Assembly (NCBI GenBank): GCA_963772375.1
Contig: CAVYXG010000001.1
Span: 856,086-920,085, forward strand
Direction of reading: 5' to 3'
From: an uncultured Actinomycetes bacterium
Lineage (GTDB): Bacteria > Actinomycetota > UBA4738 > JACQTL01
Length of the DNA stretch: 64,000 nucleotides
The number at the start of each line of letters is the position of its first letter. The stretch's first letter is position 1. This document shows positions 1 through 64,000 of this stretch, in pieces. A model generated the notes under the pieces. The model was not told the origin of the DNA. It made no database searches and saw only the letters and a program-made list of their open reading frames with translations. The translations under genes were made by a program, and so were the position numbers.

Positions 1-367
1 GCCCGGGATGCGGCTGCTCGCCGGAGACGTTCGGAGATGGTGCCCCGCCCGGCGGTTCGGCGCCCGTCCGCATCGGCGGCGGCGCCGACGCCCCCCGGGA
101 CTGGATCCCTGGCTCATCCGTCATGCCGACCCGAACCCTCCGCTCGAGCGCGGTGCTCCCAACCGGCCAGCGTCGCCCGCACCGCACCCACGCGTCATCA
201 CCCATTCCGAACGATGCGCCATCTCGGCCGCCTTCGCACGGCGGGCGCTTCAGCCGCGGAACGGCGCGAACAGCGTCAGCTGGACCCCGTGCGGAGTCCG
301 AACCCGAAGTCCCGGACGGTGAGCGAGACGCGGAGCTCGGTGACCTCGTCGGGTGCGTCCATGGTCG

Positions 368-763
368 CTATCCGACCTCGGGGGCGTCGCCGTTCGCCGA
401 GGCGAGCGCCCGCTGCGCGACGGCGAAGGCCCGGTTGGCAGCCGGGATCCCGGCGTACACCGCCGTGTGGAGCAAGACCTCCCGGATCTCCTCGGCCGTG
501 ACGCCCCCCTCGAGTGCGGCGCGAACGTGCATGGCCAGCTCCTCCTCGTGTCCGAGGGCAGCGAGCAGCGCGATCGTGATGCACGATCGCGTCCGGCGGT
601 CCAGGCCCGGCCGCGACCACACCTCGCCCCACGCGAAGCGCGTGATGAGGTCCTGGAACGCCTCCGTGAACGGCGTGGCGGCCGACGAGGCCTGGTCGAC
701 GTGCTCGTTCCCGAGGACCTCCCGCCGCACGGCCATCCCGTCGTCGTAGATCGGATCGCTCAT
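368..763 (-). CDS. pcaC: 4-carboxymuconolactone decarboxylase
   Basis: 131-aa tail of the 407-aa ORF (MSDPIYDDG...ALEGGVTAEEIREVLLHTAVYAGIPAANRAF) has carboxymuconolactone decarboxylase signatures. ATG at 763 overlaps the pcaD stop (ATGA). The upstream part of the ORF is a GC artefact. Confidence 0.85.
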   Translation of the reverse strand: MSDPIYDDGMAVRREVLGNEHVDQASSAATPFTEAFQDLITRFAWGEVWSRPGLDRRTRSCITIALLAALGHEEELAMHVRAALEGGVTAEEIREVLLHTAVYAGIPAANRAFAVAQRALASANGDAPEVG

Positions 764-1548
764 GGTTCCTCCTCGGGGGTTAGGACCGACAGGTGGTCGA
801 GGATGGCGCGGGTCGCCTCGTCGGCGCGTTCGACGTTCAGCAGGTGCGATCCCGGGAGGACGACCACTCGCGAGCCGGCGATGCGGCCCGCGATCCGTTC
901 GGCATGCACCGGCGGGGTACCGGGGTCGTCGGCGCCGGCCACGAGCAGCGTGGGCGCGGCGATCGCACCGATCGACGACGTGAGGTCGGTGCGCTCGACC
1001 ACGCCGCAGCACGCCGCGTAGCCCTCCGGTGGGCTCACCAGCAACATGTCGCGGAACGAACCGACCACGTCGGGCCGTTCCTCGGCGAACCGCTCGGTGA
1101 ACCATCGCTTCACGGCCAGGTCCGCCACGGTGCCCATCCCCTCCGCCAGGACCATCGCCGCGCGTTCCGCGTACACCTCCGGCGAGTCGAACCGTGCCGA
1201 CGCCGAACACAGCACCAGCCGGTCGACGCGCTCGGGCGCGTTCGCCGCGACCCACATCGTGGTCAGGCCCCCGATCGACAGGCCGCACAGGCTGGCCCGT
1301 TCGATGCCGAGGCGGTCGAGCAGGCCCAGGAGGTCCCCGCCGAGGTCGGCGACGTCGTAGGGCCCCGGCGGAACCGGGGACGCGCCGTGCCCCCTCGTGT
1401 CGTATCTGATCACCCGGAACCGCTCCCGCAGCGCGGCCATCTGCGGGTCCCACATCGCCAGGGTGGTGCCGAGGGAGTTCGACAGCACGACCGGCGGGCC
1501 GTCGGGACGCCCCTCCTCGAGGTGGTGGACCTCGGCCGGGCCGCTCAC
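760..1548 (-). CDS. pcaD: 3-oxoadipate enol-lactonase (alpha/beta hydrolase)
   Basis: C-terminal 262 aa of the 599-aa ORF (VLSNSLGTTLAMWDP...GLSIGG...) match the alpha/beta-hydrolase enol-lactonase family. GTG start at 1548 overlaps the pcaB stop (GTGA). Confidence 0.8.
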   Translation of the reverse strand: MSGPAEVHHLEEGRPDGPPVVLSNSLGTTLAMWDPQMAALRERFRVIRYDTRGHGASPVPPGPYDVADLGGDLLGLLDRLGIERASLCGLSIGGLTTMWVAANAPERVDRLVLCSASARFDSPEVYAERAAMVLAEGMGTVADLAVKRWFTERFAEERPDVVGSFRDMLLVSPPEGYAACCGVVERTDLTSSIGAIAAPTLLVAGADDPGTPPVHAERIAGRIAGSRVVVLPGSHLLNVERADEATRAILDHLSVLTPEEEP

Positions 1549-2732
1549 GGTCGCGTCTCCCCGCGTCGTTCTTCGTGTGCGTCGAGGGCACGCTGGACGA
1601 GCGCCTCGCAGGCGGCCACCACCGTGGCCTCCGCGTCCCGGTCCGGCGGGTCGTCGCCCCGGAGGTTCGCGAGCATCCGGTTCGGGTCCACGATCAGCGC
1701 GCCCAGGCAGTCCGCAATCCACGAAGCCGCCGATCCCGTGGCGATCAGCAGCTCCCGCAGCGGCAGCCACTCGGCGTGCCACGCGCCGGCGGCGCGCTCC
1801 AGCTCGTGGACGCCGGCCGCGAGCAGCTCCGCCACGAGCCCGGGCGCGCGGCGGGCCGAGGCCAGCGCGGAGACCGCTGCGACCGGATTGGCCTTCCCGG
1901 AGATGGCCGACGACCCGCCCCGGCCCGGGACGCCCTCCCGGACCTCGCCCAGCTCCGTCTGCGCGAGCAGCACGACGTCGACCGCGGGCTTGGCGGCAGC
2001 GCCGGCGGCTTCCCCGAGCGCCCCGGCCAGCTCCGCGATCCGCGTCCGGTCCGTGTGCCACGGCAGCACCGGCACGGCCAGCCCCAGCCGTTCGGCCATC
2101 GCCGCCGCGATCGCCTCGCCGTCCGGCCACAGCGCCTCGAGCGTCCCGGTCGCGCCGCCCAGCTGCAGGGCAAGGCCGTCGCGCCGAACCCCGGCCAGCC
2201 GGGCCTCCGCCCGGTCGAGCGCCGTGCACCAGACGGCCGCCTTCAGCCCGAACGTGACCGGCGTCGCCCGCTGCAGCAGCGTCCGCCCGGGCATCAGGCT
2301 CCCCCGGTGCTCCGAGGCGAGACGGGCGGCCACGTCGGCCGCGGTGCTGAGGTCGCGGCCGATGACCTCGAGCGCCCGCCCCGCCGTGAGCATGGCCGCC
2401 GTGTCGATCACGTCCTGGCTGGTCGCCCCGCGATGCACGGCCTCGGCGGCCGAGTGGCCGAGCATCGCCCGCAGGGCGTCCAGCATCGGCACGACGGGGT
2501 TGCCCGTGTCCGCAGCCAGCGACCCCAGCCTGGACGGGTCGAACGACTCGGCCCGGCACGCCTCGGCGATCGCGCGGGCATCACCGTCGTCGACCCGGCC
2601 CGCGCCGGCCGACGCCAGCGCGAGCGCCGCCTCGAAGTCGAGCATGGACTGCAGGAACGCGCGGTCGCCAACGACGTCGCGGACGCCCCCCCGCGCCAGC
2701 ACGTCATCGAACAGCCCCGTCGGCACGACCAT
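1545..2732 (-). CDS. pcaB: 3-carboxy-cis,cis-muconate cycloisomerase (fumarate lyase family)
   Basis: MVVPTGLFDD...GATSQDVIDTA...SSAISGKANPV motifs typical of fumarase/aspartase-family PcaB. ATG at 2732. Confidence 0.85.
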   Translation of the reverse strand: MVVPTGLFDDVLARGGVRDVVGDRAFLQSMLDFEAALALASAGAGRVDDGDARAIAEACRAESFDPSRLGSLAADTGNPVVPMLDALRAMLGHSAAEAVHRGATSQDVIDTAAMLTAGRALEVIGRDLSTAADVAARLASEHRGSLMPGRTLLQRATPVTFGLKAAVWCTALDRAEARLAGVRRDGLALQLGGATGTLEALWPDGEAIAAAMAERLGLAVPVLPWHTDRTRIAELAGALGEAAGAAAKPAVDVVLLAQTELGEVREGVPGRGGSSAISGKANPVAAVSALASARRAPGLVAELLAAGVHELERAAGAWHAEWLPLRELLIATGSAASWIADCLGALIVDPNRMLANLRGDDPPDRDAEATVVAACEALVQRALDAHEERRGETRP

Positions 2733-2745
2733 CGGGTCGGGCGGC

Positions 2746-3270
2746 TCAGATGGAGAAGAAGACGGTCGCATCGTCCCCCTGCATTCGGATGTCGAATCGG
2801 TACCCGTCCGGCGTGGCCGGGGCCACCAGCGTCCGCCGGGCCGCCTCGTCCCCGATCGCCGCCAGCACTGGGTCGGCGGCGTTGACGGCCTCCTCGTCGC
2901 CGAAGTAGATCCGGGTGAACAGGTGGTTGAGCAGCCCCCGGGCGAACACGGCCACGTGGACATGCGGGGCACCCTGGACCGCGCCGGGCTTCACGGTGCG
3001 GAACCCGAATCGCCCTTCCGGGTCGGTCGAGGACCGCCCGAACCCTCGAAATCCCCCGCCGGCCGCCGTCGGGAACCGTCCGTCGGGACCCGGCTGCCAG
3101 ATCTCGACCACGCCGTCCGGGACGGGTTCGCCGGCCCCGTCCGTCATCGCCCCCCGGATCCACACGGCACCTTCCGTCCCCTCGGGGACGACGAACGGCC
3201 CGGCCTCCCACGACATGCCGATCGAGAAGAACGGCCCCACGGTCTGCGACGGCGTCCGCCCGGTGGTCAT
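2746..3270 (-). CDS. pcaG: protocatechuate 3,4-dioxygenase alpha subunit
   Basis: MTTGRTPSQTVGPFF...HVHVAVFARGLLNHLFTRIYF conserved PcaG signature. ATG at 3270 overlaps the pcaH stop. Confidence 0.85.
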   Translation of the reverse strand: MTTGRTPSQTVGPFFSIGMSWEAGPFVVPEGTEGAVWIRGAMTDGAGEPVPDGVVEIWQPGPDGRFPTAAGGGFRGFGRSSTDPEGRFGFRTVKPGAVQGAPHVHVAVFARGLLNHLFTRIYFGDEEAVNAADPVLAAIGDEAARRTLVAPATPDGYRFDIRMQGDDATVFFSI

Positions 3271-3965
3271 GCCCGCGGTTCCTCCATCGGTGTGGCCCTC
3301 GTGCCCCGCAGGACGATGTCCCACGCGAACGCCAGCGCCCATTCCGGGACGGTCGCGTCGAGGTCGAACCGCGACACCAGCCGGCGCCGGACCGCCTCGT
3401 CGGGGATGGAGTTGAAGATGGGGTCGTGGTCGAACAGCGGGTCGTCCGGGAAGTACATCTGGGTCACGAGCCGCTGGGAGAACGCCCGCCCGAACACCGA
3501 GAAGTGGATGTGCGCCGGCCGCCACGCATTGTGGTGGTTCTTCCAGGGATAGGCCCCCGGCTTGATCGTGACGAACCGGTACCCCCCGTCGGCGTCGGTG
3601 AGGCAGCGGCCGGCGCCGGTGAAGTTCGGGTCGAGGGGCGACGGGTGGCGGTCGCCGTCGTGCAGGTACCGGCCCCCGGCGTTGGCCTGCCACACCTCGA
3701 CCAGCGCGCCCGGCACCGGACGGCCGTCGCCGTCCAGCAGACGCCCGTGCACGACGATGCGCTGGCCCTGCGGCTCGCCGGCGTGCCCGGCCGTCAGGTC
3801 GTCGTCCCCGGCGCGGACCCGGTCGTCGCCGAACCTCGGCCCGGCGACGTCGTCCACGACGCCCGGGAGCGGGACCAGCGGCCGGGAGGGCGCCCGCAGG
3901 ATGGACGAGCGGTACGCCGGGAAGTCGTACGGCGGGTCAACCTGGTCGGGCCGTTCAGCTTCCAT
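3267..3965 (-). CDS. pcaH: protocatechuate 3,4-dioxygenase beta subunit
   Basis: 232-aa ORF with RIVVHGRLLDGDGRPVPGALVEVWQANAGGRY...HIHFSVFG intradiol dioxygenase motifs. Confidence 0.9.
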   Translation of the reverse strand: MEAERPDQVDPPYDFPAYRSSILRAPSRPLVPLPGVVDDVAGPRFGDDRVRAGDDDLTAGHAGEPQGQRIVVHGRLLDGDGRPVPGALVEVWQANAGGRYLHDGDRHPSPLDPNFTGAGRCLTDADGGYRFVTIKPGAYPWKNHHNAWRPAHIHFSVFGRAFSQRLVTQMYFPDDPLFDHDPIFNSIPDEAVRRRLVSRFDLDATVPEWALAFAWDIVLRGTRATPMEEPRA

Positions 3966-5091
3966 CGCGCCCTCGCTTCCCCACGTCGTCGTCCGGGGCG
4001 CCGGCGGCCGCGGACGCGTCCGGCCGGTCGGCGGCGACCGCCGCGCCGCGATCGGACGACGGCAGCGTACGTCCGTCGTCGGCGCCGACCCGCAGCCAGT
4101 ACCCCACCGGGAACAGCCGCAGCCGGCCTCCGATCAGCCCCCACAGCCCGCGTGGCGCCCAGATCGCCACCACGATGGCGACGAGCCCGACGATGATCAG
4201 GTACAGGGCGCCGTGCTCCGACAGGCTCTGCTGCAGTGCGAAGAACACGATGCTGCCCACGATGGGCCCCTCGATCGTGCCGATGCCCCCGATGATCGTC
4301 ACGAAGATCATGTTCGCCGACCACTGCACGGTGAACGCGGCCGGCGCCTGGACGTTCAGCGCGCTGATGATGACGATGGTCCCGGCCGCGCCGCACCCCG
4401 CGGCGGCGACCAGGAACACCAGGCGCCGGGCCCGCGCGACGCGGACGCCGAGGCTTCGCGCGCCGACCTCGTTGTCGCGGATCGCCGTGAGGACCAGGCC
4501 GAGCCGGCCCCGCAGCAGCAGGTAGATCGCCGCGAGCGCCACGACGGCCACCGCCAGCGACGCCCAGTACGTGATGGCGGTCCGGAGTGTGGGGTCCATG
4601 CCCTCGATGCCCGGCAGTGGCGCGCCGGTCCCGCCGCCGAGCGACTTGAACCGGCTGATGACCTGCAGGCAGACCTCGGCCACGACCCACGTGGCGATCG
4701 CGAAGTACCCGCCCCGCAGCCGGAGCAGCAGCAGCGCGATCGGGATCGCGATCACGGCGCAGCCCACCGTCGCGATCGGGATCGCGACGAACGGCTCCAC
4801 GCCGTGCTGCGCGAGGATCAGCACGAAGTACGCCCCCAGCCCGATGAACGCCTGCTGCCCGACCGAGACCATGCCGGCGTAGCCGGCCAGCAGGTTCCAC
4901 ATGCTCGACATCGTCAGCAGGACGAAGAAGTCGGTGAGCGTGTCGGTTGTCCCGGCGTACGCGAGGTACGGAAGGTAGGCGAGCACCGCAACGACCGCGA
5001 CCCCCAGGAGCAGCGTCCACCGCCGCGGGCGGCTCGACCGGGTCACCCGGATCGCTTCGTGCGTCGGGGGGCGTTCCAGTGTGGAGCTCAT
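3955..5091 (-). CDS. branched-chain-amino-acid-type ABC transporter permease (LivM-like)
   Basis: Hydrophobic 378-aa segment MSSTLERPP... with LivM-family topology. ATG at 5091 overlaps the upstream permease stop. Confidence 0.8.
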   Translation of the reverse strand: MSSTLERPPTHEAIRVTRSSRPRRWTLLLGVAVVAVLAYLPYLAYAGTTDTLTDFFVLLTMSSMWNLLAGYAGMVSVGQQAFIGLGAYFVLILAQHGVEPFVAIPIATVGCAVIAIPIALLLLRLRGGYFAIATWVVAEVCLQVISRFKSLGGGTGAPLPGIEGMDPTLRTAITYWASLAVAVVALAAIYLLLRGRLGLVLTAIRDNEVGARSLGVRVARARRLVFLVAAAGCGAAGTIVIISALNVQAPAAFTVQWSANMIFVTIIGGIGTIEGPIVGSIVFFALQQSLSEHGALYLIIVGLVAIVVAIWAPRGLWGLIGGRLRLFPVGYWLRVGADDGRTLPSSDRGAAVAADRPDASAAAGAPDDDVGKRGRDGS

Positions 5092-5954
5092 TCGATCCTC
5101 CGCCCGCCGGTGATCCCCTGCGGCCGAACAGCGAGCACCGCGAGGAACACCAGGTGCCCTGCGAGGATCCCGTACGCCGGGTTGATCTTGGCGCCGACGG
5201 CCTGCGCGACACCGAGCACGACGCCCCCCACCAGCGTCCCCCACAGCGAGCCCAGCCCCCCGATCACCACCGCCTCGAACGCGAACAGCAGCCGGCTGGT
5301 CCCGATGCTCGGGTTGAACGACGAGTACATGCCGAACGCGATCCCCGCCACCGCCACGGTGGCGAACGCGATGGCCGCCGCCACCCCGAACACGTGCCGG
5401 TAGTCCGCCCCCGACAGCTGGGCGGCCTCGCGGTCGTCGGCCACGGCCCGGATCAGACGCCCGGCCCGGGCGCGGGCCAGGAAGTACTGCAGCCCGAGCA
5501 GCACCACGACCGCCACCACGAACACGGTCACCGACAGCACGCCCACGGAGAGCTGCCCTACATGGATGGACCGCGAGGTGAACGACCCGAGGTTCAGCGA
5601 GTGGCTGTCCGCCGAGAACAGCTCGAGCAGCCCGTTCTCGATCACCACCGAGATGCCGAACGTCACCAGCAGCACGGTGAACGGCCCCCGGTCGAGGCTC
5701 CGCTGGATCAGCGTCCGCTGCCCGAAGTAGCCGAGCAGCGCGAACAGCGGGATGGCCACGAGGAACGAGAGCGGCGCGGCGATCCCGACCGACGGCAGCA
5801 TGACCACGGCGAGGTACGCCGCCACGACGGCGAGGTCGCCGTGCGCCAGGTTGATGACCCCCATGACGCCGAACAGCAGCGAGAGCCCGCACCCGAACAG
5901 CGCGTACAGGCCGCCGAGGAGGATGCCCTGGACGATCGCGTTCACCCAGCTCAC
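5088..5954 (-). CDS. ABC transporter permease (LivH-like)
   Basis: VSWVNAIVQGILLGGLYALFGCGLSLLFG... typical LivH N-terminus. GTG at 5954. Confidence 0.8.
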   Translation of the reverse strand: MSWVNAIVQGILLGGLYALFGCGLSLLFGVMGVINLAHGDLAVVAAYLAVVMLPSVGIAAPLSFLVAIPLFALLGYFGQRTLIQRSLDRGPFTVLLVTFGISVVIENGLLELFSADSHSLNLGSFTSRSIHVGQLSVGVLSVTVFVVAVVVLLGLQYFLARARAGRLIRAVADDREAAQLSGADYRHVFGVAAAIAFATVAVAGIAFGMYSSFNPSIGTSRLLFAFEAVVIGGLGSLWGTLVGGVVLGVAQAVGAKINPAYGILAGHLVFLAVLAVRPQGITGGRRIE

Positions 5955-6697
5955 GACCCGCCCCCTCCGGGGGTCGCCTCCGCCAGGCCGAAGTACGCGG
6001 CCTCGATCTGCGCCGGCGTGAACTCCGCAGGCCGTCCGACCAGCGTCGTCCGTCCCTCCAGCAGGCACTGGATGCGGGAGGCGACGGCGAGCGCCTGCGT
6101 CACGTCCTGTTCGACCACCAGGACCGTCATGCCTGCGGCGAGCAGCTCGGGGAGCACGCCGTAGATACGGCGGACGACCGCCGGCGAGAGACCGAGCGAC
6201 AGCTCGTCGAGGAGCAGGATGCGCGGGTTCGCCACGAGGGCCCGCGCGATGGCGACGGCCTGCTGCTCGCCCCCGGACAGCTGCCACGCCGCCTGGCGCC
6301 GGCGTTCGGCCATCCAGGGGAACAGCTCGAAGACGGCGTCGACGTCCCATGTCCCCGTCCGCGCGTGGTACGTGCCGACCAGGATGTTCTCCTCCAGGGT
6401 CATCGAGCCGAACAGCCGCCGCCCCTCGGGGACCAGGGCGATGCCGGCGGCGAGCCGTTCCTCCGGCCGCATCGCGGTGACGTCGGCGCCGTCCAGCAGG
6501 ACGGACCCGCCCACCGGCCGGTGGAGCCCGGCGATGGTGCGCAGCAGCGTCGACTTGCCGGCCCCATTGGCGCCGATGATCGCGGAGGCCTCGCCGGCCC
6601 GGACCTCCAGGCTCACGCCCTGCAACGCCGGCAGCTGGCCGTGGAGCACGGTCAGATCCCGGGCCTCCAGCACCGAGGTCCCGCCGGGCGGCATCAT
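5951..6697 (-). CDS. ABC transporter ATP-binding protein (LivF-like)
   Basis: Walker A GANGAGKST, signature LSGGEQQ, Walker B LLLDE. Start 6697 overlaps the LivG-like stop. Confidence 0.85.
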   Translation of the reverse strand: MMPPGGTSVLEARDLTVLHGQLPALQGVSLEVRAGEASAIIGANGAGKSTLLRTIAGLHRPVGGSVLLDGADVTAMRPEERLAAGIALVPEGRRLFGSMTLEENILVGTYHARTGTWDVDAVFELFPWMAERRRQAAWQLSGGEQQAVAIARALVANPRILLLDELSLGLSPAVVRRIYGVLPELLAAGMTVLVVEQDVTQALAVASRIQCLLEGRTTLVGRPAEFTPAQIEAAYFGLAEATPGGGGS

Positions 6698-7437
6698 GAC
6701 CCGCCCGCCGCGCCGGCCGGGGCGGTTCCCAGGAACACCTCGCGCACCGCGGGGCTGGCCAGGACCTCGTTCGGCTCGCCGTCGCCCACGATCCTCCCGC
6801 CCGCGAGGCAGATCAGGCGGAGCACGGTCCCCTGGAGCGCCCGGACCACGTGTTCGACCCACACGACCGCGATCCCGTCGGCGAGGGCCCCCCGAACGAT
6901 GTCCACCAGCTGCACCATCTCCGGGTCGGTGAGCCCGCCGGCGACCTCGTCCAGCAGCAGCAGCCGGGGGCCGGTGGCCAGGGCCCGGGCCAGCTCGAGC
7001 CGCTTGCGCTGCAGCAGGCCCAGCCTGCCGGCGGGCTCGTTGGCGAACGCGAGCAGCCCGGTCCGCTCGAGGAGCCCCGCGGCCGCCGCGTGGGCGGCGC
7101 CGCCCCGCCGGTCGCCCCCCTGCTGCGAGGCGACCAGCACGTTCTCGAAGACGGTCATGTCCTCGAACGGCCGCGGCACCTGGTACGTCCGCGCGATGCC
7201 GAGGCGGCACCGGACGGCGGGGTCGAGGTGGGTGGCGGGCGAGCCGTCGAACCGGACCTCACCGCCGTCAGGCCGGAGGTCGCCGGTGATCAGACCGAAC
7301 AGGGTCGTCTTCCCGGCCCCGTTCGGCCCGACGATCCCGACGGCGTCTCCTTGCGCGACATCGAACGTCAGGCCGTCCGCGACGACGACACTCCCGAACC
7401 GTTTGCGCAGCTGGTCGAGCTCGAGCAGCGCTGCCAC
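6694..7437 (-). CDS. ABC transporter ATP-binding protein (LivG-like)
   Basis: Walker A GPNGAGKTT, Walker B LLLLDEVAGGL, 247 aa. Confidence 0.85.
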   Translation of the reverse strand: MAALLELDQLRKRFGSVVVADGLTFDVAQGDAVGIVGPNGAGKTTLFGLITGDLRPDGGEVRFDGSPATHLDPAVRCRLGIARTYQVPRPFEDMTVFENVLVASQQGGDRRGGAAHAAAAGLLERTGLLAFANEPAGRLGLLQRKRLELARALATGPRLLLLDEVAGGLTDPEMVQLVDIVRGALADGIAVVWVEHVVRALQGTVLRLICLAGGRIVGDGEPNEVLASPAVREVFLGTAPAGAAGGS

Positions 7438-7443
7438 GAGCGC

Positions 7444-8778
7444 TCAGGCGTTGGTTGGCTGGAGCGTCCCGCCGAGCTGCACGCTGGGGTTCAGGCTGTT
7501 GTCCACGACCACCATCTCGAACGGGAACTGCTTCCCCTTCTGCCATTGGACACCAAGCGGCTGCATGATCGCCACTCCGGGCACGGGGCCCTTGGTGAAG
7601 TCGAGCGGGCCCGACATGCCCGAGTAGCTCATGTTCCGGAGCTGGGAGGCGACCGCGTCGTGGTCGTGAGGGTCGTCGACGGCGGTGAACGCCTGATGGG
7701 CCACCTCGAACAGCGAGTAGGTCGACCCGAGCGTCTGCAGCCACTGCTTGCCGCTCGAGGACTGGAAGGCGTCGGCGAGGTCCTTCGCGGACTCGCCGGT
7801 GAGCGAGGACTTGTAGGGCATGTACGGGCCCCACCACGAGTCGGTGGCGATGTTGTTCACCAGGTCGCCGAGCGCCTCGGTGTCCGCGGGGAACAGCAGC
7901 ACCTTGGCCACGGTCGCCAGCTTCGGCTTGTAGCCCTGCTGGGCGGCCTGCTTCCAGAACGTGTTGAAGTCGGGCGGGAGCGGCGCGTTGATGAAGATCT
8001 CGCAGTCCTTGGACTTGAACTGCGAGATCATCGAGCTGAAGTCGGTGGTCCCGTCCGGGTAGGGCCCGCCATCCACGAACGTGTAGCCGGCCTTGTCGAT
8101 GATGTCCGGCCAGGCGCCCCGGAACGCGTTGCCGTCGGCGTCGTTCGGGAACATCCCGCCGACCACCTTGTTGGTCGGGACCGCGTTCCACATCGGGACG
8201 AAGCACCCACCGAACTCCTCCACCCCGAAGAAGTACATCGTCGTGTACTTGAACGGCTTGGGCTTCTTGGGGTCCGCCTGCCGGGTGAAGTACCACGCCT
8301 CCCACGGCACGACGGTCGAGACACAGGGGGTGGCGTTCGACTCGCAGATCTCCGCGACCGGGTTGGTGGTCTCCGGCGTGGACGTCGTGACGATCATGTC
8401 GGCGTGGTTCTGGAGCACGAGCTCGCGGGCCACCTCGGAGGCGCGGTTGGGGTCGGACTGGCTGTCCTTCACGACGATGTTGACCTTGAAGGTCTTTCCC
8501 CCGACCTTGAACCCCTTCGAATACTGGGAGGTCTGGCGGACCCGGTTCACGACGAACTGGTCGCCGGAGGCGAACCCGGCGAGCGCGCCCGTGAGGGGCG
8601 TGACCATGCCGATCGTGATCGTGCCGCTCGTCGAGGACCCCGAGCCCTTGATCTTCGAGCAGGCCGCGAGGACGCCGCCCGCGGAGAGGCCCAGCGCACC
8701 GATGCCGGCTCCCTTCAGGAACGATCGACGGCTGATCAGCTCGTCGAACAGCGACCCGGACCGTTCGTGCTCGCCCAT
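7444..8778 (-). CDS. LivK-type periplasmic substrate-binding lipoprotein (probable aromatic-acid binder)
   Basis: TAT motif SRRSFLKGAG followed by a lipobox (LAAC). 444-aa type-I periplasmic binding fold. Confidence 0.85.
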   Translation of the reverse strand: MGEHERSGSLFDELISRRSFLKGAGIGALGLSAGGVLAACSKIKGSGSSTSGTITIGMVTPLTGALAGFASGDQFVVNRVRQTSQYSKGFKVGGKTFKVNIVVKDSQSDPNRASEVARELVLQNHADMIVTTSTPETTNPVAEICESNATPCVSTVVPWEAWYFTRQADPKKPKPFKYTTMYFFGVEEFGGCFVPMWNAVPTNKVVGGMFPNDADGNAFRGAWPDIIDKAGYTFVDGGPYPDGTTDFSSMISQFKSKDCEIFINAPLPPDFNTFWKQAAQQGYKPKLATVAKVLLFPADTEALGDLVNNIATDSWWGPYMPYKSSLTGESAKDLADAFQSSSGKQWLQTLGSTYSLFEVAHQAFTAVDDPHDHDAVASQLRNMSYSGMSGPLDFTKGPVPGVAIMQPLGVQWQKGKQFPFEMVVVDNSLNPSVQLGGTLQPTNA

Positions 8779-8895
8779 CCCGACCCCCTTGGCCCACGAC
8801 TCGGTGTGTGCGCAGAGCGCACACAGTTCGCATCGCGCAAACTGTATGAAGGCCAGAAGTGGCTTGTCAAACCGGGCAGCGGGCTGGGCGGCCGG

Positions 8896-9738
8896 TCAGG
8901 CCGGCGTGGCGCGCGCCGCGACGGGCTGCGGGGTCGTCGACTGCCGGAGCCCCAGCGCGCGGAGGTCGGCCTCGATCTCGGCGACGGCCGCGCGGAGGTT
9001 CGGGAGGATCCGGCCGATCATGTCGTCGACCGTGACACGGCTGGCGTAGGCGGAGATGTTCGCCCCCGCGATGGCCGTCCCCCCCGCGTCGCGGATCGGC
9101 ACGGCGATCGATCGGAGCCCGTCCTCGAGCTCCTGGTCCGCGAGGGCGAACCCCTGGTCGCGGACCTCGGCGAGGATCTCGCGGAACCTGGCCTTGTTGA
9201 CCACCGTGCGGCTCGTCAGCCGGTCGAACCGGAGGCTCGCGAGGCGGCGGTTCAGCTCGTCCGGCGGGAGGTTCGCCAGCAGCACGCGCCCCTTCGAGCT
9301 CGCGTGGACCGGGAACCGGGTCCCGACCGGGACCGCGACCACCAGGATGCCGGGACCTCGGACCCGCATGATGTCGACCACGTGGTCGCCGTCGAGCACC
9401 GCGATCGAGGACGACTCGCGGACTGTCTCGACGAGCGTCTCGAGGTGGGGCTGCGCGATCTCGGGGAGGGTCATGCTCGACAGGTACGCGTAGCCCAGCT
9501 CCAGCACCCGCGGTCGGAGCGAGAACTCGCGGCCGTTCGAGGCGACATAGCCGAGGTCGACGAGGGTGAGCAGGAACCGCCGCGCCGCCGCACGCGTGAT
9601 GCCGGCCTCTCGGGCCACCTCGGTCAGGGTGAGGCGGGGGCGTTCGGCGCTGAACGCCCGCATCACGGCCAGGCCGCGGTCGAGCGACTGGACGAAGACG
9701 CTCCGCTTCGCGGGGGGGCGGCTCAGCTCGTCGGCCAT
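8896..9738 (-). CDS. IclR-family transcriptional regulator (PcaR/PcaU-like)
   Basis: HTH LTEVAREAGITRAAARRFLLTLVDLGYV plus an IclR effector domain. ATG at 9738. Divergent from the ALDH/pobA operon. Confidence 0.8.
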   Translation of the reverse strand: MADELSRPPAKRSVFVQSLDRGLAVMRAFSAERPRLTLTEVAREAGITRAAARRFLLTLVDLGYVASNGREFSLRPRVLELGYAYLSSMTLPEIAQPHLETLVETVRESSSIAVLDGDHVVDIMRVRGPGILVVAVPVGTRFPVHASSKGRVLLANLPPDELNRRLASLRFDRLTSRTVVNKARFREILAEVRDQGFALADQELEDGLRSIAVPIRDAGGTAIAGANISAYASRVTVDDMIGRILPNLRAAVAEIEADLRALGLRQSTTPQPVAARATPA

Positions 9739-9904
9739 GAGTCCTCGCAGGCTACGCACGGCCGCTCGCGACGGTCGACGGCTTGACAGGCGAGGCCGGT
9801 GGTGGGCACAGTCCGTTCGTTCACCGCACGATGTTCTCATGGCGCACCGCACGGTGACGAGGGGGAACTGCGCAGGCCGCCCCGGCGATGGAGGGAGCGT
9901 GACG
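9739..9904. promoter_or_regulatory. divergent intergenic control region between the IclR regulator and the ALDH-pobA operon
   Basis: 166-bp gap between divergent starts. A GGAGGGAG RBS lies before the 9905 ATG. IclR operators typically lie in such gaps. Confidence 0.4.
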
Positions 9905-11365
9905 ATGGCACTGCTCGACGAGGCCACGTGGTCCGGACGACTGTTCTCCGACGGATGGGTCCCCGGCAGCCAGGGCGACATCGCCGTCGTCGAGCCGGCG
10001 ACCGGCGAGGAGCTGGGGCGCGTCGGCCGCGCCGGCGCGGCCGACGTGGCCAGGGCCGCGTCGCGCGCCGCCGAGGCCCAGCGGGCCTGGGCGGCGGCCA
10101 TGTACCAGGACCGCGCGGCGGTGCTCCGCCGCGCGGGCGACCTGTTCACGGCGAACGCCGGGGACATCCAGGACTGGATCGTGCGGGAGACCGGCGCGAT
10201 CCCGCCGAAGGCGGAGCTCGAGACGTGGTTCGCCTCGAGCACGTGCTACGAGGCGGCCGGACTGGTCTCCCTCCCGTACGGCGAGCTGCTCCGGACCCGC
10301 GACCCCGTGCTCTCGATGTCGAGGCGAATGCCCGTGGGGGTCGTGGGAGTCATCTCGCCGTTCAACTTCCCGCTCATCCTGTCGATCCGCGCGGTGGCGC
10401 CGGCGCTCGCCCTGGGCAACGCCGTCGTCCTCAAGCCCGACCCCCGGACGGCTGTGAGCGGCGGCGTCGTCCTGGCCCGGATCTTCGAGGAGGCGGGGCT
10501 GCCCGAGGGTCTGCTGTCGGTCCTCCCCGGGGGCGCCGAGACCGGGGAGGCCGTGGTCATCCACCCGGCGGTGAACATGATCTCGTTCACCGGATCCACG
10601 CGCGCCGGACGGGCCGTGGCCGCGCTCGGCGGCCAGCACCTCAAGCGCGTCCACCTCGAGCTCGGCGGCAACTCGGCCCTCGTCGTGCTCGACGACGTGG
10701 ACGTGCAGAAGGCGGTGTCGGTGGGGGCGTTCGGGTCGTTCATGCACCAGGGGCAGATCTGCATGACGACCGGACGGCACCTCGTCCAGCAGGGCATCGC
10801 CGAGGAGTACACGTCCACCCTGGCCGCCCACGCGGACGGGACGCCGGTGGGGAACCCGGCGAAGGAGCAGGTCGCGCTGGGCCCGATCATCGACGAACGG
10901 CAGCGCGACCGGGTGCACGGCATCGTGACGAAGTCCGTGGACGCGGGGGCCCGGCTGGCCGCCGGGGGGACGTACGAGGGGCTGTTCTACCGGCCGACCG
11001 TGCTGGCCGACGTGCCGACGGACTCGCCGGCGTTCCAGGAGGAGATCTTCGGCCCGGTCGCGCCGGTCGTGACGTTCGACTCGATCGACGACGCCGTGAA
11101 GCTCGCCACGGAGACCGACTACGGGCTCTCGCTCGGCATCCTGACCAACGACGTCATGCGGGGACTGGAGATCGCGGACCGCATCCCGAGCGGCGTCGTC
11201 CACATCAACGACCAGACGGTGGGCGACGAGGTGGTGAACCCGTTCGGGGGGGTCCGGTCGTCCGGCCCGGGGGCCCGCCTCGGGGGCCCCCAGGCCAACA
11301 TCGACGCGTTCACGCAGGTGCAGTGGGTGACCATGCGGGGGGATCTGCCCGACTACCCGTTCTGA
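9905..11365 (+). CDS. NAD(P)-dependent aromatic aldehyde dehydrogenase
   Basis: ALDH superfamily motifs FTGSTRAGRAV, ELGGNSA, catalytic Cys in HQGQICMTTGR. A good RBS precedes the start. Confidence 0.85.
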   Translation: MALLDEATWSGRLFSDGWVPGSQGDIAVVEPATGEELGRVGRAGAADVARAASRAAEAQRAWAAAMYQDRAAVLRRAGDLFTANAGDIQDWIVRETGAIPPKAELETWFASSTCYEAAGLVSLPYGELLRTRDPVLSMSRRMPVGVVGVISPFNFPLILSIRAVAPALALGNAVVLKPDPRTAVSGGVVLARIFEEAGLPEGLLSVLPGGAETGEAVVIHPAVNMISFTGSTRAGRAVAALGGQHLKRVHLELGGNSALVVLDDVDVQKAVSVGAFGSFMHQGQICMTTGRHLVQQGIAEEYTSTLAAHADGTPVGNPAKEQVALGPIIDERQRDRVHGIVTKSVDAGARLAAGGTYEGLFYRPTVLADVPTDSPAFQEEIFGPVAPVVTFDSIDDAVKLATETDYGLSLGILTNDVMRGLEIADRIPSGVVHINDQTVGDEVVNPFGGVRSSGPGARLGGPQANIDAFTQVQWVTMRGDLPDYPF

Positions 11366-11380
11366 GCCGGCCCGGTCCGG

Positions 11381-12556
11381 ATGCGCACACAGGTCGGGAT
11401 CGTCGGCGCCGGCCCCGCCGGGCTGGTGTTGTCCCACCTGCTCGCGGCCGGCGGCGTCGAGTCGATCGTGGTCGAGGCGCGCAGCCGGGACCATGTCGAG
11501 CAGCGCATCCGGGCCGGCGTGCTGGAACAGGGCACCGTGGAGCTGCTGCGGGAGCACGGGCTGGCCGGGCGGCTGGACCGCGAGGCCATCGTCGACCAGG
11601 GCATCGGGCTCCGGTTCGACGGGCGGCACCACCGCGTCCCGCTGACGGACCTCACCGGCAGGAGCATCTTCATCTACGGCCAGCAGGAGCTGGTGAAGGA
11701 CCTCATCGCGGCCAGGCTCGACGCCGGCGGAGAGACCCGGTTCGAGGTGGAGGACGTACGGCTCGAGGAGATCGACTCGGATGCGCCGGCCATCCGGTTC
11801 GCCGAGGGCGGGAACGAGGACCGGATCGACTGTGACTGGATCGCCGGGTGCGACGGGTTCCACGGCGTGAGCCGCTCCGCGATCCCCGCCGGCCTGCGGA
11901 CCGAGTACGACCACGTGTTCCCGTTCGCGTGGCTGGGCATCCTCGCCGCCGCCCCGCCGTCCAGCCGGGAGGTCACGTACGCGCGCCACGACCGGGGGTT
12001 CGCCCTGCAGAGCTTCCGGTCGCCGGAGATCAGCCGGCTGTACCTGCAGGTCGACCCCGACGAGGACCTCGGGGCGTGGCCGGACGAACGGATCTGGGAC
12101 GAGCTCCGGATCCGGCTCGCGACCGACGACGGCTGGGAGCTCGCCGAGGGGCCGGTCCTGGAGCGGGGCGTCTCGGCGATGCGGAGCTTCGTCGCGGAGC
12201 CGATGCGGCACGGCCGGCTGTTCCTGGCGGGCGACGCGGCCCATATCGTCCCGGCGACCGGAGCCAAGGGGCTGAACCTCGCCGTCGCGGACGTCCGGGT
12301 CCTGGCCCGGGGGCTGACGGACTGGTACGCGTCGGGGTCGACGGAGGTGCTCGACGACTACACCCGGCGGTGCCTGCGGCGGGTGTGGCGCGCGGAGGAG
12401 TTCTCCGCGTGGCTTTCGGGAATGCTCCATCGCATGCCGGGCGAGACGGCGTTCGAGCGGCGGCTCCAGCGGTCACGGTTGGAATGGGTGACGGGCATGG
12501 AGTCGGCCGCGCGCGCGTTCGCCGAGAACTACGTGGGGCTCCCGTTCGACTGGTGA
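11381..12556 (+). CDS. pobA: 4-hydroxybenzoate 3-monooxygenase
   Basis: MRTQVGIVGAGPAGL...DCDWIAGCDGFHGVSR...FLAGDAAHIVPATGAKGLNLA matches PobA along its whole length. Confidence 0.9.
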   Translation: MRTQVGIVGAGPAGLVLSHLLAAGGVESIVVEARSRDHVEQRIRAGVLEQGTVELLREHGLAGRLDREAIVDQGIGLRFDGRHHRVPLTDLTGRSIFIYGQQELVKDLIAARLDAGGETRFEVEDVRLEEIDSDAPAIRFAEGGNEDRIDCDWIAGCDGFHGVSRSAIPAGLRTEYDHVFPFAWLGILAAAPPSSREVTYARHDRGFALQSFRSPEISRLYLQVDPDEDLGAWPDERIWDELRIRLATDDGWELAEGPVLERGVSAMRSFVAEPMRHGRLFLAGDAAHIVPATGAKGLNLAVADVRVLARGLTDWYASGSTEVLDDYTRRCLRRVWRAEEFSAWLSGMLHRMPGETAFERRLQRSRLEWVTGMESAARAFAENYVGLPFDW

Positions 12557-12572
12557 GGGAGGCGATGCAGAC

Positions 12573-13670
12573 ATGACCATCGACTACCGGGCCGAGGTGG
12601 TCGGAAGCCTGCTCCGGCCCGACGAGCTCAAGGACGCGTGGGGACGACTCGAGCACGGCGAGATCGGGGCCGGCGAGCTGTCCGAGGTCCAGGACCGGTG
12701 CGCCCTGCAGGCGATCGCCGTCCAGCAGGAGGCCGGACTCGACGTGCTCACCGACGGCGAGGTCAGGCGGCGGTTCTGGTTCGATCCGCTCACCGCGACG
12801 CTCGGCTACGACGACCACGAGTCGGCGCCGGTGCCGTTCACCTCGGGCGGCAAGCGCCCCGACGAGCCCCCGCCGCGGCTGCCGGTCGTCACCGAACGCC
12901 TCCGGATCGTGGAGAACCTCCCGCTCCGGGAGTTCGAGTTCGTGCACGCCAACAGCGTGATGCCGACCAAGACGACGATCGCCGGCATGACGTACGCGAG
13001 CGTGCTGTGGGTGCCGGGCCTGTCGGACAACGGCGCGTATGCGGACCGCGACGAGTACATGGCCGACGTGACCCGGCTGATGCGCGAGGTCCTCTCCTCG
13101 GTGATCGACGCGGGGACGAACTACGTCCAGCTCGACTCGCCCCGGTACACGCACATGGTGAGCCCGGAGGGGCGCGCGAACCTCGCGAAGGTCGGCCTCG
13201 ACGTGGCGACGTGGCTGGCCGAGATGATCGGCCACGACAACGAGCTCATCGACGCGTTCCCCGACGTGACGTTCGCCGTGCACCTGTGCCGGGGCAACCA
13301 CCGGAGCATGTGGTCGGTCGAGGGCGGCTACGACGACATCGCCGAGCGGCTGTTCGGCGGGCTCCACGTCCGGCGGATCCTCGCGGAGTACGACTCGCCG
13401 CGGGCCGGGGACTTCGCGCCGCTGCGGTTCGTCCCCGAGGACACGGTGGTGGTGCTGGGCCTGGTGACCACCAAGGAACCGGAGCTCGAGCGCGCCGACG
13501 ACCTCAAGCGCCGGATCGAGGAGGCGTCGCGGTTCGTCCCGCTGGAGCGCCTCGCCCTCAGCCCCCAGTGCGGGTTCGCCTCGACCATGCCGGGCAACCT
13601 CGTGACGTTCGACGACCAGCGGCGGAAGCTCGAGCTGGTGGCGTCGGTGGCCCGCGACGTGTGGGGCTGA
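12573..13670 (+). CDS. MetE C-terminal-domain-like Zn-dependent methyltransferase (COG0620 family, standalone)
   Basis: 365 aa carrying the MetE-type Zn ligand motifs HLCRGNH and SPQCGF. Confidence 0.75.
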   Translation: MTIDYRAEVVGSLLRPDELKDAWGRLEHGEIGAGELSEVQDRCALQAIAVQQEAGLDVLTDGEVRRRFWFDPLTATLGYDDHESAPVPFTSGGKRPDEPPPRLPVVTERLRIVENLPLREFEFVHANSVMPTKTTIAGMTYASVLWVPGLSDNGAYADRDEYMADVTRLMREVLSSVIDAGTNYVQLDSPRYTHMVSPEGRANLAKVGLDVATWLAEMIGHDNELIDAFPDVTFAVHLCRGNHRSMWSVEGGYDDIAERLFGGLHVRRILAEYDSPRAGDFAPLRFVPEDTVVVLGLVTTKEPELERADDLKRRIEEASRFVPLERLALSPQCGFASTMPGNLVTFDDQRRKLELVASVARDVWG

Positions 13671-13677
13671 TCCCGGG

Positions 13678-14019
13678 CTACTCCCCCAGGTGCTCGGCCG
13701 CGACGCGCTTCGGGACCACCATCCGCCACGCGTCGATCACGAGCTCGCGCAGCTCGTCGAGATCGATCGCGGCGAGCCGGCCGACCACCCAGTGGTAGCG
13801 GAGGTCGGCTGACCCCGGCATCTGGAACTTGTCGGGCTCGGAGGCCACGAGCGCCTCGCGTTCGTCCTTGGGGAACGCGAACCCCATCAGCGTCTCGTCC
13901 CGGGAGAACGCGATGTACACGTACTGGCCGACCTTGAACTTCACGCGGTCCGCGATGAGCGCCTCGTACGACCGCGGCAGGTCGGCCGCGATCCTGCGAA
14001 CGTCGTCGATCGTGGACAT
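13678..14019 (-). CDS. hypothetical protein (YjbR/MmcQ-like?)
   Basis: 113-aa ORF from ATG 14019. The upstream 134-aa extension looks spurious. Confidence 0.45.
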   Translation of the reverse strand: MSTIDDVRRIAADLPRSYEALIADRVKFKVGQYVYIAFSRDETLMGFAFPKDEREALVASEPDKFQMPGSADLRYHWVVGRLAAIDLDELRELVIDAWRMVVPKRVAAEHLGE

Positions 14020-14075
14020 GCTCGTTCGACGATAGGACCCGGGGGTGACACGCGGGCCGGTACGCTCCGGGCGCC

Positions 14076-14732
14076 ATGACACGGATCATCGACCTCACCC
14101 ATCCCATCGGGCACGGCACGATCACCTATCCGGGCCTGCCGGCGCCCGAGCTCTCCGACCACCTCAGCCGGGAGGACTCCCGGGAGCGGTACGCGCCGGG
14201 GACGGAGTTCCACATCGGACGGATCACGATGGTGGGGAACACCGGCACGTACCTGGATACGCCGTTCCACCGGTACCCCGACGCGACCGACCTGGCGACC
14301 ACCCCCCTCGAGCGCATGGTCGAGCTCGACGGCCTGGTGGTCGAGGGGACCGGCCGGCCGAGCGTCGGCGTCGACCTCCTCGAGGGCCGGACGGTCGCCC
14401 GGCGCGCCGTGTTGCTGCGCACCGGCTGGTCGAGGAACTGGGGCACCGAGGCCTACCTGTCGGGCCACCCGTTCCTCACGGCGGAGGGCGCCGCGTGGCT
14501 GGTCGGTCACGGCGCGGCGCTGGTGGGCATCGACTCGCTGAACATCGACTCGACCGAGACCGGCGAGCGCCCCGCCCACAGCGCCCTGCTGGCGGCCGGC
14601 ATCCCGGTCGTCGAGCATCTGTGCCGCCTGGACGAACTCCCCGCGGAGGGGTTCCGGTTCAGCGCGGCACCAGCGCCGGTCGCGGGCCTCGGCACGTTCC
14701 CGGTGCGGGCCTACGCCGTGGTCGACGACTGA
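14076..14732 (+). CDS. cyclase-family protein (kynurenine formamidase-like metal hydrolase)
   Basis: 218 aa with cyclase-family motifs HIGHGTITYPG and GTYLDTPFH. Confidence 0.8.
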   Translation: MTRIIDLTHPIGHGTITYPGLPAPELSDHLSREDSRERYAPGTEFHIGRITMVGNTGTYLDTPFHRYPDATDLATTPLERMVELDGLVVEGTGRPSVGVDLLEGRTVARRAVLLRTGWSRNWGTEAYLSGHPFLTAEGAAWLVGHGAALVGIDSLNIDSTETGERPAHSALLAAGIPVVEHLCRLDELPAEGFRFSAAPAPVAGLGTFPVRAYAVVDD

Positions 14733-14780
14733 TCCCCCGCGTCCCCGTTCAGCTTCGGACCTGGATGTCCCAATGGAGCG

Positions 14781-15194
14781 TCATCCGTCTCGGCGCGGCA
14801 ACCCCCAGAGCATGTCGTACAGGATGTGCGGACGGCCAGCATGGTCGAACCCCCCGAAGGTGACCGTCGGGGTGTCCGGATTCGAGGGGTCCACCAGGAA
14901 GGTTCGCTCGTCGATCGGCAGGGCTTCGGTCTGGGAGCGCCGTTCGTCGAGCAGCAGCCCGCCGTCCATGGCCGTGACCTCGATTCGTCGGTCGGGCCAC
15001 GCGTAGACACCGGCGAAGCGGGTCCGCGATGTGACCGGATCGCCGCTCGTCGCGTCCGCCACACCGTACGCCGCGGTCGTGACCGTCCCGTTGCGCACGA
15101 CCCCGATCGCCGCCCCCGGGACCGGGAGGCTCGAGGCGTGACGATGCAGCAGGGCGGTCAGGTCCCACTCATCCACCGCCCGACTCCCGGTTCG
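14781..15194 (-). pseudogene. remnant of a beta-lactamase-related serine hydrolase
   Basis: LTALLHRHASSLPVPGAAIGVVRNGTVTTAAYGVAD resembles a serine-hydrolase N-terminus, but the SxxK motif is absent and only about 136 aa remain. Confidence 0.3.
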
Positions 15195-15502
15195 AGCCCG
15201 CTCACCGTCTCCGTGCGACTCCTCCCTCTGCCATGCAGGCCTCCTCGAGAATCGATCCGGGGATGCCAGGATCTGGGGCGGGAGGGTATTTCGCCGGTCT
15301 GCGGAATCGCAAGACCAGACCCGCTCGGAACTGGCGTGGACGCATCGGACGAGGACGACGTGCGCTTGCTCCTCGAACCGGCCGAGGTTCGGGCCCGCCA
15401 CGTCCGCATCACGGAGCGGGCCCGCCCGCTTCGTTGACCGAAGCGGCGTGTCGGGGTGCGTCCTCCGCCCCGTAAGCTCGGGGGACCGGACCGAGGAGCC
15501 AG

Positions 15503-16084
15503 ATGGACGCCGACCACCCACCGTTCCGGCTCGAGACCGACCGGCTGCTGCTGCGGCCGTTCGCCCCGAGCGACCACGACGCGATGCTCGCGATCTACTC
15601 CCGCGACGAGGTCGTGCGGTATCTGTACGAGGGCCCGCACGACGAGGACGAGGTCCGCGATCGTCTCGCGGTGAAGGTCGCCCAGCGCGAGATCGAGGGC
15701 CCCGGCGACATCCTTCGCCTCGCCGTCCTGTTGAAGGCGAACGCCCGCGTGATCGGCGACGTGATGCTGCACTGGATGCCGGACGAACACCGTCAGGCCG
15801 AGATCGGGTTCGTGCTCCACCCCGACCATCAGGGGAAGGGCTACACGACCGAGGCGGCCCGGGTCCTCCTGCGGGTGGCGTTCGAGGTGCTCGGGCTGCA
15901 CCGCGTGTTCGGCCGGACGGAGGCGCGGAACGAGGCGTCGGCCCGCGTCATGGAGAAGCTCGGCATGCGCCGGGAGGCGAGCTTCGTCGAGAACGAGTTC
16001 GTCAAGGACGAATGGCAAAGCGAGATCGTGTTCGCGATCCTCGACCGCGAGTGGAAGGCCCTGCCGGCCAAGCGCCGTCGCTGA
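15503..16084 (+). CDS. GNAT-family N-acetyltransferase (RimJ/RimL-like)
   Basis: 193 aa with acetyl-CoA-binding motif HPDHQGKGYTTEAARVLL. Confidence 0.8.
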   Translation: MDADHPPFRLETDRLLLRPFAPSDHDAMLAIYSRDEVVRYLYEGPHDEDEVRDRLAVKVAQREIEGPGDILRLAVLLKANARVIGDVMLHWMPDEHRQAEIGFVLHPDHQGKGYTTEAARVLLRVAFEVLGLHRVFGRTEARNEASARVMEKLGMRREASFVENEFVKDEWQSEIVFAILDREWKALPAKRRR

Positions 16085-16132
16085 CGCATCGCGGGACCGG
16101 GCCCGCGGCGCCGGCACTACGCTGGAGCCGCG

Positions 16133-16567
16133 ATGGAGGGCAACGGCCACGCCAGGAATGTGTCCAGGATCGGCGCCATGCTCCGCATGCGATGCCCCAG
16201 ATGCCTGCGGGGCAAGCTGTTCCGGGGGCTGCTCGACATGTGGGAACGCTGCCCCCAGTGCGGGTTCGTGTTCGAACGCGAGGAGGGCTACTTCACCGGC
16301 GCGATGTACGCGAGCACGATCATCACGCTGCCACTGGTGTTCGCCATCTTCGGCATCGGGTGGCTGCTGAGCTCGAAGACCCTGCTGGCCGCCGAGGTCC
16401 TCCTCCTCGTGACGGCCGTGGTGACCCTCCCGCTGATCCCGCTGGTGTTCCGGTACTCCCGGACCCTGTGGCTGTACTTCGACTGGCGGTTCGGCCCCGA
16501 CCGCGAGACCGAGGGCCGGACCGGGACCCGGGAGATCGGCCCCGGGGACCGGACCGGCGACCGCTGA
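16133..16567 (+). CDS. DUF983-type zinc-ribbon membrane protein
   Basis: CPRC...CPQCG zinc ribbon followed by two TM helices. The start may be the internal Met at about 16178. Confidence 0.6.
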   Translation: MEGNGHARNVSRIGAMLRMRCPRCLRGKLFRGLLDMWERCPQCGFVFEREEGYFTGAMYASTIITLPLVFAIFGIGWLLSSKTLLAAEVLLLVTAVVTLPLIPLVFRYSRTLWLYFDWRFGPDRETEGRTGTREIGPGDRTGDR

Positions 16568-16656
16568 GCGAATCCGCGGCCTGCCGTCACGCCCGGGTCC
16601 GCACAACGGAACGGGCCGGGATCACGTCGCCCGGCCCGTTCCGCGGCTGCCGTGGG

Positions 16657-16830
16657 TCAGTGGAAGATGCTCACGCCCCCGGGGCCGATGAGCAGGCCGA
16701 TGACGATCAGGACGATGCCCGCCATCACCCCGCCGCGGATGAGCGCGACGATCCCCGCGATCACCAGGACGACCGCGATGATCCACAGGAGCGTGGCCAC
16801 CCCTCCATTCAGCGCCAGCATTCCCAGCAT
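16657..16830 (-). CDS. small hydrophobic membrane protein
   Basis: 57-aa MLGMLALNGGVATLLWIIAVVLVIAGIVALIRGGVMAGIVLIVIGLL... with two predicted TM helices. The longer ORF prefix is low complexity. Confidence 0.35.
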   Translation of the reverse strand: MLGMLALNGGVATLLWIIAVVLVIAGIVALIRGGVMAGIVLIVIGLLIGPGGVSIFH

Positions 16831-17032
16831 GCGATCCGAACCTCCTTCGCGGGCATCCGGTCGATTGCGTCTCAACCCTTCGGGTGTTCCCCCTCGACGC
16901 ATCGGACAAACGGCGGCGCCCGGCCCCCTCGACCGCCGTTTCGTCCGGCCGGGGTTCGGGTACAAACAACGCCTGAACATCGCGGATGCGGGGCCGCGAG
17001 CCGATCCGAGCCAGAGGGAATAGGGTCCGTTC

Positions 17033-17443
17033 ATGGCCACGATGGAAGCGGTCGCCCCGGTCGTCCGGTCGTTCCGGGCCCACCCGTCCTCGCTGTACCA
17101 GGTTCGTCAGTTCATCCGTCAGCAGGCGGAGGCGTCGCGGCTGCCGGGCGAGGTGACCGACGACCTCCTGCTGGCCGTCTCAGAGGCGTGTGTCAACGCG
17201 GTCCTGCACTCGTCCAGCCGGACGGTCAAGGTGGCCTGGCGACACTCGAACGGGTGCGCGGAGGTCGTCGTCCACGACGAGGGCGTGTTCCAGCGGCGGC
17301 TCCCGATCCCGGAGATCGACGGCCCGAGCGGGCGCGGGATCCTGCTGATGATGGCCGTGATGGACGAGGTCACGATCCACGAGGGCACCCCGCGCTCGCC
17401 CGGCACGCAGGTCCGCCTCCGCCGCTGCCACCCCACGGACTGA
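17033..17443 (+). CDS. GHKL-type ATP-binding protein (RsbW-like anti-sigma factor / Ser kinase)
   Basis: 136-aa HATPase_c fold (LAVSEACVNAVLHS...GRGILLMMAVMDEV). Confidence 0.7.
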   Translation: MATMEAVAPVVRSFRAHPSSLYQVRQFIRQQAEASRLPGEVTDDLLLAVSEACVNAVLHSSSRTVKVAWRHSNGCAEVVVHDEGVFQRRLPIPEIDGPSGRGILLMMAVMDEVTIHEGTPRSPGTQVRLRRCHPTD

Positions 17444-17471
17444 CGCGGGCGGTCCCAACCCGATCGAACAT

Positions 17472-18488
17472 ATGTTCTATCATGCCCGCATGCCGCTCGA
17501 GCGCGAGCCCCTGTTCGAGATCGCCCGCCGGACGTTCGACACGCCGGAGTTTCGGGGCATCGAGTTCATCGAGACCGAGGCGAAGTCGGTCATCAACCGC
17601 GTCCCGGGCAACTTCCTGCCGTTCGATTGGACGATCAACCCGTATCGAGGATGCAGTCATGCATGCTCCTACTGCTTCGCCCGGCCGACGCACACGTACA
17701 TGGACATGAACGCGGGGCGGGACTTCGAGACCAAGATCGTCGTGAAGGTCAACGCGCCCCAGGTGCTCCGGCGGCAGCTCGGCGGGCGGTCGTGGAAGGG
17801 CGAGCACATCGCCATGGGGACGGGGACCGACCCGTACCAGCGTGCGGAGGGGCGGTACCGGCTGATGCGGGGCATCATCCGCGCGCTGATCGACTACCGG
17901 AACCCGTTCTCCATCCTCACCAAGGGAACGCTGATCCTGCGCGACCTCGACCTGCTGGTGGAGGCGGCGAAGGTGGCGGACGTGGCGACGGCGTTCTCCG
18001 TCGGAACGGTGGACGAGGAGGTGTGGCGGACCACCGAGCCCGGCACGCCGCACCCCCGCCGGCGGCTCGAGGCCGTGGCAGCGCTGAACGACGCCGGCAT
18101 CCCGTGCGGCATCCTCATGGCGCCGGTGCTGCCGGGCATCAGCGACCGGCCCGACCAGCTCCGGGCGGTGGTCGAGGGGGCCATCGACGCCGGCGCGACC
18201 CACGTCTCCCCCATCCTGCTCCACCTCCGGGCGGGCGTGCGGGAGGAGTTCCTGCCGTGGCTCTCGGAGCATCACCCCGACCTGGTCGCCCGTTACGAGC
18301 GGGCGTACGCGAAGGCCTACGGGCCGGCGGCGGATCGCCGGGCGCTCGGGGCGCGCGTGGGGCGGATGATCGACGAGGCGGGCGGGCTCCGGCCGCGGGC
18401 GGGCGCGCCGCCCTCGAGGTTCCGCCGGGGCGAGGGCCGCCCGGGGCAGGTGCAGGCGCCCGCCGCGGAGCAGCTCCGGCTGCTCTGA
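17472..18488 (+). CDS. radical SAM protein, spore-photoproduct-lyase-like (COG1533)
   Basis: CSHACSYC radical-SAM cluster motif. 338 aa. Confidence 0.85.
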   Translation: MFYHARMPLEREPLFEIARRTFDTPEFRGIEFIETEAKSVINRVPGNFLPFDWTINPYRGCSHACSYCFARPTHTYMDMNAGRDFETKIVVKVNAPQVLRRQLGGRSWKGEHIAMGTGTDPYQRAEGRYRLMRGIIRALIDYRNPFSILTKGTLILRDLDLLVEAAKVADVATAFSVGTVDEEVWRTTEPGTPHPRRRLEAVAALNDAGIPCGILMAPVLPGISDRPDQLRAVVEGAIDAGATHVSPILLHLRAGVREEFLPWLSEHHPDLVARYERAYAKAYGPAADRRALGARVGRMIDEAGGLRPRAGAPPSRFRRGEGRPGQVQAPAAEQLRLL

Positions 18489-18542
18489 GTCACCGCGCGC
18501 CCGGGTCCGACCCACCCGCGTTGCTAGACTGGCGGCCCTACG

Positions 18543-18618
18543 GTGGCCGTAGCTCAATCGGTCAGAGCGCCTGGTTGTGGTCCAGGAGGTTGGGGGTTCA
18601 AGTCCCCTCGGTCACCCT
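18543..18618 (+). tRNA. tRNA-His (GTG)
   Basis: Cloverleaf with encoded G-1 and C73. Anticodon loop TTGTGGT. T-arm GGGGGTTCAAGTCCCCT. Confidence 0.8.
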
Positions 18619-18662
18619 CAAACGAACGGCTCCCCCGGAGCGGCGGTCTGTATCATCCGTCC

Positions 18663-18736
18663 GGGCCTCTAGCTCAACCTGGCAGAGCAACGGACTCTTA
18701 ATCCGCAGGTTCAGGGTTCGAATCCCTGGGGGCCCA
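18663..18736 (+). tRNA. tRNA-Lys (CTT)
   Basis: Acceptor GGGCCTC/GGGGCCC. Anticodon loop CTCTTAA. T-loop TTCGAAT. Confidence 0.8.
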
Positions 18737-18751
18737 CTGAGAATGCGCATG

Positions 18752-18960
18752 TCAGAGGGTACGAATCGCCGCCCGGTCGCCGCCGGTCGCGTCGTGGTCG
18801 CGCATTGGTCGCACATTGGTCGCGCCGTGTACCGCCTCGAGCCGCTCCCCCAGGCCGTCAAGGTCGCCGTCGAGTAGGTGCCCGTAGACGGATAGTGTGA
18901 ACCCCGCGCTCGCGTGTCCGAGGACCGTCTGCATGGCCTTCGGTGACGCCCCCGCGTGAA
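18752..18960 (-). pseudogene. tyrosine recombinase (phage integrase) C-terminal remnant
   Basis: MIHAGASPKAMQTVLGHASAGFTLSVYGHLL is the HxxR...LGH...Y catalytic tail of an integrase. The upstream part is low complexity. Sits directly 3' of tRNA-Lys. Confidence 0.55.
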
Positions 18961-19707
18961 TCATCGCGGCCGCCGCGGAGTGCGCAGGACCACGTCCCCA
19001 ACGCCGCCGCCGTTCCCAACGCCGCCGCCACCGCCGCCGCCCAAACCGTTGGTGGGACTGTTCCCCAACCCCGCGTATCGGGGCCGCCACGGGTTGGCGT
19101 TTTGGGTGGAGCGGCTGAATCCCTGACACCCGGGTATGCCATGTTCACGAGTTCCGGGCCGGTGGGGTGGGCAAGGCCACCCCCGCGTTCAAATCCGATT
19201 GCACGAATTGGGACCGGCCGCTGTTCTTCTTCTACCTGGCGATTGACAATCGGAGTCCCCGCCCGTGACCGTTCGCGTTGACGGACCTGTTCGTGGTGGA
19301 TCGGGAGGGTCGATCCCACCAATCGGTGGAGGTAACCACAACGGCCAACGAGCCGGAGAATTTCCTACCGACCGCCACGAACGTTGCCCCGCATTCGTTC
19401 CTTGCGGGGTGGGTGGCGGTGGACGCCGCCGACCCGTTCACCCCGGCCCGGTTCCAACTCGCGTTCGGGGACACGGTTTGGACGGTCCGGTTTGTGGGTG
19501 AGGAAACGGTGCTGGTGCCTGGGGGATGATCCCCGGGCGGGCGACGCCCGATGGGATCACCGGATCCGCGGCGCGTGGTCGTCCGGCGCCGGTTCGGCGT
19601 GCGCCCAGTGGCCGAGGTCGCATCCCTCACTGGGGACCCAGTCGACCCGGGAGCGCGCACCCTCCGTCGCCGCGATCCTCAAGACCAAGCGTCCCGACCG
19701 CCGGGCT

Positions 19708-20320
19708 TCACTTGATGACACGGAAGGTGAGATGCGTGACCCCGGCGCCCTCGATCACCCTCGTGCTCTCCAGGTCAATCGGCCCGGTCCCTAGGTGGTC
19801 GAACAATGAGACGCCGTCCCCGAGCAGGACGTGTACCAGGTCTACGTGTATCTCGTCGAGCAGCCCACCCTTGATGGACTGCTGCACGATGCCCGCGGCA
19901 CCCACGCCGACGTCCTTGTCGCCCGCGACCGCCTTCGCTTGCTCAAGGGCGCTTCCGAGTCCGTCCGTGACGAACGTGAACGGCGATCCTTCGTAGACCC
20001 AGTCTTGTGGAACCGAGCTGGTAACAACAAAGACCGGTACGTCCAAGGGGTGTTTGCCACCCCACCCATTGGTGAGGTCGAATGTCCTTCGACCAAACAC
20101 CAACGCCCCTGTCGTTCGGCGCGTCTCGGCAAGGTACTCGGCGGTCTGCGCCGAGACCATGAAGACCATGTCGGTTCCAGGCGTTCGGTATTCGGTGTCG
20201 CCAGCGGAGTACCACGCCAAAAGTCTCTCGCCGCCGACACCCATGGGTGCTTCAGGGCCGTCGTTCGGCCCAGCGATGAATCCGTCGAGCGAGACTGCGA
20301 GGCCCGTGCGAACCTTCCCC
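19708..20320 (-). CDS. dihydrofolate reductase-family protein (RibD C-terminal domain)
   Basis: MGKVRTGLAVSLDGFIAGPNDG...VFVVTSS RibD_C fold. Locally lower GC than the flanks. Confidence 0.75.
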
Positions 20321-20492
20321 ATGCTTGCTTTCATGATCTGCCCCAGCGTTGCGGCCTGCAACTCGAGCGTCCGTGGCCTCGATCATGGCGTTGTCGGCGT
20401 GAGGCTCCCGGGCCTCGGCCACGAGTGCCGCGCCGTCCCCGGCAGAGCTTCGCCAGCTCGCGGGCCGACCGCAGGAGCACCGTGAGTTCGTC

Positions 20493-21722
20493 GTGACGGG
20501 GCTCGGGGGGAGTGTGGCACTCCGACGACCCGGGGCCGCGGGTCGGGCGCGGGGTCGAGTGTCGCCCCCGCGCTCTACGCCGGGGGCGGCCCAGCGGTTC
20601 GAGTTCTTCAACCGGGAGTTCGCCGATCCGGCGTTCGCCGAGCTGATCCCCGTGCAACGGCCCCAGGAGGCGCTGACCGCGCACGCGCTGGACGCGATGG
20701 TCCGGGCGGTGAACGGCGTGCCGGACGGGCCGTTCGCGGGCGGCCCCGTGGAGCTGGTGGTGACCACCGGAGACTCGGTGGACAACGCGCAGTGGAACGA
20801 GCTCCAGGCGATCCTCGACCTGTTCGACGGGGGGGTCGTCCGGCTGGACTCGGGGGCTCCCGGTTACGAGGGCGTGCAGGCCGCGTCGTGGCCCGACGAC
20901 ATCTTCTGGCGGCCGGACGGTGGCGCGGACCTGTTCCACTCCGGGTTGGGGTTCCCCGACCACCGGGGGCTGCTCGCCGCGGCCCTGGCGGCGTTCCGGT
21001 CGGGCGGGCTCGACGTGCCGTGGCTGACCTGCAACGGGAACCACGAGGCGCTCGTCCAGGGGCTCGGCACGATCACGCCGGAGATCGCCGACGCGCTGAT
21101 CGGCGGGACGAAGCCGACCCGGCTGCGGGACGACGTGTCGCGGGACGAGGCGCTCGAGCTGTTCACCTCGGCCGTCCACGTGTTCATGTCGGGGGCGCCG
21201 GTCCCCGTGAGCGCCGACCCCGGCCGCCGCGCGCTCACCCGGCGGTCGTTCGTGGAGGCGCACTTCCGGGACGGCGGGCGCCCACGCGGACACGGGTTCA
21301 CCGACATCAACCGCGTGCGGGGGACTGCCCACTACGTGCACGACGTCGGAGCGGTTCGGTTCGTCGTGCTGGACACGGCGTGCCCCCAGGGCGGGTCGGA
21401 CGGCGCGGTGGACGAGGACCAGGCGGCGTGGCTCGCCGAGGTGCTCGCGGAGGTCCATTCGTCGTATCGGGGCGTCGACGGGTCGGATGTCCGAACGCCG
21501 AACGAGAACCTGCTGCTCGACCACGACGGGATCGTCGCCGAGACGGGGGTGCGCGCCGTGGAGGGGTGGTCGGGGCAGCTGCTGGCCGGGCTGCACCGGG
21601 AGCTCGCCGCCAACGTGCCGTTCGCCGGGCCGGAATCGCCGCTGGCGGGCTCGTCCGCCGATCGCAACGTGGTGCTCCGGATGCGGGCGCCGTTCCCGCT
21701 GCGCCGCGCACGCGGCCGCTAG
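20493..21722 (+). CDS. metallophosphoesterase (TIGR03767-like), probably N-terminally truncated
   Basis: VVTTGDSVDNAQWNE, LTCNGNHE, VLDTACPQGG phosphoesterase motifs. The first possible start is the GTG at 20493. The N-terminal/TAT region expected for this family is not present. Confidence 0.65.
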   Translation: MTGLGGSVALRRPGAAGRARGRVSPPRSTPGAAQRFEFFNREFADPAFAELIPVQRPQEALTAHALDAMVRAVNGVPDGPFAGGPVELVVTTGDSVDNAQWNELQAILDLFDGGVVRLDSGAPGYEGVQAASWPDDIFWRPDGGADLFHSGLGFPDHRGLLAAALAAFRSGGLDVPWLTCNGNHEALVQGLGTITPEIADALIGGTKPTRLRDDVSRDEALELFTSAVHVFMSGAPVPVSADPGRRALTRRSFVEAHFRDGGRPRGHGFTDINRVRGTAHYVHDVGAVRFVVLDTACPQGGSDGAVDEDQAAWLAEVLAEVHSSYRGVDGSDVRTPNENLLLDHDGIVAETGVRAVEGWSGQLLAGLHRELAANVPFAGPESPLAGSSADRNVVLRMRAPFPLRRARGR

Positions 21723-21830
21723 CTCGAAGGGTTTCCCGGGCCGGGTGTCGATCCGGCCGGTGGGCGTTCGTGTAGAGGGTGGAAGGTCTCGCGGGAGGCG
21801 TTCGGTCACCCGACACAAGGAGGAGGTCTC

Positions 21831-22445
21831 ATGGGCAGGATCACCACGTTCACCAACGTCACGCTGGACGGCGTCATGCAGGCGCCCGCCCGTCCCGACG
21901 AGGACACCCGCGGTGGGTTCGCCGATGGCGGCTGGGCGGTGCGCTACGGGGACGAAGTCATGGCAGCGTTCGCCGCGGAGGGGACGGCCCGCGAGGGCGC
22001 GATGCTGTTCGGCCGGCGCACATACGAGGACTTCCTCGCCGTGTGGCCGAACCGGCCGCAGCCGAACCCGTTCACCGACGTGCTCAACCGATCACAGAAA
22101 TACGTGGCGTCGAGGACGCTCTCCGAACCGCTGGCCTGGGAGCACTCGACCCTCCTGCGGGGGGACGCGGGCGACGCCGTCTCGGAGCTGAAGGCAGCTT
22201 CGGACCGGGACATGATGGTGCTCGGGAGCGGCGACCTGATCGGGACGCTGATGCGCCGGGCTCTGATCGACGAGTACATCCTGCTGATCCATCCCCTGGT
22301 GCTGGGGACGGGCCGGCGGCTGTTCGGCGACGGCGGGCCGTCCGCCGGGCTCGAGCTGGTGGATTCCAGGATCACGACGACGGGCGTGATCATCGCCACC
22401 TATCGTCCGGAGAACAGTTCCTCGGACGCGTCGAGGAGGAGTTGA
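21831..22445 (+). CDS. dihydrofolate reductase-family protein (RibD C-terminal domain)
   Basis: MGRITTFTNVTLDGVMQAP...MMVLGSGDLIGTL. AGGAGG RBS. Confidence 0.8.
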   Translation: MGRITTFTNVTLDGVMQAPARPDEDTRGGFADGGWAVRYGDEVMAAFAAEGTAREGAMLFGRRTYEDFLAVWPNRPQPNPFTDVLNRSQKYVASRTLSEPLAWEHSTLLRGDAGDAVSELKAASDRDMMVLGSGDLIGTLMRRALIDEYILLIHPLVLGTGRRLFGDGGPSAGLELVDSRITTTGVIIATYRPENSSSDASRRS

Positions 22446-22447
22446 CG

Positions 22448-22795
22448 ATGAAGCGCTACCTGCTGAGCATCTACCAGCCCGACGGGCCGCCGCCGCCTGA
22501 CCTCGACCTGGGGAAGGTCATGGCCGACGTGAACGCCCTGGTCGAGGAGACGAAGTCCACCGGGGCGTGGGTGTTCAACGGCGGGCTCCACACGCCGGAC
22601 TCCGCGACCGTGCTCCGCCAGTCGGGTGGCGACGTGCTCGTCGTCGACGGGCCCTATCTGGAGGGCAAGGAACACGTGGGCGGGCTGATCGTGCTCGATG
22701 GGGCGGACCTCGACGCCGCGCTCGGGTGGGGGCGGCGGTTCGCGCGGGCGATCGGGCTGCCCATCGAGGTGCGGCCGTTCCAGGAGGAGGGCTGA
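22448..22795 (+). CDS. YciI-like (DGPF-domain) protein
   Basis: 115-aa [15 protein letters not shown]...[13 protein letters not shown], a typical YCII-related domain upstream of an ECF sigma gene. Confidence 0.7.
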
Positions 22796-24027
22796 CGGAG
22801 ACCGAGAGCGCCGTCATCGCCCGGGACATCGACGCCGTGTTCCGTGCCGAACACGGCCGGGCGCTGGCGGTGCTGGTCCGGGTCTTCGGCGACATCGACG
22901 TCGCCGAGGAATCGCTCCAGGACGCGTTCACCGTTGCGGTGGAACGGTGGCCGGCCGAAGGCCTGCCGTCCAGCCCCACCGGGTGGATCATCACCACCGC
23001 CCGCCGGCGGGCGATCGACCGGCTCCGCCGGGAGGCGTCCCGGGACGACCGCCACGCCCAGGCCGCGCTCCTGCACGAACGCGGCGAGCCGCCCGAGGAG
23101 GGCGCCGTGCACGACGACCGCCTGCGATTGATCTTCACGTGCTGCCACCCCGCGCTCGCCACGCCGGCCCAGGTGGCGCTGACGCTCCGGCTGCTGGGCG
23201 GGCTGACCACCGCCGAGATCGCCAAGGCGTTCCTCGTGCCGGAACCGACGATGGCGCAGCGCCTCGTCCGGGCCAAGGCGAAGATCCGCGACGCCGGGAT
23301 CCCGTACCGGGTCCCGTTCGAATCGGACCTGCCCGACCGGCTGCGCTCGGTCCTGGCGGTCGTGTACCTGATCTTCAACGAGGGGTACGCGGCGGCCTCG
23401 GGCGACCGGCTGGTGCGGGAGGAGCTCTGCGCGGAGGCCATCCGGCTGGGGCGGCTGCTGGCGGAGCACATGCCGGACGAACCGGAGGTGTGGGGACTGC
23501 TCGCCCTGATGCTGTTCTCCGAGGCGAGGCGTGCGGCGCGCGTCGGACCCGACGGCGAGCTCGTGCTGCTCGCAGACCAGGACCGAACGAAGTGGGACCC
23601 CGTGCTGATCGATGAGGCCCGCGGCATCGTCCGGGCGTGCCTGCGCCGCAACCGGCCGGGTCCGTACCAGGTGCAGGCGGCGATCAACGCGGTTCACCAC
23701 GACGCATCCGACCCGGCCGCCACGGACTGGCGCCAGATCGTGCACCTGTACGACCAGCTGGTCGTGCTCGATCCCAGCCCCGTGGTGGCGCTGAACCGCG
23801 CGGTCGCTGTCGCGGAGGTCGACGGGCCGGAGCGGGCGCTGGCGCTCGCGGACGACCTCGACCTCGACTCCTACTACCTGTTCCACGCCATCCGGGCCGA
23901 CCTCTTGCGCCGTCTCGACCGAGACGCGGAGGCCGCATCCGAATACGAGGCGGCGATCGCGCTCGCAGACGGCTCGGTCGAACGGGAGTTCCTCCGGGGT
24001 CGCCTCGAATCGCTGTCCAGTAGGTGA
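22792..24027 (+). CDS. ECF sigma factor with C-terminal TPR-like extension (COG4941 type)
   Basis: Sigma-70 region 2 ([22 protein letters not shown]) and region 4 ([21 protein letters not shown]) plus a roughly 250-aa C-terminal domain. The start is uncertain: no in-frame ATG, and CTG 22792 or GTG 22837 are possible. Confidence 0.75.
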
Positions 24028-24042
24028 GGTGCGGCCGGGAGC

Positions 24043-25980
24043 TCAGGTCGACGCGGCGCGCAGCCGCCTGCGGGCTCGAAGGACCTCCGCCACCGACCAC
24101 GCCTGGAACGGACAGCCGGTCGCCGCGTGGGGCGGGTCGCCGTCGCCGGTCTCCGATACCGAGCCCAGCCCCCAGTCGCGGAGATGGACCTCGAGGCCGT
24201 CGAGCACGCCCTCCACCGGGAGGCCCGCGCTGATCGCCGCATCGACGTACGGTCCGATCAGCCAGGGCCAGACGGTTCCCTGGTGGTAGGCGCCGTCGCG
24301 TTCGAAGGGCGGGCCCCGGTGGATCCCCCGGTAGCCCGCCTCGCCCGGCGCGAGCGACCGGACCCCGACGGAGGTCAGCAGGCGGGACGCCACGGTCCGA
24401 ACGACCTCGGCGCCGTCCGGGAGGGGCGCGTTGGGCAGCGAGACGGCCAGGAGCTGGTTCGCTCGGCAGGCCGGGTCGTCGCCGTTCGGGCCGTCGACGA
24501 CGTCGTACAGCGTGCCGTCGCCGCGGACGAACCGCGACCGGAACGACGCTCGGGCCGTCGCCTCCAGCGCGCGGACGTCGTCGGCGCCGGCGGCGCCCGT
24601 CCGTTCGCGAACGGTCGCGATGGTCGCGAGCGCGTCGATCCACAGCGCGTTGACCTCGACGGGCTTGCCCTCGCGCGGCGTGACCGGGCGGCCGTCGACC
24701 CGGGCGTCCATCCAGGTGAGCGCGATGCCGTCGGCGCCCTGGGTGATGAGCCCGTCGCGGTCGACCCGGATGCCGTACCGGGTGCCGTCGCGGTGCCACC
24801 GCACGATCTCGCCGAACGCGGCGTCGAGCTCCCTGGCGAGGTCGTGGTCGCCGGTTCGTTCGACGTGGCGCCCCACCGCGTGGACGAACCACAGGGTGCC
24901 GTCCACCGTGTTGAACTCGGTACCGCCCGCGTCGGCGGTGTTCGCCAGCATGCCCTGCGAGAGCGTCGCCGCCGCGGCCCGGAGCAGCGCGCGTCCCTCG
25001 TCGTGGCGACCGGTCTCGAGGAACAGCCCCTCGTACGAGGTCATCGTGTCGCGCGACCAGTCGCCGAACCACGGGTAGCCGGCGACCACCGTGAGGCCGA
25101 CGACGAACTGGTCGGCCGCCATCGCGAGCAGCCGGTCGGTGTCGTCGACGGTTGCGGCGCGGTCGGCGGTCAGTCGGGCGCGCCCCCGGGCTCGAGCGAC
25201 CACCGTCGTCGCTGGGTCAGGCGTCGCTCCGTCGGACAGGTCGTCGCCGGCCCACGCCTGAACCCCCATCGTCTCCCCGGCGCCGAGCTCCGCGACGAAC
25301 CGCCCCGAGAAGAACAGGTCCTCGCGGTCGTTCAGCCCGCGGGCGGCCTCCTCCCGGTAGCTCACGCCGTGGTACCAGGAGGGCCCGGTCGGGTCGAACC
25401 CCGGCCCGCGCACGCGGTATCGACCCTCGAACACGAACCCGTCCGCCAGCGTCTCCAGACCCGGGTCCCAATTCCCGAACCGCTCGCCGTGGGCGTCGCG
25501 CCACGTGGAAAGGGCCTCGAGCTCCAGGCGAACTCGATCGCCGGCGCGGACCACCCGGTGCACCACGCCGACCGCCGAACGGCCGTGCGCCATCGCGACC
25601 TCGCGTTCGATCACGACGTCGCCCACCTGCCATCGCCACACCGGAACGCCGTCGACGACCGCGAACGACTCCAGGAGCTGGTAGCCCTGCGGCTGCACGG
25701 TCGTGCCGGCCCACTCGTGCACGCCGAGCCGGATGCGCGCGCCGCCGATCACGAGCACGGGGTCGAGCGAGGCCAGGCCCATCTGGCGGCCCCGGGGCGG
25801 GTCGGTCGCGACGACCAGGAGCCCGTGGTACCGGCGGGTCCGCAATCCGGCGACGGTTCCCATGGCGTACCCGCCGAGCCCGTCGGCGACGAGCCATTCC
25901 CGCGTGGACGACTCGGCGAGGTCGCCGCAGACCTGGCGCCCGAACCGGATCTCGGTCACGTGCGCATCCTGTACCTGCAC
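24043..25980 (-). CDS. glycogen-debranching-enzyme-family amylo-alpha-1,6-glucosidase (GDE_N + GDE_C)
   Basis: FGRQVCGDLAESSTREWLVADGLGGYAMGTVAGLRTRRYHGLL is a GDE N-domain signature. The 747-aa ORF reads through the tRNA-Leu complement upstream, so the start is set at GTG 25980 (or 25959). Confidence 0.75.
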   Translation of the reverse strand: MQVQDAHVTEIRFGRQVCGDLAESSTREWLVADGLGGYAMGTVAGLRTRRYHGLLVVATDPPRGRQMGLASLDPVLVIGGARIRLGVHEWAGTTVQPQGYQLLESFAVVDGVPVWRWQVGDVVIEREVAMAHGRSAVGVVHRVVRAGDRVRLELEALSTWRDAHGERFGNWDPGLETLADGFVFEGRYRVRGPGFDPTGPSWYHGVSYREEAARGLNDREDLFFSGRFVAELGAGETMGVQAWAGDDLSDGATPDPATTVVARARGRARLTADRAATVDDTDRLLAMAADQFVVGLTVVAGYPWFGDWSRDTMTSYEGLFLETGRHDEGRALLRAAAATLSQGMLANTADAGGTEFNTVDGTLWFVHAVGRHVERTGDHDLARELDAAFGEIVRWHRDGTRYGIRVDRDGLITQGADGIALTWMDARVDGRPVTPREGKPVEVNALWIDALATIATVRERTGAAGADDVRALEATARASFRSRFVRGDGTLYDVVDGPNGDDPACRANQLLAVSLPNAPLPDGAEVVRTVASRLLTSVGVRSLAPGEAGYRGIHRGPPFERDGAYHQGTVWPWLIGPYVDAAISAGLPVEGVLDGLEVHLRDWGLGSVSETGDGDPPHAATGCPFQAWSVAEVLRARRRLRAAST

Positions 25981-26030
25981 GTCGGAGAAGGTCCACAGGC
26001 CGTCGGGGCCGGTCACTACACTCGCCGGGA

Positions 26031-26113
26031 GCGAGAGTGGCGAAACGGCAGACGCGCCGGACTTAGGATCCGGTGCCCGAAAGGGCGTGGGGGTTCGACT
26101 CCCCCCTCTCGCA
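26031..26113 (+). tRNA. tRNA-Leu (TAG), intact; attachment site for downstream islands
   Basis: Acceptor GCGAGAG/CTCTCGC. Anticodon loop CTTAGGA. Long variable arm TGCCCGAAAGGGCGT. T-arm GGGGGTTCGACTCCCCC. Confidence 0.85.
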
Positions 26114-26633
26114 CCCCCTCTGACCTGCGGATCTTTGGTCAGAAGGACCACGAACGGGATCCGCCGCCAACCGAGGAATGGCCTTCTTGCCCACGCTTGC
26201 TCACGATCGCTCGGTTCGCATAAGAATGATCGAGGCGCGGGCAGGGCCCAGGGCACGTCCAACTTCCGAGAGTCGGTCAAGGTCAAAGCCCCTCAAAGCG
26301 CAAGGCGAGGAAGCCCTCTGACGACTTCTTCCGTGGCGGCCTCGGGGCGCGGTCGTCGGCCGCCGGTCTACGGGGCGCAGGCACTGAGCAACGGACCTCG
26401 CGCTGGCAGCCTCATGTAGTTGCCTCCATCTACAGCCGGCGGCACGTTCCATCCGGCGCGGACCCTGAGCTCGGGTTCCGCGTGGCCCGACGGATGACCT
26501 CCCGGACCAGGTCTTCACTGATGCTCGGCCAGTAGCACTCGACCAAGAAGGTCGCCGTGGTTCCTCCCATCGATCCGGGGGCCGTCGGAGAGGCTCTCGA
26601 ACTCAGCCAAGAGCCCTCCATGGAGTCTTCCCG

Positions 26634-27602
26634 CTAGCTCGGTCGCGGCCCCCAGTCCGGAGAGCTGTCGAAGATTGCCGAGTGGGTCACGTTGCGGAGC
26701 CCGGAGCCGTCCAAGTTCATGACCCAGATATCCGGATTCGATGGCTGCCCATCCACGCCGAGGTTATGAGAGACCGTGATCATCGTCCCGTCAGGGGAGA
26801 AGGAATAGGACCCCCACTGGTGGAAGCCGTTGAAGGTGTGGGTGATCCGGTGCAGGCCGCTCCCGTTCGGGTGGACCAGATACAGATTGTCCGTGCGGTC
26901 CTGCCCATCGTAGGACTCGAGCAGGATCCACCGCCCGTTCGGCGACCAGTCGGGGCCGTCACCCGCGTGCAGTCTCCAGGGGCTGACCCGCCGCACGTGC
27001 GTTCCGTTCAGGCGGATGGTGAAGACGGCATGCTGGCCGGATTTGCCGTTCCCTTGGAACACCAGGCGGGTTCCGCCAGGGGACCACTGGGCGAACTGAC
27101 CCTCATACTTGGTCGGTGTGACCTGGCGGACATGAGTGCCGTCCGCCTGCATCACGAACACCGCCACCAGGCCGATCGAATCGTCGTATCGAGTGAATGC
27201 GATCCGCTTCCCGTTCGGCGACCAGGCGGGATAGACATCGTCAACGCTCGGGTCCTTGCTGATCTGGGTGAGGTGCGTTCCGTCGGGCCTCACCTTGAAG
27301 ATTCTGGTGGGTTTGCAGGAACACACGGCGGCCTGCCGATAGAAGGCGATCCACCTGCCGTCCGGGGACCAGTCTGGCTCTGTGTCGAGGAAGACCTTCC
27401 CCCGGTGCGTGATCTGCCTCACACCGATGCCGTTGGGCCTGATGGTGAAGATTGCCCCCAGGGTGTGGTCGTCGTTGAAGTACCGCCGGAACGTGATGCG
27501 GCCGTTCTTCCCAGGCGCGGTCGCGCCGGCGGAGGGGGAGCTCGACAGCATTGTCACCAACGCCGCTGTGACTGCCGCCACGAAGACGATGAAGCGTTTC
27601 AT
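26634..27602 (-). CDS. secreted TolB-like beta-propeller protein (PD40/WD40-like repeats)
   Basis: Signal peptide MKRFIVFVAAVTAALVTML followed by repeated DWSPDGRWIAF / AWSPNGKRIAF / QWSPGGTRLVF / DWSPNGRWILL blades. Confidence 0.8.
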   Translation of the reverse strand: MKRFIVFVAAVTAALVTMLSSSPSAGATAPGKNGRITFRRYFNDDHTLGAIFTIRPNGIGVRQITHRGKVFLDTEPDWSPDGRWIAFYRQAAVCSCKPTRIFKVRPDGTHLTQISKDPSVDDVYPAWSPNGKRIAFTRYDDSIGLVAVFVMQADGTHVRQVTPTKYEGQFAQWSPGGTRLVFQGNGKSGQHAVFTIRLNGTHVRRVSPWRLHAGDGPDWSPNGRWILLESYDGQDRTDNLYLVHPNGSGLHRITHTFNGFHQWGSYSFSPDGTMITVSHNLGVDGQPSNPDIWVMNLDGSGLRNVTHSAIFDSSPDWGPRPS

Positions 27603-27677
27603 GCTCAGGTTCCCCTTTCGATAGGGCGGAACGGGGGGAATGCAGCCCCGACGGGGCCGTCGGAGTGCTGTCGCAGA

Positions 27678-28136
27678 TCAGTCGATGTGCATCGTCCCGT
27701 CGTAGACGTCGACGATCAGCGGCAAGGTGGAATCCGGGGTGCCCGCCAGGGTTCCGCTGCCGTGGAGCTTCGCGAAGGCCCCAGTCCCGTCAGTGACGTT
27801 CCAGGTTCCGATGGTCGAGCCGTCCTCGAAGTTCAGCGTCACCCGCAGCAGCACCTCGAACGTGTCGCCCGGGCTCCCCGCACAGGCGAACAGCTTCCCG
27901 ATGAGGATCTGGGCGTGGCCACCCCCGCCCCCGACGAGTCCGCTGTTGAAGGCGTTGGTGACGACTCCAGATGGGCAGACTGGCCCGGTGGCGGTGAACG
28001 GGTCCGGCGGTTGGGCCGTGGTCTGGACGACGATGTGCACGGCTTGCGATGTCGAGGCCCCCGCCGGGATCGCCAGCGTCCCCGCGCCCGCCACCAACAT
28101 GGCGGTGAGGCTCAGAACGATCAGTGGTCGCTTCAT
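27678..28136 (-). CDS. secreted hypothetical protein
   Basis: 152 aa from ATG 28136. Signal peptide MKRPLIVLSLTAMLVAGAGTLAIPAGAS. Confidence 0.55.
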   Translation of the reverse strand: MKRPLIVLSLTAMLVAGAGTLAIPAGASTSQAVHIVVQTTAQPPDPFTATGPVCPSGVVTNAFNSGLVGGGGGHAQILIGKLFACAGSPGDTFEVLLRVTLNFEDGSTIGTWNVTDGTGAFAKLHGSGTLAGTPDSTLPLIVDVYDGTMHID

Positions 28137-28306
28137 ATGGATCTCCCTTCCGAGTTCGTCTCCGGACTCAACAGGCGACGTTCGCGCACTGCGCCGGGCC
28201 AGCGAGATGAACATCGCAGTCACGCGATCGAGCCCCAACGACTGAACTTCTCCTCATGGATGTCCTCCTCGCAACCTCTCGTTCCGAGTCGGTTGGTGAC
28301 GTCTCG

Positions 28307-28918
28307 TCAAGTGACACCCTCCTCTACGCTGGAAGCCGCCTCGGCCAGAGCAGCGGGAGGCCCCGATATCCCGGTGAGGAGCTCGAATGCCGCATCAACC
28401 TCGGATGGAGCGTTGTTTGGGATCGCGGGCATGAAGGCCCGATCGCCGATCTCCCACGAGATGATCTCGGCGCCCTGTTCGTAGCCGCGAAGCGCCCACG
28501 GCTCCTCCCGGCTGTTCCAGGCATCGAGGCCTCGGAGCCGAAGGAAGCGCGACTTCAACTCGGCCGGAACGTTCGCATCGAGCCAGATGTGGCCCATCTC
28601 GTGGAGCAGGGTCCCTCGGCTCAACTCGTCGACATGCGTCGTGCACATGTCGACCGTGCCGTCCGCCGCGTAGCCGGTCGTGCCGCCGCACTCAGATAGA
28701 TCCTCGTGGAACCGCACCTCCACGTCGGGCGGGTCAAGCCTTGCGACCTCGAACCGACCGATCGCCCACCGAACGAGTCGGAGCTGATCGGGCCGGCCAC
28801 CCACGACCACGACCCGTGGATTCCGCCACGAGATGTGGGTCCCGACCTCCGAGCCCCCTCCCACGGTGAAGACTGCGAGCACCGCGATCAGAGCCCGGAA
28901 CGGCTTGCCGTTGCCCAT
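28307..28918 (-). CDS. secreted putative HExxH zinc metalloprotease
   Basis: 203 aa from ATG 28918. N-terminal hydrophobic signal. LLHEMGHIWLDANVP motif. Confidence 0.55.
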   Translation of the reverse strand: MGNGKPFRALIAVLAVFTVGGGSEVGTHISWRNPRVVVVGGRPDQLRLVRWAIGRFEVARLDPPDVEVRFHEDLSECGGTTGYAADGTVDMCTTHVDELSRGTLLHEMGHIWLDANVPAELKSRFLRLRGLDAWNSREEPWALRGYEQGAEIISWEIGDRAFMPAIPNNAPSEVDAAFELLTGISGPPAALAEAASSVEEGVT

Positions 28919-29090
28919 GGGCCGAGGCTCGCGGCCGGGCCTGGAGGTCCAGGTGGAAATCGCTGGAAGAACGCGTGAGGTCTTGGGCTTCACGCGTTCT
29001 TCAAGGACCGAGGTTCAGGGTTCCGGCATGAACCGGCGATCGTTGGGAGCCAGCCTTCCCACCCGGGAACGGGCGGCGTACCGTGCGACC
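28919..29090. promoter_or_regulatory. divergent intergenic region between the secreted-protease gene and the giant SARP-kinase-STAND gene
   Basis: 172-bp gap between divergently transcribed starts. Confidence 0.35.
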
Positions 29091-32000
29091 ATGCGCTTCC
29101 TGGTCCTCGGGCCCCTCGAGGTCACGAACGCCGTCGGGCCGATCCCGCTCGGCGGTCCCAAGCAGCGCCTCGTCCTCGCGAATCTCGCCGTGCGAGCGAA
29201 CGCGGTCGTCTTGGCAGAGACCCTGATCGATCAACTCTGGGGGGACGAACCCCCCGACTCGGCAAAGAACACCCTCCAGACGTACATCTCGCACCTGCGC
29301 AAGGCCCTCGGCCCCGATCGGATCGAGGGGCGTTCTTCCGGGTACGTGCTCCACCTCGACCCTCACGAGCTCGACGCCACGCGGTTCGAGCAGCTTCTCG
29401 GGGAGGCCCGGGCCGCTGACGGACAGCCCGATCGCGTCGGCGGGATTCTGCGAGAGGCACTCGCGATGTGGCGAGGATCGGCGTTCGCCGACCTCGCCGT
29501 CGAGGGATCCCTGGCCGGCGAGATCGCCCGGCTCGAGGAGCTCCGCCTCGGGGCGATCGAAGACCGGATCGCCGCGGATCTTGCATCGGGCCGCCATACC
29601 GGCTTGATCGGCGAGCTCGAGGGCCTCACGCGAGAGCATCCGCTGCGCGAACGCCTCTGGGCCCACCTGATGGTGGCGCTCTACCGGTCCGGCCGGCAGG
29701 CGGACGCCCTCGCGGCGTTCCGGCGGGCCCGCAAGCTCCTCGCGGAGGAGCTCGGCGTCGACCCGTCGCCCGAGCTCCAACGCCTGCAGGATCGAATCCT
29801 CAAGCAGGATCCCGATCTGGAGGTCACGGGGGAGCCCCTCCGCGGCTACCGGCTGCTCGACAAGATCGGGGAGGGCGCGTTCGGACTCGTCTACCGGGCG
29901 GTGCAACCGCAGGTCGGCCGCGAGGTCGCGATCAAGTCGATCCACCCCGAGCTCGCCAACCAACCCGACTTTGTCCGCCGCTTCGAGCACGAGGCGCAGG
30001 TCGTGGCACGCCTGGAGCATCCGCACGTCGTGCCGCTGTACGACTACTGGCGCGACCCCGACGGGGCGTACCTCGTCATGCGGTTGCTGCGCGGCGGGAG
30101 CCTCGAGGATCTGCTCGAACAGGGACCACTGGACTCCACTCGCGCCGCTACCTTCCTGGACCAGGTCGCCGGCGCGCTCGCCGCCGCACACCGCCAGGGC
30201 GTCGTGCACCGGGACGTCAAGCCGGGCAACGTGCTGCTCGACGAGGAAGGCAACGCCTACCTCACGGACTTCGGCGTCGCCCTCGATGCGGGCGCGCCCG
30301 AGCAGACCGCGGGGCTCATGGTGCGCGGCACGCCTGCCTACCTCTCCCCCGAGCAGATCCGCCTCGAGCCCGCGACGGGCCAATCCGACATCTACGCGCT
30401 CGGCGTGGTGCTGTACGAGATGCTCACCGCCGAGCATCCGTTCCCCGAGTCCTCTCTCCGGGTGCTGCTCGACCGGCACATGCACGAACCGCTCCCCTCG
30501 GCTCGAAGGGTTCGACCCGAGATTCCGCCTGCGGTCGACTTGGTGATCGCCCGGGCGACCGCGAAGGACGCGGGAGGACGATTCGCCGACCCGCTCGAGT
30601 TCGCGGCCGCGTTCCGCGGGGCGATCCAGGGGACGGGCGCCCGCCTCGCCGCGACCGAAGAGCTCCGCAACCCCTACAAGGGGCTCCGCGCGTTCCTCGA
30701 GGCCGACGCGGGCGACTTCTTCGGCCGCGATGTCGTGACGAGGCGGCTGGTCGAACGTATGGCTGAGCCGGGTGCCAGTGCGAGGTTCCTGTGCATCGTG
30801 GGGCCCTCGGGCTCAGGCAAGTCCTCGGTGGTGAAAGCCGGCTTGGTCCCGGCCCTGCGCCGCGGCGTGATCGCCGGATCAGAGCTCTGGTACATCGTCG
30901 AGATGATGCCGGGCCCGCATCCGCTGCGTGAGCTCGACACCGCGCTGCTGTCGGTGGCGACCTCGCCGCAGCCCACGCTGGTGGAGGAGCTCGAGCGCGA
31001 CGACCTCGGACTGCTTCGGGCCGTGGACCGGGTCCTCCCCGACCCCTCGGCCGAGCTCGTGATCGTGGTGGATCAGCTCGAGGAGGTGTTCACGCTCGTC
31101 GACGACCAGGTCGAGCGGGCACGGTTCCTCGAGGCGATCGTCGCCGCGGCGACGCACCGAATGAGTCGGGTACGCATCGTGTCGACGCTCCGCGCAGACT
31201 TCTTCGATCAGCCCTTGTCGGTGCGCGGCTTCGGCGACCTGCTCGCCGCCCGGACCGAGGCGATCACGCCGATGTCACCCGAGGAACTGGAGCGCGCGAT
31301 CTCCGGTCCAGCCGAGTGCGTCGGGCTCGGTATCGAGCCCGGCCTGGTCGCGGCGATGGTCGCCGACGTCGTCGATCGTCCGGGCGCCTTGCCCTTGTTG
31401 CAATATGCGCTCACCGAGCTCGTCGAGCGGGACGAGGTCTCCTCGCTCTCCCTCGAGAGCTACCGGTCGATCGGCGGAGTCTCGGGCGCCCTCGCCCGGC
31501 GCGCCGAACGGCTCTACGGGGCGATGGACGAGCCCGGACGAGACGCGTGCCGCCAGCTGTTCCTGCGTCTCGTTACGCTCGGCGAGGGCACCGAGGACAC
31601 TCGCCGCCGCGTCCGTCGATCCGAGATCCCGGCCATGGACGGAGCGACGGACGGGGTGATCGAATCCTTCGGCCGCCACCGCCTGCTGTCCTTCGATCGC
31701 GACGCGCTGTCGCGAGAGCCAACCGTCGAGATCGCCCACGAGGCACTGCTTCGCCAATGGCCCCGTCTCGAGGACTGGTTGGGGGAGGACGCGGAAGCAC
31801 GGGCGCTCCGGGGCCACCTGATCGACGCGGCACGCCAGTGGGATGCGGGCGGCCGCGACGACTCAGAGCTCTATCGGGGCGCCAGGCTCGCGGGGGCGCT
31901 GGACTTCTCCTCCCGGGACGGCCGGCACTTGAACGAGCTCGAGCGGAGCTTTGTCGCGCTCAGTCGGGAGGCGAGCGAACGGGAGACGAGGCGGATCCGT

Positions 32001-34367
32001 AGGACGAACCGGCGTCTGCGCGGCCTGCTCGGTGCGGTCGCACTCTTTCTGGTGGTCGCGTTGATCGCCGCCGGCATCGCGCTCGTGCAGGGAGGCCATG
32101 CGCGGCGCTCGGCGACGGTCGCGCTTTCCCAGAGCCTCGGGGCCCAGGCGATCGCCGAGACACAGCTCGACACCGCACTGCTGCTCGCCGAGGAGGGCGT
32201 GAACCTGGACGACTCCCTACGAACGGAGAGCGACCTACTGGCTGTGCTGCTCCACAGCCCCTCAGCGATCCACGTCCTACATGTCGGCGGGATCGGCGCC
32301 CCTCCGGAGGACATCGTCGTGAGCCCCGACGGCGGGACGCTCGCCGTGCTGACCCGGGATCGCACCCTGCGGTTCTACGACACTTCGACGCTCCAGCCGA
32401 TTGGCAAGCCGGTGCACGACGTGCCCGCGTACAACTCCCGCAGGCCGGCGTTCACCCCCGACAGTTCCGGGCTCTGGGTCCTCCGCGGACCCGGGATCCA
32501 GATGATCAACGTTCGGACCGGCCGGGTCGAGAGCACGATCAGGCTCCACCAGGATGTGGAGAACGTCTACTCGCCCGTTCTTCTCTCTCGGGACGGCCGG
32601 GTCGTGTACCTCCAACTCGAGGGATGGGAGAGCGTCGCAGCGTGGAACACCTCGACGGGACGCCGCCTGGCCGAGGTCAACGTCCCCGGGCTGTCGCTCG
32701 GGATGCTCGCCCTCGCCCAGGAAGCGGGAGAGGTCGTGGCGCTCACGACCCAGGGCGGAGGGCGAATCCAGGTCCGGGACGGCAGGACGCTGGCCCTGGA
32801 GCGGTCGTTTCCCGTGCAGCTTCCTGCGGCGGACCAGTACCAGCTCGCCGTTTCACCGGACGGGCGCACGGCCGCTTGCACCCTGTTCCACCCCGGCGCC
32901 GACCAATCGATCCGATTCGTCGACCTTCGGACCGGCCAGGTCAGGAAGGGCGCCGGCGACCAGGCGGGCGAAGGCCAGGTCGCGTTCTCCCACGATGGCA
33001 GGACAGCCGTCAGCGTGACCGACGACGGCTTCAATATCTCTGTCTGGGATGTCCCTTCGGCCACGCAGGTTCGAACGCTGAGCGGCCACGCCGGAGAGAT
33101 CCTGCAGGCCGCCTTCGATCCCTCGGGGCGAACCCTTTACTCTGCAGCGGATGACGGGAACGTGTTCGCGTGGGATCTCTCGGGACATCGGAGCTTCGGT
33201 CGCTCGTTCACTGCCAGCCAAGGGTCATTCGGTGGGCCCAACGTCGGTCACCATTTCCCATACTTCTCCGCGTCCCCGGATGGGAAGAGCATCGCAGTCG
33301 CCCACGCGACGCAGTTCGATCCCGATGGGGGGGTCAGCACGGGCGGCGAGGTCAATATCGTCGACCTCGCTACCGGGCGGGTCACGACCCGGGTAAGGGT
33401 CGCGGGTCGAGTGCCCGGCATCGACTCGGTCATCTACGCGGAGTTCTCCCCGGACGGCACCGAACTCCTCGTCACCCCCGGCCCCTCGAGCAACGGAGAC
33501 ATCACCCTGTGGCGGTTGGATGGTCACACGGCCAGCCTCGTCCGCACGTTCACCGGACTCAGCGCGACCCCGGTTCGTGACGATAACGGGTTTTGGAACG
33601 CCCCCTGGGCGACGTTCAGCCCTAACGGCAAGTGGATCGCCGGGGTGGACCGACGCGAGAACGGCACCAGCCGAATGATGGAATGGGATGCCGCCACGGG
33701 ATCCGAGCGCGTGGCGCCCCTGGATCTCCATTGGACATCCACCGACGGCCTGCATTTCGATGGCCTCAACCAGAACGTGGTGTATAGCCCCGACGGGTCG
33801 TTGATTGCAACGTCCGTCTTGGGTGACCGTACTGTGATCGTGGACGCAAGGACGCTGAAGCCGGTCCGTACGCTGCCTGATCCAGAAGGGGTCGCGTTCG
33901 TCGCGTTCTCACCGACTAACGACAGGCTGCTCGCGGAGGGGTCGTCGAATGTGGGAATCGTTCGCCTGATTGACGTGACGACAGGCAAACAGGCGGCCGA
34001 AGTAACGGCCTCCAACCCGGGACTGTGGAGCGTCCAGTTCGACCACACCGGGAGCATGCTGCTGACAGATGCGCCGGATGGTGTGGCGCGGTTGTGGTCC
34101 GTCCCCGACCTCCAGCAGATCGGATCCGACCTTCCAGGCCTCTCTAGCGTGGTGGGGGCGGCCACTTTCGCGGGCCGGGGAAGGTCCACGATGGCCGTGC
34201 TCCTTTACGCGACCGGCACGGCGTTCGCATACACGGCGTCGCCCTCCGCGTGGGAGCGCCAGGCGTGCCTCGTGGCCGGTCGAAACTTCACGAAGGCGGA
34301 GTGGGCCCGATACGTCGGCGACCGTACGTACGAGGATGTCTGCCCTGAGTATCCGCCCGGATCCTGA
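29091..34367 (+). CDS. multidomain signal-transduction protein: SARP (OmpR-wHTH+BTAD) - Ser/Thr protein kinase - NB-ARC/STAND P-loop NTPase - TM helix - WD40 beta-propeller
   Basis: Starts MRFLVLGPLEV (SARP). Kinase motifs GEGAFGLVY, VAIK, HRDVKPGNVLL, DFG, APE. P-loop GPSGSGKSS. Single TM LLGAVALFLVVALIAAGIALV. Then many WD repeats (LSGHAGEILQAAFDPSGRTLYSAADDGNVFAWDL). 1758 aa. Confidence 0.85.
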   Translation: MRFLVLGPLEVTNAVGPIPLGGPKQRLVLANLAVRANAVVLAETLIDQLWGDEPPDSAKNTLQTYISHLRKALGPDRIEGRSSGYVLHLDPHELDATRFEQLLGEARAADGQPDRVGGILREALAMWRGSAFADLAVEGSLAGEIARLEELRLGAIEDRIAADLASGRHTGLIGELEGLTREHPLRERLWAHLMVALYRSGRQADALAAFRRARKLLAEELGVDPSPELQRLQDRILKQDPDLEVTGEPLRGYRLLDKIGEGAFGLVYRAVQPQVGREVAIKSIHPELANQPDFVRRFEHEAQVVARLEHPHVVPLYDYWRDPDGAYLVMRLLRGGSLEDLLEQGPLDSTRAATFLDQVAGALAAAHRQGVVHRDVKPGNVLLDEEGNAYLTDFGVALDAGAPEQTAGLMVRGTPAYLSPEQIRLEPATGQSDIYALGVVLYEMLTAEHPFPESSLRVLLDRHMHEPLPSARRVRPEIPPAVDLVIARATAKDAGGRFADPLEFAAAFRGAIQGTGARLAATEELRNPYKGLRAFLEADAGDFFGRDVVTRRLVERMAEPGASARFLCIVGPSGSGKSSVVKAGLVPALRRGVIAGSELWYIVEMMPGPHPLRELDTALLSVATSPQPTLVEELERDDLGLLRAVDRVLPDPSAELVIVVDQLEEVFTLVDDQVERARFLEAIVAAATHRMSRVRIVSTLRADFFDQPLSVRGFGDLLAARTEAITPMSPEELERAISGPAECVGLGIEPGLVAAMVADVVDRPGALPLLQYALTELVERDEVSSLSLESYRSIGGVSGALARRAERLYGAMDEPGRDACRQLFLRLVTLGEGTEDTRRRVRRSEIPAMDGATDGVIESFGRHRLLSFDRDALSREPTVEIAHEALLRQWPRLEDWLGEDAEARALRGHLIDAARQWDAGGRDDSELYRGARLAGALDFSSRDGRHLNELERSFVALSREASERETRRIRRTNRRLRGLLGAVALFLVVALIAAGIALVQGGHARRSATVALSQSLGAQAIAETQLDTALLLAEEGVNLDDSLRTESDLLAVLLHSPSAIHVLHVGGIGAPPEDIVVSPDGGTLAVLTRDRTLRFYDTSTLQPIGKPVHDVPAYNSRRPAFTPDSSGLWVLRGPGIQMINVRTGRVESTIRLHQDVENVYSPVLLSRDGRVVYLQLEGWESVAAWNTSTGRRLAEVNVPGLSLGMLALAQEAGEVVALTTQGGGRIQVRDGRTLALERSFPVQLPAADQYQLAVSPDGRTAACTLFHPGADQSIRFVDLRTGQVRKGAGDQAGEGQVAFSHDGRTAVSVTDDGFNISVWDVPSATQVRTLSGHAGEILQAAFDPSGRTLYSAADDGNVFAWDLSGHRSFGRSFTASQGSFGGPNVGHHFPYFSASPDGKSIAVAHATQFDPDGGVSTGGEVNIVDLATGRVTTRVRVAGRVPGIDSVIYAEFSPDGTELLVTPGPSSNGDITLWRLDGHTASLVRTFTGLSATPVRDDNGFWNAPWATFSPNGKWIAGVDRRENGTSRMMEWDAATGSERVAPLDLHWTSTDGLHFDGLNQNVVYSPDGSLIATSVLGDRTVIVDARTLKPVRTLPDPEGVAFVAFSPTNDRLLAEGSSNVGIVRLIDVTTGKQAAEVTASNPGLWSVQFDHTGSMLLTDAPDGVARLWSVPDLQQIGSDLPGLSSVVGAATFAGRGRSTMAVLLYATGTAFAYTASPSAWERQACLVAGRNFTKAEWARYVGDRTYEDVCPEYPPGS

Positions 34368-34372
34368 CTTAG

Positions 34373-34447
34373 CTTAGGATCCGGTGCCCGAAAGGGCGTG
34401 GGGGTTCGACTCCCCCCTCTCGCACCACGTCTGGCCTGCGGATCTTT
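34373..34447 (+). repeat. direct repeat of the tRNA-Leu(TAG) 3' half (att-like junction copy 2)
   Basis: 53 nt identical to tRNA positions 33-76 (TTAGGATCCGGTGCCCGAAAGGGCGTGGGGGTTCGACTCCCCCCTCTCGCACC) plus a conserved CTGnCCTGCGGAT flank. Starts 6 bp after the stop of the giant gene. Confidence 0.85.
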
Positions 34448-34722
34448 GCACAGACCGACCCGCCCTCGGCTCGACCGAGAAGGCCCGAATGGCCTTCTTG
34501 CTCACGCTTGCTCACAGAACTCCAATCGACGTTGGACCTGGGCGGTGGCTTCCGTGTCAGGGCCACCATCCCCACTGGACCCATGACTGAACCGCCCCGT
34601 GCTTGCCTGAGGCTAGACCCGCGAGATGCCATGCTGACCCGATCGTCCCACCCCGATGCTGGAGCCGGTTCAGAGGGGTGTGGGCTACTGGTGTCCGAAG
34701 CGCGCGTTAGGCAGCCACTACC

Positions 34723-35940
34723 ATGCGGGTCGTGGGCGGACTCACGCGCGATGCATTGGCCGAGCGAGCGGGGGTCCCAACGGGCTACGTTAGCCGCCTG
34801 GTCGACCTCGACATCCTCAGCCCGAGCGACTCGGGCCAGCCCTTCTCCTCCAGTGACGTACGGAGAGTCCGCCTGGTGCACGGCCTCGAGGAAGGCGGGC
34901 TGCCGCTTGATGGAATCAGCAGTGCCGTCCGAAACGGAGATCTCTCATTCGAGTTCCTCGACCTCCCCAGCTGGGACTGGTACGGCGGGTTCGGGGGGAA
35001 GACCTACCGAGAGCTCAGCGCAGAGGCTGGTCTGAGCCTGGATCTGATGAAAGTCATTCGAGAGTCGATGGGATTTGCCCGTCCAGAGCCGCAGGATCCC
35101 GTCCACGAGGAAGACCTCGATCTGATCCCAATGGTGAAGATTGCCCTCGACGCCGGGGCGGACCCAGGGGCGATCCAGCGTCTGGTTCGAGTGTGGGGCG
35201 AGAGCATGCGCCGCATTGCCGAAGCAGCGGCGACCTTCTACCACGCCCAGATCGAGGTCCCGCTCCTTCGGTCGGGAATGAGCGAGGCCCAGGTGCTACA
35301 GGTTGCGAACGAAGCCGTCGCCGCGGGGATCCCCTACGTCGACCGTGCGCTCGCCTCCATGTACCACGGCCACTCGGAGCACACCTGGATGGCAGACGTG
35401 GTCGAGGCAGTGGAGGCCACCCTGGAGAAAGCGGGCCTTCATCACGCGGTGGTTGAACCACCGGCCATCTGCTTCCTCGATCTCTCCGGCTACACGCGGC
35501 TGACCGACGAGAAGGGGGACGAGGCCGCCGCCGAGATCGCGGCGACCCTCGGCGGATTGGTCCAGCGGAGCGCGAACGAGCATGGAGGCCGCCCGGTCAA
35601 GTGGTTGGGCGACGGCGTGATGGTCTACTTCACCGACTCCGACGGAGCCGTGATCTCCGCGCTGGAACTGGCCGATCTCGTGCCGAAGGCTGGCCTTCCG
35701 CCTGCCCACACGGGCATCGATACCGGCCCGGTGATCTTCCAAGACGGGGACTATTTCGGCCGGACCGTCAACACGGCCGCGAGAATCGCCTCTCACGCTG
35801 GATCTGGGGAGGTCTTGGTCAGTGACGACGTCGCGCACTCCGCGCAGAACCCCACCATAAGGTTCGTTGACGTCGGACTCGTCGAGTTGAAGGGCCTGCC
35901 GCGACCCATCCCACTGCACAGGGCCAGCCGCGTTTCGTAG
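34723..35940 (+). CDS. HTH-domain-containing class III adenylate/guanylate cyclase
   Basis: N-terminal HTH (LTRDALAERAGVPTGYVSRLVDL). C-terminal CHD (FLDLSGYTRLT...KWLGDGVMVYF...GRTVNTAARI). Confidence 0.8.
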   Translation: MRVVGGLTRDALAERAGVPTGYVSRLVDLDILSPSDSGQPFSSSDVRRVRLVHGLEEGGLPLDGISSAVRNGDLSFEFLDLPSWDWYGGFGGKTYRELSAEAGLSLDLMKVIRESMGFARPEPQDPVHEEDLDLIPMVKIALDAGADPGAIQRLVRVWGESMRRIAEAAATFYHAQIEVPLLRSGMSEAQVLQVANEAVAAGIPYVDRALASMYHGHSEHTWMADVVEAVEATLEKAGLHHAVVEPPAICFLDLSGYTRLTDEKGDEAAAEIAATLGGLVQRSANEHGGRPVKWLGDGVMVYFTDSDGAVISALELADLVPKAGLPPAHTGIDTGPVIFQDGDYFGRTVNTAARIASHAGSGEVLVSDDVAHSAQNPTIRFVDVGLVELKGLPRPIPLHRASRVS

Positions 35941-36306
35941 CCGGAGTTGGCATCGACGTGTTCGTGGTTGACGCTGTCGCGGCTGTCGACCCAGGTCCGC
36001 AGGATCTCGTACGTGGCTCCTGCTCCCGTCGGGGCGCCGTTCGCGATGTCGATGATCGGCGCGGGGGACATCCATTCCTCCGAGCGCGACCCGTTGAGCC
36101 GCATGTCCCTGAAGCTCCGAGATCGCGTGCGAGTAGGTGTCGAGTGTGATCGTCACCGACAAGTGCCCGAACCGTTCGGACACCACCTTGACGTGCACGC
36201 CGGCCTGCAGCGACAGCGTCGCGTGGCACAGCGCAGTTCATCGGTCAGCGTCTGTTCGCGGCGATATGGAGCCGCATGCCCCATGTGAGCATGTCAGGCT
36301 CGGGAC

Positions 36307-37842
36307 GTGAACGTGTTGCTGTGGCACGGCTGGGTCCTCGAGGGGGCCGGGTCGAACGTCTACACGGCCCGCATCGCGGAGGTGTACCGCCGGATGGGCC
36401 ACGACGTGACGCTCGTCTGCCAGGAGCCGCATCCGGAGCGATTTCCATGGATCGACGCATGGGGCCACGTCGCCCGTGAGGAGGTGAGGCTCGAGGGACG
36501 ACGTCCGAGCACGGGTTCTGCCGGACGATGCACGGCGCTGGCACCGCGGATCGGTTCACTGCTGCCGGTGTTCGTGATCGACGATTACGAGGGCTTCCCC
36601 CACGTGAAGCGCTTCGTCGACTGCACGGACGACGAACTGGACGCGTACCTCCGCGCGAACGTCGACGCCCTGCGCGCGGTGGCAGCGGGGTGCCGTCCGG
36701 ACGTCGTCATCGCCGGGCACGCGCTGCCAGGCCCGGTCGTGACTCGGCGTGCGTTGGGGGATGGGTTCGTGGCCAGGATCCACGGCAGCGACCTGGAGTA
36801 CGCGGTACGCGAACAGCCTCGGTGCCGCGACCTGGCCGCCGAGGGGCTCGGCGGCGCGTGCGCCGTGATCGGCGCCAGCAAGGACGTGCTGCGGCGGTGC
36901 GAGGAACTCGTGCCGGAGTCGGCCGGCCGAACGCTGGTCGTCCCGCCGGGTGTCGACGTGTCGAGGTTCCGGCCGCGCCAACGGAACGAAGCGCTCAAGG
37001 AGACGACCGCGGTACTGGAAAGTGACCTCGCACGCCGGGCCGGCCGTCCCGCCACTGTGGACGAGGCGACCCGCGAGGCGCTCGCGGCACGTGATGCCCC
37101 CATGCTGGACCACCTTGCCAGGACCTACGATCAGACCGTTCCCGACCCCGACGCTCCCGTCCGCCTTCGCGAGCTCGCCGCGTTCGATGGCCCGGTGGTC
37201 GGGTATCTGGGGAAGTTCATCCTTCAGAAGGGCCTGCACCATCTCCTGGCGGCGCTGGCCCTCCTGGGCGAGCGCGCACCTCGAGCGCTGCTGATCGGAT
37301 TCGGTCTCGGGCGGGAATGGCTCGTCGCCCTGACCGGCGCGCTCGATCGTGGCGACGTCGGTGCGGTGCGATGGTGGGAGGGAACGACCGGCGAGCGCCT
37401 CGGCCTCGATGACGCGGCCATCGACGGCGCGAGAGGGCTGGCGAACCGCGTGACGTTCACCGGGCTGCTCGACCATCGCTTCGCCCCCGCCGCGGTGGCC
37501 TCGCTCGACGTGCTGGTGGTGCCGTCGATCCTGGCGGAGGCGTTCGGGATGGTGACGGTGGAGGGCGCTGCCGCGGGGGCACTGCCACTGGTGGCCCGAC
37601 ACTCGGGCCTGGCCGAGATCGCCTCCGCCCTGGAGGCAGAGGTCGGACGCCCGGGGATGTTCTCGTACGAGCCGGGCGCCGGCGGGCCCGGCCGGATCGC
37701 CGATGGCATGGACCGGCTGATCGCCCAGCCATTCGAGGAACAGAGTTACTTGCGCGAGACCGTCGTCGCGTTCTGCCGCCGGGAATGGACCTGGGACCGT
37801 ACCGCCGAGCGTCTGCTCGAGGCAGCACGCGCGGCCGGATGA
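36307..37842 (+). CDS. GT4-family glycosyltransferase
   Basis: 511 aa. GT-B fold with the C-terminal E-x7-E region (VVPSILAEAFGMVTVEGAAAGALPLVARHSGLAEI). Confidence 0.8.
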   Translation: MNVLLWHGWVLEGAGSNVYTARIAEVYRRMGHDVTLVCQEPHPERFPWIDAWGHVAREEVRLEGRRPSTGSAGRCTALAPRIGSLLPVFVIDDYEGFPHVKRFVDCTDDELDAYLRANVDALRAVAAGCRPDVVIAGHALPGPVVTRRALGDGFVARIHGSDLEYAVREQPRCRDLAAEGLGGACAVIGASKDVLRRCEELVPESAGRTLVVPPGVDVSRFRPRQRNEALKETTAVLESDLARRAGRPATVDEATREALAARDAPMLDHLARTYDQTVPDPDAPVRLRELAAFDGPVVGYLGKFILQKGLHHLLAALALLGERAPRALLIGFGLGREWLVALTGALDRGDVGAVRWWEGTTGERLGLDDAAIDGARGLANRVTFTGLLDHRFAPAAVASLDVLVVPSILAEAFGMVTVEGAAAGALPLVARHSGLAEIASALEAEVGRPGMFSYEPGAGGPGRIADGMDRLIAQPFEEQSYLRETVVAFCRREWTWDRTAERLLEAARAAG

Positions 37843-37957
37843 CCGGTCCACTTGCTCACACCCTGCTCACGACAGATCGGGACCGGGTGCCATGGAACGA
37901 CACCAGACGACACGAATCGACGCGTCCACGCCCGGTTCGTGCGTGGCCGTACCCGCT

Positions 37958-38027
37958 TTAGGATCCGGTGCCCGAAAGGGCGTGGGGGTTCGACTCCCCC
38001 CTCTCGCACCACCTCTGACCTGCGAAT
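37958..38027 (+). repeat. direct repeat of the tRNA-Leu(TAG) 3' half (copy 3)
   Basis: Same perfect 53-nt core plus CTCTGACCTGCGAAT flank. The CTTGCTCAC-like motif lies about 90 nt upstream (37845-37870). Confidence 0.85.
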
Positions 38028-38280
38028 TGTCGGTCCGAGAGCGCGACCGGGACCCGGCACCCCTCGACCCGAGCCTTCCTGAGCACCTTCCTCACAGGGC
38101 AGCCTCCGATAGGGGCTGGCGGGATGGGAGCAAGAACCCGTCAGCAACCCCAATGCTCATCAGGTCCTAGAAGGCCTTCCAGCTGATGGAAAGCGTGCGA
38201 CCTCCGCGCCGTCAGGGCATCATACGGTCTGTGGGCATTGCAATCGATGACGCGAGCGGCACAATCTTGCGCGCTCGCCG

Positions 38281-39621
38281 ATGGCCGGCCAGATGAGCGA
38301 CGCCCCGGAGACCCACTATGTCGCTGTGGGCGACGCCGACGTGGCGTATCAGACGGTCGGCGAGGGACCGGTTGACCTGTTGTTCTGCTATGGACTGGGC
38401 AGCCACGTTGACTTCATGTGGCAGATTCCTAGCGTCGCCGCGTTTCTGAACCGCTTAGCGTCAGGTTTCAGGCTCATCGTGTTCGACCGCCGAGGTACCG
38501 GTGCGTCTGATGGTGTTCCCCGTAACGCGGTTCCCACGTTGGAGGATTGGACCGAGGACATCGCGGCGGTGCTTGACGCAACGGGCTCCCGTCGGGCCGC
38601 CATCTTCGCCACTCTCGACACGGGTCCGATTGCGCTCCTGTACTCGGCGATGCATCCCGAGCGGGTGACTGGACTCGCGTTATTGAACACGAGCGCTCGG
38701 TTCATCGAGGCGGAGGACTACCCGATCGGCTTCACGCAAGAAGCCGCGGACGAGTTGGTGCAGAGCTTTGCGGCGGTGTGGGGAACACCCGAACTCATCG
38801 CGCTTGCTAATCCGAGCGCGGATCCGGAGTTCGTACAGTTCACTGCGCCGGTAATGCGCGCTTCGGCCACGCCTCGCAGCGCAGCCGCCCAATACCGCAA
38901 CGTCCTTGGAAACGATGTCCGTCAAGCGCTGCCGCTCATTCGGGTGCCCACGCTGGTTCTCAACGTCAAGGACCAACCGCTCGTCTCGATCGCCCAGGGT
39001 CGTTACCTTGCCGACCACATCGACGGAGCAACCTTCGTTGAACTGCCGGGTAGCGACCTTTCCTTTACTCCTGCCAATCTTGTGATCGCTGATGAGATTG
39101 CCGAGTTCCTGACCGGCGAACGGCCCGTGGTCGAGGTCGAGCGCATCCTCACCACCGTCCTGTTCACCGACATTGTCGGCTCGACAGAACGTGCAGGGTC
39201 TCTGGGAGATCAACGATGGCGCACCCTCCTCGATGCGCACGACAGGGCGGTGCGGGAACAGCTTCGTCGCTTCCGCGGTCGCGAGATCAACACCACCGGA
39301 GACGGATTTGTCGCTTCGTTCGACGGTCCAGCTCGGGCCATCCAGAGCGCTAAAGCGATCATCGAAGCCACGGGACGACTTGGAATCGAACTCCGAGCCG
39401 GACTGCACACCGGTGAATGCGAAGTCCGCGGCGACGACCTTGCCGGACTCGCGGTCCACATCGCCGCGCGGGTCGGCGCACTTGCGACATCCGGGGAAGT
39501 CCTCGTCTCTGTGACGGTCAAGGATCTGGTCGTTGGCTCCGGGATCGACTTCATTGATCGTGGGGAACACCACCTCAAAGGCGTCCCCGGCACCGTGAGA
39601 CTTTTCGCGGTCGACGGCTGA
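38281..39621 (+). CDS. alpha/beta-hydrolase-fold plus class III nucleotide cyclase fusion (LipJ-like architecture)
   Basis: N-terminal alpha/beta hydrolase fold with a non-canonical elbow (ATLDTGP). C-terminal CHD (VLFTDIVGST...TTGDGFVASF...GLHTGE). Confidence 0.8.
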   Translation: MAGQMSDAPETHYVAVGDADVAYQTVGEGPVDLLFCYGLGSHVDFMWQIPSVAAFLNRLASGFRLIVFDRRGTGASDGVPRNAVPTLEDWTEDIAAVLDATGSRRAAIFATLDTGPIALLYSAMHPERVTGLALLNTSARFIEAEDYPIGFTQEAADELVQSFAAVWGTPELIALANPSADPEFVQFTAPVMRASATPRSAAAQYRNVLGNDVRQALPLIRVPTLVLNVKDQPLVSIAQGRYLADHIDGATFVELPGSDLSFTPANLVIADEIAEFLTGERPVVEVERILTTVLFTDIVGSTERAGSLGDQRWRTLLDAHDRAVREQLRRFRGREINTTGDGFVASFDGPARAIQSAKAIIEATGRLGIELRAGLHTGECEVRGDDLAGLAVHIAARVGALATSGEVLVSVTVKDLVVGSGIDFIDRGEHHLKGVPGTVRLFAVDG

Positions 39622-39738
39622 AGGCGGGTTCGGCTCAGGACCCTTGAACACCCCGTTCGGACCGGTGTTGATGTAGGAGTCGACGAGGCGCTCCAGCTGG
39701 TCTCACCTGTTCCAGAAATCAGCGTGGCCGATGTACCC

Positions 39739-39781
39739 GGTGGGGGATCCCCCCTCTCGCACCCTCTTGAGCTGCGGATCT
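39739..39781 (+). repeat. degenerate tRNA-Leu 3'-end copy (T-loop deleted)
   Basis: GTGGGGGATCCCCCCTCTCGCACCCTCTTGAGCTGCGGATC matches the T-stem/acceptor/flank of the repeat family with an internal deletion. Confidence 0.5.
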
Positions 39782-40358
39782 CGCCCTGACGATCCTCGAC
39801 AAGGCCCGTCGACGACGAGCCACTCGGGGCGACAGACCCACACCTCGGTGAGCTTCCCATCGTGGACATACGAGACGACCGCCACGTTCGATTCGAGGGT
39901 CCGCCCCCCCGCGGGTTCGCTTCTGAGGCCGCAGCCACCCACCGCACATGCACCTGGGCCATGACCTCCCGGCCGCCGGGACAGGCCGGGCCAGGCTTGC
40001 CCTTGCCTCGGCCCGTGGTGCCGGCATTGGAGAACCGCTCCGTCCACACGCAGCAGGTCCACCACTTCGGGTGGGCATTGTGCATGAGGTCGAGGCACAT
40101 CCAGGCCACCACCTCGCGGGCCTCCGGCACCGGCTCGCCCTGACACCGGAAGTGGAGGGGCCGGGACCGCACGGAGTCCGGCGAAGGCGAGCCAGGTCAG
40201 CACGGCTGGCGGATGGCACCGATGCGCTGGTCAGAGCACGAATCGGAGTCTGGCGCCTTGAGGTATCGTACTTGTCCTTCACAGGGGGGCGGGGGTCTGT
40301 CCCCTTGGCACGTTCGGGAGGAGGTCGCCCATGGCGCCCTTCAGGAGGGAGGTCGCTC

Positions 40359-43106
40359 ATGGCACGTCGTATCGGATCCAGAGCCGGCGCACGGCTCCGG
40401 CGGGTCATGTGGCTGACCGCAGCACTGTCGCTCACGGTTCCGGCCGCTTTGCTAATCGGCCCGTCGAGCGCGATCGCGGAGGACTGCTCCTCGGGCGCGC
40501 ACTCGCTCTCGCCGCCCGGATCGCGGGTGTACCCCGAGATGGGCAACGGCGGCTACACGAGCGTCCACAGCGACGTCTACATCAACTACGACGCGATCGC
40601 GAACCTGTTCCTGCCCGGCACCCATGCCGACCTGGGGGTCACGTCGACCCAGTGCCTGACGGACCTCAGCTTCGACTTCGAGCGGACGAACGGCTCCACG
40701 GGCGGCACCGGGCCGAACTTCACCGTCAACTCCGTCGAGGTCAACGGTCAGCCGGCGACGTTCGCGTTCGTCCAGCCGACGTACCCGGGTGACCCGAACG
40801 GCGACAACGACCCGGACCCGGCCGCCCACGCGGTGTCGAACGTCAACCCGGTCAGCGCGACCAACCCCAACCCGCCCGCCTGCTCGCCCCAGACGAGCGG
40901 GAACACGCAGAACGGGACGCAATGCCCGGCGAACAAGCTCGTCGTGACGCCGGCCGCCCCGATCCCGAACGGCGCGTCCTTCGTGGTGACGGTCGACTAC
41001 ACGGGCCGGCCCGGGGTCCACGTGGACGGTGACGGCTCGACGGAGGGATGGTTCCGAATCTCTACCGCGGGCCAGGAGGGCTCGTTCGTCACGACCGAGC
41101 CCGTCGGCACCGACTCGTGGATGCCGCTGAACAACTTCCCGACGGCCAAGCCGACGTACGACTTCTACGACACGACCAACATCGGCAAGACGGCCATCGG
41201 CCCCGGCGAGCTCGTCGGCTACACGGCGCCGGTCGGAACCACGTACCAGGCCGTCCCGGCGCCGGCGAGCAACCCGCCGGACGCGAACTTCCCGGCCGGG
41301 TCGGTGACGTGGCACTGGCACTCCCCCGAGGGGATCGCCAACTACCTCGTCGAGAACTCGATCGGCCAGTACGACCTCTCTGCCCGCACAAGCCCGACGA
41401 GCGGCATCCAGTACTGGGAGGCCCAGGCGAACTCCATCACCGCGGCGCGCAAAGCGGTCAACAAGACCGCGATGGACAACCAAGAGGACATCACGACCTT
41501 CCAGAGCATGTTCAACGGGCCGTTCCCGCTCACGACCGATGGGGTCGTCGTGGGCACCCCGTCCGCCAGCTTCGAGGAGGAGATGCAGGGCAAGATCACC
41601 TTCGCCGGCGGACAGATCGGCGGCTCGACGGGAACCTCGCTCGGCACGTTTAACCACGAGAACATGCACCAGTGGTTCGGTGACAACGTCGCCGAGGACC
41701 AGTTCCGCGACACCTTCTGGAAAGAGGGCTGGGCCACCGTCGGTGAGTACCTGACGACGGCTCGGTCGGCCGCGACCACCGCCGGCGGGCTCAACACTCT
41801 GGCCGGCCAAGTCGCGTTCGACAACAGCCTGATCAACCGGTTCAACACGAACTACGGCTCGGGGAGCGGCTCCGCGTGGACGGGCGCGCCCTCGAACCCC
41901 TCCGTGACGAACCTGTTCAGCACGCAGAACACCTACACGCGGCCTGGAACCGCGTACCTGGCGCTTCGGCAGATCCTCGACGCGTCGATGACGCGGCCGG
42001 CGAGCGACCGCTGGATCGCGACGATGCAGAACATCCAGTCGACCTACGGCGGCGGCAACATCACCGAGCCGCAGCTCGAGGCCGCGTTCTTCCACTTCCT
42101 GCCGAACCAGAGCGCGGGGTGCAGCACCAAGCTCGACCAGTTCTTCACGCAGTGGTTCGACACGGCGTTCCCGGCGCCGAACAACTCGACGAACAAGCCC
42201 CAGATCACCGGGCCCGGCATCAACGCGGCCAACGGGGACCACTTCTACGACGACGCGAGCGCCTGTACGCGGGCCACCCAGACGATCACGTTCGGGTCGA
42301 TCGCCGACCGTACCTACGGCGACCCGGACTTCACCGTGAGCGCGTCCTCGGACTCGGGACTGCCCGTATCGTTCTCCGCGGCGGGGAACTGCACGATGGC
42401 CGACGCGACCACCGTCCACATCACGGGCGCCGGCTCGTGCACGGTGACGGCGTCCCAGGCGGGCGACGGCGTGTTCAAGCCGGCCTCGGTCGACCGGTCG
42501 TTCTCGATAGCCAAGGCCCCGACGACCACGTCCGTCGTCTCGTCGGTCAACCCCGCCAACAAGGGCCAGTCGGTGACCTACACGGCCACGGTCGAGGCGA
42601 CGCCGCCCTCTCTGGTCCCGCCGGGCACCGTGACGTTCAACGACAACGGCTCGGCCATCGGGTCGTGCACCGGCGTCGCGCTGAGCGCGGGCCAGGCCGT
42701 GTGCACGGTGAGCTACGCGAACACCGGCAACCACGCGATCACGGTCACGTACGGGACCACGACCGACTTCCTCGGCTCCACCTCCCCGGTGCTCGGGGAG
42801 ACGGTGGCCAAGTGCGGGTCGTCGCTGGCGGCCTGCAACCTGAACGGCGCCGACCTCCGGAACGCCGACCTGCACGGCGCCAACCTCCACGACGCGAACA
42901 TGAACAACGCGAACCTGTCCGGTGCCGATCTCGCGGGAGCGAACCTGCACAACGCGAACCTGAAGGGGGCCGACCTGTCGGGTGCGGACCTGACCGGTGC
43001 GAATCTCTCGGGGGCCAACCTCAACAAGGTCACGTGGTCCGACACCACCTGTCCAGACGGCACGAACAGCGACGCGGATGGGGGGACCTGCGTCCACAAC
43101 CTGTGA
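40359..43106 (+). CDS. secreted M1-like (gluzincin) zinc metallopeptidase with Ig-like domains and C-terminal pentapeptide repeats
   Basis: Signal peptide [45 protein letters not shown]-x18-E motif. Ig-like repeats ([20 protein letters not shown]... / [16 protein letters not shown]...). Pentapeptide run [70 protein letters not shown]. Confidence 0.8.
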
Positions 43107-43265
43107 GGAGGGCGCAAGGGGTCCTGTCGTGTGCGGGGGCTCGCGTGCACTCGACCGTGGTAACCGCGCTAGGCTGGGGCGCCTCTCTAGTGTCCTGAGT
43201 CAGAAGTTCACAGGATGTTCACGAGGATGTCCCCAGGCATGGCTCGCGTCGTGCCAGGATGCGGT

Positions 43266-43772
43266 ATGGCCCGAGGACGACCGCTCCAGGAGCTCGCGGT
43301 GAGCGAGGAGGACCGGCAGGTGCTGGAGCGGTTCACCCGCCGGACCACCACGTCGCAGGCCCTTGCCCTGCGATCGAGGATCGTCCTGCGATCGGCCGAG
43401 GGCGCCACCAACCGGGAGGTGGCCCGGCAACTGGAGGTGACGCCCCAGACCGTCGGGAAGTGGCGGGCCCGCTACATCGAACGAGGCGTCGAGGGCCTCC
43501 TGGACGAGCCCCGGCCCGGGGCCCCCCGGAAGGTCACCGACGACAAGGTGGAGGAGGTCGTGGTCAAGACCCTCGAGTCCAAGCCGACCGACTCCACCCA
43601 CTGGTCCTCAAGGGACATGGCCAAGCGAGTGGGGCTGTCGCAGTCCACCGTGGCCCGGATCTGGCGGGCGTTCGGACTGCAGCCGTGGCGGAGCGAGTCC
43701 TGGAAGCTCTCCACCGACCCCCAGTTCGCTGCACCGATGGGCAACCGACGAGCCAACCCGTCGGTTCGATGA
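43266..43772 (+). mobile_element. IS630-family transposase N-terminal fragment (copy A)
   Basis: HTH/winged-helix region LQELAVSEEDRQVLERF...NREVARQLEVTPQTVGKWRARY...STVARIWRAFGL. No DDE domain follows. Confidence 0.6.
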
Positions 43773-43785
43773 CCTGTACAACCTC

Positions 43786-45220
43786 GTGTACGACCCGGCG
43801 TTCCTAGTGGTGGCATGGCGCCGGGTCCGTGGCAACAAGGGCGCCCGCACGGCCAGGGGTGGACGGGCAGACCGCCCGATCCATCGAGGCCGGACGGGGC
43901 GTGGAGGCGTTCTTGGACGATCTGCGGGCCGACGTCAAGGCCCGTACGTTCACCCCACTCCCCGTGCGGGAGCGGACCATCCCCAAGCCAGGAGGAACGA
44001 AGGTGAGAAGGCTGGGGATTCCCACGGTCCGCGACCGCGTCGTCCAGGCGGCCCTCAAGCTGGTGCTCGAGCCCATCTTCGAGGCGAGCTTTCAGCCGTG
44101 TTCGTACGGCTTCCGTCCGAAGCGCCGGGCCCAGGACGCCATCGCCGAGGTGCACTTCTTCGCCTCTCGTACCTACGAGTGGACGGTAGAAGGCGACATC
44201 GAGGCGTGCTTCGACCAGCTGTCGCACTCCGGCATCATGGACCGGCTGCGGCGGCAGATCGGAGACAAGCGGGTCCTGGTCCTGGTGAAGGCGTTCTTGA
44301 AGGCCGGCATCCTCAACGAGGGTGGGGCCGACGAGCACCCGATCACCGGCACGCCCCAAGGGGGCATCCTCTCACCGCTGCTCGCCAACATCGCCCTGTC
44401 CGTCCTCGACGATCACTTCGTCGAGGCGTGGGAGGAGGCGATGTCCACCGAGTACGCACGCCACAAGCGGCGCCGACAGGGACTGGCCAACTACCGCCTG
44501 GTCCGCTTCGCGGACGATTTCGTGGTGCTGGTGTCCGGGACCAGGGAGCACGCGGAGGCGTTGCGTGAGGAGGTGGCGACGGTGCTCGCGCCGATGGGAC
44601 TGCACCTGTCGGCGGAGAAGACGAGGATCAGCCACATCGACGAGGGGTTCGACTTCCTGGGCTTTCGCATCCGGCGGGAGCTCAAGAGGGGGACGGCGAA
44701 GCGCCACGTCTACACCTACCCTTCGAAGTCCGCGCTCGCGGCGGTCAAGGCGAAGGTGCGGGCGCTGACCCGACAGGCATGGAACCAACCGCTCAGCACC
44801 CTGATCCGCCGGTTGAACCCGGCGCTTCGGGGGTGGACCAACTACTTCCGGCACGGGGTGTCGAAGGCGACGTTCAGCTACCTCCGGTCCTTCGTCTGGT
44901 ACCGGGTGATCCGCTGGCTTCGCCGCAAGCACCCTCGGGCCTCATGGAAGGAACTGCGGCGGCGATACCTCGATCGGTGGTGGCCGCGGCACGGCGAGAA
45001 GGAGCTGTTCAACCCCGGCGCGGCGGTCGTCAGCAGATACCGCTACCGGGGGAACCGCATCCCCTCGCCGTGGTCGGAGCGGACCGGGCTGACGGCGGGG
45101 TAGTCACCGGCATGGATCGTGGAGAGCCGGATGCGTGGAGACGCGCACGTCCGGTTCGGAGGTGCGGGTCGGGGAAACGGGCTGATCGAAAGACGGCACC
45201 GCGCCCCGGCCCGACCCTAC
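43786..45220 (+). mobile_element. group II intron remnant: RT/maturase ORF (N-terminal frameshift) plus domains V-VI; 5' domains I-III missing
   Basis: RT motifs (RRLGIPTVRDRVVQ, FVRFADDFVV, maturase/X domain). Frame change near 43855 between the AWRRVRGNKGA and VDGQTA segments. Domain V GAGCCGGATGCGTGGAGACGCGCACGTCCGGTTC at 45123-45156. Intron ends ...CTAC at about 45220. Confidence 0.7.
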
Positions 45221-45802
45221 TCGTCGGCGGAGATCACGAACTCCCCAGCGTGCAGGCGCCTTCCCTTCCACCGCCGCTCGTACAGGTCGAGCGCCCGGGC
45301 GGCCTTGGGCTCGAAGTCGGGATCGCGGGGGAAGATCCAGCTCCTGAAGGTCCACGGCCGGATGGCGTCCTGCGACAGCCACCGCCAGATGGTCGAGTCC
45401 GACACGCTCGCCACGATCCCCCGGCGCAGGACCTCGGAGCGGATGTCGGGGACGTGCAGGCGGGAACGTGGGACGCCGAGCTCCGTCGGGAGCTGGCAGG
45501 CCAGTGCTTTGACCTCAACGACCACCAGAGGGGGAAAACGAGCTGGGTCTTCCCCGGCGGGGCCGTTCATCCAGTCCGGCAAGCCCCTCCTCGAGGAAGC
45601 GCTTGCGCCACTTCCACACGAGTTCGCGAGGAGTGTCGAGGCGGTGGGCGATCTCCTCGACTGGGACGTCATCGGCCGCCATGAGCACGATCTTCGCTCG
45701 GATCACATCTCGATACGGTAACGAGTACTTCCGGGCCCGTGCCTCCAGGACAGCCCGGTCCAGTGGGCCCAGACGCACGGTCAGTGGGCTCGTTCGCGAC
45801 AC
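45217..45802 (-). mobile_element. IS630-family transposase fragment (copy B), truncated at the group II intron junction
   Basis: N-terminal HTH (95-aa ORF) and, after a frameshift, the middle part ending ...GEFVISADE exactly where the intron 3' end abuts. Confidence 0.6.
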
Positions 45803-45879
45803 GGCATCCCCCTTCGTCGGAGGATACCGTACTTCAGAAGGGCGTCAGAATCACGTTAGTGTAATTCTGACGGCATGTA

Positions 45880-45952
45880 CTTAGGATCCGGTGCCCGAAA
45901 GGGCGTGGGGGTTCGACTCCCCCCTCTCGCACCCCTTCTGACCTGCGGATCT
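45880..45952 (+). repeat. direct repeat of the tRNA-Leu(TAG) 3' half (copy 4) with extended downstream homology to copy 1
   Basis: Perfect 53-nt core. A further roughly 90 bp downstream (45998-46087) is about 85% identical to 26181-26277, including ATGGGCTTCTTGCTCACGCCTGCTCAC. Confidence 0.85.
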
Positions 45953-46518
45953 TCGGTCAGAGCGGTCTCGGATGTGGCCCGGGAGAAGACGCGAGATGGG
46001 CTTCTTGCTCACGCCTGCTCACGATCGCTCGGTTCGAATGAGGATGATCGAGGCGTCGGCAGGGCCCCATGGCCACGTCCAACTCTGTCCTCGTTAGCGA
46101 AGAGCGCTTCGATACGGGCTCCCATGTCGGGGAGGCTGCCATGGCTGGCCTGGACACTCAGCTGAAGCCAGTCCGCTGAAGCCTGCCGCGGAGAAGGGCT
46201 CGTCGCCCCCGGGGACCTGGACTGCGATCAGCGTTGGGAGGCGACTCCCGCGGGGAGGTGCGGGGGCGGAGGGTCAGTCTTTGTCAGCTGCCCAGACGGG
46301 GTTCTGACTTGAGCGCCCATGACGCCCCCCTCTACACGTCTCGGGCTGTCTGGTTACGGCTCCTGCCGGATGATCCTGGCGAGCCGTTCCGCGTCGACGG
46401 GCCCCGCGAGCCAGGTCAAGGGCCACGGGGGACGCCCCATGGACGGCCACGAGATCTCCCCGCTGCTGGCCAGCGGTGGTCCCCATCCGCGGCCACGAGA
46501 AGTCCCCACTTGTCTTGC

Positions 46519-47296
46519 TCAGCCCAGGGGCACCACTCCCTTGCCTGACGTGGCCTCCGCGAAGCGGAAGCTCTTCTCGCCCTCGGTCACGACGACATGG
46601 GCATGGTGGAGCAGCCGGTCGACGGTCGCCGTGGCGAGCGTCTTCGGCATGAGCTCGTCGAAGCCCGCCGGGTGGAGGTTCGAGGACACGGCCACCGAGC
46701 GCCGCTCGTAGGCCGCGTCGATGAGCCGGTAGAACGCCTCCGCGGCCTCCGCCCCCACCGGGAGCATCCCGATGTCGTCGACCACGATGAGATCGGCCCG
46801 GCAGATCCGGGCGATGGCCCTCGCCACCGAGTCGTCGGCGCGGTGGCGTCGGATGATCGCTCCGAGCGTCTCGAGGGAGAACCAGCTCACCCGGAGCCCC
46901 CGCTCCACCGCGGCGCTGCCGAGCGCCTCGAGGAAGTGCGACTTCCCGGTTCCCGACGGACCGCACAGCGCCAGGTTCTCCCGGCGCTGCACCCACTCGA
47001 GCGTCCGCAGGGCGTGCTGGGTGGGACGGGGGATCGAGGAGGCCTGCTCGTCCCACGCCTCGAAGGTCTTGCCGGAGGGAAACCCGGCGCTCCGACGTCG
47101 GTTGGCCATCATGGCCCGATCCCGTCCCGCCACCTCCTCGGCCAGCAGGACCCGCAAGGCTTCGGCCGGGTCCCACCGCTGGGCCTTGGCCGTGGCGAGG
47201 ACGTCGCGGGCCGCCGAGCGCAGGTACGGCAGGCGCAGACGGCGGAGGTGGGCGTCGACCTCGTCGAGGGGAGAGGGATCGATGCTCGAACTCATC
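46519..47296 (-). CDS. istB: IS21-family transposition helper ATPase IstB
   Basis: MSSSIDPSPL... Walker A GPSGTGKSH, DDIG Walker B. 258 aa. Confidence 0.85.
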
Positions 47297-48776
47297 GTCC
47301 GAACCCCTCCCACGCGGTGGTCCCCCGTTGCAGGCTGTGGGCCTCCGTGGCCTGCGAAGTCGGTCCATCCGCCGATGTGTCGTGAGCGAGGATCGCTGCG
47401 AGGTCTCCGTCGGCGAACCGCCCGCACGTCGCGGCGGTCCCCAGGGCTCGGTCGAGCGCCTCCGGCCCGTACAGCTTCGAGAGCTCGAGGGCCTCGGCCA
47501 TCTTGGAGCGGATGCGCGCGGCGCCGACCGATGCCGCCTCGATGAGCCACTGCGTCGCGCCGTTCCCCAGGGCGAGGAACGCCTGCTCCTCGGGCGTGCG
47601 AGCTCGGGGGACCCTGGCCAGGGGCCCGGAGGGCCGCTGCGGGTAATGCGCGTCGTCGATCATGGGTCGGCCCGGCGTCGATCGGCGGTGGCGGGCCACC
47701 TCCCGTGCTCCGGCAGAGGGGTCGACCGAGACCACCACCACCTGGTCCCCCTCGGTGCGGACCCACACCCGGCGGCCGATGAGCGAGTACGGCACCGAGT
47801 ACAGGACGCTGTGGAACGACACCACGGAGTTCGACGCGACCGTGCGGGTCTGCCCGAACGCGGTGGTGTACGCCTCGCCGGGGACAGGATGCAGGCGCCG
47901 TCGCTCCTCGGCCAGCAGCTCCGCCGGCGGACGGCCCGTGGCCCGGTGGGGCCGGGCGTTGACCCGTTCGCAGAACGCCTCGCACGCTGCCCGGAGCTCT
48001 TCGAAGGAGCGGTACGCCGGCAGCAGGTTCGCCTCGGTGGGGACGAGGTCGGCCTTGGCGATGCGCACCGTTGCCTCCGAGCCGCCCTTGGACTCGGGGT
48101 CGGCGGGGACGCACGTCGCGATGGTCAGGCCGTAGTGCCGGGCCGCGGCCACGATCTCGGGATGGCGAACGGGGATGCGGGCGATGTGGGTGGTGGTCAC
48201 GGTCTTCTCGTTGTCGGTGAGGCCGTACGTCGGGACGCCCCCGAACGCCCGAAGGGTCCGGTCGATCCCCGCGACCACGGTGGGGAGCGTCTTGTCCAGG
48301 ATCGGGAACACGACGCGGTAGCGGCTCCACGCCAGCCAGGCGCAGAACAACTGCGTGGGGCCCTCGGGGACCTCCGGCCCGGTGCCGTAGTCCCACTGGA
48401 ACCACATCCCGGGCTCGGGGATCCACGGGCGGTACACCCGCAGCCGTCCCTCGCGGAAGCGCTGCCTGGCCCCGGCCACGGCCCGCCTGGTCGTCCGCTC
48501 CGAGCCCTCGTAGCCGAGCGCGATGAGCTTCTCGTGGCAGCGGTCGGCGCGGATCTTGCCGTGGGAGCGCTCCACCCACTCCTCGATCTTCGGCAGGAGT
48601 GGATCGATGAGCTTCGGACGGTCGATCCCCGAGGATGGCGACCGCCCCCCGTCCCGGAGCGCGACGTAGCGCTCGACGGTGTGATGGTCGACCCCCGCGA
48701 GCTCCGCCGCGGCGCGGTAGGAGCCAGTCAGGTCGAAGGCCTCCAGCATGTCCATGATCTCCTCGTCAGACTTCAT
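47292..48776 (-). CDS. istA: IS21-family transposase IstA
   Basis: 494 aa. HTH N-terminus. DDE region (WFQWDYG...TDNEKT). Confidence 0.85.
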   Translation of the reverse strand: MKSDEEIMDMLEAFDLTGSYRAAAELAGVDHHTVERYVALRDGGRSPSSGIDRPKLIDPLLPKIEEWVERSHGKIRADRCHEKLIALGYEGSERTTRRAVAGARQRFREGRLRVYRPWIPEPGMWFQWDYGTGPEVPEGPTQLFCAWLAWSRYRVVFPILDKTLPTVVAGIDRTLRAFGGVPTYGLTDNEKTVTTTHIARIPVRHPEIVAAARHYGLTIATCVPADPESKGGSEATVRIAKADLVPTEANLLPAYRSFEELRAACEAFCERVNARPHRATGRPPAELLAEERRRLHPVPGEAYTTAFGQTRTVASNSVVSFHSVLYSVPYSLIGRRVWVRTEGDQVVVVSVDPSAGAREVARHRRSTPGRPMIDDAHYPQRPSGPLARVPRARTPEEQAFLALGNGATQWLIEAASVGAARIRSKMAEALELSKLYGPEALDRALGTAATCGRFADGDLAAILAHDTSADGPTSQATEAHSLQRGTTAWEGFGR

Positions 48777-49792
48777 CTGCCTCCCTCTCCAGGGGCCGAC
48801 TGCGGACTTGGACGTGCGCAGTCAAACCCGGGGAGGGAGGTCCTCCTGGGAGCAGGAAACGGTCAGTTGACGTCAGGCCGGGGAGATGTCCCGGCCGCGG
48901 GTGGGGAATCCTGGTGGCCGCCAGTGGGGAGTTCCGTGGCCGCCGGTGGGGAGCTTTTCACGGCCGCCGACAACTCCCGCCGCCACCCGCCAGCAGGTGC
49001 TCGAAGGACACGTTCCCGTCCGGATGCCGGACGAGCCGGAACCAGGCGGGGATCTCCGTCTTCAACTCCTGACCCGCCATCAATGCGGGGCCGATCTCAT
49101 CGGAGTCCCGGGGCAGCGTCACGCCGTCGCCCCGCCACGGCGGCGGCTCAGAATCCATCTCCCCTCCTCCCACCGACGGGCATGGACGCGAACGTGACGC
49201 CGTTGCACGGTTCCGACGGCACGGCCGATGCGCCTCACGTCGCACTCCAGATGCTGAACCCGCCCTCGGCCGACCTCAGGTTGTTCGTGCCGACGACGGC
49301 CCGGATTCCGAGATAGCGAAGGGCCCGTCCGAAGACCGGCCCTTCATGTCAGGTCTCGTTGCCCTACGAACCTTGCGGCCCGCCGGTCACCGCGTCCCGA
49401 CAGGTGCGGACGATAGCGGGCCACCGCTTCCCCGGGCAAGCTCAGGACCTGTTCTTGTCCCTCTTTCTTCTCATCCCCGTACATGAGCCAGATTCAGGCA
49501 GTTCACGAATCGGAGGTCGGGAGGTGGACGCCAACATGTCCGACTACGATCCGCCGCTGTTCCTCATCGAGACACCAGTAGATGCCGGCGCACGTGGCGC
49601 CACAACCGCGAGACGTCGTTGGCCCGGCGCTAGCGGGTGAGGGAGCCTGAGCGATACGACGGCCGGGCCCGGACGCCGCCTTCTCTCCACGGCGTGAGAC
49701 ACCCGGGAGGCCCTGGGATGAGGAGTCGACTGGCCCTGAACCGCCCCGCCCGTCGGCGCTCACGCTGATCCAACGGCCGCAGGAGAACGCCC

Positions 49793-50245
49793 GTGATCGC
49801 GATCGAGGAATGCATCGTCATCGATCTCCCCCGTCGGCGGGTCTTTCCGGTCGCGGCCAGACCCGAGAACATGCCGCTGTGGAACTCAGCGGTCCTCGAG
49901 AGCGAGCTCGACGGCGCACTCATGGAGGGCACACGGGTCGTTCAGCGCATCCATCTCTTGGGCCGCCGGTTCCAGACCGCCTTTCGGGTGACCTGCTACG
50001 AACCCCCGCGCCAGATCACGTACACGAGCACCGCGGGGCCGATGGACATCCGAGGAACCATGGAATTCGTCCCCCTGCAAGGCCGAACGCTCGTTCGGTG
50101 GACCGTGGCCGGTAGTGGTCGAGACTTCTTCCGGGTCGGGGAGGGCGTCCTCGTCAGGGCCGGCCGGCACGAGATGCGCTCCTGCCTGGAGAACCTGAAA
50201 CGCTTCGTGGAGCAGACTGCGTCGATCCCAGCCGGGAGTCGATGA
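49793..50245 (+). CDS. SRPBCC-superfamily protein (polyketide cyclase/dehydrase-like)
   Basis: 150 aa with a START/Bet v1-like pattern (IEECIVIDLPRRRVFPVAARPENMPLWN...). Confidence 0.65.
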   Translation: MIAIEECIVIDLPRRRVFPVAARPENMPLWNSAVLESELDGALMEGTRVVQRIHLLGRRFQTAFRVTCYEPPRQITYTSTAGPMDIRGTMEFVPLQGRTLVRWTVAGSGRDFFRVGEGVLVRAGRHEMRSCLENLKRFVEQTASIPAGSR

Positions 50246-50520
50246 CGTAGTCGGCCACCTCGATCACGCCTCACTCCAAGGCCTTGACACGGAGGTCTCG
50301 AGATCAAGGGTTCTGCTCCCCGTTCTGCCGCCCCGTCTCGCGCTCGCGGCGATCCCGGGTGACCGTCGTATGGGAGTTGCAGAAGGCGTCGTAGGGGGCG
50401 GCACGGTCACCCAGCCCGGATGACGCAAGGGGCCTCTTCAGATGGGTCCCGTCACCACGGCGTCACCACGTAGGAGCACCGGCGAGCCCGCCGAGGACCT
50501 ACGGCAGCACAGCCTCCCAG

Positions 50521-50585
50521 GTCAGAAGGGGTGGGCGAGGGGGGAGTTGAACCCCCACCCGGTTGCCCGGACAGGATCCTGAATC
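50521..50585 (-). repeat. inverted 3'-half fragment of a tRNA-Leu(CAG)-like gene
   Basis: Reverse complement reads anticodon stem-loop CAGGA-TTCAGGA-TCCTG, variable arm TCCGGGCAACCGGGT, T-arm GGGGGTTCAACTCCCCC, acceptor CTCGCCCA. No matching 5' half. Followed by a CTGCTCACGCCTTGCTCAC arm-like motif. Confidence 0.6.
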
Positions 50586-50724
50586 CTGTCCCTGAACCGC
50601 TCGACCAATGCGAGATCCTGCTCACGCCTTGCTCACGACGGCTCGATTCTGACCGGCATTGGACAACACATAACGGCACTGGCCGAGGCGGACGTCGTGG
50701 GTCTCGTGCCTGCCGGCACTCGCT

Positions 50725-50795
50725 TTAGGATCCGGTGCCCGAAAGGGCGTGGGGGTTCGACTCCCCCCTCTCGCACCCCCTCTGACCTGCGAATC
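50725..50795 (+). repeat. direct repeat of the tRNA-Leu(TAG) 3' half (copy 5)
   Basis: Perfect 53-nt core plus CCTCTGACCTGCGAAT flank. ATGGCCTTCTTGCTCACGCTTGCTCAC follows about 70 nt downstream. Confidence 0.85.
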
Positions 50796-50933
50796 TTCGT
50801 TTCCTGCCGGCCCTCCGACCCTTCGCGACCAGGTCGGAAATGGCCTTCTTGCTCACGCTTGCTCACAGGGACGGCACCCAGACACTTCGTGCGATGCTTG
50901 AACCAGGGGGGTGAGATCTGGATCAGCCTGCCG

Positions 50934-53267
50934 TCAGCGGATTCGGCCGGCCTCGGTGACGGCGTCGCTCCCGTCGCCCGCCCGGGACGGCACCAGGCTG
51001 AACGCGCCCTCCTCCTCCTGCGCGTTGTGCAGACGGAGGACGGCGTAGAGCCCGTACAGCAGGCGCCGAAGCTCGACCACGTCCTCGGGCTGGACGTGGT
51101 CGTCGTCGAGTTCGGTGAGCAACCGCCGCAGCCGGCTCGCCTGGTGCTCGATCTCCGCGTGGGTCCGGCTCATCGCCGCGGTTGCGTCGGATCCGCCCAG
51201 TGCCCTGGCGACCAGCGGCACGAGCAACTCCTCCTCGGCACGCTCGTGCGGGAGCAGTTCGCCATCGAGTCGTTCGAGCAGCGTTCGCGCCGGTCCGAGG
51301 TGACAGTCCTCCGTCGAAAGTGCGTCGGCCACGGAACGGAACTGCTCGACCACCGGCATGACCGCGTCGTGCTCGGCCCGGAGCCGGTGCGCGATGGCGA
51401 CGTCGGCCGGCGCCATGGTGATGGTGTGGACGCTCCCCGGGAGCACCGCTCGAAGCGCGATCCCGATCGCCAGCACGTCGATGACCTCCTGAACGATCGC
51501 GCCGGCCGCGGGCGGGAGCAGTCCGCTGGCGGCCGCGACCATCGCGACGAGTGAGAGCCCCATGCCGACGACCACCGCCTGCAGGGCGATGCGCCTGGCC
51601 CGGCGCGCGATGAGGATCGCGTCGGCTAGCGCGTCGATCCGGTCGACCGTGAGCACGATGTCGGCCGCCTCGGACGAGGCCGTCGCTCCGCGTGCGGCCA
51701 GGGCGACGCCGACCCCGGCAGCGGCCAGGGCGGGGGCGTCGTTCACGCCGTCGCCGATCATGATTGTTGCGGCGTGTGCGGCCTCGGCTCGGATCGCGGC
51801 GAGCTTCTCGGCCGGCTCGCAATCGGCGAGCACCGTGTCGACCCCGACGATCCGCCCGATCGTTTCGGCGGTGTCGGCCCGGTCGCCGGTCGCCAGGACC
51901 ACCCGGCTGATACCGGCCTCGCGCAGGGCGCGAACCATCCGCGGCGCGTCGGGCCGGATCGGGTCCTCCAGCAGGAGCGCGCCGGCGGGCTCGCCGTCCA
52001 CGGCAACGAACACGGTGAGCGATCCGTCGAGGTCCGCTCGGCGGCGCACCTGTCGCACCCAGACGGGTGGGGCGTCACCGACCACCCAGGCGGCCTTGCC
52101 CAGTTTCACGTCGTGTCCGTCGACCCGCCCCCGAAGCCCGGAGCCGTGCTCTTCGTTGACGTCCTGGGGCATCGTGAGCGCGAGACCACGGCGGGTGCCT
52201 GCAGTGACGATCGCTCCGGCCAGGACGTGCGCGGACACCTGGTCGAGCGACGCGGCCAGTCGGAGCAGCTCATGGGCATCGACGCCGCTCGCAACGACCA
52301 CGTCGGCCAGCGTGGGACGACCCTGGGTCAGCGTGCCCGTCTTGTCGAATACCATGACGTGCCCCGCGGCCAGGCGTTCCAGCGCACTGCCGCCCTTGAC
52401 CACGACGCCGATGTGCGCCGCGCGGGACAGACCGGACATGATCGCGATGGGGGCGGCCAGCAGCAGCGGGCAGGGCGTCGCGACGACGAGGACGGCCACG
52501 GCTCGGACCGGGTCCCCGCTCACCGCCCATGCCGCGCCGGCGATCACCACGGTGAAGGGGACGAACAGGATGGCGAACCGGTCGGCGACGCGCACGAACG
52601 GCGCCGACGACGCCTGCGCCTGTTCCACGAGGCGAACGAGGCCCGCATAGGTGGACTCCTCGGCCGGCGAGGTGGCGACGAAGTCGATCGGCGGTCCTGC
52701 ATTCACCACACCGCTGCGAACTCCGTCGCCCGCTGGGCGCTCGACCGGGAGGGACTCGCCGGTCAACGCGGACTCGTCCAGCACCGCGGTGGACAGCAGC
52801 CGCCCGTCCACCGGCACGATCTCACCCGTGGCCACCAGCAGGCGATCACCCCTGATGACGTCGTTCGCCGGGATCTCGACCACGGCGCCCCGATCCAGTC
52901 GCCGGGCCGTCCGGGGGGCTCGCTCCACCAGCAGGCTCAGCTCGCGTCGCGCCCTCGTCGCCGCCCTGGCCTCGAGCAACTGACCGCTCGCGAGCATGAC
53001 CGTGATCATGGCTCCGGCGAACAGCTCGTCCACAGCAAGAGCACCCACCAGAGCGAGCACAGCGATGATGTCGACGCTCGGCTGACGGCGCCGGAGCGAG
53101 GCGACCGTCGAGACGACCGAGAAGGCGAGGCCGAGCACAGTCCCGGCGATCCAGAACACGTCGGCTGGCGTTTCGGCATCGGCGAACCACGCCACGCCGC
53201 CCGCCACGAGCAGCACCGTCGAAGCGACGAAGAGCAGCAGCTCCCTGCGATCGCGCAACCAGTCCAC
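50934..53267 (-). CDS. P1B-5-type heavy-metal P-type ATPase with C-terminal hemerythrin domain
   Basis: DKTGTLT, GDGVNDAPAL and a TM4 TPCP motif. The C-terminal roughly 140 aa have a hemerythrin/HHE pattern. The start is uncertain (GTG 53267 chosen). Confidence 0.8.
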   Translation of the reverse strand: MDWLRDRRELLLFVASTVLLVAGGVAWFADAETPADVFWIAGTVLGLAFSVVSTVASLRRRQPSVDIIAVLALVGALAVDELFAGAMITVMLASGQLLEARAATRARRELSLLVERAPRTARRLDRGAVVEIPANDVIRGDRLLVATGEIVPVDGRLLSTAVLDESALTGESLPVERPAGDGVRSGVVNAGPPIDFVATSPAEESTYAGLVRLVEQAQASSAPFVRVADRFAILFVPFTVVIAGAAWAVSGDPVRAVAVLVVATPCPLLLAAPIAIMSGLSRAAHIGVVVKGGSALERLAAGHVMVFDKTGTLTQGRPTLADVVVASGVDAHELLRLAASLDQVSAHVLAGAIVTAGTRRGLALTMPQDVNEEHGSGLRGRVDGHDVKLGKAAWVVGDAPPVWVRQVRRRADLDGSLTVFVAVDGEPAGALLLEDPIRPDAPRMVRALREAGISRVVLATGDRADTAETIGRIVGVDTVLADCEPAEKLAAIRAEAAHAATIMIGDGVNDAPALAAAGVGVALAARGATASSEAADIVLTVDRIDALADAILIARRARRIALQAVVVGMGLSLVAMVAAASGLLPPAAGAIVQEVIDVLAIGIALRAVLPGSVHTITMAPADVAIAHRLRAEHDAVMPVVEQFRSVADALSTEDCHLGPARTLLERLDGELLPHERAEEELLVPLVARALGGSDATAAMSRTHAEIEHQASRLRRLLTELDDDHVQPEDVVELRRLLYGLYAVLRLHNAQEEEGAFSLVPSRAGDGSDAVTEAGRIR

Positions 53268-53379
53268 CCATTCATTATTGGCCGACGTCGGGGGGTTGCA
53301 GCTCGTGCTTCGGATACCCGGTCCATCCTCGAGCGGCGGCGCGGCTCCGTCCCCCGCCCCCGACCCGGCGACTCGCCGA

Positions 53380-53700
53380 CCTGTGGCCCGATCGTGTTCG
53401 GGTTCTCGAAGCTCGACGTGATGTTCGGCAAACGGACGCCCGAGGCCGTCCGCATGCAGTACGAGCGCATCACCACCCGGAGCGTCCGGTTCCGGGGGGA
53501 GACGATCACCCGGATCGACCCGGCGCCGTCGCGTGGTCACCGACCTCGAGACCTACGAGGCCGACGTCATAGTGGTGGCCCTGGGGGCAGACCAGGACAT
53601 CGCCTCCCCGCGCCCGTTCGCGCCCCGCTTCGTCCCGGACCCATCCAGGCCGACATCCTTCACGTACCAGTGGGTCGAGCGGAACGGTTCCACGGCGCAG
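53380..53700 (+). pseudogene. fragments of an FAD/NAD(P)-dependent oxidoreductase
   Basis: FGFSKLDVMFGKRTPEAVRMQYERIT... and, in another frame, LETYEADVIVVALGADQD. Both are broken by frameshifts. Confidence 0.3.
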
Positions 53701-54128
53701 CACCCCATCTTCGTGCGGCTACAGTGGCGGAGTCCCAGCGGCAGCGTCGTGCACCTGCTGCGAGGCGACATGTCATTGCTTTACACGACGGAGACGTGTC
53801 GCGGAGCTTCGTAGTCGGTCAAGGCCGGGTCGAAGCGCGCACGGATGAGCGGTCTCCTTCAGCCCGCGGCGCAAACCGCCCCGGAACGTCGATGGCCTGC
53901 TGGAGGTTCGCGGGCCGTCCTTGCCCGGCGCGCAGGAGCCCCAAGAGCAGGATCGTCCTCCGTGGTCAGGCTGATGAGGGTCCTCCGTCGCCAGGGGGAG
54001 CACCATTCCCCGAGATTTCATCCTCCCCGACGAGCACGTTCCACCCTGATGCGGCCGCCCGGTGACCCGATGGAGCGGAAGAGCCGGCCCCCGGCATGAT
54101 GAGCCCGGGAGCCGGCACTCCGCTCTGC

Positions 54129-54362
54129 CTACGCGGTCGCCGCGCGACGCTCCGCCGCGAGCCGCTGAACAGCCTGCGCGTAGGTCGAGCCGCGCTCGAT
54201 GTCCAGGTAGTACTCGCACACGTCGCCCGGGATGATGTCCGAGCAGTGCCACAGCTGGCCGAACAGCCAGTCGATGGATCGAGGTTGACCGTCGTAGAAC
54301 GCCTCGCCCGGTACCTCGGTCCAGGTCATGCCCTGCTCGGCGTAGGACGATAAACGCATCGC
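54129..54362 (-). CDS. hypothetical small protein
   Basis: 77-aa MRLSSYAEQGMTWTEVPGEAFYDGQPRSIDWLFGQLWHCSDIIPGDVCEYYLDIERG... with natural amino-acid composition. Confidence 0.35.
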   Translation of the reverse strand, partial: AMRLSSYAEQGMTWTEVPGEAFYDGQPRSIDWLFGQLWHCSDIIPGDVCEYYLDIERGSTYAQAVQRLAAERRAATA

Positions 54363-55103
54363 GCAGATGACCTGCTGCGTGCATGCTTCTCGCCTCCTCC
54401 GTCTCGGCGCACGCACACCACCGCCAGGGTCGAGGTCCTCGGGCTGACCCGAGCCAGCAAGAGGGAGGGGGCGCTTCGAGTGGGGCCAGCGCCTCGTTCG
54501 AGCCCCGTCTACTCCAGGGTCGACACCTCGATCTACCGGGCGCAGCCGACCTTGAGAGTCTCCCTCATCGTGAGAGGCTCCCTCATTCCTTCGGTGCACA
54601 CGCGTCACCACTCATCCGGATGCCAGGGGCGACTGGGGGGGACGACCGGCTCGTCCTCGCGGGCCCTAGCCCGCTCCACCAGGCGGGCGGCGGCCTTCAT
54701 GCGCTCGGTCTCCGGCAGGGGCTGCGGCACCGGCTCCGGCAGCTCTGGGCCGAAGGGCAACGACTCGGCGTCGGTCAGCACATCGATCGACAGACCCCCG
54801 CACGGCCTCCAACCTCGCCTCCAGCTCGGGCCAGTATTTCTGGGGGATCACCCCGCGTACCTCCATCATGAGCCGAGGGCCGGACAGCACGGCCTCGGCC
54901 GGCGCTCGTCCCTGACCAGCACTTGAGGGAGACGGTCGCGAGCACCCCGATCGTCTTGTGGTGACGCCGAACACTGAAGTCCTCGCGACCTCGCCGTCCT
55001 CGCCGGCTCGCTCCCTCCAGCCTCTGAGTGGATGCGTGAGGCGTAGTCCACCAGCCATACCTTCTCCCCCAGCAGGCTCCCCCAGCAGGCCGTTCCTGGA
55101 TGC

Positions 55104-55361
55104 CTACGCGTACCTGCCGGCCGACCCGTGGACAGCTTCACCCCCGCGGAGGACCGCCTGGCGGGCCGCGTGGCACCGCTCGCACCGGACGAGACGGGCG
55201 GCCGGCTCGACAGGGATCTCCCGCATGATGGCGGCGGGCCTCGTCAGGTGGTGCTCAACGATGACGGCATGGTGCGAACAGACACCCGCGCCGCAGTCGA
55301 CGCAGACGCCGACGGCCGGAGTTGGCCGGCCTTCGCTCAGGATGCAATCAAGGCATTCCAT
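55104..55361 (-). CDS. DUF2180-type Cys-rich zinc-ribbon protein
   Basis: MECLDCILSEGRPTPAVGVCVDCGAGVCSHHAVIV... Confidence 0.5.
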   Translation of the reverse strand: MECLDCILSEGRPTPAVGVCVDCGAGVCSHHAVIVEHHLTRPAAIMREIPVEPAARLVRCERCHAARQAVLRGGEAVHGSAGRYA

Positions 55362-56565
55362 GTCCTGTCTCCTTCACCGCTGACGACGTCGCCGTTCGCG
55401 CGGGCATCCTGTCGACGGCCTCGCTGGGCCGCTTGCTGTCTCCATCGGGCTCCTCGCGACCTCGGAGACCCTCCGCGACCTGAGGCCATCGGAGCCGGTG
55501 ACGCAACCACAGCGCCACATATACGAGCCCGACGAGGACGGGCACCTCGATCAGCGGGCCGACGACGCCGGCGAGCGCCTGGCCGGATGCGGCGCCGAAC
55601 ACCCCAACGGCGACGGCGATGGCGAGCTCGAAGTCGTTGCTCGCGACGGTGAACGCCATGGCGGCCGTCTGGGGGTACGGGAACCGCAGCAGGCGACCGG
55701 CGCCGAACCCGGCGACCCACATGACCGCGAAGTACACGAGCAGCGGCAGCGCGATCCTGGCCACGTCGAGTGGGTTCGACGTGATCTCGTCGCCCTGGAT
55801 CGCGAACAGCAGCACGATGGTGAACAGCAGCCCGTACAGGGCGAGGGGGCTGATCTTCGGCACGAACCGCTCCTCGTACCACTCGCGGCCTCGGCGTCGA
55901 ACGAGGATCCGTCGGGTCAGGAACCCCGCTGTGAGTGGAATCCCCAGGAAGATCAGCACGGTGCGGGCGACCTCCCAGATCCCAACCTCGAACCCCTGGG
56001 TGTCCAGTCCCAGCCAGTTGGGGAGCAGCGTCAGGTACAAGTAGCCGAGGAGCGAGTAGGCCACGACCTGGAAGATCGCGTTGAACACCACCAGGATGGC
56101 TGCCCGTTCCCGGTCGCCGCACGCGATGTCGTTCCACACGAGGACCATCGCGATGCATCGCGCCAGTCCCACGATGATGACCCCGGTCCGGTAGGCGGGC
56201 TCGTGGGGGAGCAGCAGCCACGCCAAGGCGAACATGAGGAGCGGCCCGACCACCCACGACAGCACGAGCGAGGTGCCGAAGAATGCCCGGTTGCTCACCC
56301 CGTCGCGGCTCATGTGCCCGAGGTCCTCGTAGCGGACCTTCGCCAGCACCGGGTACATCATCAGCAACAGGCCGAGCGCGATCGGGAGCGAGACCGTGCC
56401 CACGCGCAGCCTGTCGAGGCCGTCGTTCAGGCTGGGGATAAACGTCCCCAGCAGGAGCCCGCCGGCCATGGCCAGCGCGATCCACAGAGGTAGGAACCGG
56501 TCGAGCCGCGACAGCCGAGCCACGACGCTCCCGTCATCACCCGGGGTGGGACCAGGAAGGTTCAT
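55348..56565 (-). CDS. arsenite efflux transporter, ACR3 family
   Basis: 405 aa from ATG 56565. Multi-TM ACR3 pattern (LPLWIALAMAGGLLLG...VGLARCIAMVLVWN...FTVASNDFELAIAVAV). 4-bp overlap with the arsR stop. Confidence 0.8.
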   Translation of the reverse strand: MNLPGPTPGDDGSVVARLSRLDRFLPLWIALAMAGGLLLGTFIPSLNDGLDRLRVGTVSLPIALGLLLMMYPVLAKVRYEDLGHMSRDGVSNRAFFGTSLVLSWVVGPLLMFALAWLLLPHEPAYRTGVIIVGLARCIAMVLVWNDIACGDRERAAILVVFNAIFQVVAYSLLGYLYLTLLPNWLGLDTQGFEVGIWEVARTVLIFLGIPLTAGFLTRRILVRRRGREWYEERFVPKISPLALYGLLFTIVLLFAIQGDEITSNPLDVARIALPLLVYFAVMWVAGFGAGRLLRFPYPQTAAMAFTVASNDFELAIAVAVGVFGAASGQALAGVVGPLIEVPVLVGLVYVALWLRHRLRWPQVAEGLRGREEPDGDSKRPSEAVDRMPARTATSSAVKETGHGMP

Positions 56566-56942
56566 CGAGACCTTTCCTCCCCTGGGATAAGCCATTCGAG
56601 GTCTCGCCTCAGGCGGTCGAGCCCCTCTGGCTCCAGCGCGTAGTGCACGCGGCGTCCCCGACGTGTCCTGCTGACAAGACCAGCTTCCCGCAGCAGGCGC
56701 ATGTGGTACGAGAGCAGGTTCGATGCGAGTCCCAGGTCGGTCTCGAGCTCGCACAGACAGCGAGTCCCCCGCCGGAGCTCGGCCAGGATCGCCTGGCGGG
56801 CGGGATCCCCGAGTGGGTTGAATCCCCGGGCACGTTCGGTGGTCGACCGATCAAGGATCGTTGAATGTTCCACTTTCCCCAGCTTCGCCGCACGACGGTG
56901 CGGAGACGGGGTCAGAAGTCCCGGGCCCGAGGTGCCGAACAT
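56562..56942 (-). CDS. ArsR/SmtB-family metalloregulator
   Basis: HTH ARQAILAELRRGTRCLCELETDLGLASNLLSYHMRLLREAGLV. The start may be internal. Confidence 0.7.
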   Translation of the reverse strand: MFGTSGPGLLTPSPHRRAAKLGKVEHSTILDRSTTERARGFNPLGDPARQAILAELRRGTRCLCELETDLGLASNLLSYHMRLLREAGLVSRTRRGRRVHYALEPEGLDRLRRDLEWLIPGEERSR

Positions 56943-56998
56943 CAGTCGGCCACCTCCGCCAACGAGGACGGAGGCCGGGGATCAACGCACCGGTTCGC

Positions 56999-57225
56999 TC
57001 AGGATCGGTCGGACCCGGCTCCTTGTGTCGCGAGCAGTTCGGTCATCAGCGCCTGGACCCGACGCTCGATCTCGTCCCGGATCGGCTGAACGTCGTCAAG
57101 TGACCTGCCCGCGGTGTCAGGAAGATCCCAGTCCAGATACCGCTTCCCCGGATACACGGGGCAAGCGTCGCCGCATCCCATCGTGATGACGACATCGGCG
57201 GCACGCACCAGCTCGTCCGTGAGGG
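56999..57225 (-). pseudogene. arsenate reductase (LMW-PTP-type ArsC) C-terminal fragment
   Basis: VITMGCGDACPVYPGKRYLDWDLPD is present, but the N-terminal CxxNxxRS P-loop is missing. Confidence 0.5.
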
Positions 57226-58263
57226 GCTTGGGAAACTACTTCGACATGTCGACGTCGAGTTCCTCGCGTGCACCTGCTGCACTCGATGGACGACACGTTC
57301 TCGCTGCGGGATCGCCTCGAGCGATCCCGTTCGGCGTGGGCGGCGGGTACATCGGGCTCGAGATGGCGGACGCGCTCATCCATCGCGGACTCGACGTGAC
57401 CTGCTGGAACAGGCTCCAGCAGTCATGACCACTGTCGACAACGAGCTGGGGGCGGTCGTCGGAGACGAGCTCCGGGCCAACGGCGTCGAGGCGAGGACCT
57501 CGGCCCTCGCTCGGCGAATCTCGCGGCAGGACGACCGGCTGATGGCCTCGGGCGAGGGGTTCGATGACGCCACCGGTGACGTGGTCCTCGTCGTTGTGAG
57601 CGTCCGACCCGATTCGGCGCTCGCCCTGGCCGCGCGAATCGAGCTCGGACTCCGCGACGCGATTCGCGTGGACTGGCGAATGCGCACGAACGTCCCGGAC
57701 GTGTTCGCCGCCGGCGACTGCGTGGAGACCTGGCACCGGCTGCTGCAGCGTCCCACCTACATGCCGCTCGGAACGGCGCGCACAATCAGGGCCGCATCGC
57801 CGGGGAGAACGCTGTGGGTGCCGACCGCGAGTTTCAAGGGAGCCTCGGCACACAGGTGGTCAAGGTCTTCGATCTGGCGATCGCGCGTACCGGGCTACAC
57901 GAGGCCGACGCCTCCCGTGAAGGGTATGACCGCTCACGACGCGATTGGAGACCTGGGACCACAAGTTCTACTACCCCGGGGGCGACGCGAATGACGATCC
58001 GAACGACCGGCGACCGTCGAGACGGTCAGTTTCTCGGGCGCAGAGCGTCGCGCAACCACCGGGGGCAGATCGCGAAAACGGATCGACGTGTTCGCCACGG
58101 TGTACGAGGGGATGCGTGTGGACGAGTTCTCGGACCTCGACCTCAGCCACACGCCGCCCTCAGCTCACCCTGGGACCCGGTGCAGATGGCAGGACAGAAC
58201 TGGATGACAACATGGGAAACGCAGCGCCGGGCCGGGGAGGTGCCCGCTTCCAGCACAAGATGA
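57114..58263 (+). pseudogene. pyridine-nucleotide-disulfide oxidoreductase (CoA-disulfide reductase/NADH oxidase family), multiply frameshifted
   Basis: VGGGYIGLEMA, AAGDCVETWHRLL and VVKVFDLAIARTGL motifs lie in three different frames. Confidence 0.45.
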
Positions 58264-58489
58264 GATCGCCGACTCGCCAGTGCCTAACCCTCTGATCATC
58301 GGCGTCGTGTGATCGGTCTGCAGAGGGCTCTTCTCCGTCCCGTCTCGCCAGGCCCTTGCCCGAGCATGGGCCCTCGGGTGTCAACGCCGGCCGAAAGCTG
58401 AACGGTTAGCGCCGGTCGAAACCCGTACACCTCAGGAACGCTCCGAGGTGGCCATCACCTCCTTGTCCCGACCCTTCAGCCGGTAGCTG

Positions 58490-59200
58490 TCACCCTTCAG
58501 CGCGATGACCTCGGCGTGGTGGATGAGGCGGTCGACCATGGCCGCGACGGCCACGGGGTCCCCGAAGATCTCCCCCCACGCGCTGAACGTCTTGTTGCGA
58601 GCTCACGATCAGCGAGGCCCGCTCGTAGCGGGAGGCGACCAGCTCGAAGAACAGGGCCGCGGCCTCGGGGTCGAACGGGATGTACCCCACCTCGTCCACG
58701 ATGACGCAGGGGAACCCTGCCGGAGCCGCTCGAGCTCGTCGTCGAGGCGCCCCGCCCGCCTGGCCGCCCCCAGCCTGCTCACCCACTGGTGGGCGGTGGC
58801 GAAGGCCACGCGGTGCCCGCGGCGGGCCGCCTGAACCGCGAGGGCGATCGACAGGTGGGTCTTGCCAGTGCCCGGCGGACCGAGGAACACGACGTTCGTC
58901 GCCTCGTGCCAGGAAGTCGAGCTGTGCCAGGTGGGCGATCTGGGTCCGCTTCACCGAACGGGCGAAGGAGAAGTCGAAGTCGTCGAGGGTCTTGACCTGG
59001 GGGAACCGGGCGGCCTTGATCCGGGCCGAGCCCCCGTGAGTTTCCCGGGAGGCGACCTCCTCGGAAAGGACCTGGGCCAGGTACTGCTCGTAGTCCCAGC
59101 CCTCGGACCGGGCCCGCTCGGCGAGCGAGGCCGCCAACGCCGCGATGCGGGGCGCCTTGAGAGCGCGGGAGAGGTACGCCAGCTCGGCTGCGGCGGCCAT
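58490..59200 (-). pseudogene. istB: IS21-family istB, disrupted by frameshifts
   Basis: The N-terminal IstB region is in one frame and Walker A (GPPGTGKTH) in another (58609-58890). The middle is low complexity. Confidence 0.55.
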
Positions 59201-60427
59201 CTACGCCACCCCCGCCGCGTCGTCGTAGCGGGTGAGGTCGACCTCGTCGAGTTCGACGTCGCCGCGTTCGAGCCGGGACGTGGCCTCCCGGGCCAACCGG
59301 AGCGCCCGGGCGTGGCGAGGGTCGAGCATCACGTCGGCCGGAGCGAAGCTCCGCACGTGCCGGGCGATCTCCTCCCCTTCGAGGTGCACGACCACCTCTC
59401 GCGGTGCCACCCGGACCTGGACACGGCGGCGCACGAGTCCCGGCGGCACGGAGTAGTCCACGTCCCGGACGCGGACGAAGCCGTCCTTCTGGACACGGAC
59501 CTCGAGGCGCTGGTCGACGTCGGGGAGGGGGTGCGGCAGCGCGTGCAGGTACCGCCGCTCGGCGTCGAGGGCCTCGCCGACCCTGCCCCCGACGCGGCGG
59601 TGGTGCCGGCGGTAGGCGACGTCGGTGGTCCAGGCGTCGCACTGGGCTTGCAGGTCGTCGAGGTCGGCGAACGAGCGAAGGGGCAGGAACGAGCCCTCCA
59701 GGTAGCCGTTGGTCCGCTCCACCTGGCCCTTCGACTCGGGCTTTCCCGGGTCGAGCACGATGAGGCGCATCCCGAGGTACCCGCACATGGCGGCGACCTC
59801 AGGGTGCAGGACCGCGGTGGGGCCGGCGCCGGAGGCGATGATCGAGGAGTCGTTGTCGACGACCATGGCGTCGGGGACCCCGCCGAGCCGCGTGAGGGAC
59901 GCCACCACGGCCTGCAGGAAGTCCGCCATCGTCTTGGACAGGCTGTACACCGCGGCGTGGGCGGCCGAGTGCGGGAGCGTGGTCACCCATCCGTACACCT
60001 TCCGGCTCGCGGAGGGGCTGACGGGGATCCTCGTGCCCTTCGGCTCCCACCAGTCGCCGTGGGCGATCTCGCCGGGGAGGTAGGTGGTGCGCTGGTAGCT
60101 CCGGGCGGCCAGGAACGTCGGGCGGACCGTGGCGATGTGGTCCTTGAGGATCGTGATGCCACCCGAGTACCCCTCTGCCCGCAGGTGCTCGAGGACGACG
60201 GTCGCCGGCGCCTCCGCATCGGAGTCGAGCATCGCGGCGACGGAGTCCTTGAACGGGTCGAGCTTCGACCCCTGTGCCTCCCGGACGTAGCGGGGCGGGT
60301 CGGGCAGCTCGAGGAGACGGATCACTGTCGTCCGGCTCATCTGCAGTCGTTTGGCGATCGTCGCCTTGGCCAGGTGCTCGCGGTGGTACAGCCGGTGAAC
60401 CTCGGCCCAGTCGTGCACGTCGTACAC
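59201..60427 (-). CDS. istA: IS21-family transposase IstA (second IS21 element)
   Basis: 408 aa. HTH, then a DDE core (WWEPKG...VVDNDSSI...). Terminal tandem repeats GAGGTGTTCAGT(T/G)TTC at 60480-60530. Confidence 0.8.
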   Translation of the reverse strand: MYDVHDWAEVHRLYHREHLAKATIAKRLQMSRTTVIRLLELPDPPRYVREAQGSKLDPFKDSVAAMLDSDAEAPATVVLEHLRAEGYSGGITILKDHIATVRPTFLAARSYQRTTYLPGEIAHGDWWEPKGTRIPVSPSASRKVYGWVTTLPHSAAHAAVYSLSKTMADFLQAVVASLTRLGGVPDAMVVDNDSSIIASGAGPTAVLHPEVAAMCGYLGMRLIVLDPGKPESKGQVERTNGYLEGSFLPLRSFADLDDLQAQCDAWTTDVAYRRHHRRVGGRVGEALDAERRYLHALPHPLPDVDQRLEVRVQKDGFVRVRDVDYSVPPGLVRRRVQVRVAPREVVVHLEGEEIARHVRSFAPADVMLDPRHARALRLAREATSRLERGDVELDEVDLTRYDDAAGVA

Positions 60428-60650
60428 CCCTTCCTCCTCCCGTCGACGGTGACGGAAGGGTCGGTCGAGAACTGCTCCACGTGTGGGAGGTGTTCAGTTT
60501 TCGACCGGCGCGAGGTGTTCAGTGTTCACCCGGCGTCGACACTCGGGCCCCGGGTCCTCCGGCATTGAGACCGGGCCCTGGTCGGAAGCAGAGTATCCGT
60601 AGCCGCCCAGCGTGGTGCCTGGTTGCGGGCGGAAGTCGAAGGAGGCCGAT

Positions 60651-61052
60651 ATGCGGCTCTCTTGGAGAGACGGGCTCGCCACTCTTTTCGTCGGAACGGG
60701 TGCGGTGTTGTACGCCCTGTGGTTGGCCGGCGTGGAGGTGGGAGGGGTCAGGGTCCTCACGGGGCTCGTCCTGGGACTGGGACTTGCGGCGTCCGTAACC
60801 GCCGTGGTGTACGGGGTTGGCGCGGGGCTCTTGCAGGCGTCGAAGGCGTACCTGGTGGTCGCGTCCGTCATCGGCTTTGCCGCTCTGGTGGCGGGCGTGA
60901 TCGCACTTGTCGGCGCCAACGAGACCATGCTCGCGATGCTCGTGGCCTCGACCGTCGCGCTGTGGGCAATGTCCACCGTGAGGCATGCAGTGTCGACACG
61001 GATAGTCAGGCACGAGCCCGCAACCGAAGTGCCCCTCGAGGAAGCGGCATAG
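60651..61052 (+). CDS. hypothetical membrane protein
   Basis: Four predicted TM helices. The start is set at MRLSWRD, but the ORF opens at 60612. Confidence 0.45.
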   Translation: MRLSWRDGLATLFVGTGAVLYALWLAGVEVGGVRVLTGLVLGLGLAASVTAVVYGVGAGLLQASKAYLVVASVIGFAALVAGVIALVGANETMLAMLVASTVALWAMSTVRHAVSTRIVRHEPATEVPLEEAA

Positions 61053-61419
61053 CAGAGAGCGGATCGCTGCGCCGCGTCGAGGTCCGGACGCCCGCCCAGC
61101 CATCGAGCCGCTGAGGAAGGAGGAGCCATGAAGAGCCGGATGCTAGTCGCCGGTGCTGCCGTGGTCGCGGTTGTGCTCGTTCGTCGCCTCGTCATCAGGT
61201 CGGGGGATGGGAGCGGATGCTCGAGCGGATGCCGGACACCGCCCCGCCGAAGTGGATGTTCCGCAACATCGGCGCCATCCGGGAGAACACCGATCGCATC
61301 CTCGAACTGCTCGAGGACAACAGGGTGCCCCTGCCGGCAGAGGAACCGGGAAGAGCCGCCTGAGGATCGACGATGTGGCGAGCAACTCGGTGTGGACCGA
61401 GATGGGAGGCGAGCGGACG

Positions 61420-62145
61420 ATGAGAGTGCTGGTCGTGTACGCGCACTACAATCCCGAGTCCTTCTGCCATGCGGTCCTGGAGCAAGTCACGAAGGGCCTC
61501 CGGGACGGTGGACATACGTACGAGGTCGTCGATCTCTACGCCATCGGCTTCGATCCGGTCTTCCGCATCGAGGACGGCCACCGGTTCCTGGATCGGTCCA
61601 CGCCCCGGGCGCTGTTGGACGAGGCCGATCTCAAGGCGCGCATCGTTGCATCTGCCGGTGGACCCATCCGTCGGCTTGTGGCGAAGCGATACGTGCGTGA
61701 CAAGGGCCTCGACGACATCGTCGACCTGATCAACTCGCGGCGGCCGAAGGACGTCGTGGAACAGCAGGCGAAGGTGGCCGCGTCCGAGGGACTCATCCTC
61801 ATTGCGCCCGTGTTCTGGATGGGCCTCCCGGCCATCATGAGCGGGTGGATCCACCGGGTGTTCAGCTACGGGTTCGTGTACTCGATGACGCCGGAGGGCT
61901 GGGGCGGGCATTTGAGCGGCCGCATCCCGCTCATGAAGCAGCGAAAGGCCCTCATCATCAACACCACCTTCTTCAGCGAAGACGACTACCGGGAGGGCGG
62001 CTGGCAGGCCGCTATGGGCAAGATCCTCGGGGAGTGGAGCCTGATGATGCCGGGGGTCAAGGATGTGGAGCATGTGTTCTTGTACTCGCCGCTCGCCGTG
62101 GACGACCGGTCCGGAGCGGGTACCTGGAGAGGGCTTACCGCCTAG
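61420..62145 (+). CDS. NAD(P)H:quinone oxidoreductase-like flavodoxin-fold protein
   Basis: MRVLVVYAHYNPESF...LIAPVFWMGLPAIMSGWIHRVF. GGGAGG RBS. Confidence 0.75.
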   Translation: MRVLVVYAHYNPESFCHAVLEQVTKGLRDGGHTYEVVDLYAIGFDPVFRIEDGHRFLDRSTPRALLDEADLKARIVASAGGPIRRLVAKRYVRDKGLDDIVDLINSRRPKDVVEQQAKVAASEGLILIAPVFWMGLPAIMSGWIHRVFSYGFVYSMTPEGWGGHLSGRIPLMKQRKALIINTTFFSEDDYREGGWQAAMGKILGEWSLMMPGVKDVEHVFLYSPLAVDDRSGAGTWRGLTA

Positions 62146-62205
62146 GGAAGGAGTTCGAGCCAGCGGGCGAAGTGCGTCACCCAGCCGCGTGAGGTTCAGC
62201 CGTCG

Positions 62206-62523
62206 CTACCCAGCGGAGACGGGCTCGGACGCGAAGATCGCCGCGACCCGTTCGAGATCGCCGTCCCTCAGCGAGTAGTACACCCAGCGACCGCGCCTCT
62301 GCCGCTCGAGGATGCCGGCCTCGTACAGGCGCTTGAGGTGGTGGCTGACGGTGGGCTGGGACAACCCGAACGGCTCGGTGAGATTGCAGACGCACGCCTC
62401 CGCCCTGTTTGCGCCCCGATCAGACTCACGAGGCGAAGGCGCGCGGGGTCGGCCAGGTCCTGTTTTGAGAAGCGGTGCCCCGCGGTTGTTGGTCACACGG
62501 CGACCCATCGCGAGGACGACCAC
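62206..62523 (-). CDS. ArsR/SmtB-family regulator (N-terminus atypical)
   Basis: ACVCNLTEPFGLSQPTVSHHLKRLYEAGILERQRRGRWVYY. The first roughly 45 aa are non-homologous. Confidence 0.5.
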   Translation of the reverse strand: MVVLAMGRRVTNNRGAPLLKTGPGRPRAPSPRESDRGANRAEACVCNLTEPFGLSQPTVSHHLKRLYEAGILERQRRGRWVYYSLRDGDLERVAAIFASEPVSAG

Positions 62524-62977
62524 ATCTCGCGGAGCTGGGCGACGAGACTTCCGGCCTGTTCGGCGCCAGGCTCATGCGCGCAATGTCGTCGTAGCCGCCG
62601 CGATCGACCCCGACGTTCGGACGACAAGTCCCAATGGCGAGGGTCCATGCGGCACCCCCTGGCGAAGGGGCATCGGCCTAGGTTGGTGGACGGCTGCCGA
62701 ACGCTGGGATACCGAGAAGGGTGCGTCTGACGGGGGTCACAGTCGATCGTCCCGCCCATTCGATCGACACGATGCAGGTACCGGAGGTGAGAGAACCGAG
62801 GTGGCAGCGCATACGAAGTTGTCGCGGGAGCCCTGCTCGCCATCACCGGCATCGGGATCGTCCTCGGCACAATCACGAACGAGGCGCTCTACCGTGAACC
62901 GAGGATGGGACGCTGCCGGGTCGCACCTGGTCGCGCCATCGCTAACACCGCTGGCACCGAGCACGACGTAGCCTTCC

Positions 62978-63898
62978 ATGGTCGACGATCTCTTGCTTCG
63001 CGCCGAGGGGCTCTCCCTCCGGTACCCGACCGGCACCCTCGCCATCGACGAGCTGACAGTCGAGGTCCCCCGCGGTTGCGTGGGGCTGGTCGGTGCCAAC
63101 GGCGCCGGGAAGACGACGCTGCTGCGCCTGGCGCTGGGCCAGTTGCGCCCCACCGCGGGCACGATCGAGGTCGTGGGGCGGGCCGTGGCCGACGATCCGA
63201 TCGGGGTACGGGCCCACATCGGCTTCATGCCCGAGCACGACTGCCTTCCCTCCGACCAGACGGCTGCCGACGTCGTCGCCACCCTCGGCGAACTGGCCGG
63301 TCTGCCGCCCCGCGCCGCGCGCCAACGCGCCTCGGAGGTGCTCGACATCGTCGGCTTGGACGAGGCGCGGTTCCGGCCGATCGGCGGCTTCTCGACGGGC
63401 ATGCGCCAGCGCACGAAGCTGGCCCAGGCGATCGTCGCCGACCCGGAGGTGGTACTGCTCGACGAGCCCACCGCCGGCCTCGACCCGATCGGTCGTGAGG
63501 AGATGCTCGCCCTCGTGGGCCGGCTCGCCGGCTTCGGTATCTCTGCGCTCGTGGCCACCCACCTGCTCGACGACGTGCAACACGTGTGCGATCAGGTGGT
63601 GATGATGGACGGCGGCAAGCTGCGCCATGCCGGCGCCATCCAGGCCCTCGTGCACCGCACCGGCGCCTTGCGAGTCGAGGTGACCGACGGCGCCGCACGC
63701 CTCGCCGACCTCCTGAGCCTCGCCGGCGTCGCGGTCGCCGTGGTCGACGACGCCACCCTGGATATGCGGGTCGACGGCGACGAGGGCCAGGTGCTCGACC
63801 TGGTGCGCGACGGCGCCGACGACCTCGGGCTCGGCCTCCACGCCATGACCACACGACGAACCTCCCTCGACGAGCTCTTCTTGGATGAGCCCCGGTGA
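62978..63898 (+). CDS. ABC transporter ATP-binding protein (ABC-2/DrrA-like)
   Basis: Walker A GANGAGKTT, signature STGMRQR, Walker B VLLDEPTAGLD. Confidence 0.85.
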   Translation: MVDDLLLRAEGLSLRYPTGTLAIDELTVEVPRGCVGLVGANGAGKTTLLRLALGQLRPTAGTIEVVGRAVADDPIGVRAHIGFMPEHDCLPSDQTAADVVATLGELAGLPPRAARQRASEVLDIVGLDEARFRPIGGFSTGMRQRTKLAQAIVADPEVVLLDEPTAGLDPIGREEMLALVGRLAGFGISALVATHLLDDVQHVCDQVVMMDGGKLRHAGAIQALVHRTGALRVEVTDGAARLADLLSLAGVAVAVVDDATLDMRVDGDEGQVLDLVRDGADDLGLGLHAMTTRRTSLDELFLDEPR

Positions 63899-64000
63899 CC
63901 ACACCGCTCGAGTCTCCCGCCGGCGCCGTCTACGACCGTGGCTACCGTCCCTACGAGGGCGAGCTCGGGGGCCGCGGCGCCGCCCGCGCTGCGCTCGTGC
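63895..64000 (+). CDS. ABC-2-type permease, 5' partial at window end
   Basis: GTG overlaps the ATPase stop. Only 35 codons are visible. Confidence 0.35.
   Translation, partial: MTTPLESPAGAVYDRGYRPYEGELGGRGAARAALV

Follow-up and report, generated by a model that had tools for sequence, protein, structure and literature searches.

The window, that is the whole 64-kb stretch of DNA analysed here, contains an intact tRNA-Leu(TAG) gene on the forward strand, called by ARAGORN at 26031–26115 and scoring 57.7 bits with the Rfam tRNA model (26031–26113). The 53 nt of this gene from the anticodon loop to the 3' end (TTAGGATCC...TCTCGCACC, 26063–26115) occurred exactly five times, always on the forward strand, at positions 26063, 34374, 37958, 45881 and 50725. 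These core copies are designated hereafter as c1 to c5 and are spaced 8311, 3584, 7923 and 4844 nt apart. A 27-nt subpattern of the core, allowing up to three mismatches, gave five matches in the window against none in 100 shuffles. Each core starts at the same base, preceded by C (c1, c2 and c4) or T (c3 and c5), and is followed by a common 3' flank, CTCTGACCTGCG(G/A)AT. A decayed, T-loop-deleted copy with its 3' flank was located at 39739–39790 (forward strand), of which 39748–39781 was 91% identical to 26100–26134. These results agree with an earlier note made from the sequence alone, which had reported the intact tRNA gene, four further exact copies of its 3' part with a shared start and flank, and the deleted copy. 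Inspection of the flanking sequence showed that c2 to c5 lack the tRNA 5' half, which only c1 carries, so that tandem tRNA duplication with intact 5' halves, a pitfall raised in the same note, was not seen. The locus has an intact target at one end and direct repeats of the tRNA 3' part at the element ends. The identity of the cores needs no special explanation, as the same 44 nt of the core were identical across 43 unrelated soil contigs. Assembly artefact, the other pitfall raised, was countered by three unitigs of read set ERR11718635, which were 100% identical to the window and reproduced its unique flanks; two of them have their start within a core (26106 and 37983), which is what a true multi-copy repeat should give.

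Attachment-site arms and cargo of the array

The repeat proved larger than the 53 nt first described, as homology extended 140–206 nt downstream of the cores at 80–84% identity and approximately 105 nt upstream of c3 and c5. Downstream, right (P') arms with paired TGCTCAC motifs about 125 nt 3' of the core were identified, all on the forward strand. The tRNA gene with c1 forms an attL-type junction with the right arm of segment 1 (26116–26264; TGCCCAC-N3-TGCTCAC at 26188–26204), which matched the arm following c4 at 84% identity over 206 nt. Core and right arm together span 34374–34515 for c2 (core 34374–34426, two TGCTCAC motifs at 34499–34515), 45881–46084 for c4 (core 45881–45933, two motifs at 46006–46022) and 50725–50870 for c5 (core 50725–50777, perfect right arm CTTGCTCACGCTTGCTCAC at 50848–50866). 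The right arm of c3 (37958–38100, core 37958–38010) is degenerate (CCTTCCTGAGCACCTTCCTCAC). Left (P) arms of about 110 nt, with two TGCTCAC motifs at –105/–94 and ACGACAC-like repeats, precede c3 and c5 on the forward strand. The arm of segment 2 (37850–37957) has TGCTCAC at 37853 and 37864, followed by GAACGACAC/AGACGACAC repeats and CGTGCGTGGCC; that of segment 4 (50615–50724, TGCTCAC at 50619 and 50630) is 78.6% identical to it. No left arm was found in the sequence upstream of c2 and c4. Complete att pairs with both arms consequently bound only 34427–37957 and 45934–50724, the left arm being missing from 26116–34373 and 39782–45880.

The offsets of the TGCTCAC pairs (–105/–94, and +114/+124 or +125/+135) were the same in the window and in independent contigs, where conservation extended over 12 sites for the left arm and 17 for the right arm. 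Within the window, paired TGCTCAC was restricted to the six att arms, at fixed offsets, and the 19-nt pair gave four matches against 0.03 expected. Judged by sequence, the arms have an attP-like, lambda-type architecture, in which motifs recur at set distances to the left and right of the core. Based on position and repetition, TGCTCAC is a putative integrase arm-type site and ACGACAC a putative excisionase site. The left arm lacks a conserved fold (alifold –0.65 kcal/mol compared with –4.1 ± 2.5 for shuffled columns).

The cargo of segment 1 (26265–34373) comprises a PD40 beta-propeller protein (26634–27602, reverse strand), a 186-aa ORF (27678–28238, reverse) and a protein of 1844 aa with BTAD, Ser/Thr kinase, nSTAND1 and WD40 domains (28833–34367, forward), the ORF of which stops 5 nt before c2. 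Segment 2 carries a gene with Ad_Cy_reg and cyclase domains (34723–35940, forward) and a GT4 glycosyltransferase gene (36307–37842, forward), and segment 3a a fusion of alpha/beta-hydrolase and adenylate cyclase (38281–39621, forward), an architecture that also adjoins tRNA-Leu att sites in the related loci L122 and L125. Segment 3b (39948–45880) contains an M1-peptidase/Big_3_5/pentapeptide protein (39948–43106), an HTH_32 ORF (43215–43772), a group II intron RT-maturase (43829–45103, with domain V/VI at 45122–45220) and an inverted HTH fragment (45518–45844, reverse). In segment 4 (46274–50245), an IS21-family istA-like transposase gene (47292–48776, reverse) and an SRPBCC/polyketide-cyclase-like gene (49793–50245, forward) were identified. 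Abutting the left arm of c5 is an inverted, 5'-truncated remnant resembling tRNA-Leu(CAG) (50515–50606, reverse), with a right-arm-like 3' flank and an Rfam tRNA score of 26.8 bits, below the gathering score.

A probable further island lies to the right of c5 (50934–62000), encoding a P-type ATPase-hemerythrin protein (50934–53540, reverse), an SBF-family transporter (55348–56754, reverse), a Pyr_redox_2 fragment and IS21 istB/istA (58490–60427, reverse). Its GC content of 0.65–0.73 is mostly below the 0.70–0.75 found left of the tRNA; that of the array is 0.64–0.71, compared with 0.73–0.75 just upstream. No closing core was found right of c5 in the window, although c5 carries a right arm, and because this last copy does so the array probably continues past 50880.

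Integrase remains and related loci

Pfam domain searches found no intact integrase in the 64-kb window. An intact excisionase or primase gene was likewise absent from it, which counts against the reading favoured below with respect to mobility today. The array had been described as integrase-less, and this holds for intact genes; segment 2 nevertheless contains a tyrosine-integrase C-terminal fossil (36085–36237, reverse strand; HATLSLQAGVHVKVVSERFGHLSVTITLDTYSHAISELQGHAAQRVA) of 48 codons, corresponding to residues 336–383 of 394-aa relatives. It was 79% identical (E about 1e-17) to an integrase fragment in locus L088, the stop codon of which lies inside a TGCTCAC site of the right arm, and further fragments were present in L125 and L131. 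A partitioned integrase of the SSV type, with attP inside the integrase ORF, was rejected given that the right arm contains the stop codon of the integrase, approximately 120 nt from the core, and that the fragments lack their N-terminus, on the side away from the att site.

Full-length integrases of 393–394 aa, 87–92% identical to the family reference P0121, were found in loci L134 and L136, where the order is tRNA-Leu(TAG), right arm, 0.8–5 kb of cargo, integrase, HTH_3, divergent HTH_17 and Prim-Pol/AAA_25 or DUF3631. The cyclase gene of segment 2 occupies the slot between right arm and integrase that these relatives show at the same position. A further full-length member of the family, in L133, adjoins neither tRNA nor arm, which counts against the favoured reading. 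The family is about 50% identical to its next relatives, and only seven full-length genes at least 87% identical were present in public data. The best 120 matches were all of 68–178 aa, many of the short ones sitting on contigs of about 1 kb, the ends of which may have cut them.

Soil-metagenome contigs with the same core showed all four expected junction classes (attB, attL, attR and attP-like). Among non-redundant soil-metagenome, related-locus and window sites with this core, the tRNA stood without an arm at 17 and with a right arm at nine; a left arm preceded the core at eight, and left arm, core and right arm occurred together at four. In L122, a 1.5-kb unit with a single gene lies between the tRNA and a copy consisting of left arm and core; relative to the tRNA copy, this displaced core has a compensatory pair of changes in the variable arm. 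Downstream of tRNA-His, tRNA-Lys and tRNA-Leu, L125–L130 carry an array with different cargo, and two loci (L107 and L108) were syntenic with the window in the order GDE, tRNA-Leu, right arm and nSTAND giant. The searches turned up no close relative in which the site is empty and the right flank matches, hence the segments could not be compared directly for presence or absence.

Probable accretion and decay at tRNA-Leu(TAG)

We consider it probable, at about 0.78, that tyrosine-integrase elements of a single family inserted site-specifically into tRNA-Leu(TAG) again and again, and that the five cores are the attachment sites they left behind. On this reading, which fits the array best, tandem accretion gave way to decay through deletion, and five gene segments now stand in a row with exact copies of the tRNA 3' part between them. 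The attP-like arms, the four junction classes, the fossil and the integrases of the relatives uphold the proposal in the earlier note that a tyrosine recombinase acted repeatedly on the 3' half of a single tRNA gene. The attP of such an element would consist of a left arm of about 110 nt (two TGCTCAC sites 11 nt apart, with four or five repeats resembling ACGACAC after them), the tRNA sequence copied from anticodon loop to 3' terminus, and a right arm of about 130 nt (two or three TGCTCAC sites 10 nt apart), with the integrase gene transcribed toward the tRNA and terminating at or near the right arm. Strand exchange would take place near the anticodon loop, so that the copy brought by the element restores a working tRNA and the old 3' half is displaced downstream. 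By this displacement, a core with its right arm would belong to the right-hand element and a left arm to the left-hand one. Later elements, in an order that can only be suggested, would have entered one or other regenerated core and extended the tandem array, and internal deletions would then have stripped the backbone of integrase, excisionase and primase while cargo stayed between the att sites.

The earlier note had left the choice between CIME-like accretion and serial decay of islands. The fossil in segment 2 speaks for elements that were once autonomous and decayed serially, rather than for units that began as integrase-free cassettes. No intact recombination or transfer genes of their own were found in the segments of the window, and 34427–37957 and 45934–50724 are CIME-like by sequence; the remaining segments, lacking the left arm, are not. 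Segments 2 and 4, having kept both arms, could perhaps be excised in trans by a related integrase.

Simple accretion and random deletion do not explain the perfect cores at c2 and c4 without a left arm. These junctions are the starting point for a mixed origin, in which some segments, notably 1 and 3b, would derive from another element family or recombinase using the same tRNA core without a TGCTCAC left arm, or from recombination at secondary sites. Consistent with this, directly 5' of c2 lies a sequence (CCGCCCGGATCCTGACTTAGC) that looks like an anticodon stem-loop in scrambled form, soil contigs L087, L101 and L114 have a variant right arm with a single TGCTCAC, and the inverted remnant beside c5 resembles a different tRNA-Leu. 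However, c1, c2, c4 and c5 have right arms of one and the same family, and the window yielded no second type of integrase or fossil; we regard a mixed origin as unlikely.

It is more doubtful still that the locus is an active gene-collection device rather than a graveyard, with tRNA-Leu as a fixed dock, small integrase-free att-flanked cassettes as the normal mobile unit and a rare integrase elsewhere shuffling them in trans, in the manner of an integron. Units of one gene or about 1 kb between the tRNA and a copy of left arm and core (L122, L085/L105), the preponderance of integrase C-terminal fragments over full-length genes in public data, the two arms retained by segments 2 and 4, and the recurrence of cyclase and STAND signalling genes as cargo would all suit such a platform. 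The fossil and the fragments in L088, L125 and L131 indicate, on the contrary, that units once had their own integrase, and the preponderance of fragments may in part reflect truncation by contig ends. Recurrent cargo genes are only 30–48% identical and thus show no individual cassette on the move; at two junctions the left arm required for excision is missing, and the docking site has no adjoining integrase, unlike intI beside attI.

That the copies, being identical and tRNA-derived, are not recombination sites at all (tandem tRNA duplications or pseudogenes, a MITE/SINE-like repeat of tRNA origin, a structured RNA or an assembly artefact) is very improbable and largely refuted by the single 5' half, the junction classes, which fit att logic and not fixed-length unit insertion with target duplications, the absence of a conserved fold in the left arm, the unitigs of an independent assembly, and the same architecture in many independent metagenome assemblies.

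Comparison with known systems

Like an integron, the array is a row of promoter-poor cargo units split by recombination sites beside a fixed entry point. An integron was rejected, as neither flank of the tRNA has an integrase gene, intI and an arrangement of attI plus promoter are both absent, and the sites are tRNA-derived with lambda-type arms, without attC hairpins or a consensus fold in the left arm. In contrast to integron cassettes, the units of the array once had their own integrase.

The target of ICESt1/ICESt3 elements, in Firmicutes, is the 3' end of a protein-coding gene, whereas here it is a tRNA. In Streptococcus thermophilus, this family accretes in tandem and includes cis-mobilizable elements, or CIMEs (Pavlovic et al., 2004, as cited in PMC3146451; reviewed in PMC5704250). 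On the same accounts, elements stack at one attachment site through site-specific recombination, as in the array, and internal deletion gives att-flanked, integrase-less units that a related element could excise. Mobility of CIMEs was demonstrated experimentally in S. thermophilus according to these accounts, whereas that of the array is suggested by its sequence features, two segments having lost one arm.

Among the ssrA islands of Dehalococcoides, 15 have no integration module; these were taken for possible CIMEs or for remnants that have become fixed (McMurdie et al., 2011, PMC3146451). There too, multiple islands are arranged in tandem 3' of a single small-RNA gene, the 3' end of which is directly repeated at the boundaries of each island, and the integration module adjoins attL on the reverse strand (PMC3146451). 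These islands rely on the serine recombinase DsiB, insert in the T-loop and have a repeat of 20 bp from the tmRNA gene (PMC3146451), whereas the array is associated with a tyrosine integrase and has a 53-nt repeat that begins in the anticodon loop and long arms in which motifs recur.

Actinomycete integrative and conjugative elements (AICEs; pSAM2, SLP1 and others; survey PMC3218068) share with the array and its full-length relatives a high-GC actinobacterial host, a tyrosine integrase, an identity segment that reaches from the anticodon loop to the 3' end of the tRNA, and an integrase and excisionase-like gene near the attachment site. No FtsK/SpoIIIE-like transfer protein or AICE Rep was found in the window, nor any Tra, FtsK-like or Rep gene in the approximately 4–10 kb beyond the integrase of the full-length relatives, elements that are cut by locus or contig ends. 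These relatives carry Prim-Pol/AAA_25 or DUF3631 primases, unlike AICEs with their FtsK-like transfer gene and Rep. A general anticodon-loop class of tRNA integration sites was reportedly described by Williams in 2002.

In tandem arrays of integrative elements, integration restores the core at both ends, so that later elements can enter either copy and arrays of diverse neighbours arise (Mageeney et al., 2020, PMC7192596), a property that the present array would share. The pipeline used in that study needs at least one integrase per unit (PMC7192596), and a fossil-only array like the present one would be missed or merged. The locus clearly exemplifies a known process, in which tRNA-Leu has been used repeatedly as a docking site, in a soil bacterium that has been little studied.

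A repeated tRNA-Leu(TAG) core with attachment-site-like arms

An intact tRNA-Leu(TAG) gene was identified at 26031-26115 by both ARAGORN and Rfam. Its final 53 nt, from the anticodon loop (TTAGGATCC) to ...TCTCGCACC, constituted a core that was repeated exactly and on the same strand at 34374, 37958, 45881 and 50725 (hereafter c2 to c5, c1 being the copy inside the gene), with core-to-core spacings of 8311, 3584, 7923 and 4844 nt; shuffled sequence contained no match. The 5' half of the tRNA was absent from all four extra copies, and a decayed copy with a deleted T-loop was located at 39748-39781. ARAGORN, Rfam and exact string matches thereby bore out the intact gene, the four identical 3' copies and the T-loop-deleted copy that an earlier note had read from the sequence. 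That note had also considered assembly artefacts and tandem tRNA duplication with intact 5' halves; the missing 5' halves speak against the latter and, regarding the former, an independent assembly of run ERR11718635 gave unitigs with 100% identity to the window, and two of these begin within a core, which fits a genuine multi-copy repeat. The feature is real and well delimited. A further ARAGORN prediction, tRNA-Ala(CGC) at 42856-42928 (-), was dropped as probably a false positive, lying inside a 1052-aa ORF (39948-43106) with no Rfam tRNA at E <= 1.

The repeat unit exceeded 53 nt. Homology continued for 140-206 nt 3' of every core at 80-84% identity, and in this right arm a motif was repeated in tandem (CTTGCTCAC-N-CTTGCTCAC) at a distance of about 125/135 nt from where the core starts (26188, 34499, 46006 and 50850); at c3 it was present in degenerate form. 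A left arm of approximately 105 nt upstream of the core was common to c3 and c5 (78.6% identity). In it the motif pair recurred at -105/-94, ACGACAC-like repeats came next, and CGTGCCTGG stood immediately before the core. Paired TGCTCAC motifs occurred nowhere else within the 64 kb. Structured RNA was dropped as an explanation of the arms, as no conserved RNA fold was found in the left arm. A tRNA-derived core flanked on either side by two kinds of direct repeat at fixed helical spacing is a layout shared with lambda-type attachment sites, and judged by sequence the repeat unit resembles an attP. In lambda-type sites, the integrase binds arm-type sites and the excisionase binds the left arm; by analogy, the repeats of the window may serve as integrase arm sites and excisionase sites.

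Junctions and integrases in related loci

A 44-nt stretch of the core matched 43 soil contigs in a metagenome scan. After removal of redundant sites, and with the window copies and related loci included, sorting by flanks yielded the four junction classes that site-specific integration should leave: intact tRNA followed by unrelated sequence (17 sites), as expected of empty sites or unrelated occupants; intact tRNA with a right arm (9); left arm and core (8); and left arm, core and right arm (4), as expected of tandem-element junctions or attP. The same 44 nt were identical in contigs with many different flanks, so perfect cores need no selection; every incoming element would bring an identical core sequence. 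Some units were small, including one of about 1 kb (L085/L105) and one of 1.5 kb (L122) made up of tRNA-Leu, a single hydrolase-cyclase gene, a left arm and a second core. The displaced core in L122 and the tRNA copy were distinguished by a compensatory pair within the variable arm, which fits an incoming element replacing the resident 3' half. Contigs L107/L108 shared the gene order of the window (debranching enzyme, tRNA-Leu, right arm, nSTAND1/WD40 giant), and L125-L130 carried a comparable array with other cargo 3' of tRNA-His, tRNA-Lys and tRNA-Leu. The stretch from tRNA-His/tRNA-Lys to tRNA-Leu was also variable in the loci compared (L115/L096 and L125): it measured 7.3 kb in the window (18543-26031; two RibD_C genes, an ECF-type sigma factor with DUF6596 and the debranching enzyme) and about 4.4 kb in L115, and in L125 it held a single YkuD gene.

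Plasmids and phages searched by blastn with the c3 att region gave only short unrelated tRNA-like matches, and viral contigs contained no exact core. Genome contigs were scanned for syntenic empty sites using the upstream debranching enzyme protein; its best matches, from Thermoleophilia/Solirubrobacteraceae and other Actinomycetota MAGs, were only 65-67% identical, and tRNA-Leu was absent near the homologue in all 15 best-matching loci scanned, so that no presence/absence comparison was obtained. An exact-protein search with this enzyme, its start position being guessed, gave no match; three window proteins matched only unitigs of ERR11718635 identical to the window, which offer no strain variation for comparison. 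In the closest relative (L106), the gene 3' of the tRNA had no match in the window, and neither this locus nor the debranching enzyme scan yielded an empty-site comparison from a close relative.

In L088, the ORF adjoining the right arm was a C-terminal Phage_integrase fragment with its stop codon within a TGCTCAC site. The window contained a corresponding fossil at 36085-36237 (-), with 48 codons 79% identical to this fragment (E about 1e-17) that take in the catalytic-tyrosine box. Neither the rest of the integrase nor backbone genes (excisionase, primase) were found in the window by tblastn, and Pfam detected no other integrase across the 64 kb. The earlier claim that no segment holds an intact integrase therefore stands as regards intact genes, but strict absence of an integrase does not, given this fossil. 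A full-library search identified a 391-aa full-length representative (P0121), and a later search seven full-length genes with 87-100% identity, the next relatives being only about 50% identical. Intact elements were present in two independent contexts (L134/L135 and L136/L137; about 10 kb of sequence examined), in the order tRNA-Leu(TAG), right arm, 0.8-5 kb of cargo, integrase, HTH_3, HTH_17 and primase. The integrase reads towards the tRNA, the HTH_17 gene is divergent and has an excisionase-like fold, and the primase is of the Prim-Pol/AAA_25 or DUF3631 type. In both contexts a cargo slot separates right arm and integrase, an arrangement matched by segment 2 of the window (c2, arm, cyclase-type gene, fossil) and by L125 (tRNA, hydrolase-cyclase, 83-aa fossil). 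An SSV-type partitioned integrase was dropped since the att site falls outside the integrase ORF.

The best 120 matches to the integrase C-terminal fragment were all 68-178 aa long; two were checked and lay well inside contigs of 19-27 kb, and many others were on short contigs, the ends of which may have cut them. Fossils outnumber intact genes in public data by roughly ten to one, a ratio that short contigs may inflate. L134 also contained a 66-aa integrase fragment (13301-13501) about 0.6 kb past its tRNA-Leu gene (12597-12681), on the opposite side from the full-length integrase. In L133, P0121 (4426-5601) adjoins a phosphoesterase gene, with neither a tRNA nor a TGCTCAC arm nearby; L125 has the same phosphoesterase, at a distance of about 8 kb from its tRNA-Leu array.

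Segments, cargo and limits of the array

Segments 2 (34427-37957) and 4 (45934-50724) kept both arms and by sequence are like cis-mobilizable elements (CIMEs). Segments 1 (26116-34373) and 3b (39782-45880) had no left arm, and the CIME-like character proposed earlier would thus apply to the former pair only. Segment 3a, between c3 and the decayed core, looks the oldest because its right arm is degenerate and its closing core decayed. In segment 2 the integrase fossil is flanked by the cyclase-type gene and a glycosyltransferase. An 1844-aa ORF ends 5 nt upstream of c2, and the sequence immediately 5' of c2 resembles a scrambled anticodon stem-loop. An inverted, 5'-truncated tRNA-Leu(CAG)-like remnant adjoins the left arm of c5. 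Since the right arm of c5 is perfect, another element should follow, namely the region of lowered GC content with the ATPase, the SBF-family transporter and IS21; no closing core was found up to 64000, and the array probably extends further right. Comparison of metagenome contigs with the window by tblastx was too noisy at the window's GC to define the right-hand chromosomal flank. The gene directly after the last att copy (50934-53540, -) encodes an uncommon fusion of a P-type ATPase to a C-terminal hemerythrin domain.

BTAD-Ser/Thr kinase-nSTAND1-WD40 giants followed tRNA-Leu in equivalent positions in the window (28833-34367, 1844 aa) and in the syntenic soil contig L107/L108 (about 1880 aa), and were 32% identical; PADLOC matched only their kinase domain. 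A defence-island reading was dropped, as generic kinase-domain and weak cyclase hits were the sole PADLOC matches. Adenylate/guanylate-cyclase-domain proteins recurred next to tRNA-Leu att sites on unrelated contigs (window 34723-35940 and 38281-39621; L122; L125 10257-11597; L136 7187-10315; the L107 giant), and their mutual identity of only 30-48% indicates a recurring type of cargo, not a single travelling cassette.

The region 43215-45844 may represent a group II intron fragment between two IS630-like remnants. It contains an RT-maturase gene (43829-45103) and domain V/VI (45122-45220; Rfam, 48.9 bits); no 5' ribozyme domains were detected in this region, their place being filled by an HTH_32 ORF (43215-43772), to which an inverted HTH fragment at 45518-45844 is 34% identical. 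Two diverged IS21-family elements, at 47292-48776 (-) and 58490-60427 (-), have istA-like genes about 25% identical, with IstB recognisable only in the latter. The end of a unitig of the independent assembly at 49329 points to an element boundary at this position.

Probable accretion and decay, and known systems

The array is best explained by repeated insertion of elements of one family at tRNA-Leu(TAG). At every integration the tRNA would be rebuilt from the element's own copy and the earlier 3' half displaced, so that a core and its right arm would belong to the right-hand element and the left arm to the left-hand one; later deletions would have taken out the integrase-to-primase backbones. 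The initial proposal of repeated tyrosine-recombinase integration into the 3' half of a single tRNA is thus supported, amended in that an integrase fossil is present, only two segments are CIME-like by sequence and the array probably runs on to the right. This account offers no reason for the exact loss of the left arm at both c2 and c4. The lack of a closing core after c5, the inverted tRNA-Leu(CAG)-like remnant and the L133 integrase with no tRNA beside it also fit it poorly.

It is also conceivable, if unlikely, that the tRNA-Leu(TAG) locus acts in this soil lineage as an integron-like acquisition platform. The usual mobile currency would then be small integrase-free units with full attP-type arms, some of them single-gene, moved in trans by a few full-length integrases of one family. 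This would account for the excess of integrase fossils over intact genes and for the recurrence of signalling genes (cyclase, STAND, kinase) in the site-adjoining slot; the existence of the integrase fossils itself argues against it. A true integron was rejected, there being no intI and no attC hairpins.

The analysis defines, as far as sequence goes, a full attachment-site architecture (core, two arms, two kinds of repeated motif) for an uncharacterised integrative-element family that is common in soil Actinomycetota, with its integrase and backbone now identified. The array provides a worked example of island decay, in which accretion and then deletion turn a tRNA gene into a persistent hot spot for signalling and metal-resistance genes specific to a strain. 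Island finders that need an integrase would miss such arrays. If the integrase and its sites work as proposed, they could yield an integration tool for high-GC bacteria.

Identity from the anticodon loop to the tRNA 3' end is the classic site type of actinomycete elements. A survey of such elements is available (PMC3218068). Accretion plus decay is a process already described, of which the array is a further case in a poorly studied soil actinobacterial lineage, and it leaves the understanding of how tandem arrays form unchanged. The process matches the tandem accretion and CIME formation of ICESt1-type elements (Pavlovic et al. 2004, as cited in PMC3146451; reviewed in PMC5704250), what has been set out in general for arrays of integrative elements in tandem (PMC7192596), and the tandem islands at ssrA in Dehalococcoides, where 15 islands have no integration module (PMC3146451).

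Follow-up and report, generated by a model that had tools for sequence, protein, structure and literature searches.

The window, i.e. the whole 64,000-nt stretch of DNA analysed here, derives from an uncultured Actinomycetes bacterium (GCA_963772375.1) and contains an intact tRNA-Leu(TAG) gene followed by four further copies of its 3' half, with one cassette between each copy and the next (Table 1). In an alignment, the tRNA 3' half (53-54 nt) is repeated exactly in all five copies, and the core common to all copies comprises the last 53 nt of the tRNA, beginning at the anticodon loop TTAGGATCC and ending with CGCACC. The GC content drops from ~73% upstream of the array to 64-70% across the array.

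Short direct repeats accompany these cores. CTTGCTCAC occurs eight times in the window, only on the + strand, compared with 0.23 occurrences expected from shuffles, and the 27-mer ATGGSCTTCTTGCYCACGCYTGCTCAC is present in four copies (26178, 34489, 45996 and 50840) compared with none expected. Thus, the tandem motif reported in a preliminary description of this DNA is real and non-random, while the coordinates given for it were off by 2-14 nt; its corrected starts are the four 27-mer positions together with 37848 and 50618. The units of the TTGCTCAC pair are direct repeats, not inverted repeats, and the TGCTCAC units are spaced by 11 nt in upstream (P) pairs vs 10 nt in downstream pairs.

Table 1. 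Features of the tRNA-Leu(TAG) array, in window coordinates
Feature	Position	Strand	Basis or remark
Intact tRNA-Leu(TAG), attL of array	26031..26115	+	ARAGORN; Rfam tRNA 57.7 bits; alignment
Four cassettes between five cores, 8.3, 3.6, 7.9 and 4.8 kb	26116..50723	.	
Post-tRNA box CCCTCTGACCTGCGGATCTTTGGTC, start of P' arm	26116..26140	+	
P' pair, copy 1 (CTTGCCCAC G CTTGCTCAC)	26186..26204	+	begins 70 nt past tRNA end
Cassette 1 cargo			PD40 beta-propeller; BTAD-kinase-nSTAND1-WD40 protein
Core copy 2, tRNA 3' half	34374..34426	+	
P' pair, copy 2 (CTTGCTCAC G CTTGCTCAC)	34497..34515	+	
Cassette 2 cargo			adenylate cyclase; GT4 glycosyltransferase
P-arm pair, copy 3 (CTTGCTCAC ACC CTGCTCAC)	37851..37870	+	end 86 nt from core
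Inner P arm, copy 3	37871..37956	+	partly degenerate phased decamers (GGAACGACACC AGACGACACG AATCGACGCG); proximal box GGTTCGTGCGTGGCC
Core copy 3	37957..38010	+	
Degenerate P' pair, copy 3 (CTTCCTGAGCAC-CTTCCTCAC)	~38075..38095	+	1-nt deletion
Cassette 3 cargo			hydrolase-cyclase; pentapeptide/M1 protein; inserted group II intron
Core copy 4	45881..45933	+	without recognisable P arm
P' pair, copy 4 (CTTGCTCAC G CCTGCTCAC)	46004..46022	+	
Cassette 4 cargo			IS21 element; SRPBCC protein
Inverted tRNA-Leu(CAG) 3' fragment	50518..50590	-	P'-like start CCTTCTGACCTGGG next to it, in fragment's own orientation
P-arm pair, copy 5 (CTGCTCAC GCC TTGCTCAC)	50618..50636	+	end 87 nt from core
Core copy 5	50724..50777	+	
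P' pair, copy 5 (CTTGCTCAC G CTTGCTCAC)	50848..50866	+	
CTTGCTCAC occurrences	26196, 34497, 34507, 37851, 46004, 50628, 50848, 50858	+	

Architecture of the conserved site

The repeats delimit a conserved site of ~300 bp, bounded on the outside by a TTGCTCAC pair on each side, beyond which sequence conservation halts almost immediately. The order within the site is a TTGCTCAC pair, ~87 nt with phased GACGACAC decamers, the 53-nt tRNA-Leu(TAG) 3' half, a spacer of ~60-70 nt, and a second TTGCTCAC pair. In the P arm, five GACGACAC decamers in a phase of exactly 10 nt lie between the pair and the core, together with a proximal GGATCCGTGCC box; the decamers are found on the P side only, while the TTGCTCAC pair forms the outer limit of both arms. 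The P pairs of copies 3 and 5 end 86-87 nt upstream of their respective cores. On the other side, the post-tRNA box CCCTCTGACCTGCGGATCTTTGGTC follows every window copy and is present in relatives, and the entire P' arms of copies 4 and 1 share 84% identity across 189 nt. The motif had been described as lying downstream of every copy; this holds for copies 1, 2, 4 and 5, while copy 3 has only a degenerate pair. Similarly, the pair preceding copy 3 is present and is no separate oddity, being the P arm of the copy 3 site, and the pair that had been placed after the inverted tRNA-Leu(CAG) fragment exists and is the P arm of copy 5. The fragment itself adjoins this P arm and is what remains of a related site that belonged to a different leucine isoacceptor. 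Upstream of the copy 2 core, just ~20 nt of P-arm-like sequence (CCCGGATCC) is left, and a gene for an 1844-aa STAND protein terminates 5 nt ahead of this repeat copy; the P' pair of copy 5 lies ~70 nt from the stop codon of a convergent P-type ATPase gene.

Distribution and cargo in related genomes

The same layout is present in ~60 loci of uncultured soil Actinomycetota, and in these relatives the downstream pair always begins 58-62 or 70-72 nt past the tRNA end. Of 32 exact 19-mer matches in the genome collection, 17 are in Actinomycetes MAGs, and 14 of these 17 follow an intact tRNA-Leu(TAG), or its 3' half, at a distance of 60-75 nt. Among metagenome loci, the motif is preceded by a strict tRNA-Leu 3' end at a distance of 58-61 or 70 nt in 37/67, and ~9 further loci have the post-tRNA box. 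These figures bear out the expectation that the motif is tied to tRNA-derived repeats at a fixed distance from the core in other genomes. Moreover, 19 of 25 non-redundant fragments have an upstream pair, located at -136/-125 relative to the T arm; because this pair was not part of the search key, it constitutes independent evidence. The pairs are exact despite drift in the spacers and even in the tRNA part (site at 197 in L022).

Across loci, cassettes are 1.5-8 kb in size, and one holds a heliorhodopsin gene alone. Single-gene cassettes of 1.5-2.3 kb with both arms intact are present at three loci (L009, L007 and L072). The cargo includes PD40, STAND, cyclase, GT4, ECF sigma, heliorhodopsin and similar genes, in mixed orientation. 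Within each genome, the tRNA-half copies usually match the resident tRNA exactly, an identity that also fits lineage-internal spread or homogenisation rather than frequent horizontal transfer.

The arms are part of the inserted DNA

In a close relative (L113; GDE gene 87% identical), the same tRNA 3' half is followed neither by the post-tRNA box nor by the motif, i.e. the site is empty, while the sites in L114 and in the window are occupied. In L007, the tRNA and P' arm are followed by one PD40 gene, a P arm with a core, and then a flank without box or motif, which represents a clean right junction. Moreover, L096 and L087/L097/L052 have the same cassette in two settings, after the tRNA or after a P arm and fragment, and the homology breakpoints are at CTTAGG, exactly in the anticodon loop. 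Because L113 is empty, the right flank in L007 is motif-free and the junctions in L096 vs L087/L097 are at the anticodon loop, the arms belong to the inserted DNA. Each cassette brings its own substitute for the tRNA 3' half with the P' arm (post-tRNA box, variable spacer and TTGCTCAC pair) behind it, and its other end carries the P arm (TTGCTCAC pair, five phased GACGACAC decamers and proximal GGATCCGTGCC box). Insertion remakes the tRNA and displaces the old 3' half distally; therefore, repeated insertion yields the five-copy array of the window. Cassette content varies among relatives that are 92-97% identical, indicating recent activity; for example, L007 and L016 are 92% identical in the upstream flank and tRNA, and their first cassettes differ.

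Search for a recombinase

No tyrosine or serine recombinase was found to be encoded in the window using Pfam on plausible ORFs and a signature scan. Similarly, Pfam, PHROGs and the signature scan gave no recombinase among the matches listed for ~220 ORFs flanking ~65 related sites; here, the Pfam tables comprise the best 25 families, outside which single weak matches could lie, and PHROGs, which for the second flanking-ORF set likewise comprises the top families, and the signature scans cover this gap only partly. Among the matches listed, no fragment of an integrase, excisionase, replication or transfer gene was detected in ~20 complete cassettes or the ~220 flanking ORFs, no replication or partition gene was detected by Pfam or PHROGs in any cassette, and no int-xis, repSA-type replication or FtsK-like tra module was present between att sites. 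No autonomous family member was found in the phage, plasmid and viral collections or at any examined locus, and no DNA similarity to plasmid-collection records was found outside the tRNA part. With no integrase found in the window or, among the matches listed, in the flanking ORFs, the recombinase would have to act in trans.

Comparison with known systems

A close match in architecture is that of pSAM2/pACPL, in which the att identity segment lies in the 3' part of a tRNA gene and has a 21-nt repeat on either side. Each repeat consists of two 9-mers in tandem (GTCACCCAG TTA GTYACYCAG), and both are bound by the integrase and needed for recombination (PMC3364876). As in the window sites, direct repeats made of tandem units flank a tRNA-derived core on both sides, a likeness that fits arm-type sites of the pSAM2/pACPL kind; by contrast, the sites here differ in their target tRNA (Leu-TAG), in the sequence of their arms (TTGCTCAC) and in having additional phased decamers. 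Moreover, pSAM2/pACPL encode int, xis, repSA and tra beside attP, whereas the cassettes here have none of these among the matches listed. An actinomycete integrative and conjugative element (AICE) was therefore rejected, no int-xis, repSA-type or FtsK-like tra genes being among the matches listed.

The attP sites of L5 and lambda are ~250 bp long, with paired arm-type sites in either arm ~100 bp from the core and tandem excisionase sites between the P-arm pair and the core, and the core of L5 attP lies in a tRNA gene. These sites are phage-borne with the integrase gene adjacent, whereas no phage, plasmid or viral contig in the phage, plasmid and viral collections bears the present arms.

[quoted passage not shown] The present cassettes are likewise flanked by attL/attR without integration or transfer genes among the matches listed. 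CIMEs are, however, described as decayed ICEs or IMEs, usually beside a functional relative, whereas no functional relative was seen at any of ~65 sites here, the cassettes often consist of one gene, and many uncultured Actinomycetota show the pattern. The ssrA-linked tandem islands of Dehalococcoides are likewise reported to be separated by repeated 3' ends of a small-RNA gene (PMC3146451).

The arrays resemble integrons in that small, mostly promoter-independent cargo units, each with its own recombination site, accumulate at one chromosomal insertion site and the recombinase is not cassette-encoded. The insertion site here, however, is a tRNA gene with no adjoining intI, the sites are double-stranded and attP-like with arm repeats rather than folded attC hairpins, and cargo orientation is mixed. 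An integron was rejected on the absence of an integrase near the tRNA, the direct repeats and spacers without fold signal.

Function of the tandem pairs

It had been considered possible that the motif opens a short conserved coding gene (MAFLLTLAH...) for a leader peptide or small excisionase-like protein. An ATG does precede the pair in four window copies and a few relatives (L054, L071/L077/L081, L043/L079 and L061), and copies 1 and 4 are in frame for 24 codons. However, most family members read GCCGTCTTGCTCAC or CCCGTCTTGCTCAC without ATG, the 89%-identical L114 has the ATG 2 nt nearer the motif and in a different frame, copy 3 has its 1-nt deletion, and upstream pairs lack an ATG. The copy 1 translation is in fact MAFLPTLAH, the four window ORFs (47, 33, 33 and 24 aa) diverge past residue 9, and a comparison of copy 1 with copy 4 gives 5 nonsynonymous vs 2 synonymous changes. 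As start codon, frame and amino-acid sequence are not conserved among homologous copies, we rejected the small ORF and give a coding function practically no credence. It is also very improbable that the pairs belong natively to the tRNA-Leu locus as a chromosomal signal (promoter, operator, or tRNA 3'-processing or termination signal) in an array made by segmental duplication. This would account for the fixed distance of the motif after the intact tRNA in many genomes, but not for L113 and the L007 right-junction flank, nor for L015 and L109, which have the tRNA and no downstream pair. Moreover, displaced fragments are preceded by the pair as well, within P arms that bear no relation to the tRNA's own 5' flank, the units of the pair repeat directly, the folding of the spacers is unexceptional (mean z = -0.44, n=50 spacers, 2 below -2), and Rfam gave no match at the pair or spacer.

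Tandem decayed elements are common at tRNA genes (PMC5704250), and the array could be made up of what decay has left of prophages or integrative conjugative elements of the ordinary kind, their integrase lost and their arms functionless fossils. The degenerate copy 3 P' pair and copy 2 and 4 P arms, and a 946-nt deletion that removed the right junction in L098, are in line with decay. This reading is nevertheless improbable: the ~20 complete cassettes and ~220 flanking ORFs yielded, among the matches listed, no fragment of an integrase, excisionase, replication or transfer gene, the single-gene cassettes keep both arms, the pairs stay exact despite drift of their surroundings, and differing cassette content between close relatives points to recent activity. 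Finally, the pairs could be true att parts that bind a factor other than an integrase arm domain, such as a directionality factor, a host bending protein or a replication/partition protein of a transient circle; the GACGACAC decamers could then be the integrase arm sites instead. Five decamers at an exact 10-nt phase between pair and core are typical of protein-binding arrays too, and we keep this reading in consideration while regarding it as unlikely, since the decamers are on the P side only, the TTGCTCAC pairs occupy the outer limits of both arms, i.e. the usual position of integrase arm sites as in pSAM2/pACPL, and the cassettes have no replication or partition gene among the matches listed.

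With a probability of roughly 65%, the TTGCTCAC pairs are the outermost arm-type protein-binding sites of ~300-bp attP-like sites of small, integrase-less cassettes that insert at the anticodon-loop region of tRNA-Leu(TAG). As in att sites, the core is identical to the tRNA 3' half from the anticodon loop and exact in five copies, the core is flanked at constant spacing by arm repeats of a different sequence that delimit the site, and occupied and empty targets have precise junctions (L113; L114 and the window; L007; L096 vs L087/L097); the cognate integrase was not found on the element, i.e. in the window or, among the matches listed, in ~220 flanking ORFs. The earlier proposal of arm-type sites in hybrid attL/attR sites of stacked elements is thus upheld by the constant spacing of the pair to either side of the core in dozens of unrelated contigs, the conservation limits, the empty and occupied sites and the anticodon-loop junctions, but not by an integrase. 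Because no integrase was found in the window or, among the matches listed, at the ~65 related sites, we infer the binding protein from the architecture. Most likely, the pairs are docking sites for a recombinase encoded at none of the examined loci, and not a tiny coding gene. This recombinase could be a tyrosine integrase in which arm binding has its own domain; its gene may lie at another place in the genome or in a rare autonomous relative. It would bind both pairs ~90-115 bp on either side of the crossover and connect these with the core in the manner of pSAM2, L5 and lambda. The phased decamers may be occupied by additional integrase protomers or by a factor for bending or directionality.

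More tentatively, soil Actinomycetota may possess a tRNA-Leu-anchored cassette system that is integron-like but different in mechanism, in which a lambda-type integrase encoded at another place in the genome would capture, stack and exchange cassettes of one to a few genes, each with a complete 300-bp attP-like site between TTGCTCAC pairs. If so, the cassettes would not be debris of ordinary mobile elements.

Motif pairs around the tRNA-derived cores

In the window, which has a GC content of 69.6%, the motif CTTGCTCAC occurs eight times, on the + strand only, against 0.23 expected occurrences, and the longer form ATGGSCTTCTTGCYCACGCYTGCTCAC has an expected count of 0. The motif features of the preliminary description are real, with positions that needed correction by 2-14 nt. 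Its claim that the motif lies downstream of every copy of the tRNA 3' half (the core) holds for all but copy 3, which has only a degenerate version with a 1-nt deletion. Two extra motif pairs, with a unit spacing of 11 nt vs 10 nt, end 86-87 nt upstream of the cores of copies 3 and 5; these pairs are the opposite arms of the two sites.

Coordinates of features in the window and in related loci (L-numbers)
Feature	Locus	Position (strand)	Remark
tRNA-Leu(TAG), copy 1	window	26031-26115	
Cores, copies 2-5	window	34374, 37957, 45881, 50724	exact repeats of last 53-54 nt of the tRNA, anticodon loop to 3' end
ATGGSCTTCTTGCYCACGCYTGCTCAC	window	26178, 34489, 45996, 50840	
Upstream pair, copy 3	window	37851-37870	
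Upstream pair, copy 5	window	50618-50636	
GACAC decamers	window	37871-37956	partly degenerate
GACAC decamers	L063	3700-3810	
GACAC decamers	L009	120-240	
tRNA-Leu(CAG) 3' fragment, inverted	window	50518-50590 (-)	
1844-aa protein	window	28833-34367 (+)	stops 5 nt short of core copy 2
HTH transposase fragment	window	43215-43772	
Group II intron	window	43829-45220 (+)	inside cassette 3
Reverse transcriptase/maturase ORF	window	43829-45103	
Rfam Intron_gpII match	window	45122-45220	48.9 bits
IS21-type element	window	46519-48776 (-)	within cassette 4
IS21-type element	window	58490-60427 (-)	past the array
tRNA-Ala(CGC) call	window	42856-42928 (-)	within pentapeptide/M1 ORF
High-GC3 gene	window	20493-21722 (+)	
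High-GC3 gene	L113	6812-8464	
High-GC3 gene	L109	12002-13546	
Heliorhodopsin cassette	L009	246-1940	
Decaying copy	L022	~60-215	
Motif with tRNA fragment gone	L017	7780-7798 (-)	

We aligned the window copies with related loci from other genomes and metagenomes, and obtained a unit of ~300 bp in which the part upstream of the core (P arm) and the part downstream (P' arm) each carry a pair at the outer edge. Nothing is conserved in this alignment beyond either pair and, thus, the site is bounded by the two pairs. The four units all have the same orientation.

Parts of the ~300-bp site in 5' to 3' order
Part	Composition
1, outer upstream pair	TTGCTCAC-N3-TTGCTCAC-GAC
2, five decamers ending GACAC, phase exactly 10 nt	GGAACGACACC, GGATGGCACA, GGACGACACC, AGACGACACA, GGACGACACG in the best-preserved copies
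3, proximal box	GCCGGGATCCGTGCCTGGC
4, core	TTAGGATCC...CGCACC
5, conserved post-tRNA box	CCTCTGACCTGCGGATCTTCG
6, variable spacer	35-45 nt
7, outer downstream pair	(G)CC(G/T)T-CTTGCTCAC-G-CTTGCTCAC-AGAA

The five decamers, which run from the upstream TTGCTCAC pair towards the core, look like a second putative protein-binding array; the window copies have them in partly degenerate form. In L063 and other fragments, a proximal P-arm box, CCGGGATCCGTGCC, ~45-30 nt before the core is similar to the core's own AGGATCCGGTGCC; it may be an additional core-type site, or a copy of the anticodon stem that became nested there long ago. Six relatives (L016, L007, L002, L022, L088 and L093) carry a conserved block, AGAAGTCGCGGCAGCGGGTTCC..CGATGCCG, right after the downstream pair that the window copies do not have; this hints at a functional P' arm ~40 nt longer in these lineages.

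Distribution of the site

The exact 19-mer gave 32 matches in a search with one genome per species. Seventeen were in uncultured Actinomycetes MAGs of 65-69% GC and, in 14 of these, it lay 60-75 nt downstream of an intact tRNA-Leu(TAG) or of the 3' half alone; one contig, CAWCMT010000009.1, has five copies in a window-like arrangement. In metagenomes, a strict tRNA-Leu 3' end preceded the motif by 58-61 or 70 nt in 37 of 67 loci, and ~9 further loci had the post-tRNA box. The matches outside the family (Haloarcula, Paraburkholderia, Pantoea, Chloroflexi, low-GC tandem repeats and a Streptomyces locus) were set aside because their count is close to the chance expectation for the database size. 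In the Streptomyces locus, L030, the ORF downstream of the 19-mer putatively encodes a PadR-like regulator, as judged by eye.

Because the search was keyed on the downstream pair, selection accounts in part for the perfect conservation of that pair; the upstream pair, outside the search key, was found in 19 of 25 non-redundant fragments. With this upstream pair and the tRNA linkage at a fixed distance, the motif is neither common and unlinked to tRNA-derived repeats nor without positional conservation, the two outcomes that the preliminary description had named as speaking against its reading.

Some copies have changed. L022 has a decaying copy in which the tRNA part is mutated and the TTGCTCAC pair is still exact, and in L017 the pair is kept with the next 40 nt downstream, but with no tRNA fragment. 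In L043/L079, the T arms of two fragments of one array differ in sequence (GGAGGTTCGAATCCTCTC vs GGGAGTTCGACTCTCCCC), which would be expected of a cassette that had come from a host with a different tRNA-Leu; elsewhere, the tRNA-half copies of a genome usually match its resident tRNA exactly. In the window, the inverted fragment of tRNA-Leu(CAG) is followed by a P'-like start and abuts the P arm of copy 5. This points to a related cassette family with another leucine isoacceptor as its target, and to a rearrangement that brought the two arrays together.

Cassette insertion at the anticodon loop

Sampling of further arrays via homologues of the neighbouring GDE gene gave two loci. In L113 (GDE gene 87% identical), the same tRNA 3' half is followed by unrelated sequence, and the box and the motif are absent; this locus is an empty target. 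In L114 (89% identical), the site is occupied and the pair begins 70 nt after the tRNA end. L007, in which the tRNA and a P' arm are followed by one PD40 gene, a P arm and core, and a flank without box or motif, is a complete 2.3-kb insertion in which both junctions are present; L098 is the same locus minus 946 nt, a deletion that took the right junction. Moreover, one cassette is common to L096, L087, L097 and L052 at 95-97% identity and lies after an intact tRNA in L096 and after a P arm and fragment in the other three, and the homology starts exactly at CTTAGG in the anticodon loop. L007 and L016 are 92% identical in the upstream flank and tRNA and differ in their first cassettes. Finally, the GC content is ~73% ahead of the tRNA and drops to 64-70% between 26 and 51 kb of the window. 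In total, the comparisons of L113 with L114, of L096 with its relatives and of L007 with L016, the structure of L007 and the GC shift show that the cassettes were inserted site-specifically into the anticodon-loop region. Each insert delivers a replacement tRNA 3' half and a P' arm.

In L113 and L109, a conserved, Pfam-negative high-GC3 gene (409-550 aa) adjoins the GDE gene; in the window, ~2.3 kb and two genes separate them; it does not track the array because it is also present in the empty-site genome.

Cassette cargo and search for a recombinase

Complete cassettes measure 1.5-8 kb. Those in the window encode a PD40 beta-propeller protein, an 1844-aa BTAD-kinase-nSTAND1-WD40 protein, two adenylate-cyclase proteins, a GT4 glycosyltransferase, a pentapeptide/M1 protein and an SRPBCC protein, and have received a group II intron and an IS21 element. 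Cargo in relatives includes PD40 proteins, ECF sigma factors, cyclases, STAND NTPases, SIMPL and a beta-lactamase-like protein, and YkuD transpeptidases, which may belong to the cassettes or to the chromosomal flank, are frequent among their flanking ORFs. A 1.58-kb cassette in L009, bounded by two complete, non-identical sites, has a heliorhodopsin gene (Pfam E = 5.8e-97) as its sole gene.

In the 1844-aa protein, Trans_reg_C/BTAD is joined to a Ser/Thr kinase, nSTAND1 and WD40 propellers, and the glycosyltransferase of the next cassette has a weak, sub-threshold GT4-conflict match (E = 0.00057, 19.4 bits vs the 26-bit cut-off); part of the cargo may be of conflict-system type. The group II intron, recognized by a reverse transcriptase/maturase ORF and a single Rfam match, adjoins the HTH transposase fragment, and each IS21-type element has Mu-transposase/rve and IstB ORFs. 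The tRNA-Ala(CGC) called by ARAGORN is without Rfam support and is probably a false positive.

Integrase, excisionase, replication and transfer genes were detected neither among the window ORFs (Pfam) nor in 221 ORFs from ~60 loci (among the 25 top Pfam families and the PHROGs families listed, beyond which single hits may be hidden). Similarly, ORFs adjoining the arms in relatives had no such gene by Pfam, gene tables around GDE homologues had none, and a six-frame scan for the box I, box II and Tyr signature was negative. In viral contigs, the motif and a degenerate tRNA-half pattern had 0 matches; the P-arm pattern matched unrelated low-GC phage coding sequence only; and in blastn searches of phages and plasmids with two full units, the tRNA part alone matched. 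Because such genes were not detected in these loci and the arms have no match in the phage, plasmid and viral collections, we conclude that the cassettes are non-autonomous and that the recombinase is encoded elsewhere.

Discussion

In L5 and lambda, the layout is similar and tandem excisionase sites lie between the P-arm pair and the core. In pACPL and pSAM2, a tRNA-overlapping identity segment lies between two 21-nt repeats, each a tandem of two 9-mers that is bound by the integrase and required for recombination (PMC3364876). The site design matches the attP of integrases with a separate arm-binding domain and, because of this match, we read the TTGCTCAC pairs as putative integrase arm sites. 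The GACGACAC decamers would, on this reading, be bound either by a bending or directionality protein or by additional integrase. The preliminary description had proposed arm-type sites of attL/attR, and the comparisons bear this out: they show the architecture of the site and its boundaries, together with an insertion polymorphism and the region of crossover. The identity of the protein that binds the pairs and present-day activity are inferred. The pairs may be bound by a protein other than an integrase.

The alternative that the motif opens a conserved mini-ORF for the peptide MAFLLTLAH, or a leader, is contradicted by the lack of the ATG in most relatives and at the upstream pairs, its different frame in L114, the divergence of the products after nine residues, and five nonsynonymous vs two synonymous changes between copies 1 and 4. 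Residue 5 of the copy-1 peptide is Pro, not Leu. A signal native to the tRNA locus is contradicted by the empty site and the P-arm copies. An RNA element or terminator was rejected: Rfam at the gathering threshold returned tRNAs and the group II intron only, folding of the spacers from tRNA end to pair did not exceed that of shuffled sequences (mean z = -0.44), and the motif units are direct repeats. The arms of the degenerate copies (in copy 3 the P' pair, in copies 2 and 4 the P arm) may be fossils of decayed elements; however, exact pairs next to drifted spacers, cassettes of single genes and cassette turnover between close relatives agree poorly with such a reading.

The integron has a similar logic, but the array shows none of its defining features; to our knowledge, no classical integrons have been reported in Actinomycetota. 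The closest description of the system is an array of cis-mobilizable elements (CIMEs; PMC5704250); unlike CIMEs, it is without an autonomous relative in the data searched, its units are cassette-sized, and it is widespread in uncultured Actinomycetota. A limited literature search found precedents for arm sites and CIMEs, and no description of such an element family or cassette-capture platform.

That arm-type sites accompany a core derived from a tRNA is textbook knowledge, and the motif itself is unsurprising. What is unusual is a conserved attachment-site design, widespread in uncultured soil Actinomycetota, that in all cases examined flanks tiny cargo-only cassettes, whose cargo includes signalling and conflict-type proteins and a lone heliorhodopsin gene, with a recombinase nearby in none. 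If a trans-acting integrase services these sites, they would constitute a cassette-capture platform, and the 300-bp site, together with its target, would serve as an integration tool as soon as the enzyme has been identified.

Follow-up and report, generated by a model that had tools for sequence, protein, structure and literature searches.

The window, a stretch of 64,000 nucleotides of DNA from an uncultured Actinomycetes bacterium, contains a gene whose product joins a DNA-binding domain, a protein kinase, an NTPase, a transmembrane (TM) helix and a WD40 region, which raises the question of how such a protein would work and which of the three genes divergent from it belong to the same system. 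The answer favoured here, with confidence a little above even, is that the product would be a transmembrane one-component receptor that activates its own gene and induces that of a protease encoded next to it. The features of the locus are listed in Table 1.

Table 1. Coordinates in the window of the genes, protein domains, repeats and candidate control elements of the locus.
Feature	Position	Strand	Basis or remark
tRNA-Leu(tag)	26031..26115	+	ARAGORN; Rfam tRNA 57.7 bits
Att-like direct repeat, reference copy (tRNA-Leu 3′ half and downstream flank)	26062-26204	+	Repeat family D1/D5
322-aa PD40 beta-propeller protein, signal-peptide-like N-terminus	26634..27602 (26637..27602 without stop)	-	Pfam PD40 1e-21
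152-aa protein, signal-peptide-like N-terminus	27678..28136 (27681..28136 without stop)	-	
203-aa exported mini-zincin, conserved divergent partner of the large gene	28307..28918 (28310..28918 without stop)	-	
-10-like hexamer GAGCCT, 6 nt upstream of zincin ATG (leaderless-type promoter)	28925..28930	-	
Leftward 22-bp SARP-type box CCTCACGCGTT CTTCCAGCGAT	28959..28980	-	Pattern match
Rightward SARP-type box, 22 bp: two direct repeats of 11 nt, CTTCACGCGTT CTTCAAGGACC	28988..29009	+	Pattern match
Distal -10-like hexamer CAGGGT, 6 nt before ATG 29028	29016..29021	+	
Large gene (start at ATG 29028, 1779 aa; start at ATG 29091, 1758 aa)	29028..34367	+	ORF and translation
Proximal promoter-like element TTCCCA, 17 nt, TACCGT, 6 nt to ATG 29091	29056..29084	+	
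SARP domain: OmpR-type winged helix (aa 23-78) and BTAD (aa 94-237)	29157..29801	+	
Hanks-type Ser/Thr kinase (aa 253-515)	29847..30635	+	Pfam Pkinase; NCBIfam PknB-type match aa 253-515
nSTAND1 NTPase (aa 528-924)	30672..31862	+	Pfam PF20703
Single TM helix (aa 979-999), RRIRRTNRRLR just before	32025..32087	+	Hydropathy, conservation, flank charge
Juxtamembrane helical module, outer side (aa about 1000-1055)	32088..32255	+	20-sequence alignment; helices in structure model
Tandem WD40-class beta-propellers (aa about 1061-1715)	32271..34235	+	AlphaFold; Foldseek
C-terminal two-helix tail, cysteine pair C1726 / C1751	34242..34343	+	Motif ACxxAGRNxT..EW....Y...CP
Att-like direct repeat, second copy (tRNA-Leu 3′ half and flank)	34373..34515	+	Two blocks, 92% and 97% identity

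The open reading frame of the large gene (28833..34367, plus strand) includes the 1758-aa reading that begins with MRFLVLGPLEV at 29091, and ATG 29028 is the probable start, because it is conserved in frame among relatives and gives a protein of the same length as a 100%-identical database sequence (P0001; sources ncbi and ena). Pfam models match the two parts of the SARP region (Trans_reg_C PF00486, 8e-10; BTAD PF03704, 2e-45), the kinase (Pkinase, aa 253-459, 9e-51) and the NTPase (PF20703, 1e-115, covering profile positions 1-378 of 379). The kinase motifs GEGAFG, VAIK, HRDVKPGN, DFG and SPE are nearly invariant among homologues (alignment A3), and the NTPase motifs Walker A (GPSGSGKSS) and Walker B (VVDQLEE) are invariant in alignment A1. 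A previous sequence-only reading of the locus had assigned SARP, Hanks-type kinase, STAND P-loop NTPase, TM helix and WD40 propeller to a single chain. The Pfam matches and motifs bear this out, with kinase and P-loop both intact, and the Walker A motif and hydrophobic stretch that it quoted (LLGAVALFLVVALIAAGIALV, aa 979-999) are both present; its NB-ARC label has to be replaced by nSTAND1.

The full fusion had also been called unusual, which it is not in its cytoplasmic part: SARP, kinase and nSTAND1 modules are found together in all 120 best database matches. It is the outer domain that varies, being WD40 in 75 of the 120 and SBP_bac_1, an extracellular solute-binding domain, in 41, where it takes the place of WD40 behind the same TM helix and stalk; even paralogues swap sensor domains. 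No published account of this architecture or of its pairing with the protease gene was found in the literature, nor any that names a TM helix among the traits of the clade. The definition of nSTAND1 comes from bacterial conflict systems, in which the N-terminal effectors vary and include kinases (PMC8195603), and in oral Actinobacteria epibionts are sensed by a WD40-class propeller on the cell surface that is coupled to Ser/Thr kinases (PMC13622651). Both precedents are compatible with a counter-invader sensor, the surface WD40 domain of which would detect phage, predator or epibiont and, through STAND oligomerisation, engage the kinase and defensive transcription, including that of the secreted protease. 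Such a role has a modest probability, well short of even: sensor swapping, the frequency of nSTAND1 relatives on plasmids and the location of the large gene in a low-GC segment between tRNA-fragment repeats would suit it, but no toxic or suicide effector is present, only a transcription activator and a kinase as outputs, PADLOC matched the large gene only at its generic kinase domain, most relatives carry the receptor and protease genes in a conserved chromosomal setting (phosphoesterase, ROK) that is not an island, and the alternative solute-binding sensor points to small-molecule sensing.

The att-like repeat that had been noticed after the stop codon of the large gene, its first base being the sixth after the stop, is present and is a 3′ fragment of tRNA-Leu: 34373-34460 is a copy of 26062-26149 (tRNA-Leu 3′ half and flank) with 92% identity, and a third copy of the 3′-half repeat is located at 37957-38044. 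Direct repeats of 143 bp derived from tRNA-Leu flank an 8.3-kb segment on both sides, and all four genes lie between them. The sequence-only reading had taken the TolB-like, small secreted, HExxH and large regulator genes for one envelope-sensing or proteolytic relay cassette, acquired jointly, as the shared segment and the common strand of the three small genes (spaced by 173 and 78 nt, with no terminator predicted in between) might suggest. It had also described the three divergent genes as encoding secreted proteins behind a shared 172-bp gap; all three N-termini are basic and then hydrophobic, as in signal peptides, and two have an A-G-A cleavage-like site (judged by eye only), while the gap of 172 bp (28919..29090) applies to ATG 29091 and shrinks to 109 bp if translation starts at ATG 29028. 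The 322-aa protein does contain PD40 repeats but scores only 106 bits against the TolB equivalog model TIGR02800 (cut-off 343), and the 152-aa protein has no Pfam, NCBIfam or PADLOC match.

Conserved co-occurrence with the large gene is limited to the HExxH gene, and a relay cassette of all four genes is unlikely. Neither the 152-aa nor the 322-aa protein has a counterpart in the closest orthologous locus (87%), in L004 or among the 80 metagenome loci; the 152-aa gene is missing from all related loci, and L001 is among those that lack the 322-aa gene. Unrelated PD40 proteins adjoin the HExxH gene in L002 and L101, but they are not detectably orthologous to that of the window. By blastn, homology with the 87% orthologue spans exactly 28370..34368, that is, the receptor and HExxH genes only, and it breaks off in the latter some 60 nt before the 3′ end; in that relative the two-gene unit has a different context with no tRNA nearby. 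The 8.3-kb segment may have entered the genome as one cassette, since it is bounded by the repeats, but no integrase was found within it. A pattern search of the 64 kb found no SARP-type box before the 152-aa or TolB-like gene. On balance, and by a narrow measure of confidence, the functional unit is taken to be two genes and not four.

A single apolar helix of 21 residues (mean Kyte-Doolittle hydropathy 2.8 over 19 residues) stands in mid-chain, so the two halves of the chain would be on opposite sides of the membrane, and the half that uses ATP must be inside. In 119 of 120 homologues the strongly hydrophobic helix follows Walker A at a constant distance, and 15/15 distant relatives (Chloroflexota, Gaiellales, Solirubrobacterales, Micromonosporaceae and Streptomyces) have it too. 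Among related, non-independent sequences, the net charge of the N-terminal flank exceeds that of the C-terminal flank in 107 of 114 homologues (+3.9 versus +1.4), a bias that fits an N-in orientation, and the number of cysteines is even after the helix in 109/114, versus 46/114 before it. Together with the substitution of SBP_bac_1 for WD40, these indirect indicators place the WD40 region most probably outside the cell, in support of the single real TM helix and extracytoplasmic propeller that had been proposed.

The juxtamembrane helical module is common to WD40-type and SBP-type proteins (20-sequence alignment). Beyond it, Pfam WD40/PD40 matches extend from about aa 1180 to 1680, and the AlphaFold model of the C-terminal region (pLDDT 82.6, pTM 0.81) has two WD40 propellers in tandem, with about 14 blades as read from its strand pattern. 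The tail, with helices at model residues 744-755 and 761-768, has a cysteine pair seen again in many WD40-type homologues. The best Foldseek matches to the propeller region (2ymu and Apaf-1 3shf/3sfz) are cytoplasmic WD40 proteins, one of them the Apaf-1 sensor, and might lead one to regard the helix as a mere membrane tether or a buried oligomerisation helix, with a cytoplasmic WD40 region that senses an intracellular protein, as in Apaf-1 and PkwA. Basic residues (2-5) flank the helix on its C-terminal side as well, and the window's own protein has an odd number of cysteines, three, after the helix; nevertheless, a cytoplasmic propeller is improbable given the cysteine parity and charge bias of the homologues and the exchange with an extracellular domain.

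The 203-aa protein folds as a zincin outside any Pfam family and is presumably a peptidase. It has the motif HEMGH at aa 106-110 and invariant residues C77, C92 and E147; the invariant cysteine pair and the motifs WN and RGYEQGAE are marks of its own family, for which neither Pfam nor NCBIfam has a model and the PDB has no sequence match. Its divergent partnership with the large gene, which the sequence-only reading had proposed, is supported: the arrangement recurs in L001 (75% identity), L002 (46%), L004 (44%, SBP-type receptor) and 52 of the 60 metagenome loci with sufficient flank. The gaps in these metagenome loci measure 154-283 nt, apart from two of 748 nt, and the pair of receptor and protease is a widespread soil-actinobacterial module. 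The pairing is lineage-specific, since the zincin is absent beside the full-length orthologue L003 and all the more distant relatives (L005-L021). In four loci with tandem WD40-type and SBP-type modules, each module has its own zincin and its own box sequence, and of eight zincin genes without a SARP neighbour, seven are directly behind another STAND-type regulator (AAA_16-TPR-LuxR). It is very doubtful that the zincin gene is a mere neighbour inherited with the large gene, without regulatory or functional link, as synteny around the pair in related genomes (phosphoesterase, ROK) and its absence beside some receptors (L003, L005, L012) would permit, for the divergence and a gap of 150-280 nt are still seen at 43% protein identity and with different sensors, duplicated modules each retain a zincin, most of its SARP-less relatives accompany STAND-type regulators, and the box of the receptor itself recurs in inverted form towards the zincin gene.

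The SARP-type box pattern has two matches in 64 kb (expected 0.03), both in the receptor/zincin intergenic region and on opposite strands. The rightward box is 18 nt upstream of ATG 29028 and matches at 6/9 repeat positions, weaker than in most relatives. Of 51 non-redundant intergenic regions, 43 have direct repeats of 11 nt above threshold, and 40 of the 43 have them 39-45 nt before the conserved in-frame upstream ATG/GTG, which an xAxxxT hexamer precedes by 6-7 nt in 49/51. The afs box lies at -19 to -40 with its 3′ repeat 8 bp from the -10 (PMC10936776); judged from sequence, the rightward box has this geometry before a leaderless start, and the layout is kept across the family. The proximal element is similarly conserved (17-18 nt spacer, exactly 6 nt to the start, in 46/51 regions), but inside the 21-codon extension such a "promoter" could reflect constraint on the protein instead. 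On the zincin side, 45 of 50 non-redundant loci have an xAxxxT hexamer (mostly GACCGT) placed 6-7 nt ahead of an in-frame start, against a background of 3.3% per position. The leftward box, with its proximal edge 40 nt from the zincin ATG (hand count), has inverted copies matching at 17/20 positions in L001 and 14/20 in L004; it is clear in the window's own subgroup only, the largest subgroup having a weak version (10-12 of 20), it is off the class-II position, and no -10-like hexamer is found 8 bp after it. The receptor appears to activate both its own gene and the zincin gene via these AfsR-type boxes, to which its SARP domain would bind.

The preferred reading, an autoactivating receptor that induces its protease, would then operate as follows. 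Gene 1 would encode a type-II single-pass receptor with about 980 cytoplasmic residues, the TM helix, an outer helical stalk and a double WD40 propeller as extracytoplasmic ligand sensor, maintained at a low level in the membrane by the basal promoter (TTCCCA-17-TACCGT). A ligand signal from outside would pass through the stalk and TM helix and cause the STAND module to bind ATP and oligomerise, which would juxtapose the kinase domains for trans-phosphorylation and set two SARP domains adjacent on the 22-bp tandem-repeat boxes. Binding to the rightward box, at -19 to -40 of the leaderless start as in AfsR/afsS, would result in positive autoregulation, and binding to the inverted leftward box, whose distance from the gene 2 start is greater by two helical turns, would induce that gene. 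The product of gene 2, a small exported disulfide-containing zincin, may serve as output enzyme, or it may be a protease that provides feedback by cleaving the ligand or the outer stalk of the receptor. The domains, the conserved TM helix, the topology indicators, the gene pair and the boxes with their geometry are observed in the sequences; from them we infer all function, including DNA binding by the SARP domain, the signalling across the membrane, the targets of the kinase and the activity and substrate of the protease.

Among the closest known systems is AfsR/AfsK/AfsS of Streptomyces, in which a Ser/Thr kinase phosphorylates a large SARP with a STAND ATPase that activates a small adjacent gene via the afs box. 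Here too the SARP domain is N-terminal, a STAND NTPase and then a repeat sensor come after it, and a Ser/Thr kinase is involved. The target boxes are alike, two 11-bp direct repeats at -19 to -40 and 8 bp from a weak -10, and the TTCAGC repeat core of most relatives matches the -35/direct repeat sequence of afsS (PMC10936776). In contrast to AfsR, the kinase is fused in the same chain, the NTPase is nSTAND1 rather than the AfsR NOD, and a TM helix separates it from a sensor that is WD40 or SBP outside rather than cytoplasmic TPR; the AfsR model covers only aa 1-244 of the large protein (210 bits, cut-off 1430), and the regulated neighbour is an exported zincin instead of AfsS.

In ToxR/CadC-type regulators, a membrane-tethered protein binds DNA by means of a cytoplasmic N-terminal OmpR-type winged helix, followed by a single TM helix and an extracytoplasmic sensor. 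The large protein has the same order of parts but interposes about 900 more cytoplasmic residues (BTAD, kinase and STAND) between the DNA-binding domain and the membrane, and apart from the winged helix there is no sequence relationship. A Hanks kinase is joined to a beta-propeller sensor in PkwA (kinase-WD40) and in PknD of Mycobacterium tuberculosis (NHL propeller), where one TM helix forms the link, while the ectodomain of PknB is made of PASTA domains; PknD, PknB and PkwA have neither a DNA-binding domain nor a STAND module, and PkwA has no TM helix. The full-length nSTAND1 match connects the protein to the conflict-system NTPases (Kaur, Iyer, Burroughs, Aravind 2021), and its C-terminal tandem propellers resemble the sensor fold of Apaf-1, but here the N-terminal "effector" is a transcription activator with a kinase and the sensor is across the membrane. 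For the zincin, the closest systems include secreted minimal zincins such as the Pro-Pro endopeptidases PPEP-2/3 (M34-like), and Wss1/SprT-like proteases, with which it shares 11-15% sequence identity.

The large protein, the domains of which are listed in the table below, is best read as a transmembrane one-component receptor. It begins with an OmpR-type winged helix followed by a BTAD domain (Pfam), which places it in the SARP family, and continues with a predicted Hanks-type serine/threonine kinase, the motifs of which (GEGAFG, VAIK, HRDVKPGN, DFG and SPE) are intact and nearly invariant in the alignment of its homologues. The next module matches the nSTAND1 profile along its full length, and its Walker A (GPSGSGKSS) and Walker B (VVDQLEE) motifs are intact and invariant in alignment A1, as befits the nSTAND1 clade. 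The AfsR equivalog model of NCBIfam (NF053617) reached 210 bits against a cut-off of 1430 and aligned with residues 1-244 only; because it covers the SARP part alone, the NTPase is assigned to nSTAND1 and not to the NB-ARC/AfsR type. The sequence-only reading described this segment accurately, except that its NB-ARC label (PF00931) is found neither among the 25 of 32 Pfam matches listed nor in the precomputed Pfam list of P0001, the database entry (ncbi, ena) that is 100% identical to the large protein. P0001 has 1779 residues, as many as a start at 29028 would give.

Features of the window; positions are nucleotides unless marked aa (residues of the large protein)
Feature	Position	Strand	Remarks
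ECF-type sigma factor with C-terminal DUF6596	22567-24024		upstream of the glycogen debranching enzyme gene
Glycogen debranching enzyme gene	24046-about 25900		adjoins tRNA-Leu
tRNA-Leu	26031..26115		3' half and flank repeated at 34373 and 37957
322-aa PD40-repeat protein	26637..27602		divergent upstream
152-aa protein	27681..28136		divergent upstream
HEMGH protein, 203 aa (zincin)	28310..28918	-	divergent upstream
ORF of large gene	28833..34367	+	contains the 1758-aa reading, start MRFLVLGPLEV at 29091
Box-pattern match	28963-28980	-	
Box-pattern match	28988-29005	+	
Rightward layout	box 28988-29009, CAGGGT 29016-29021, ATG 29028	+	
Proximal element	TTCCCA, 17 nt, TACCGT, 6 nt, ATG 29091		kept in 46 of 51 intergenic regions
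Trans_reg_C PF00486	aa 23-78		Pfam 39 bits, cut-off 26.2
BTAD PF03704	aa 94-237		Pfam 155 bits, cut-off 22.1
Pkinase PF00069	aa 253-459		Pfam 173 bits
nSTAND1 PF20703	aa 528-924		Pfam 388 bits, E 1e-115, profile positions 1-378 of 379
Outer stalk	32088-32255 (aa ~1000-1055)		motif LD.SLLLA..AV
WD40-class matches	aa ~1180 to 1680		Pfam; PF00400 70 bits
Two-helix C-terminal tail	34242-34343		cysteine pair
tRNA-Leu 3' fragments	34373, 37957, 39748 (20 nt only)		bound short segments, 34373-39767
Adenylate/guanylate cyclase-domain gene	34723-35937		
GT4 glycosyltransferase	36307-37839		
Adenylate/guanylate cyclase-domain gene	38281-39618		fused to alpha/beta hydrolase
Long ORF	39948-43106		M1-like HExxH, Big_3_5, pentapeptide repeats
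tRNA-Ala(cgc)	42856-42928	-	ARAGORN call; below gathering score of the Rfam tRNA model
Group II intron	43829-45220		RVT_1 and GIIM ORF 43829-45100; Rfam Intron_gpII domain V/VI 45122-45220

About 410 residues past Walker A comes a single strongly hydrophobic helix (residues 979-999, with a mean hydropathy of 2.8). It recurs at an equal distance in 119 of 120 homologues, and the 15 distant relatives examined, among them Streptomyces, have it without exception. Its N-terminal flank is arginine-rich (RRIRRTNRRLR), and the mean net charge of the flanks is +3.9 on the N side versus +1.4 on the C side, the former exceeding the latter in 107 of 114 homologues. An even number of cysteines is the pattern expected of disulfide-bonded exported domains; the count past the helix is even (2, 4, 6, 8 or 10) in 109 of 114 full-length homologues, and the count before it in 46 of the 114; because the homologues are related to one another, a binomial p-value exaggerates the strength of this pattern. 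The large protein of the window carries one additional cysteine, C1263, past the helix. In paralogous receptors, SBP_bac_1, an extracellular solute-binding domain, takes the place of WD40 behind the shared helix and a shared helical stalk some 70 residues long, a replacement that points to an outside location of the C-terminal region. Judged from these sequence features, an N-in/C-out topology with export of the C-terminal domain is likely.

The AlphaFold model of residues 975-1758 (pLDDT 82.6, pTM 0.81) consists of a long transmembrane helix, two short helices, a tandem-propeller strand pattern that may be read as about 14 blades, and a two-helix tail containing C1726 and C1751. The strand pattern and the PF00400 match together identify a WD40 beta-propeller, and the nearest solved folds found by Foldseek are a WD40 protein of Nostoc (2ymu, E 8e-32) and the sensor of Apaf-1. 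The outer stalk is common to the receptors of WD40 type and SBP type, and the sensors beyond it are unrelated. The tail, present in many homologues of WD40 type (P0002-P0059) with variants RAC..AGRNLT..EW....Y...CP or LTR..T..EC..YLH...CP, may serve as a small capping domain stapled by a disulfide.

The sequence-only reading had considered the full fusion unusual, a view that does not hold. When 5.8 billion proteins were searched and 8,000 candidates were scored, at least 6,941 matched the large protein at E <= 1e-30, and SARP, kinase and nSTAND1 are present together in all of the best 120. Seventy-five of these end in WD40, most of them being about 1,700-1,880 residues long and 46-50% identical over the full length, and 41 end in SBP_bac_1, with 60-69% identity over the first 54-64% of the query. 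The sources of the best 120 are soil metagenomes and metagenome-assembled genomes labelled Actinomycetota, and their entries bear automatic names such as 'BTAD domain-containing putative transcriptional regulator' and 'protein kinase domain-containing protein'; the closest relative is from a metagenome-assembled genome labelled 'Actinomycetota bacterium' (GCA_045805265.1). A scan of species-representative genomes listed at least 20 relatives, so that the taxonomic range is a lower bound; among the matches listed are kinase-STAND-WD40 proteins in Chloroflexota, proteins with SARP, STAND and either WD40 or SBP, proteins with STAND and WD40 alone in Gaiellales and Micromonosporaceae, and Streptomyces proteins that match in the STAND module only. 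From the homologue counts and the alternative N-terminal combinations, the SARP-kinase-STAND fusion is a modular family and not a one-off, and the receptor module is widespread in uncultured soil Actinomycetota. A literature search, mostly outside subscription journals, found no published account of the SARP-kinase-nSTAND1-WD40 architecture.

All three proteins encoded divergently from the large gene have N-termini that resemble signal peptides by eye, and the sequence-only reading had suggested that the four genes could form one module. Co-occurrence, compared at 24 large-gene loci and 80 zincin loci, upheld the HExxH partner and rejected the other two genes. At L001, the locus of the 87% orthologue, the HExxH gene alone is shared (75% identity, divergent), the genes of the 152-aa and PD40 proteins being absent; nucleotide homology (blastn) spans exactly 28370..34368 of the window (6,002 bp, 86.6%), and L001 has no tRNA. 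A divergent HExxH gene also lies beside two other relatives, one of WD40 type at 50% (L002) and one of SBP type (L004), and is absent from a third related locus (L003). When the comparison was made from the zincin side, with 80 metagenome loci of which 60 had at least 450 nt upstream, 52 of the 60 had a divergent SARP-kinase-STAND gene at gaps of 154-283 nt (748 nt in two), and none of the 80 yielded a relative of the PD40 or the 152-aa protein. Therefore, seen from both sides, the conserved unit is two genes, the large gene and the zincin. The 'TolB-like' label of the 322-aa protein likewise had to be changed to PD40-repeat protein, for its TIGR02800 score was 105.8 bits against a cut-off of 343 and only the propeller part aligned. 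At L002 and another related locus, L101, the zincin is flanked by PD40 proteins unrelated to that of the window.

In seven of the eight exceptions, the zincin gene is directly downstream of another STAND-type regulator, AAA_16-TPR-LuxR. These SARP-less zincins (L027 429-3888, and L034, L035, L036, L043, L049 and L055) are a 244-aa variant with an N-terminal extension, encoded immediately downstream and on the same strand as the AAA_16-TPR-GerE (LAL/MalT-like STAND) regulator; as a whole, the zincin family appears to be linked with transcription factors of STAND type. At four loci (L051, L067, L070 and L071), WD40-type and SBP-type modules stand in tandem with one zincin apiece. The order, as at L067 3900-12900, is WD40-type receptor, zincin-1, SBP-type receptor and zincin-2, each receptor being divergent from its own zincin; at L067, the locus checked, the repeat boxes of the receptors differ (TTTCAGCG versus TCCAAGCG/TTACAAGG), and the tandem modules look like insulated parallel circuits.

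The att-like repeat noticed just past the stop codon of the large gene was confirmed as a copy of the 3' half and flank of tRNA-Leu; it begins five bases past the stop codon. An 8.3-kb segment lies between 143-bp direct repeats, with two further tRNA-fragment repeats following it. A tRNA-integrated island would show direct repeats derived from a tRNA 3' end and an integrase; the repeats are present, and the large ORFs scanned from 22.5 to 45 kb included no integrase. Known plasmids show no DNA similarity to the segment, and only its right-hand 6 kb are conserved elsewhere. The G+C content, about 70% in the window, drops to 65-66% at 26-29 kb. At five related loci (L004, L046, L075, L101 and L104), a phosphoesterase gene (PF04185) adjoins the receptor-zincin pair, with a ROK-family gene in most, a setting that indicates an ordinary conserved chromosomal location, in contrast to the tRNA-flanked position in the window. 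The next two segments bounded by tRNA-Leu fragments contain one cyclase-domain gene each. Farther on, the tRNA-Ala(cgc) call falls inside a long orf, and one of these two calls is probably wrong.

The pattern CTTCAMG-N4-CTTCMAG, with one mismatch allowed, occurs twice in 64 kb, against a chance expectation of 0.03, and each match comprises two repeats in 11-nt phase, the two pairs being mutually inverted. A consensus sigma-70 scan of 26000-34700 gave no promoter, and the promoter-like elements described here were derived from conservation across loci. Among 51 non-redundant intergenic regions, 43 have rightward repeats above threshold (at least 7 of 9 positions), with a core of TTTCAGCG, TGCAAGC, TTGCACG or TCAAGCG depending on the subgroup. 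In 40 of the 43, the repeats are 39-45 nt before an in-frame ATG or GTG that precedes the MRF start by 21-27 codons, and in 49 of the 51 regions an xAxxxT hexamer is found 6-7 nt before this upstream start. If transcription starts at ATG 29028, the rightward box occupies -19 to -40. The afs box of AfsR has an equal position, and the rule for SARPs is a 3' repeat 8 bp from the -10 element (PMC10936776). By its geometry, with 11-bp direct repeats of which the 3' one is about 8 bp from -10, the rightward box is a candidate SARP site. In 45 of 50 loci the zincin start, too, is preceded at 6-7 nt by an xAxxxT hexamer, which reads GAGCCT in the window and GACCGT at most loci. By hand count, the leftward box, distinct in some subgroups only, ends 40 nt (window and L001) or 51 nt (L004) from the zincin ATG; it has the helical phase of the rightward layout, but is one or two turns further out.

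Between the two starts of the large gene, the proximal element could owe its conservation to constraint on the protein. In its hexamer, position 4 may be C, G or A, a variation that would change the amino acid were the region coding, and the flanking TTCCC is free of wobble variation; on these grounds the element is taken to be a basal leaderless promoter within a short N-terminal extension (29028-29090). The conserved -35/-10-like pair TTCCCA-17-TACCGT in the extension suggests two leaderless transcripts and two isoforms, of 1779 and 1758 residues. For the 13-bp inverted repeat, an RNA hairpin or the operator of a dimeric repressor was considered and rejected as the first choice, since both arms fall on tandem repeats in 11-nt phase and the family keeps these as direct repeats.

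The partner zincin has no sequence match in Pfam, NCBIfam, PADLOC or PDB, and two long relatives have only marginal matches to M78 and SprT. It is predicted to combine HExxH on an active-site helix with a third zinc ligand and an alpha/beta zincin fold, the features of zincin metallopeptidases. A word-indexed search returned 83 clusters, all 'hypothetical', and a profile search of 1.84 billion representatives returned 1,481 clusters at E <= 1e-3, of which 209 reach E <= 1e-30. The invariant residues are C77, C92, H106, E107, H110, W112, W134, N135, W141, R144 and E147. The description that suits the protein best is that of a mini-zincin which is exported, probably has disulfide bonds and belongs to a family not described before. 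This family of small exported zincins, so far without annotation, is defined by the present work and comprises about 1,500 clusters at 50% identity.

In operation, the outer WD40 domain of the receptor, or SBP in its paralogues, would bind a ligand, and the nSTAND1 module would turn binding into ATP-dependent oligomerisation, which would juxtapose the kinase domains and set two SARP domains on the tandem repeats; transcription of the receptor and zincin genes would then rise. The zincin might be an output enzyme, or a feedback protease with the ligand or the conserved outer stalk as its substrate. That each receptor paralogue has one zincin argues for a specific relationship between the two. 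The main rival, less probable, takes nSTAND1 as part of a conflict system, but there is no toxic effector and no defence-gene context at the window locus. PADLOC assigned no defence system, giving generic kinase-domain matches only. For the transmembrane receptor, the complete proposal is tentative and somewhat less likely than not: an NLR-like protein in which an outside sensor (WD40, or a solute-binding domain in paralogues) drives inside oligomerisation and directly activates a fused kinase and SARP, while a dedicated secreted zincin processes the ligand or clips the stalk.

STAND/NLR proteins are regarded as intracellular sensors, and SARPs as soluble cytoplasmic activators signalled by separate kinases. 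If the proposal is true, STAND/NLR signalling is not limited to intracellular sensing, and uncultured soil Actinomycetota have the logic of AfsK-AfsR in the form of a modular surface receptor complete in itself. The module would unite the sensing of a signal, assembly driven by ATP, phosphorylation and the activation of promoters within a single chain that spans the membrane and has exchangeable outer sensors. Its concrete features are a cis-element of defined sequence and position, a dedicated partner that is a predicted protease and the gene of which would be its one target, and a sensor exchanged between paralogues. One receptor, one box and one reporter gene would make a compact, testable system for how a STAND module is switched across a membrane and for what phosphorylation does to a large SARP, a question not yet settled for AfsR (PMC10936776). 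Among known kinds, the large protein is a variant of three: the large SARP/STAND regulators, the ToxR-like membrane-bound activators and the receptor kinases.
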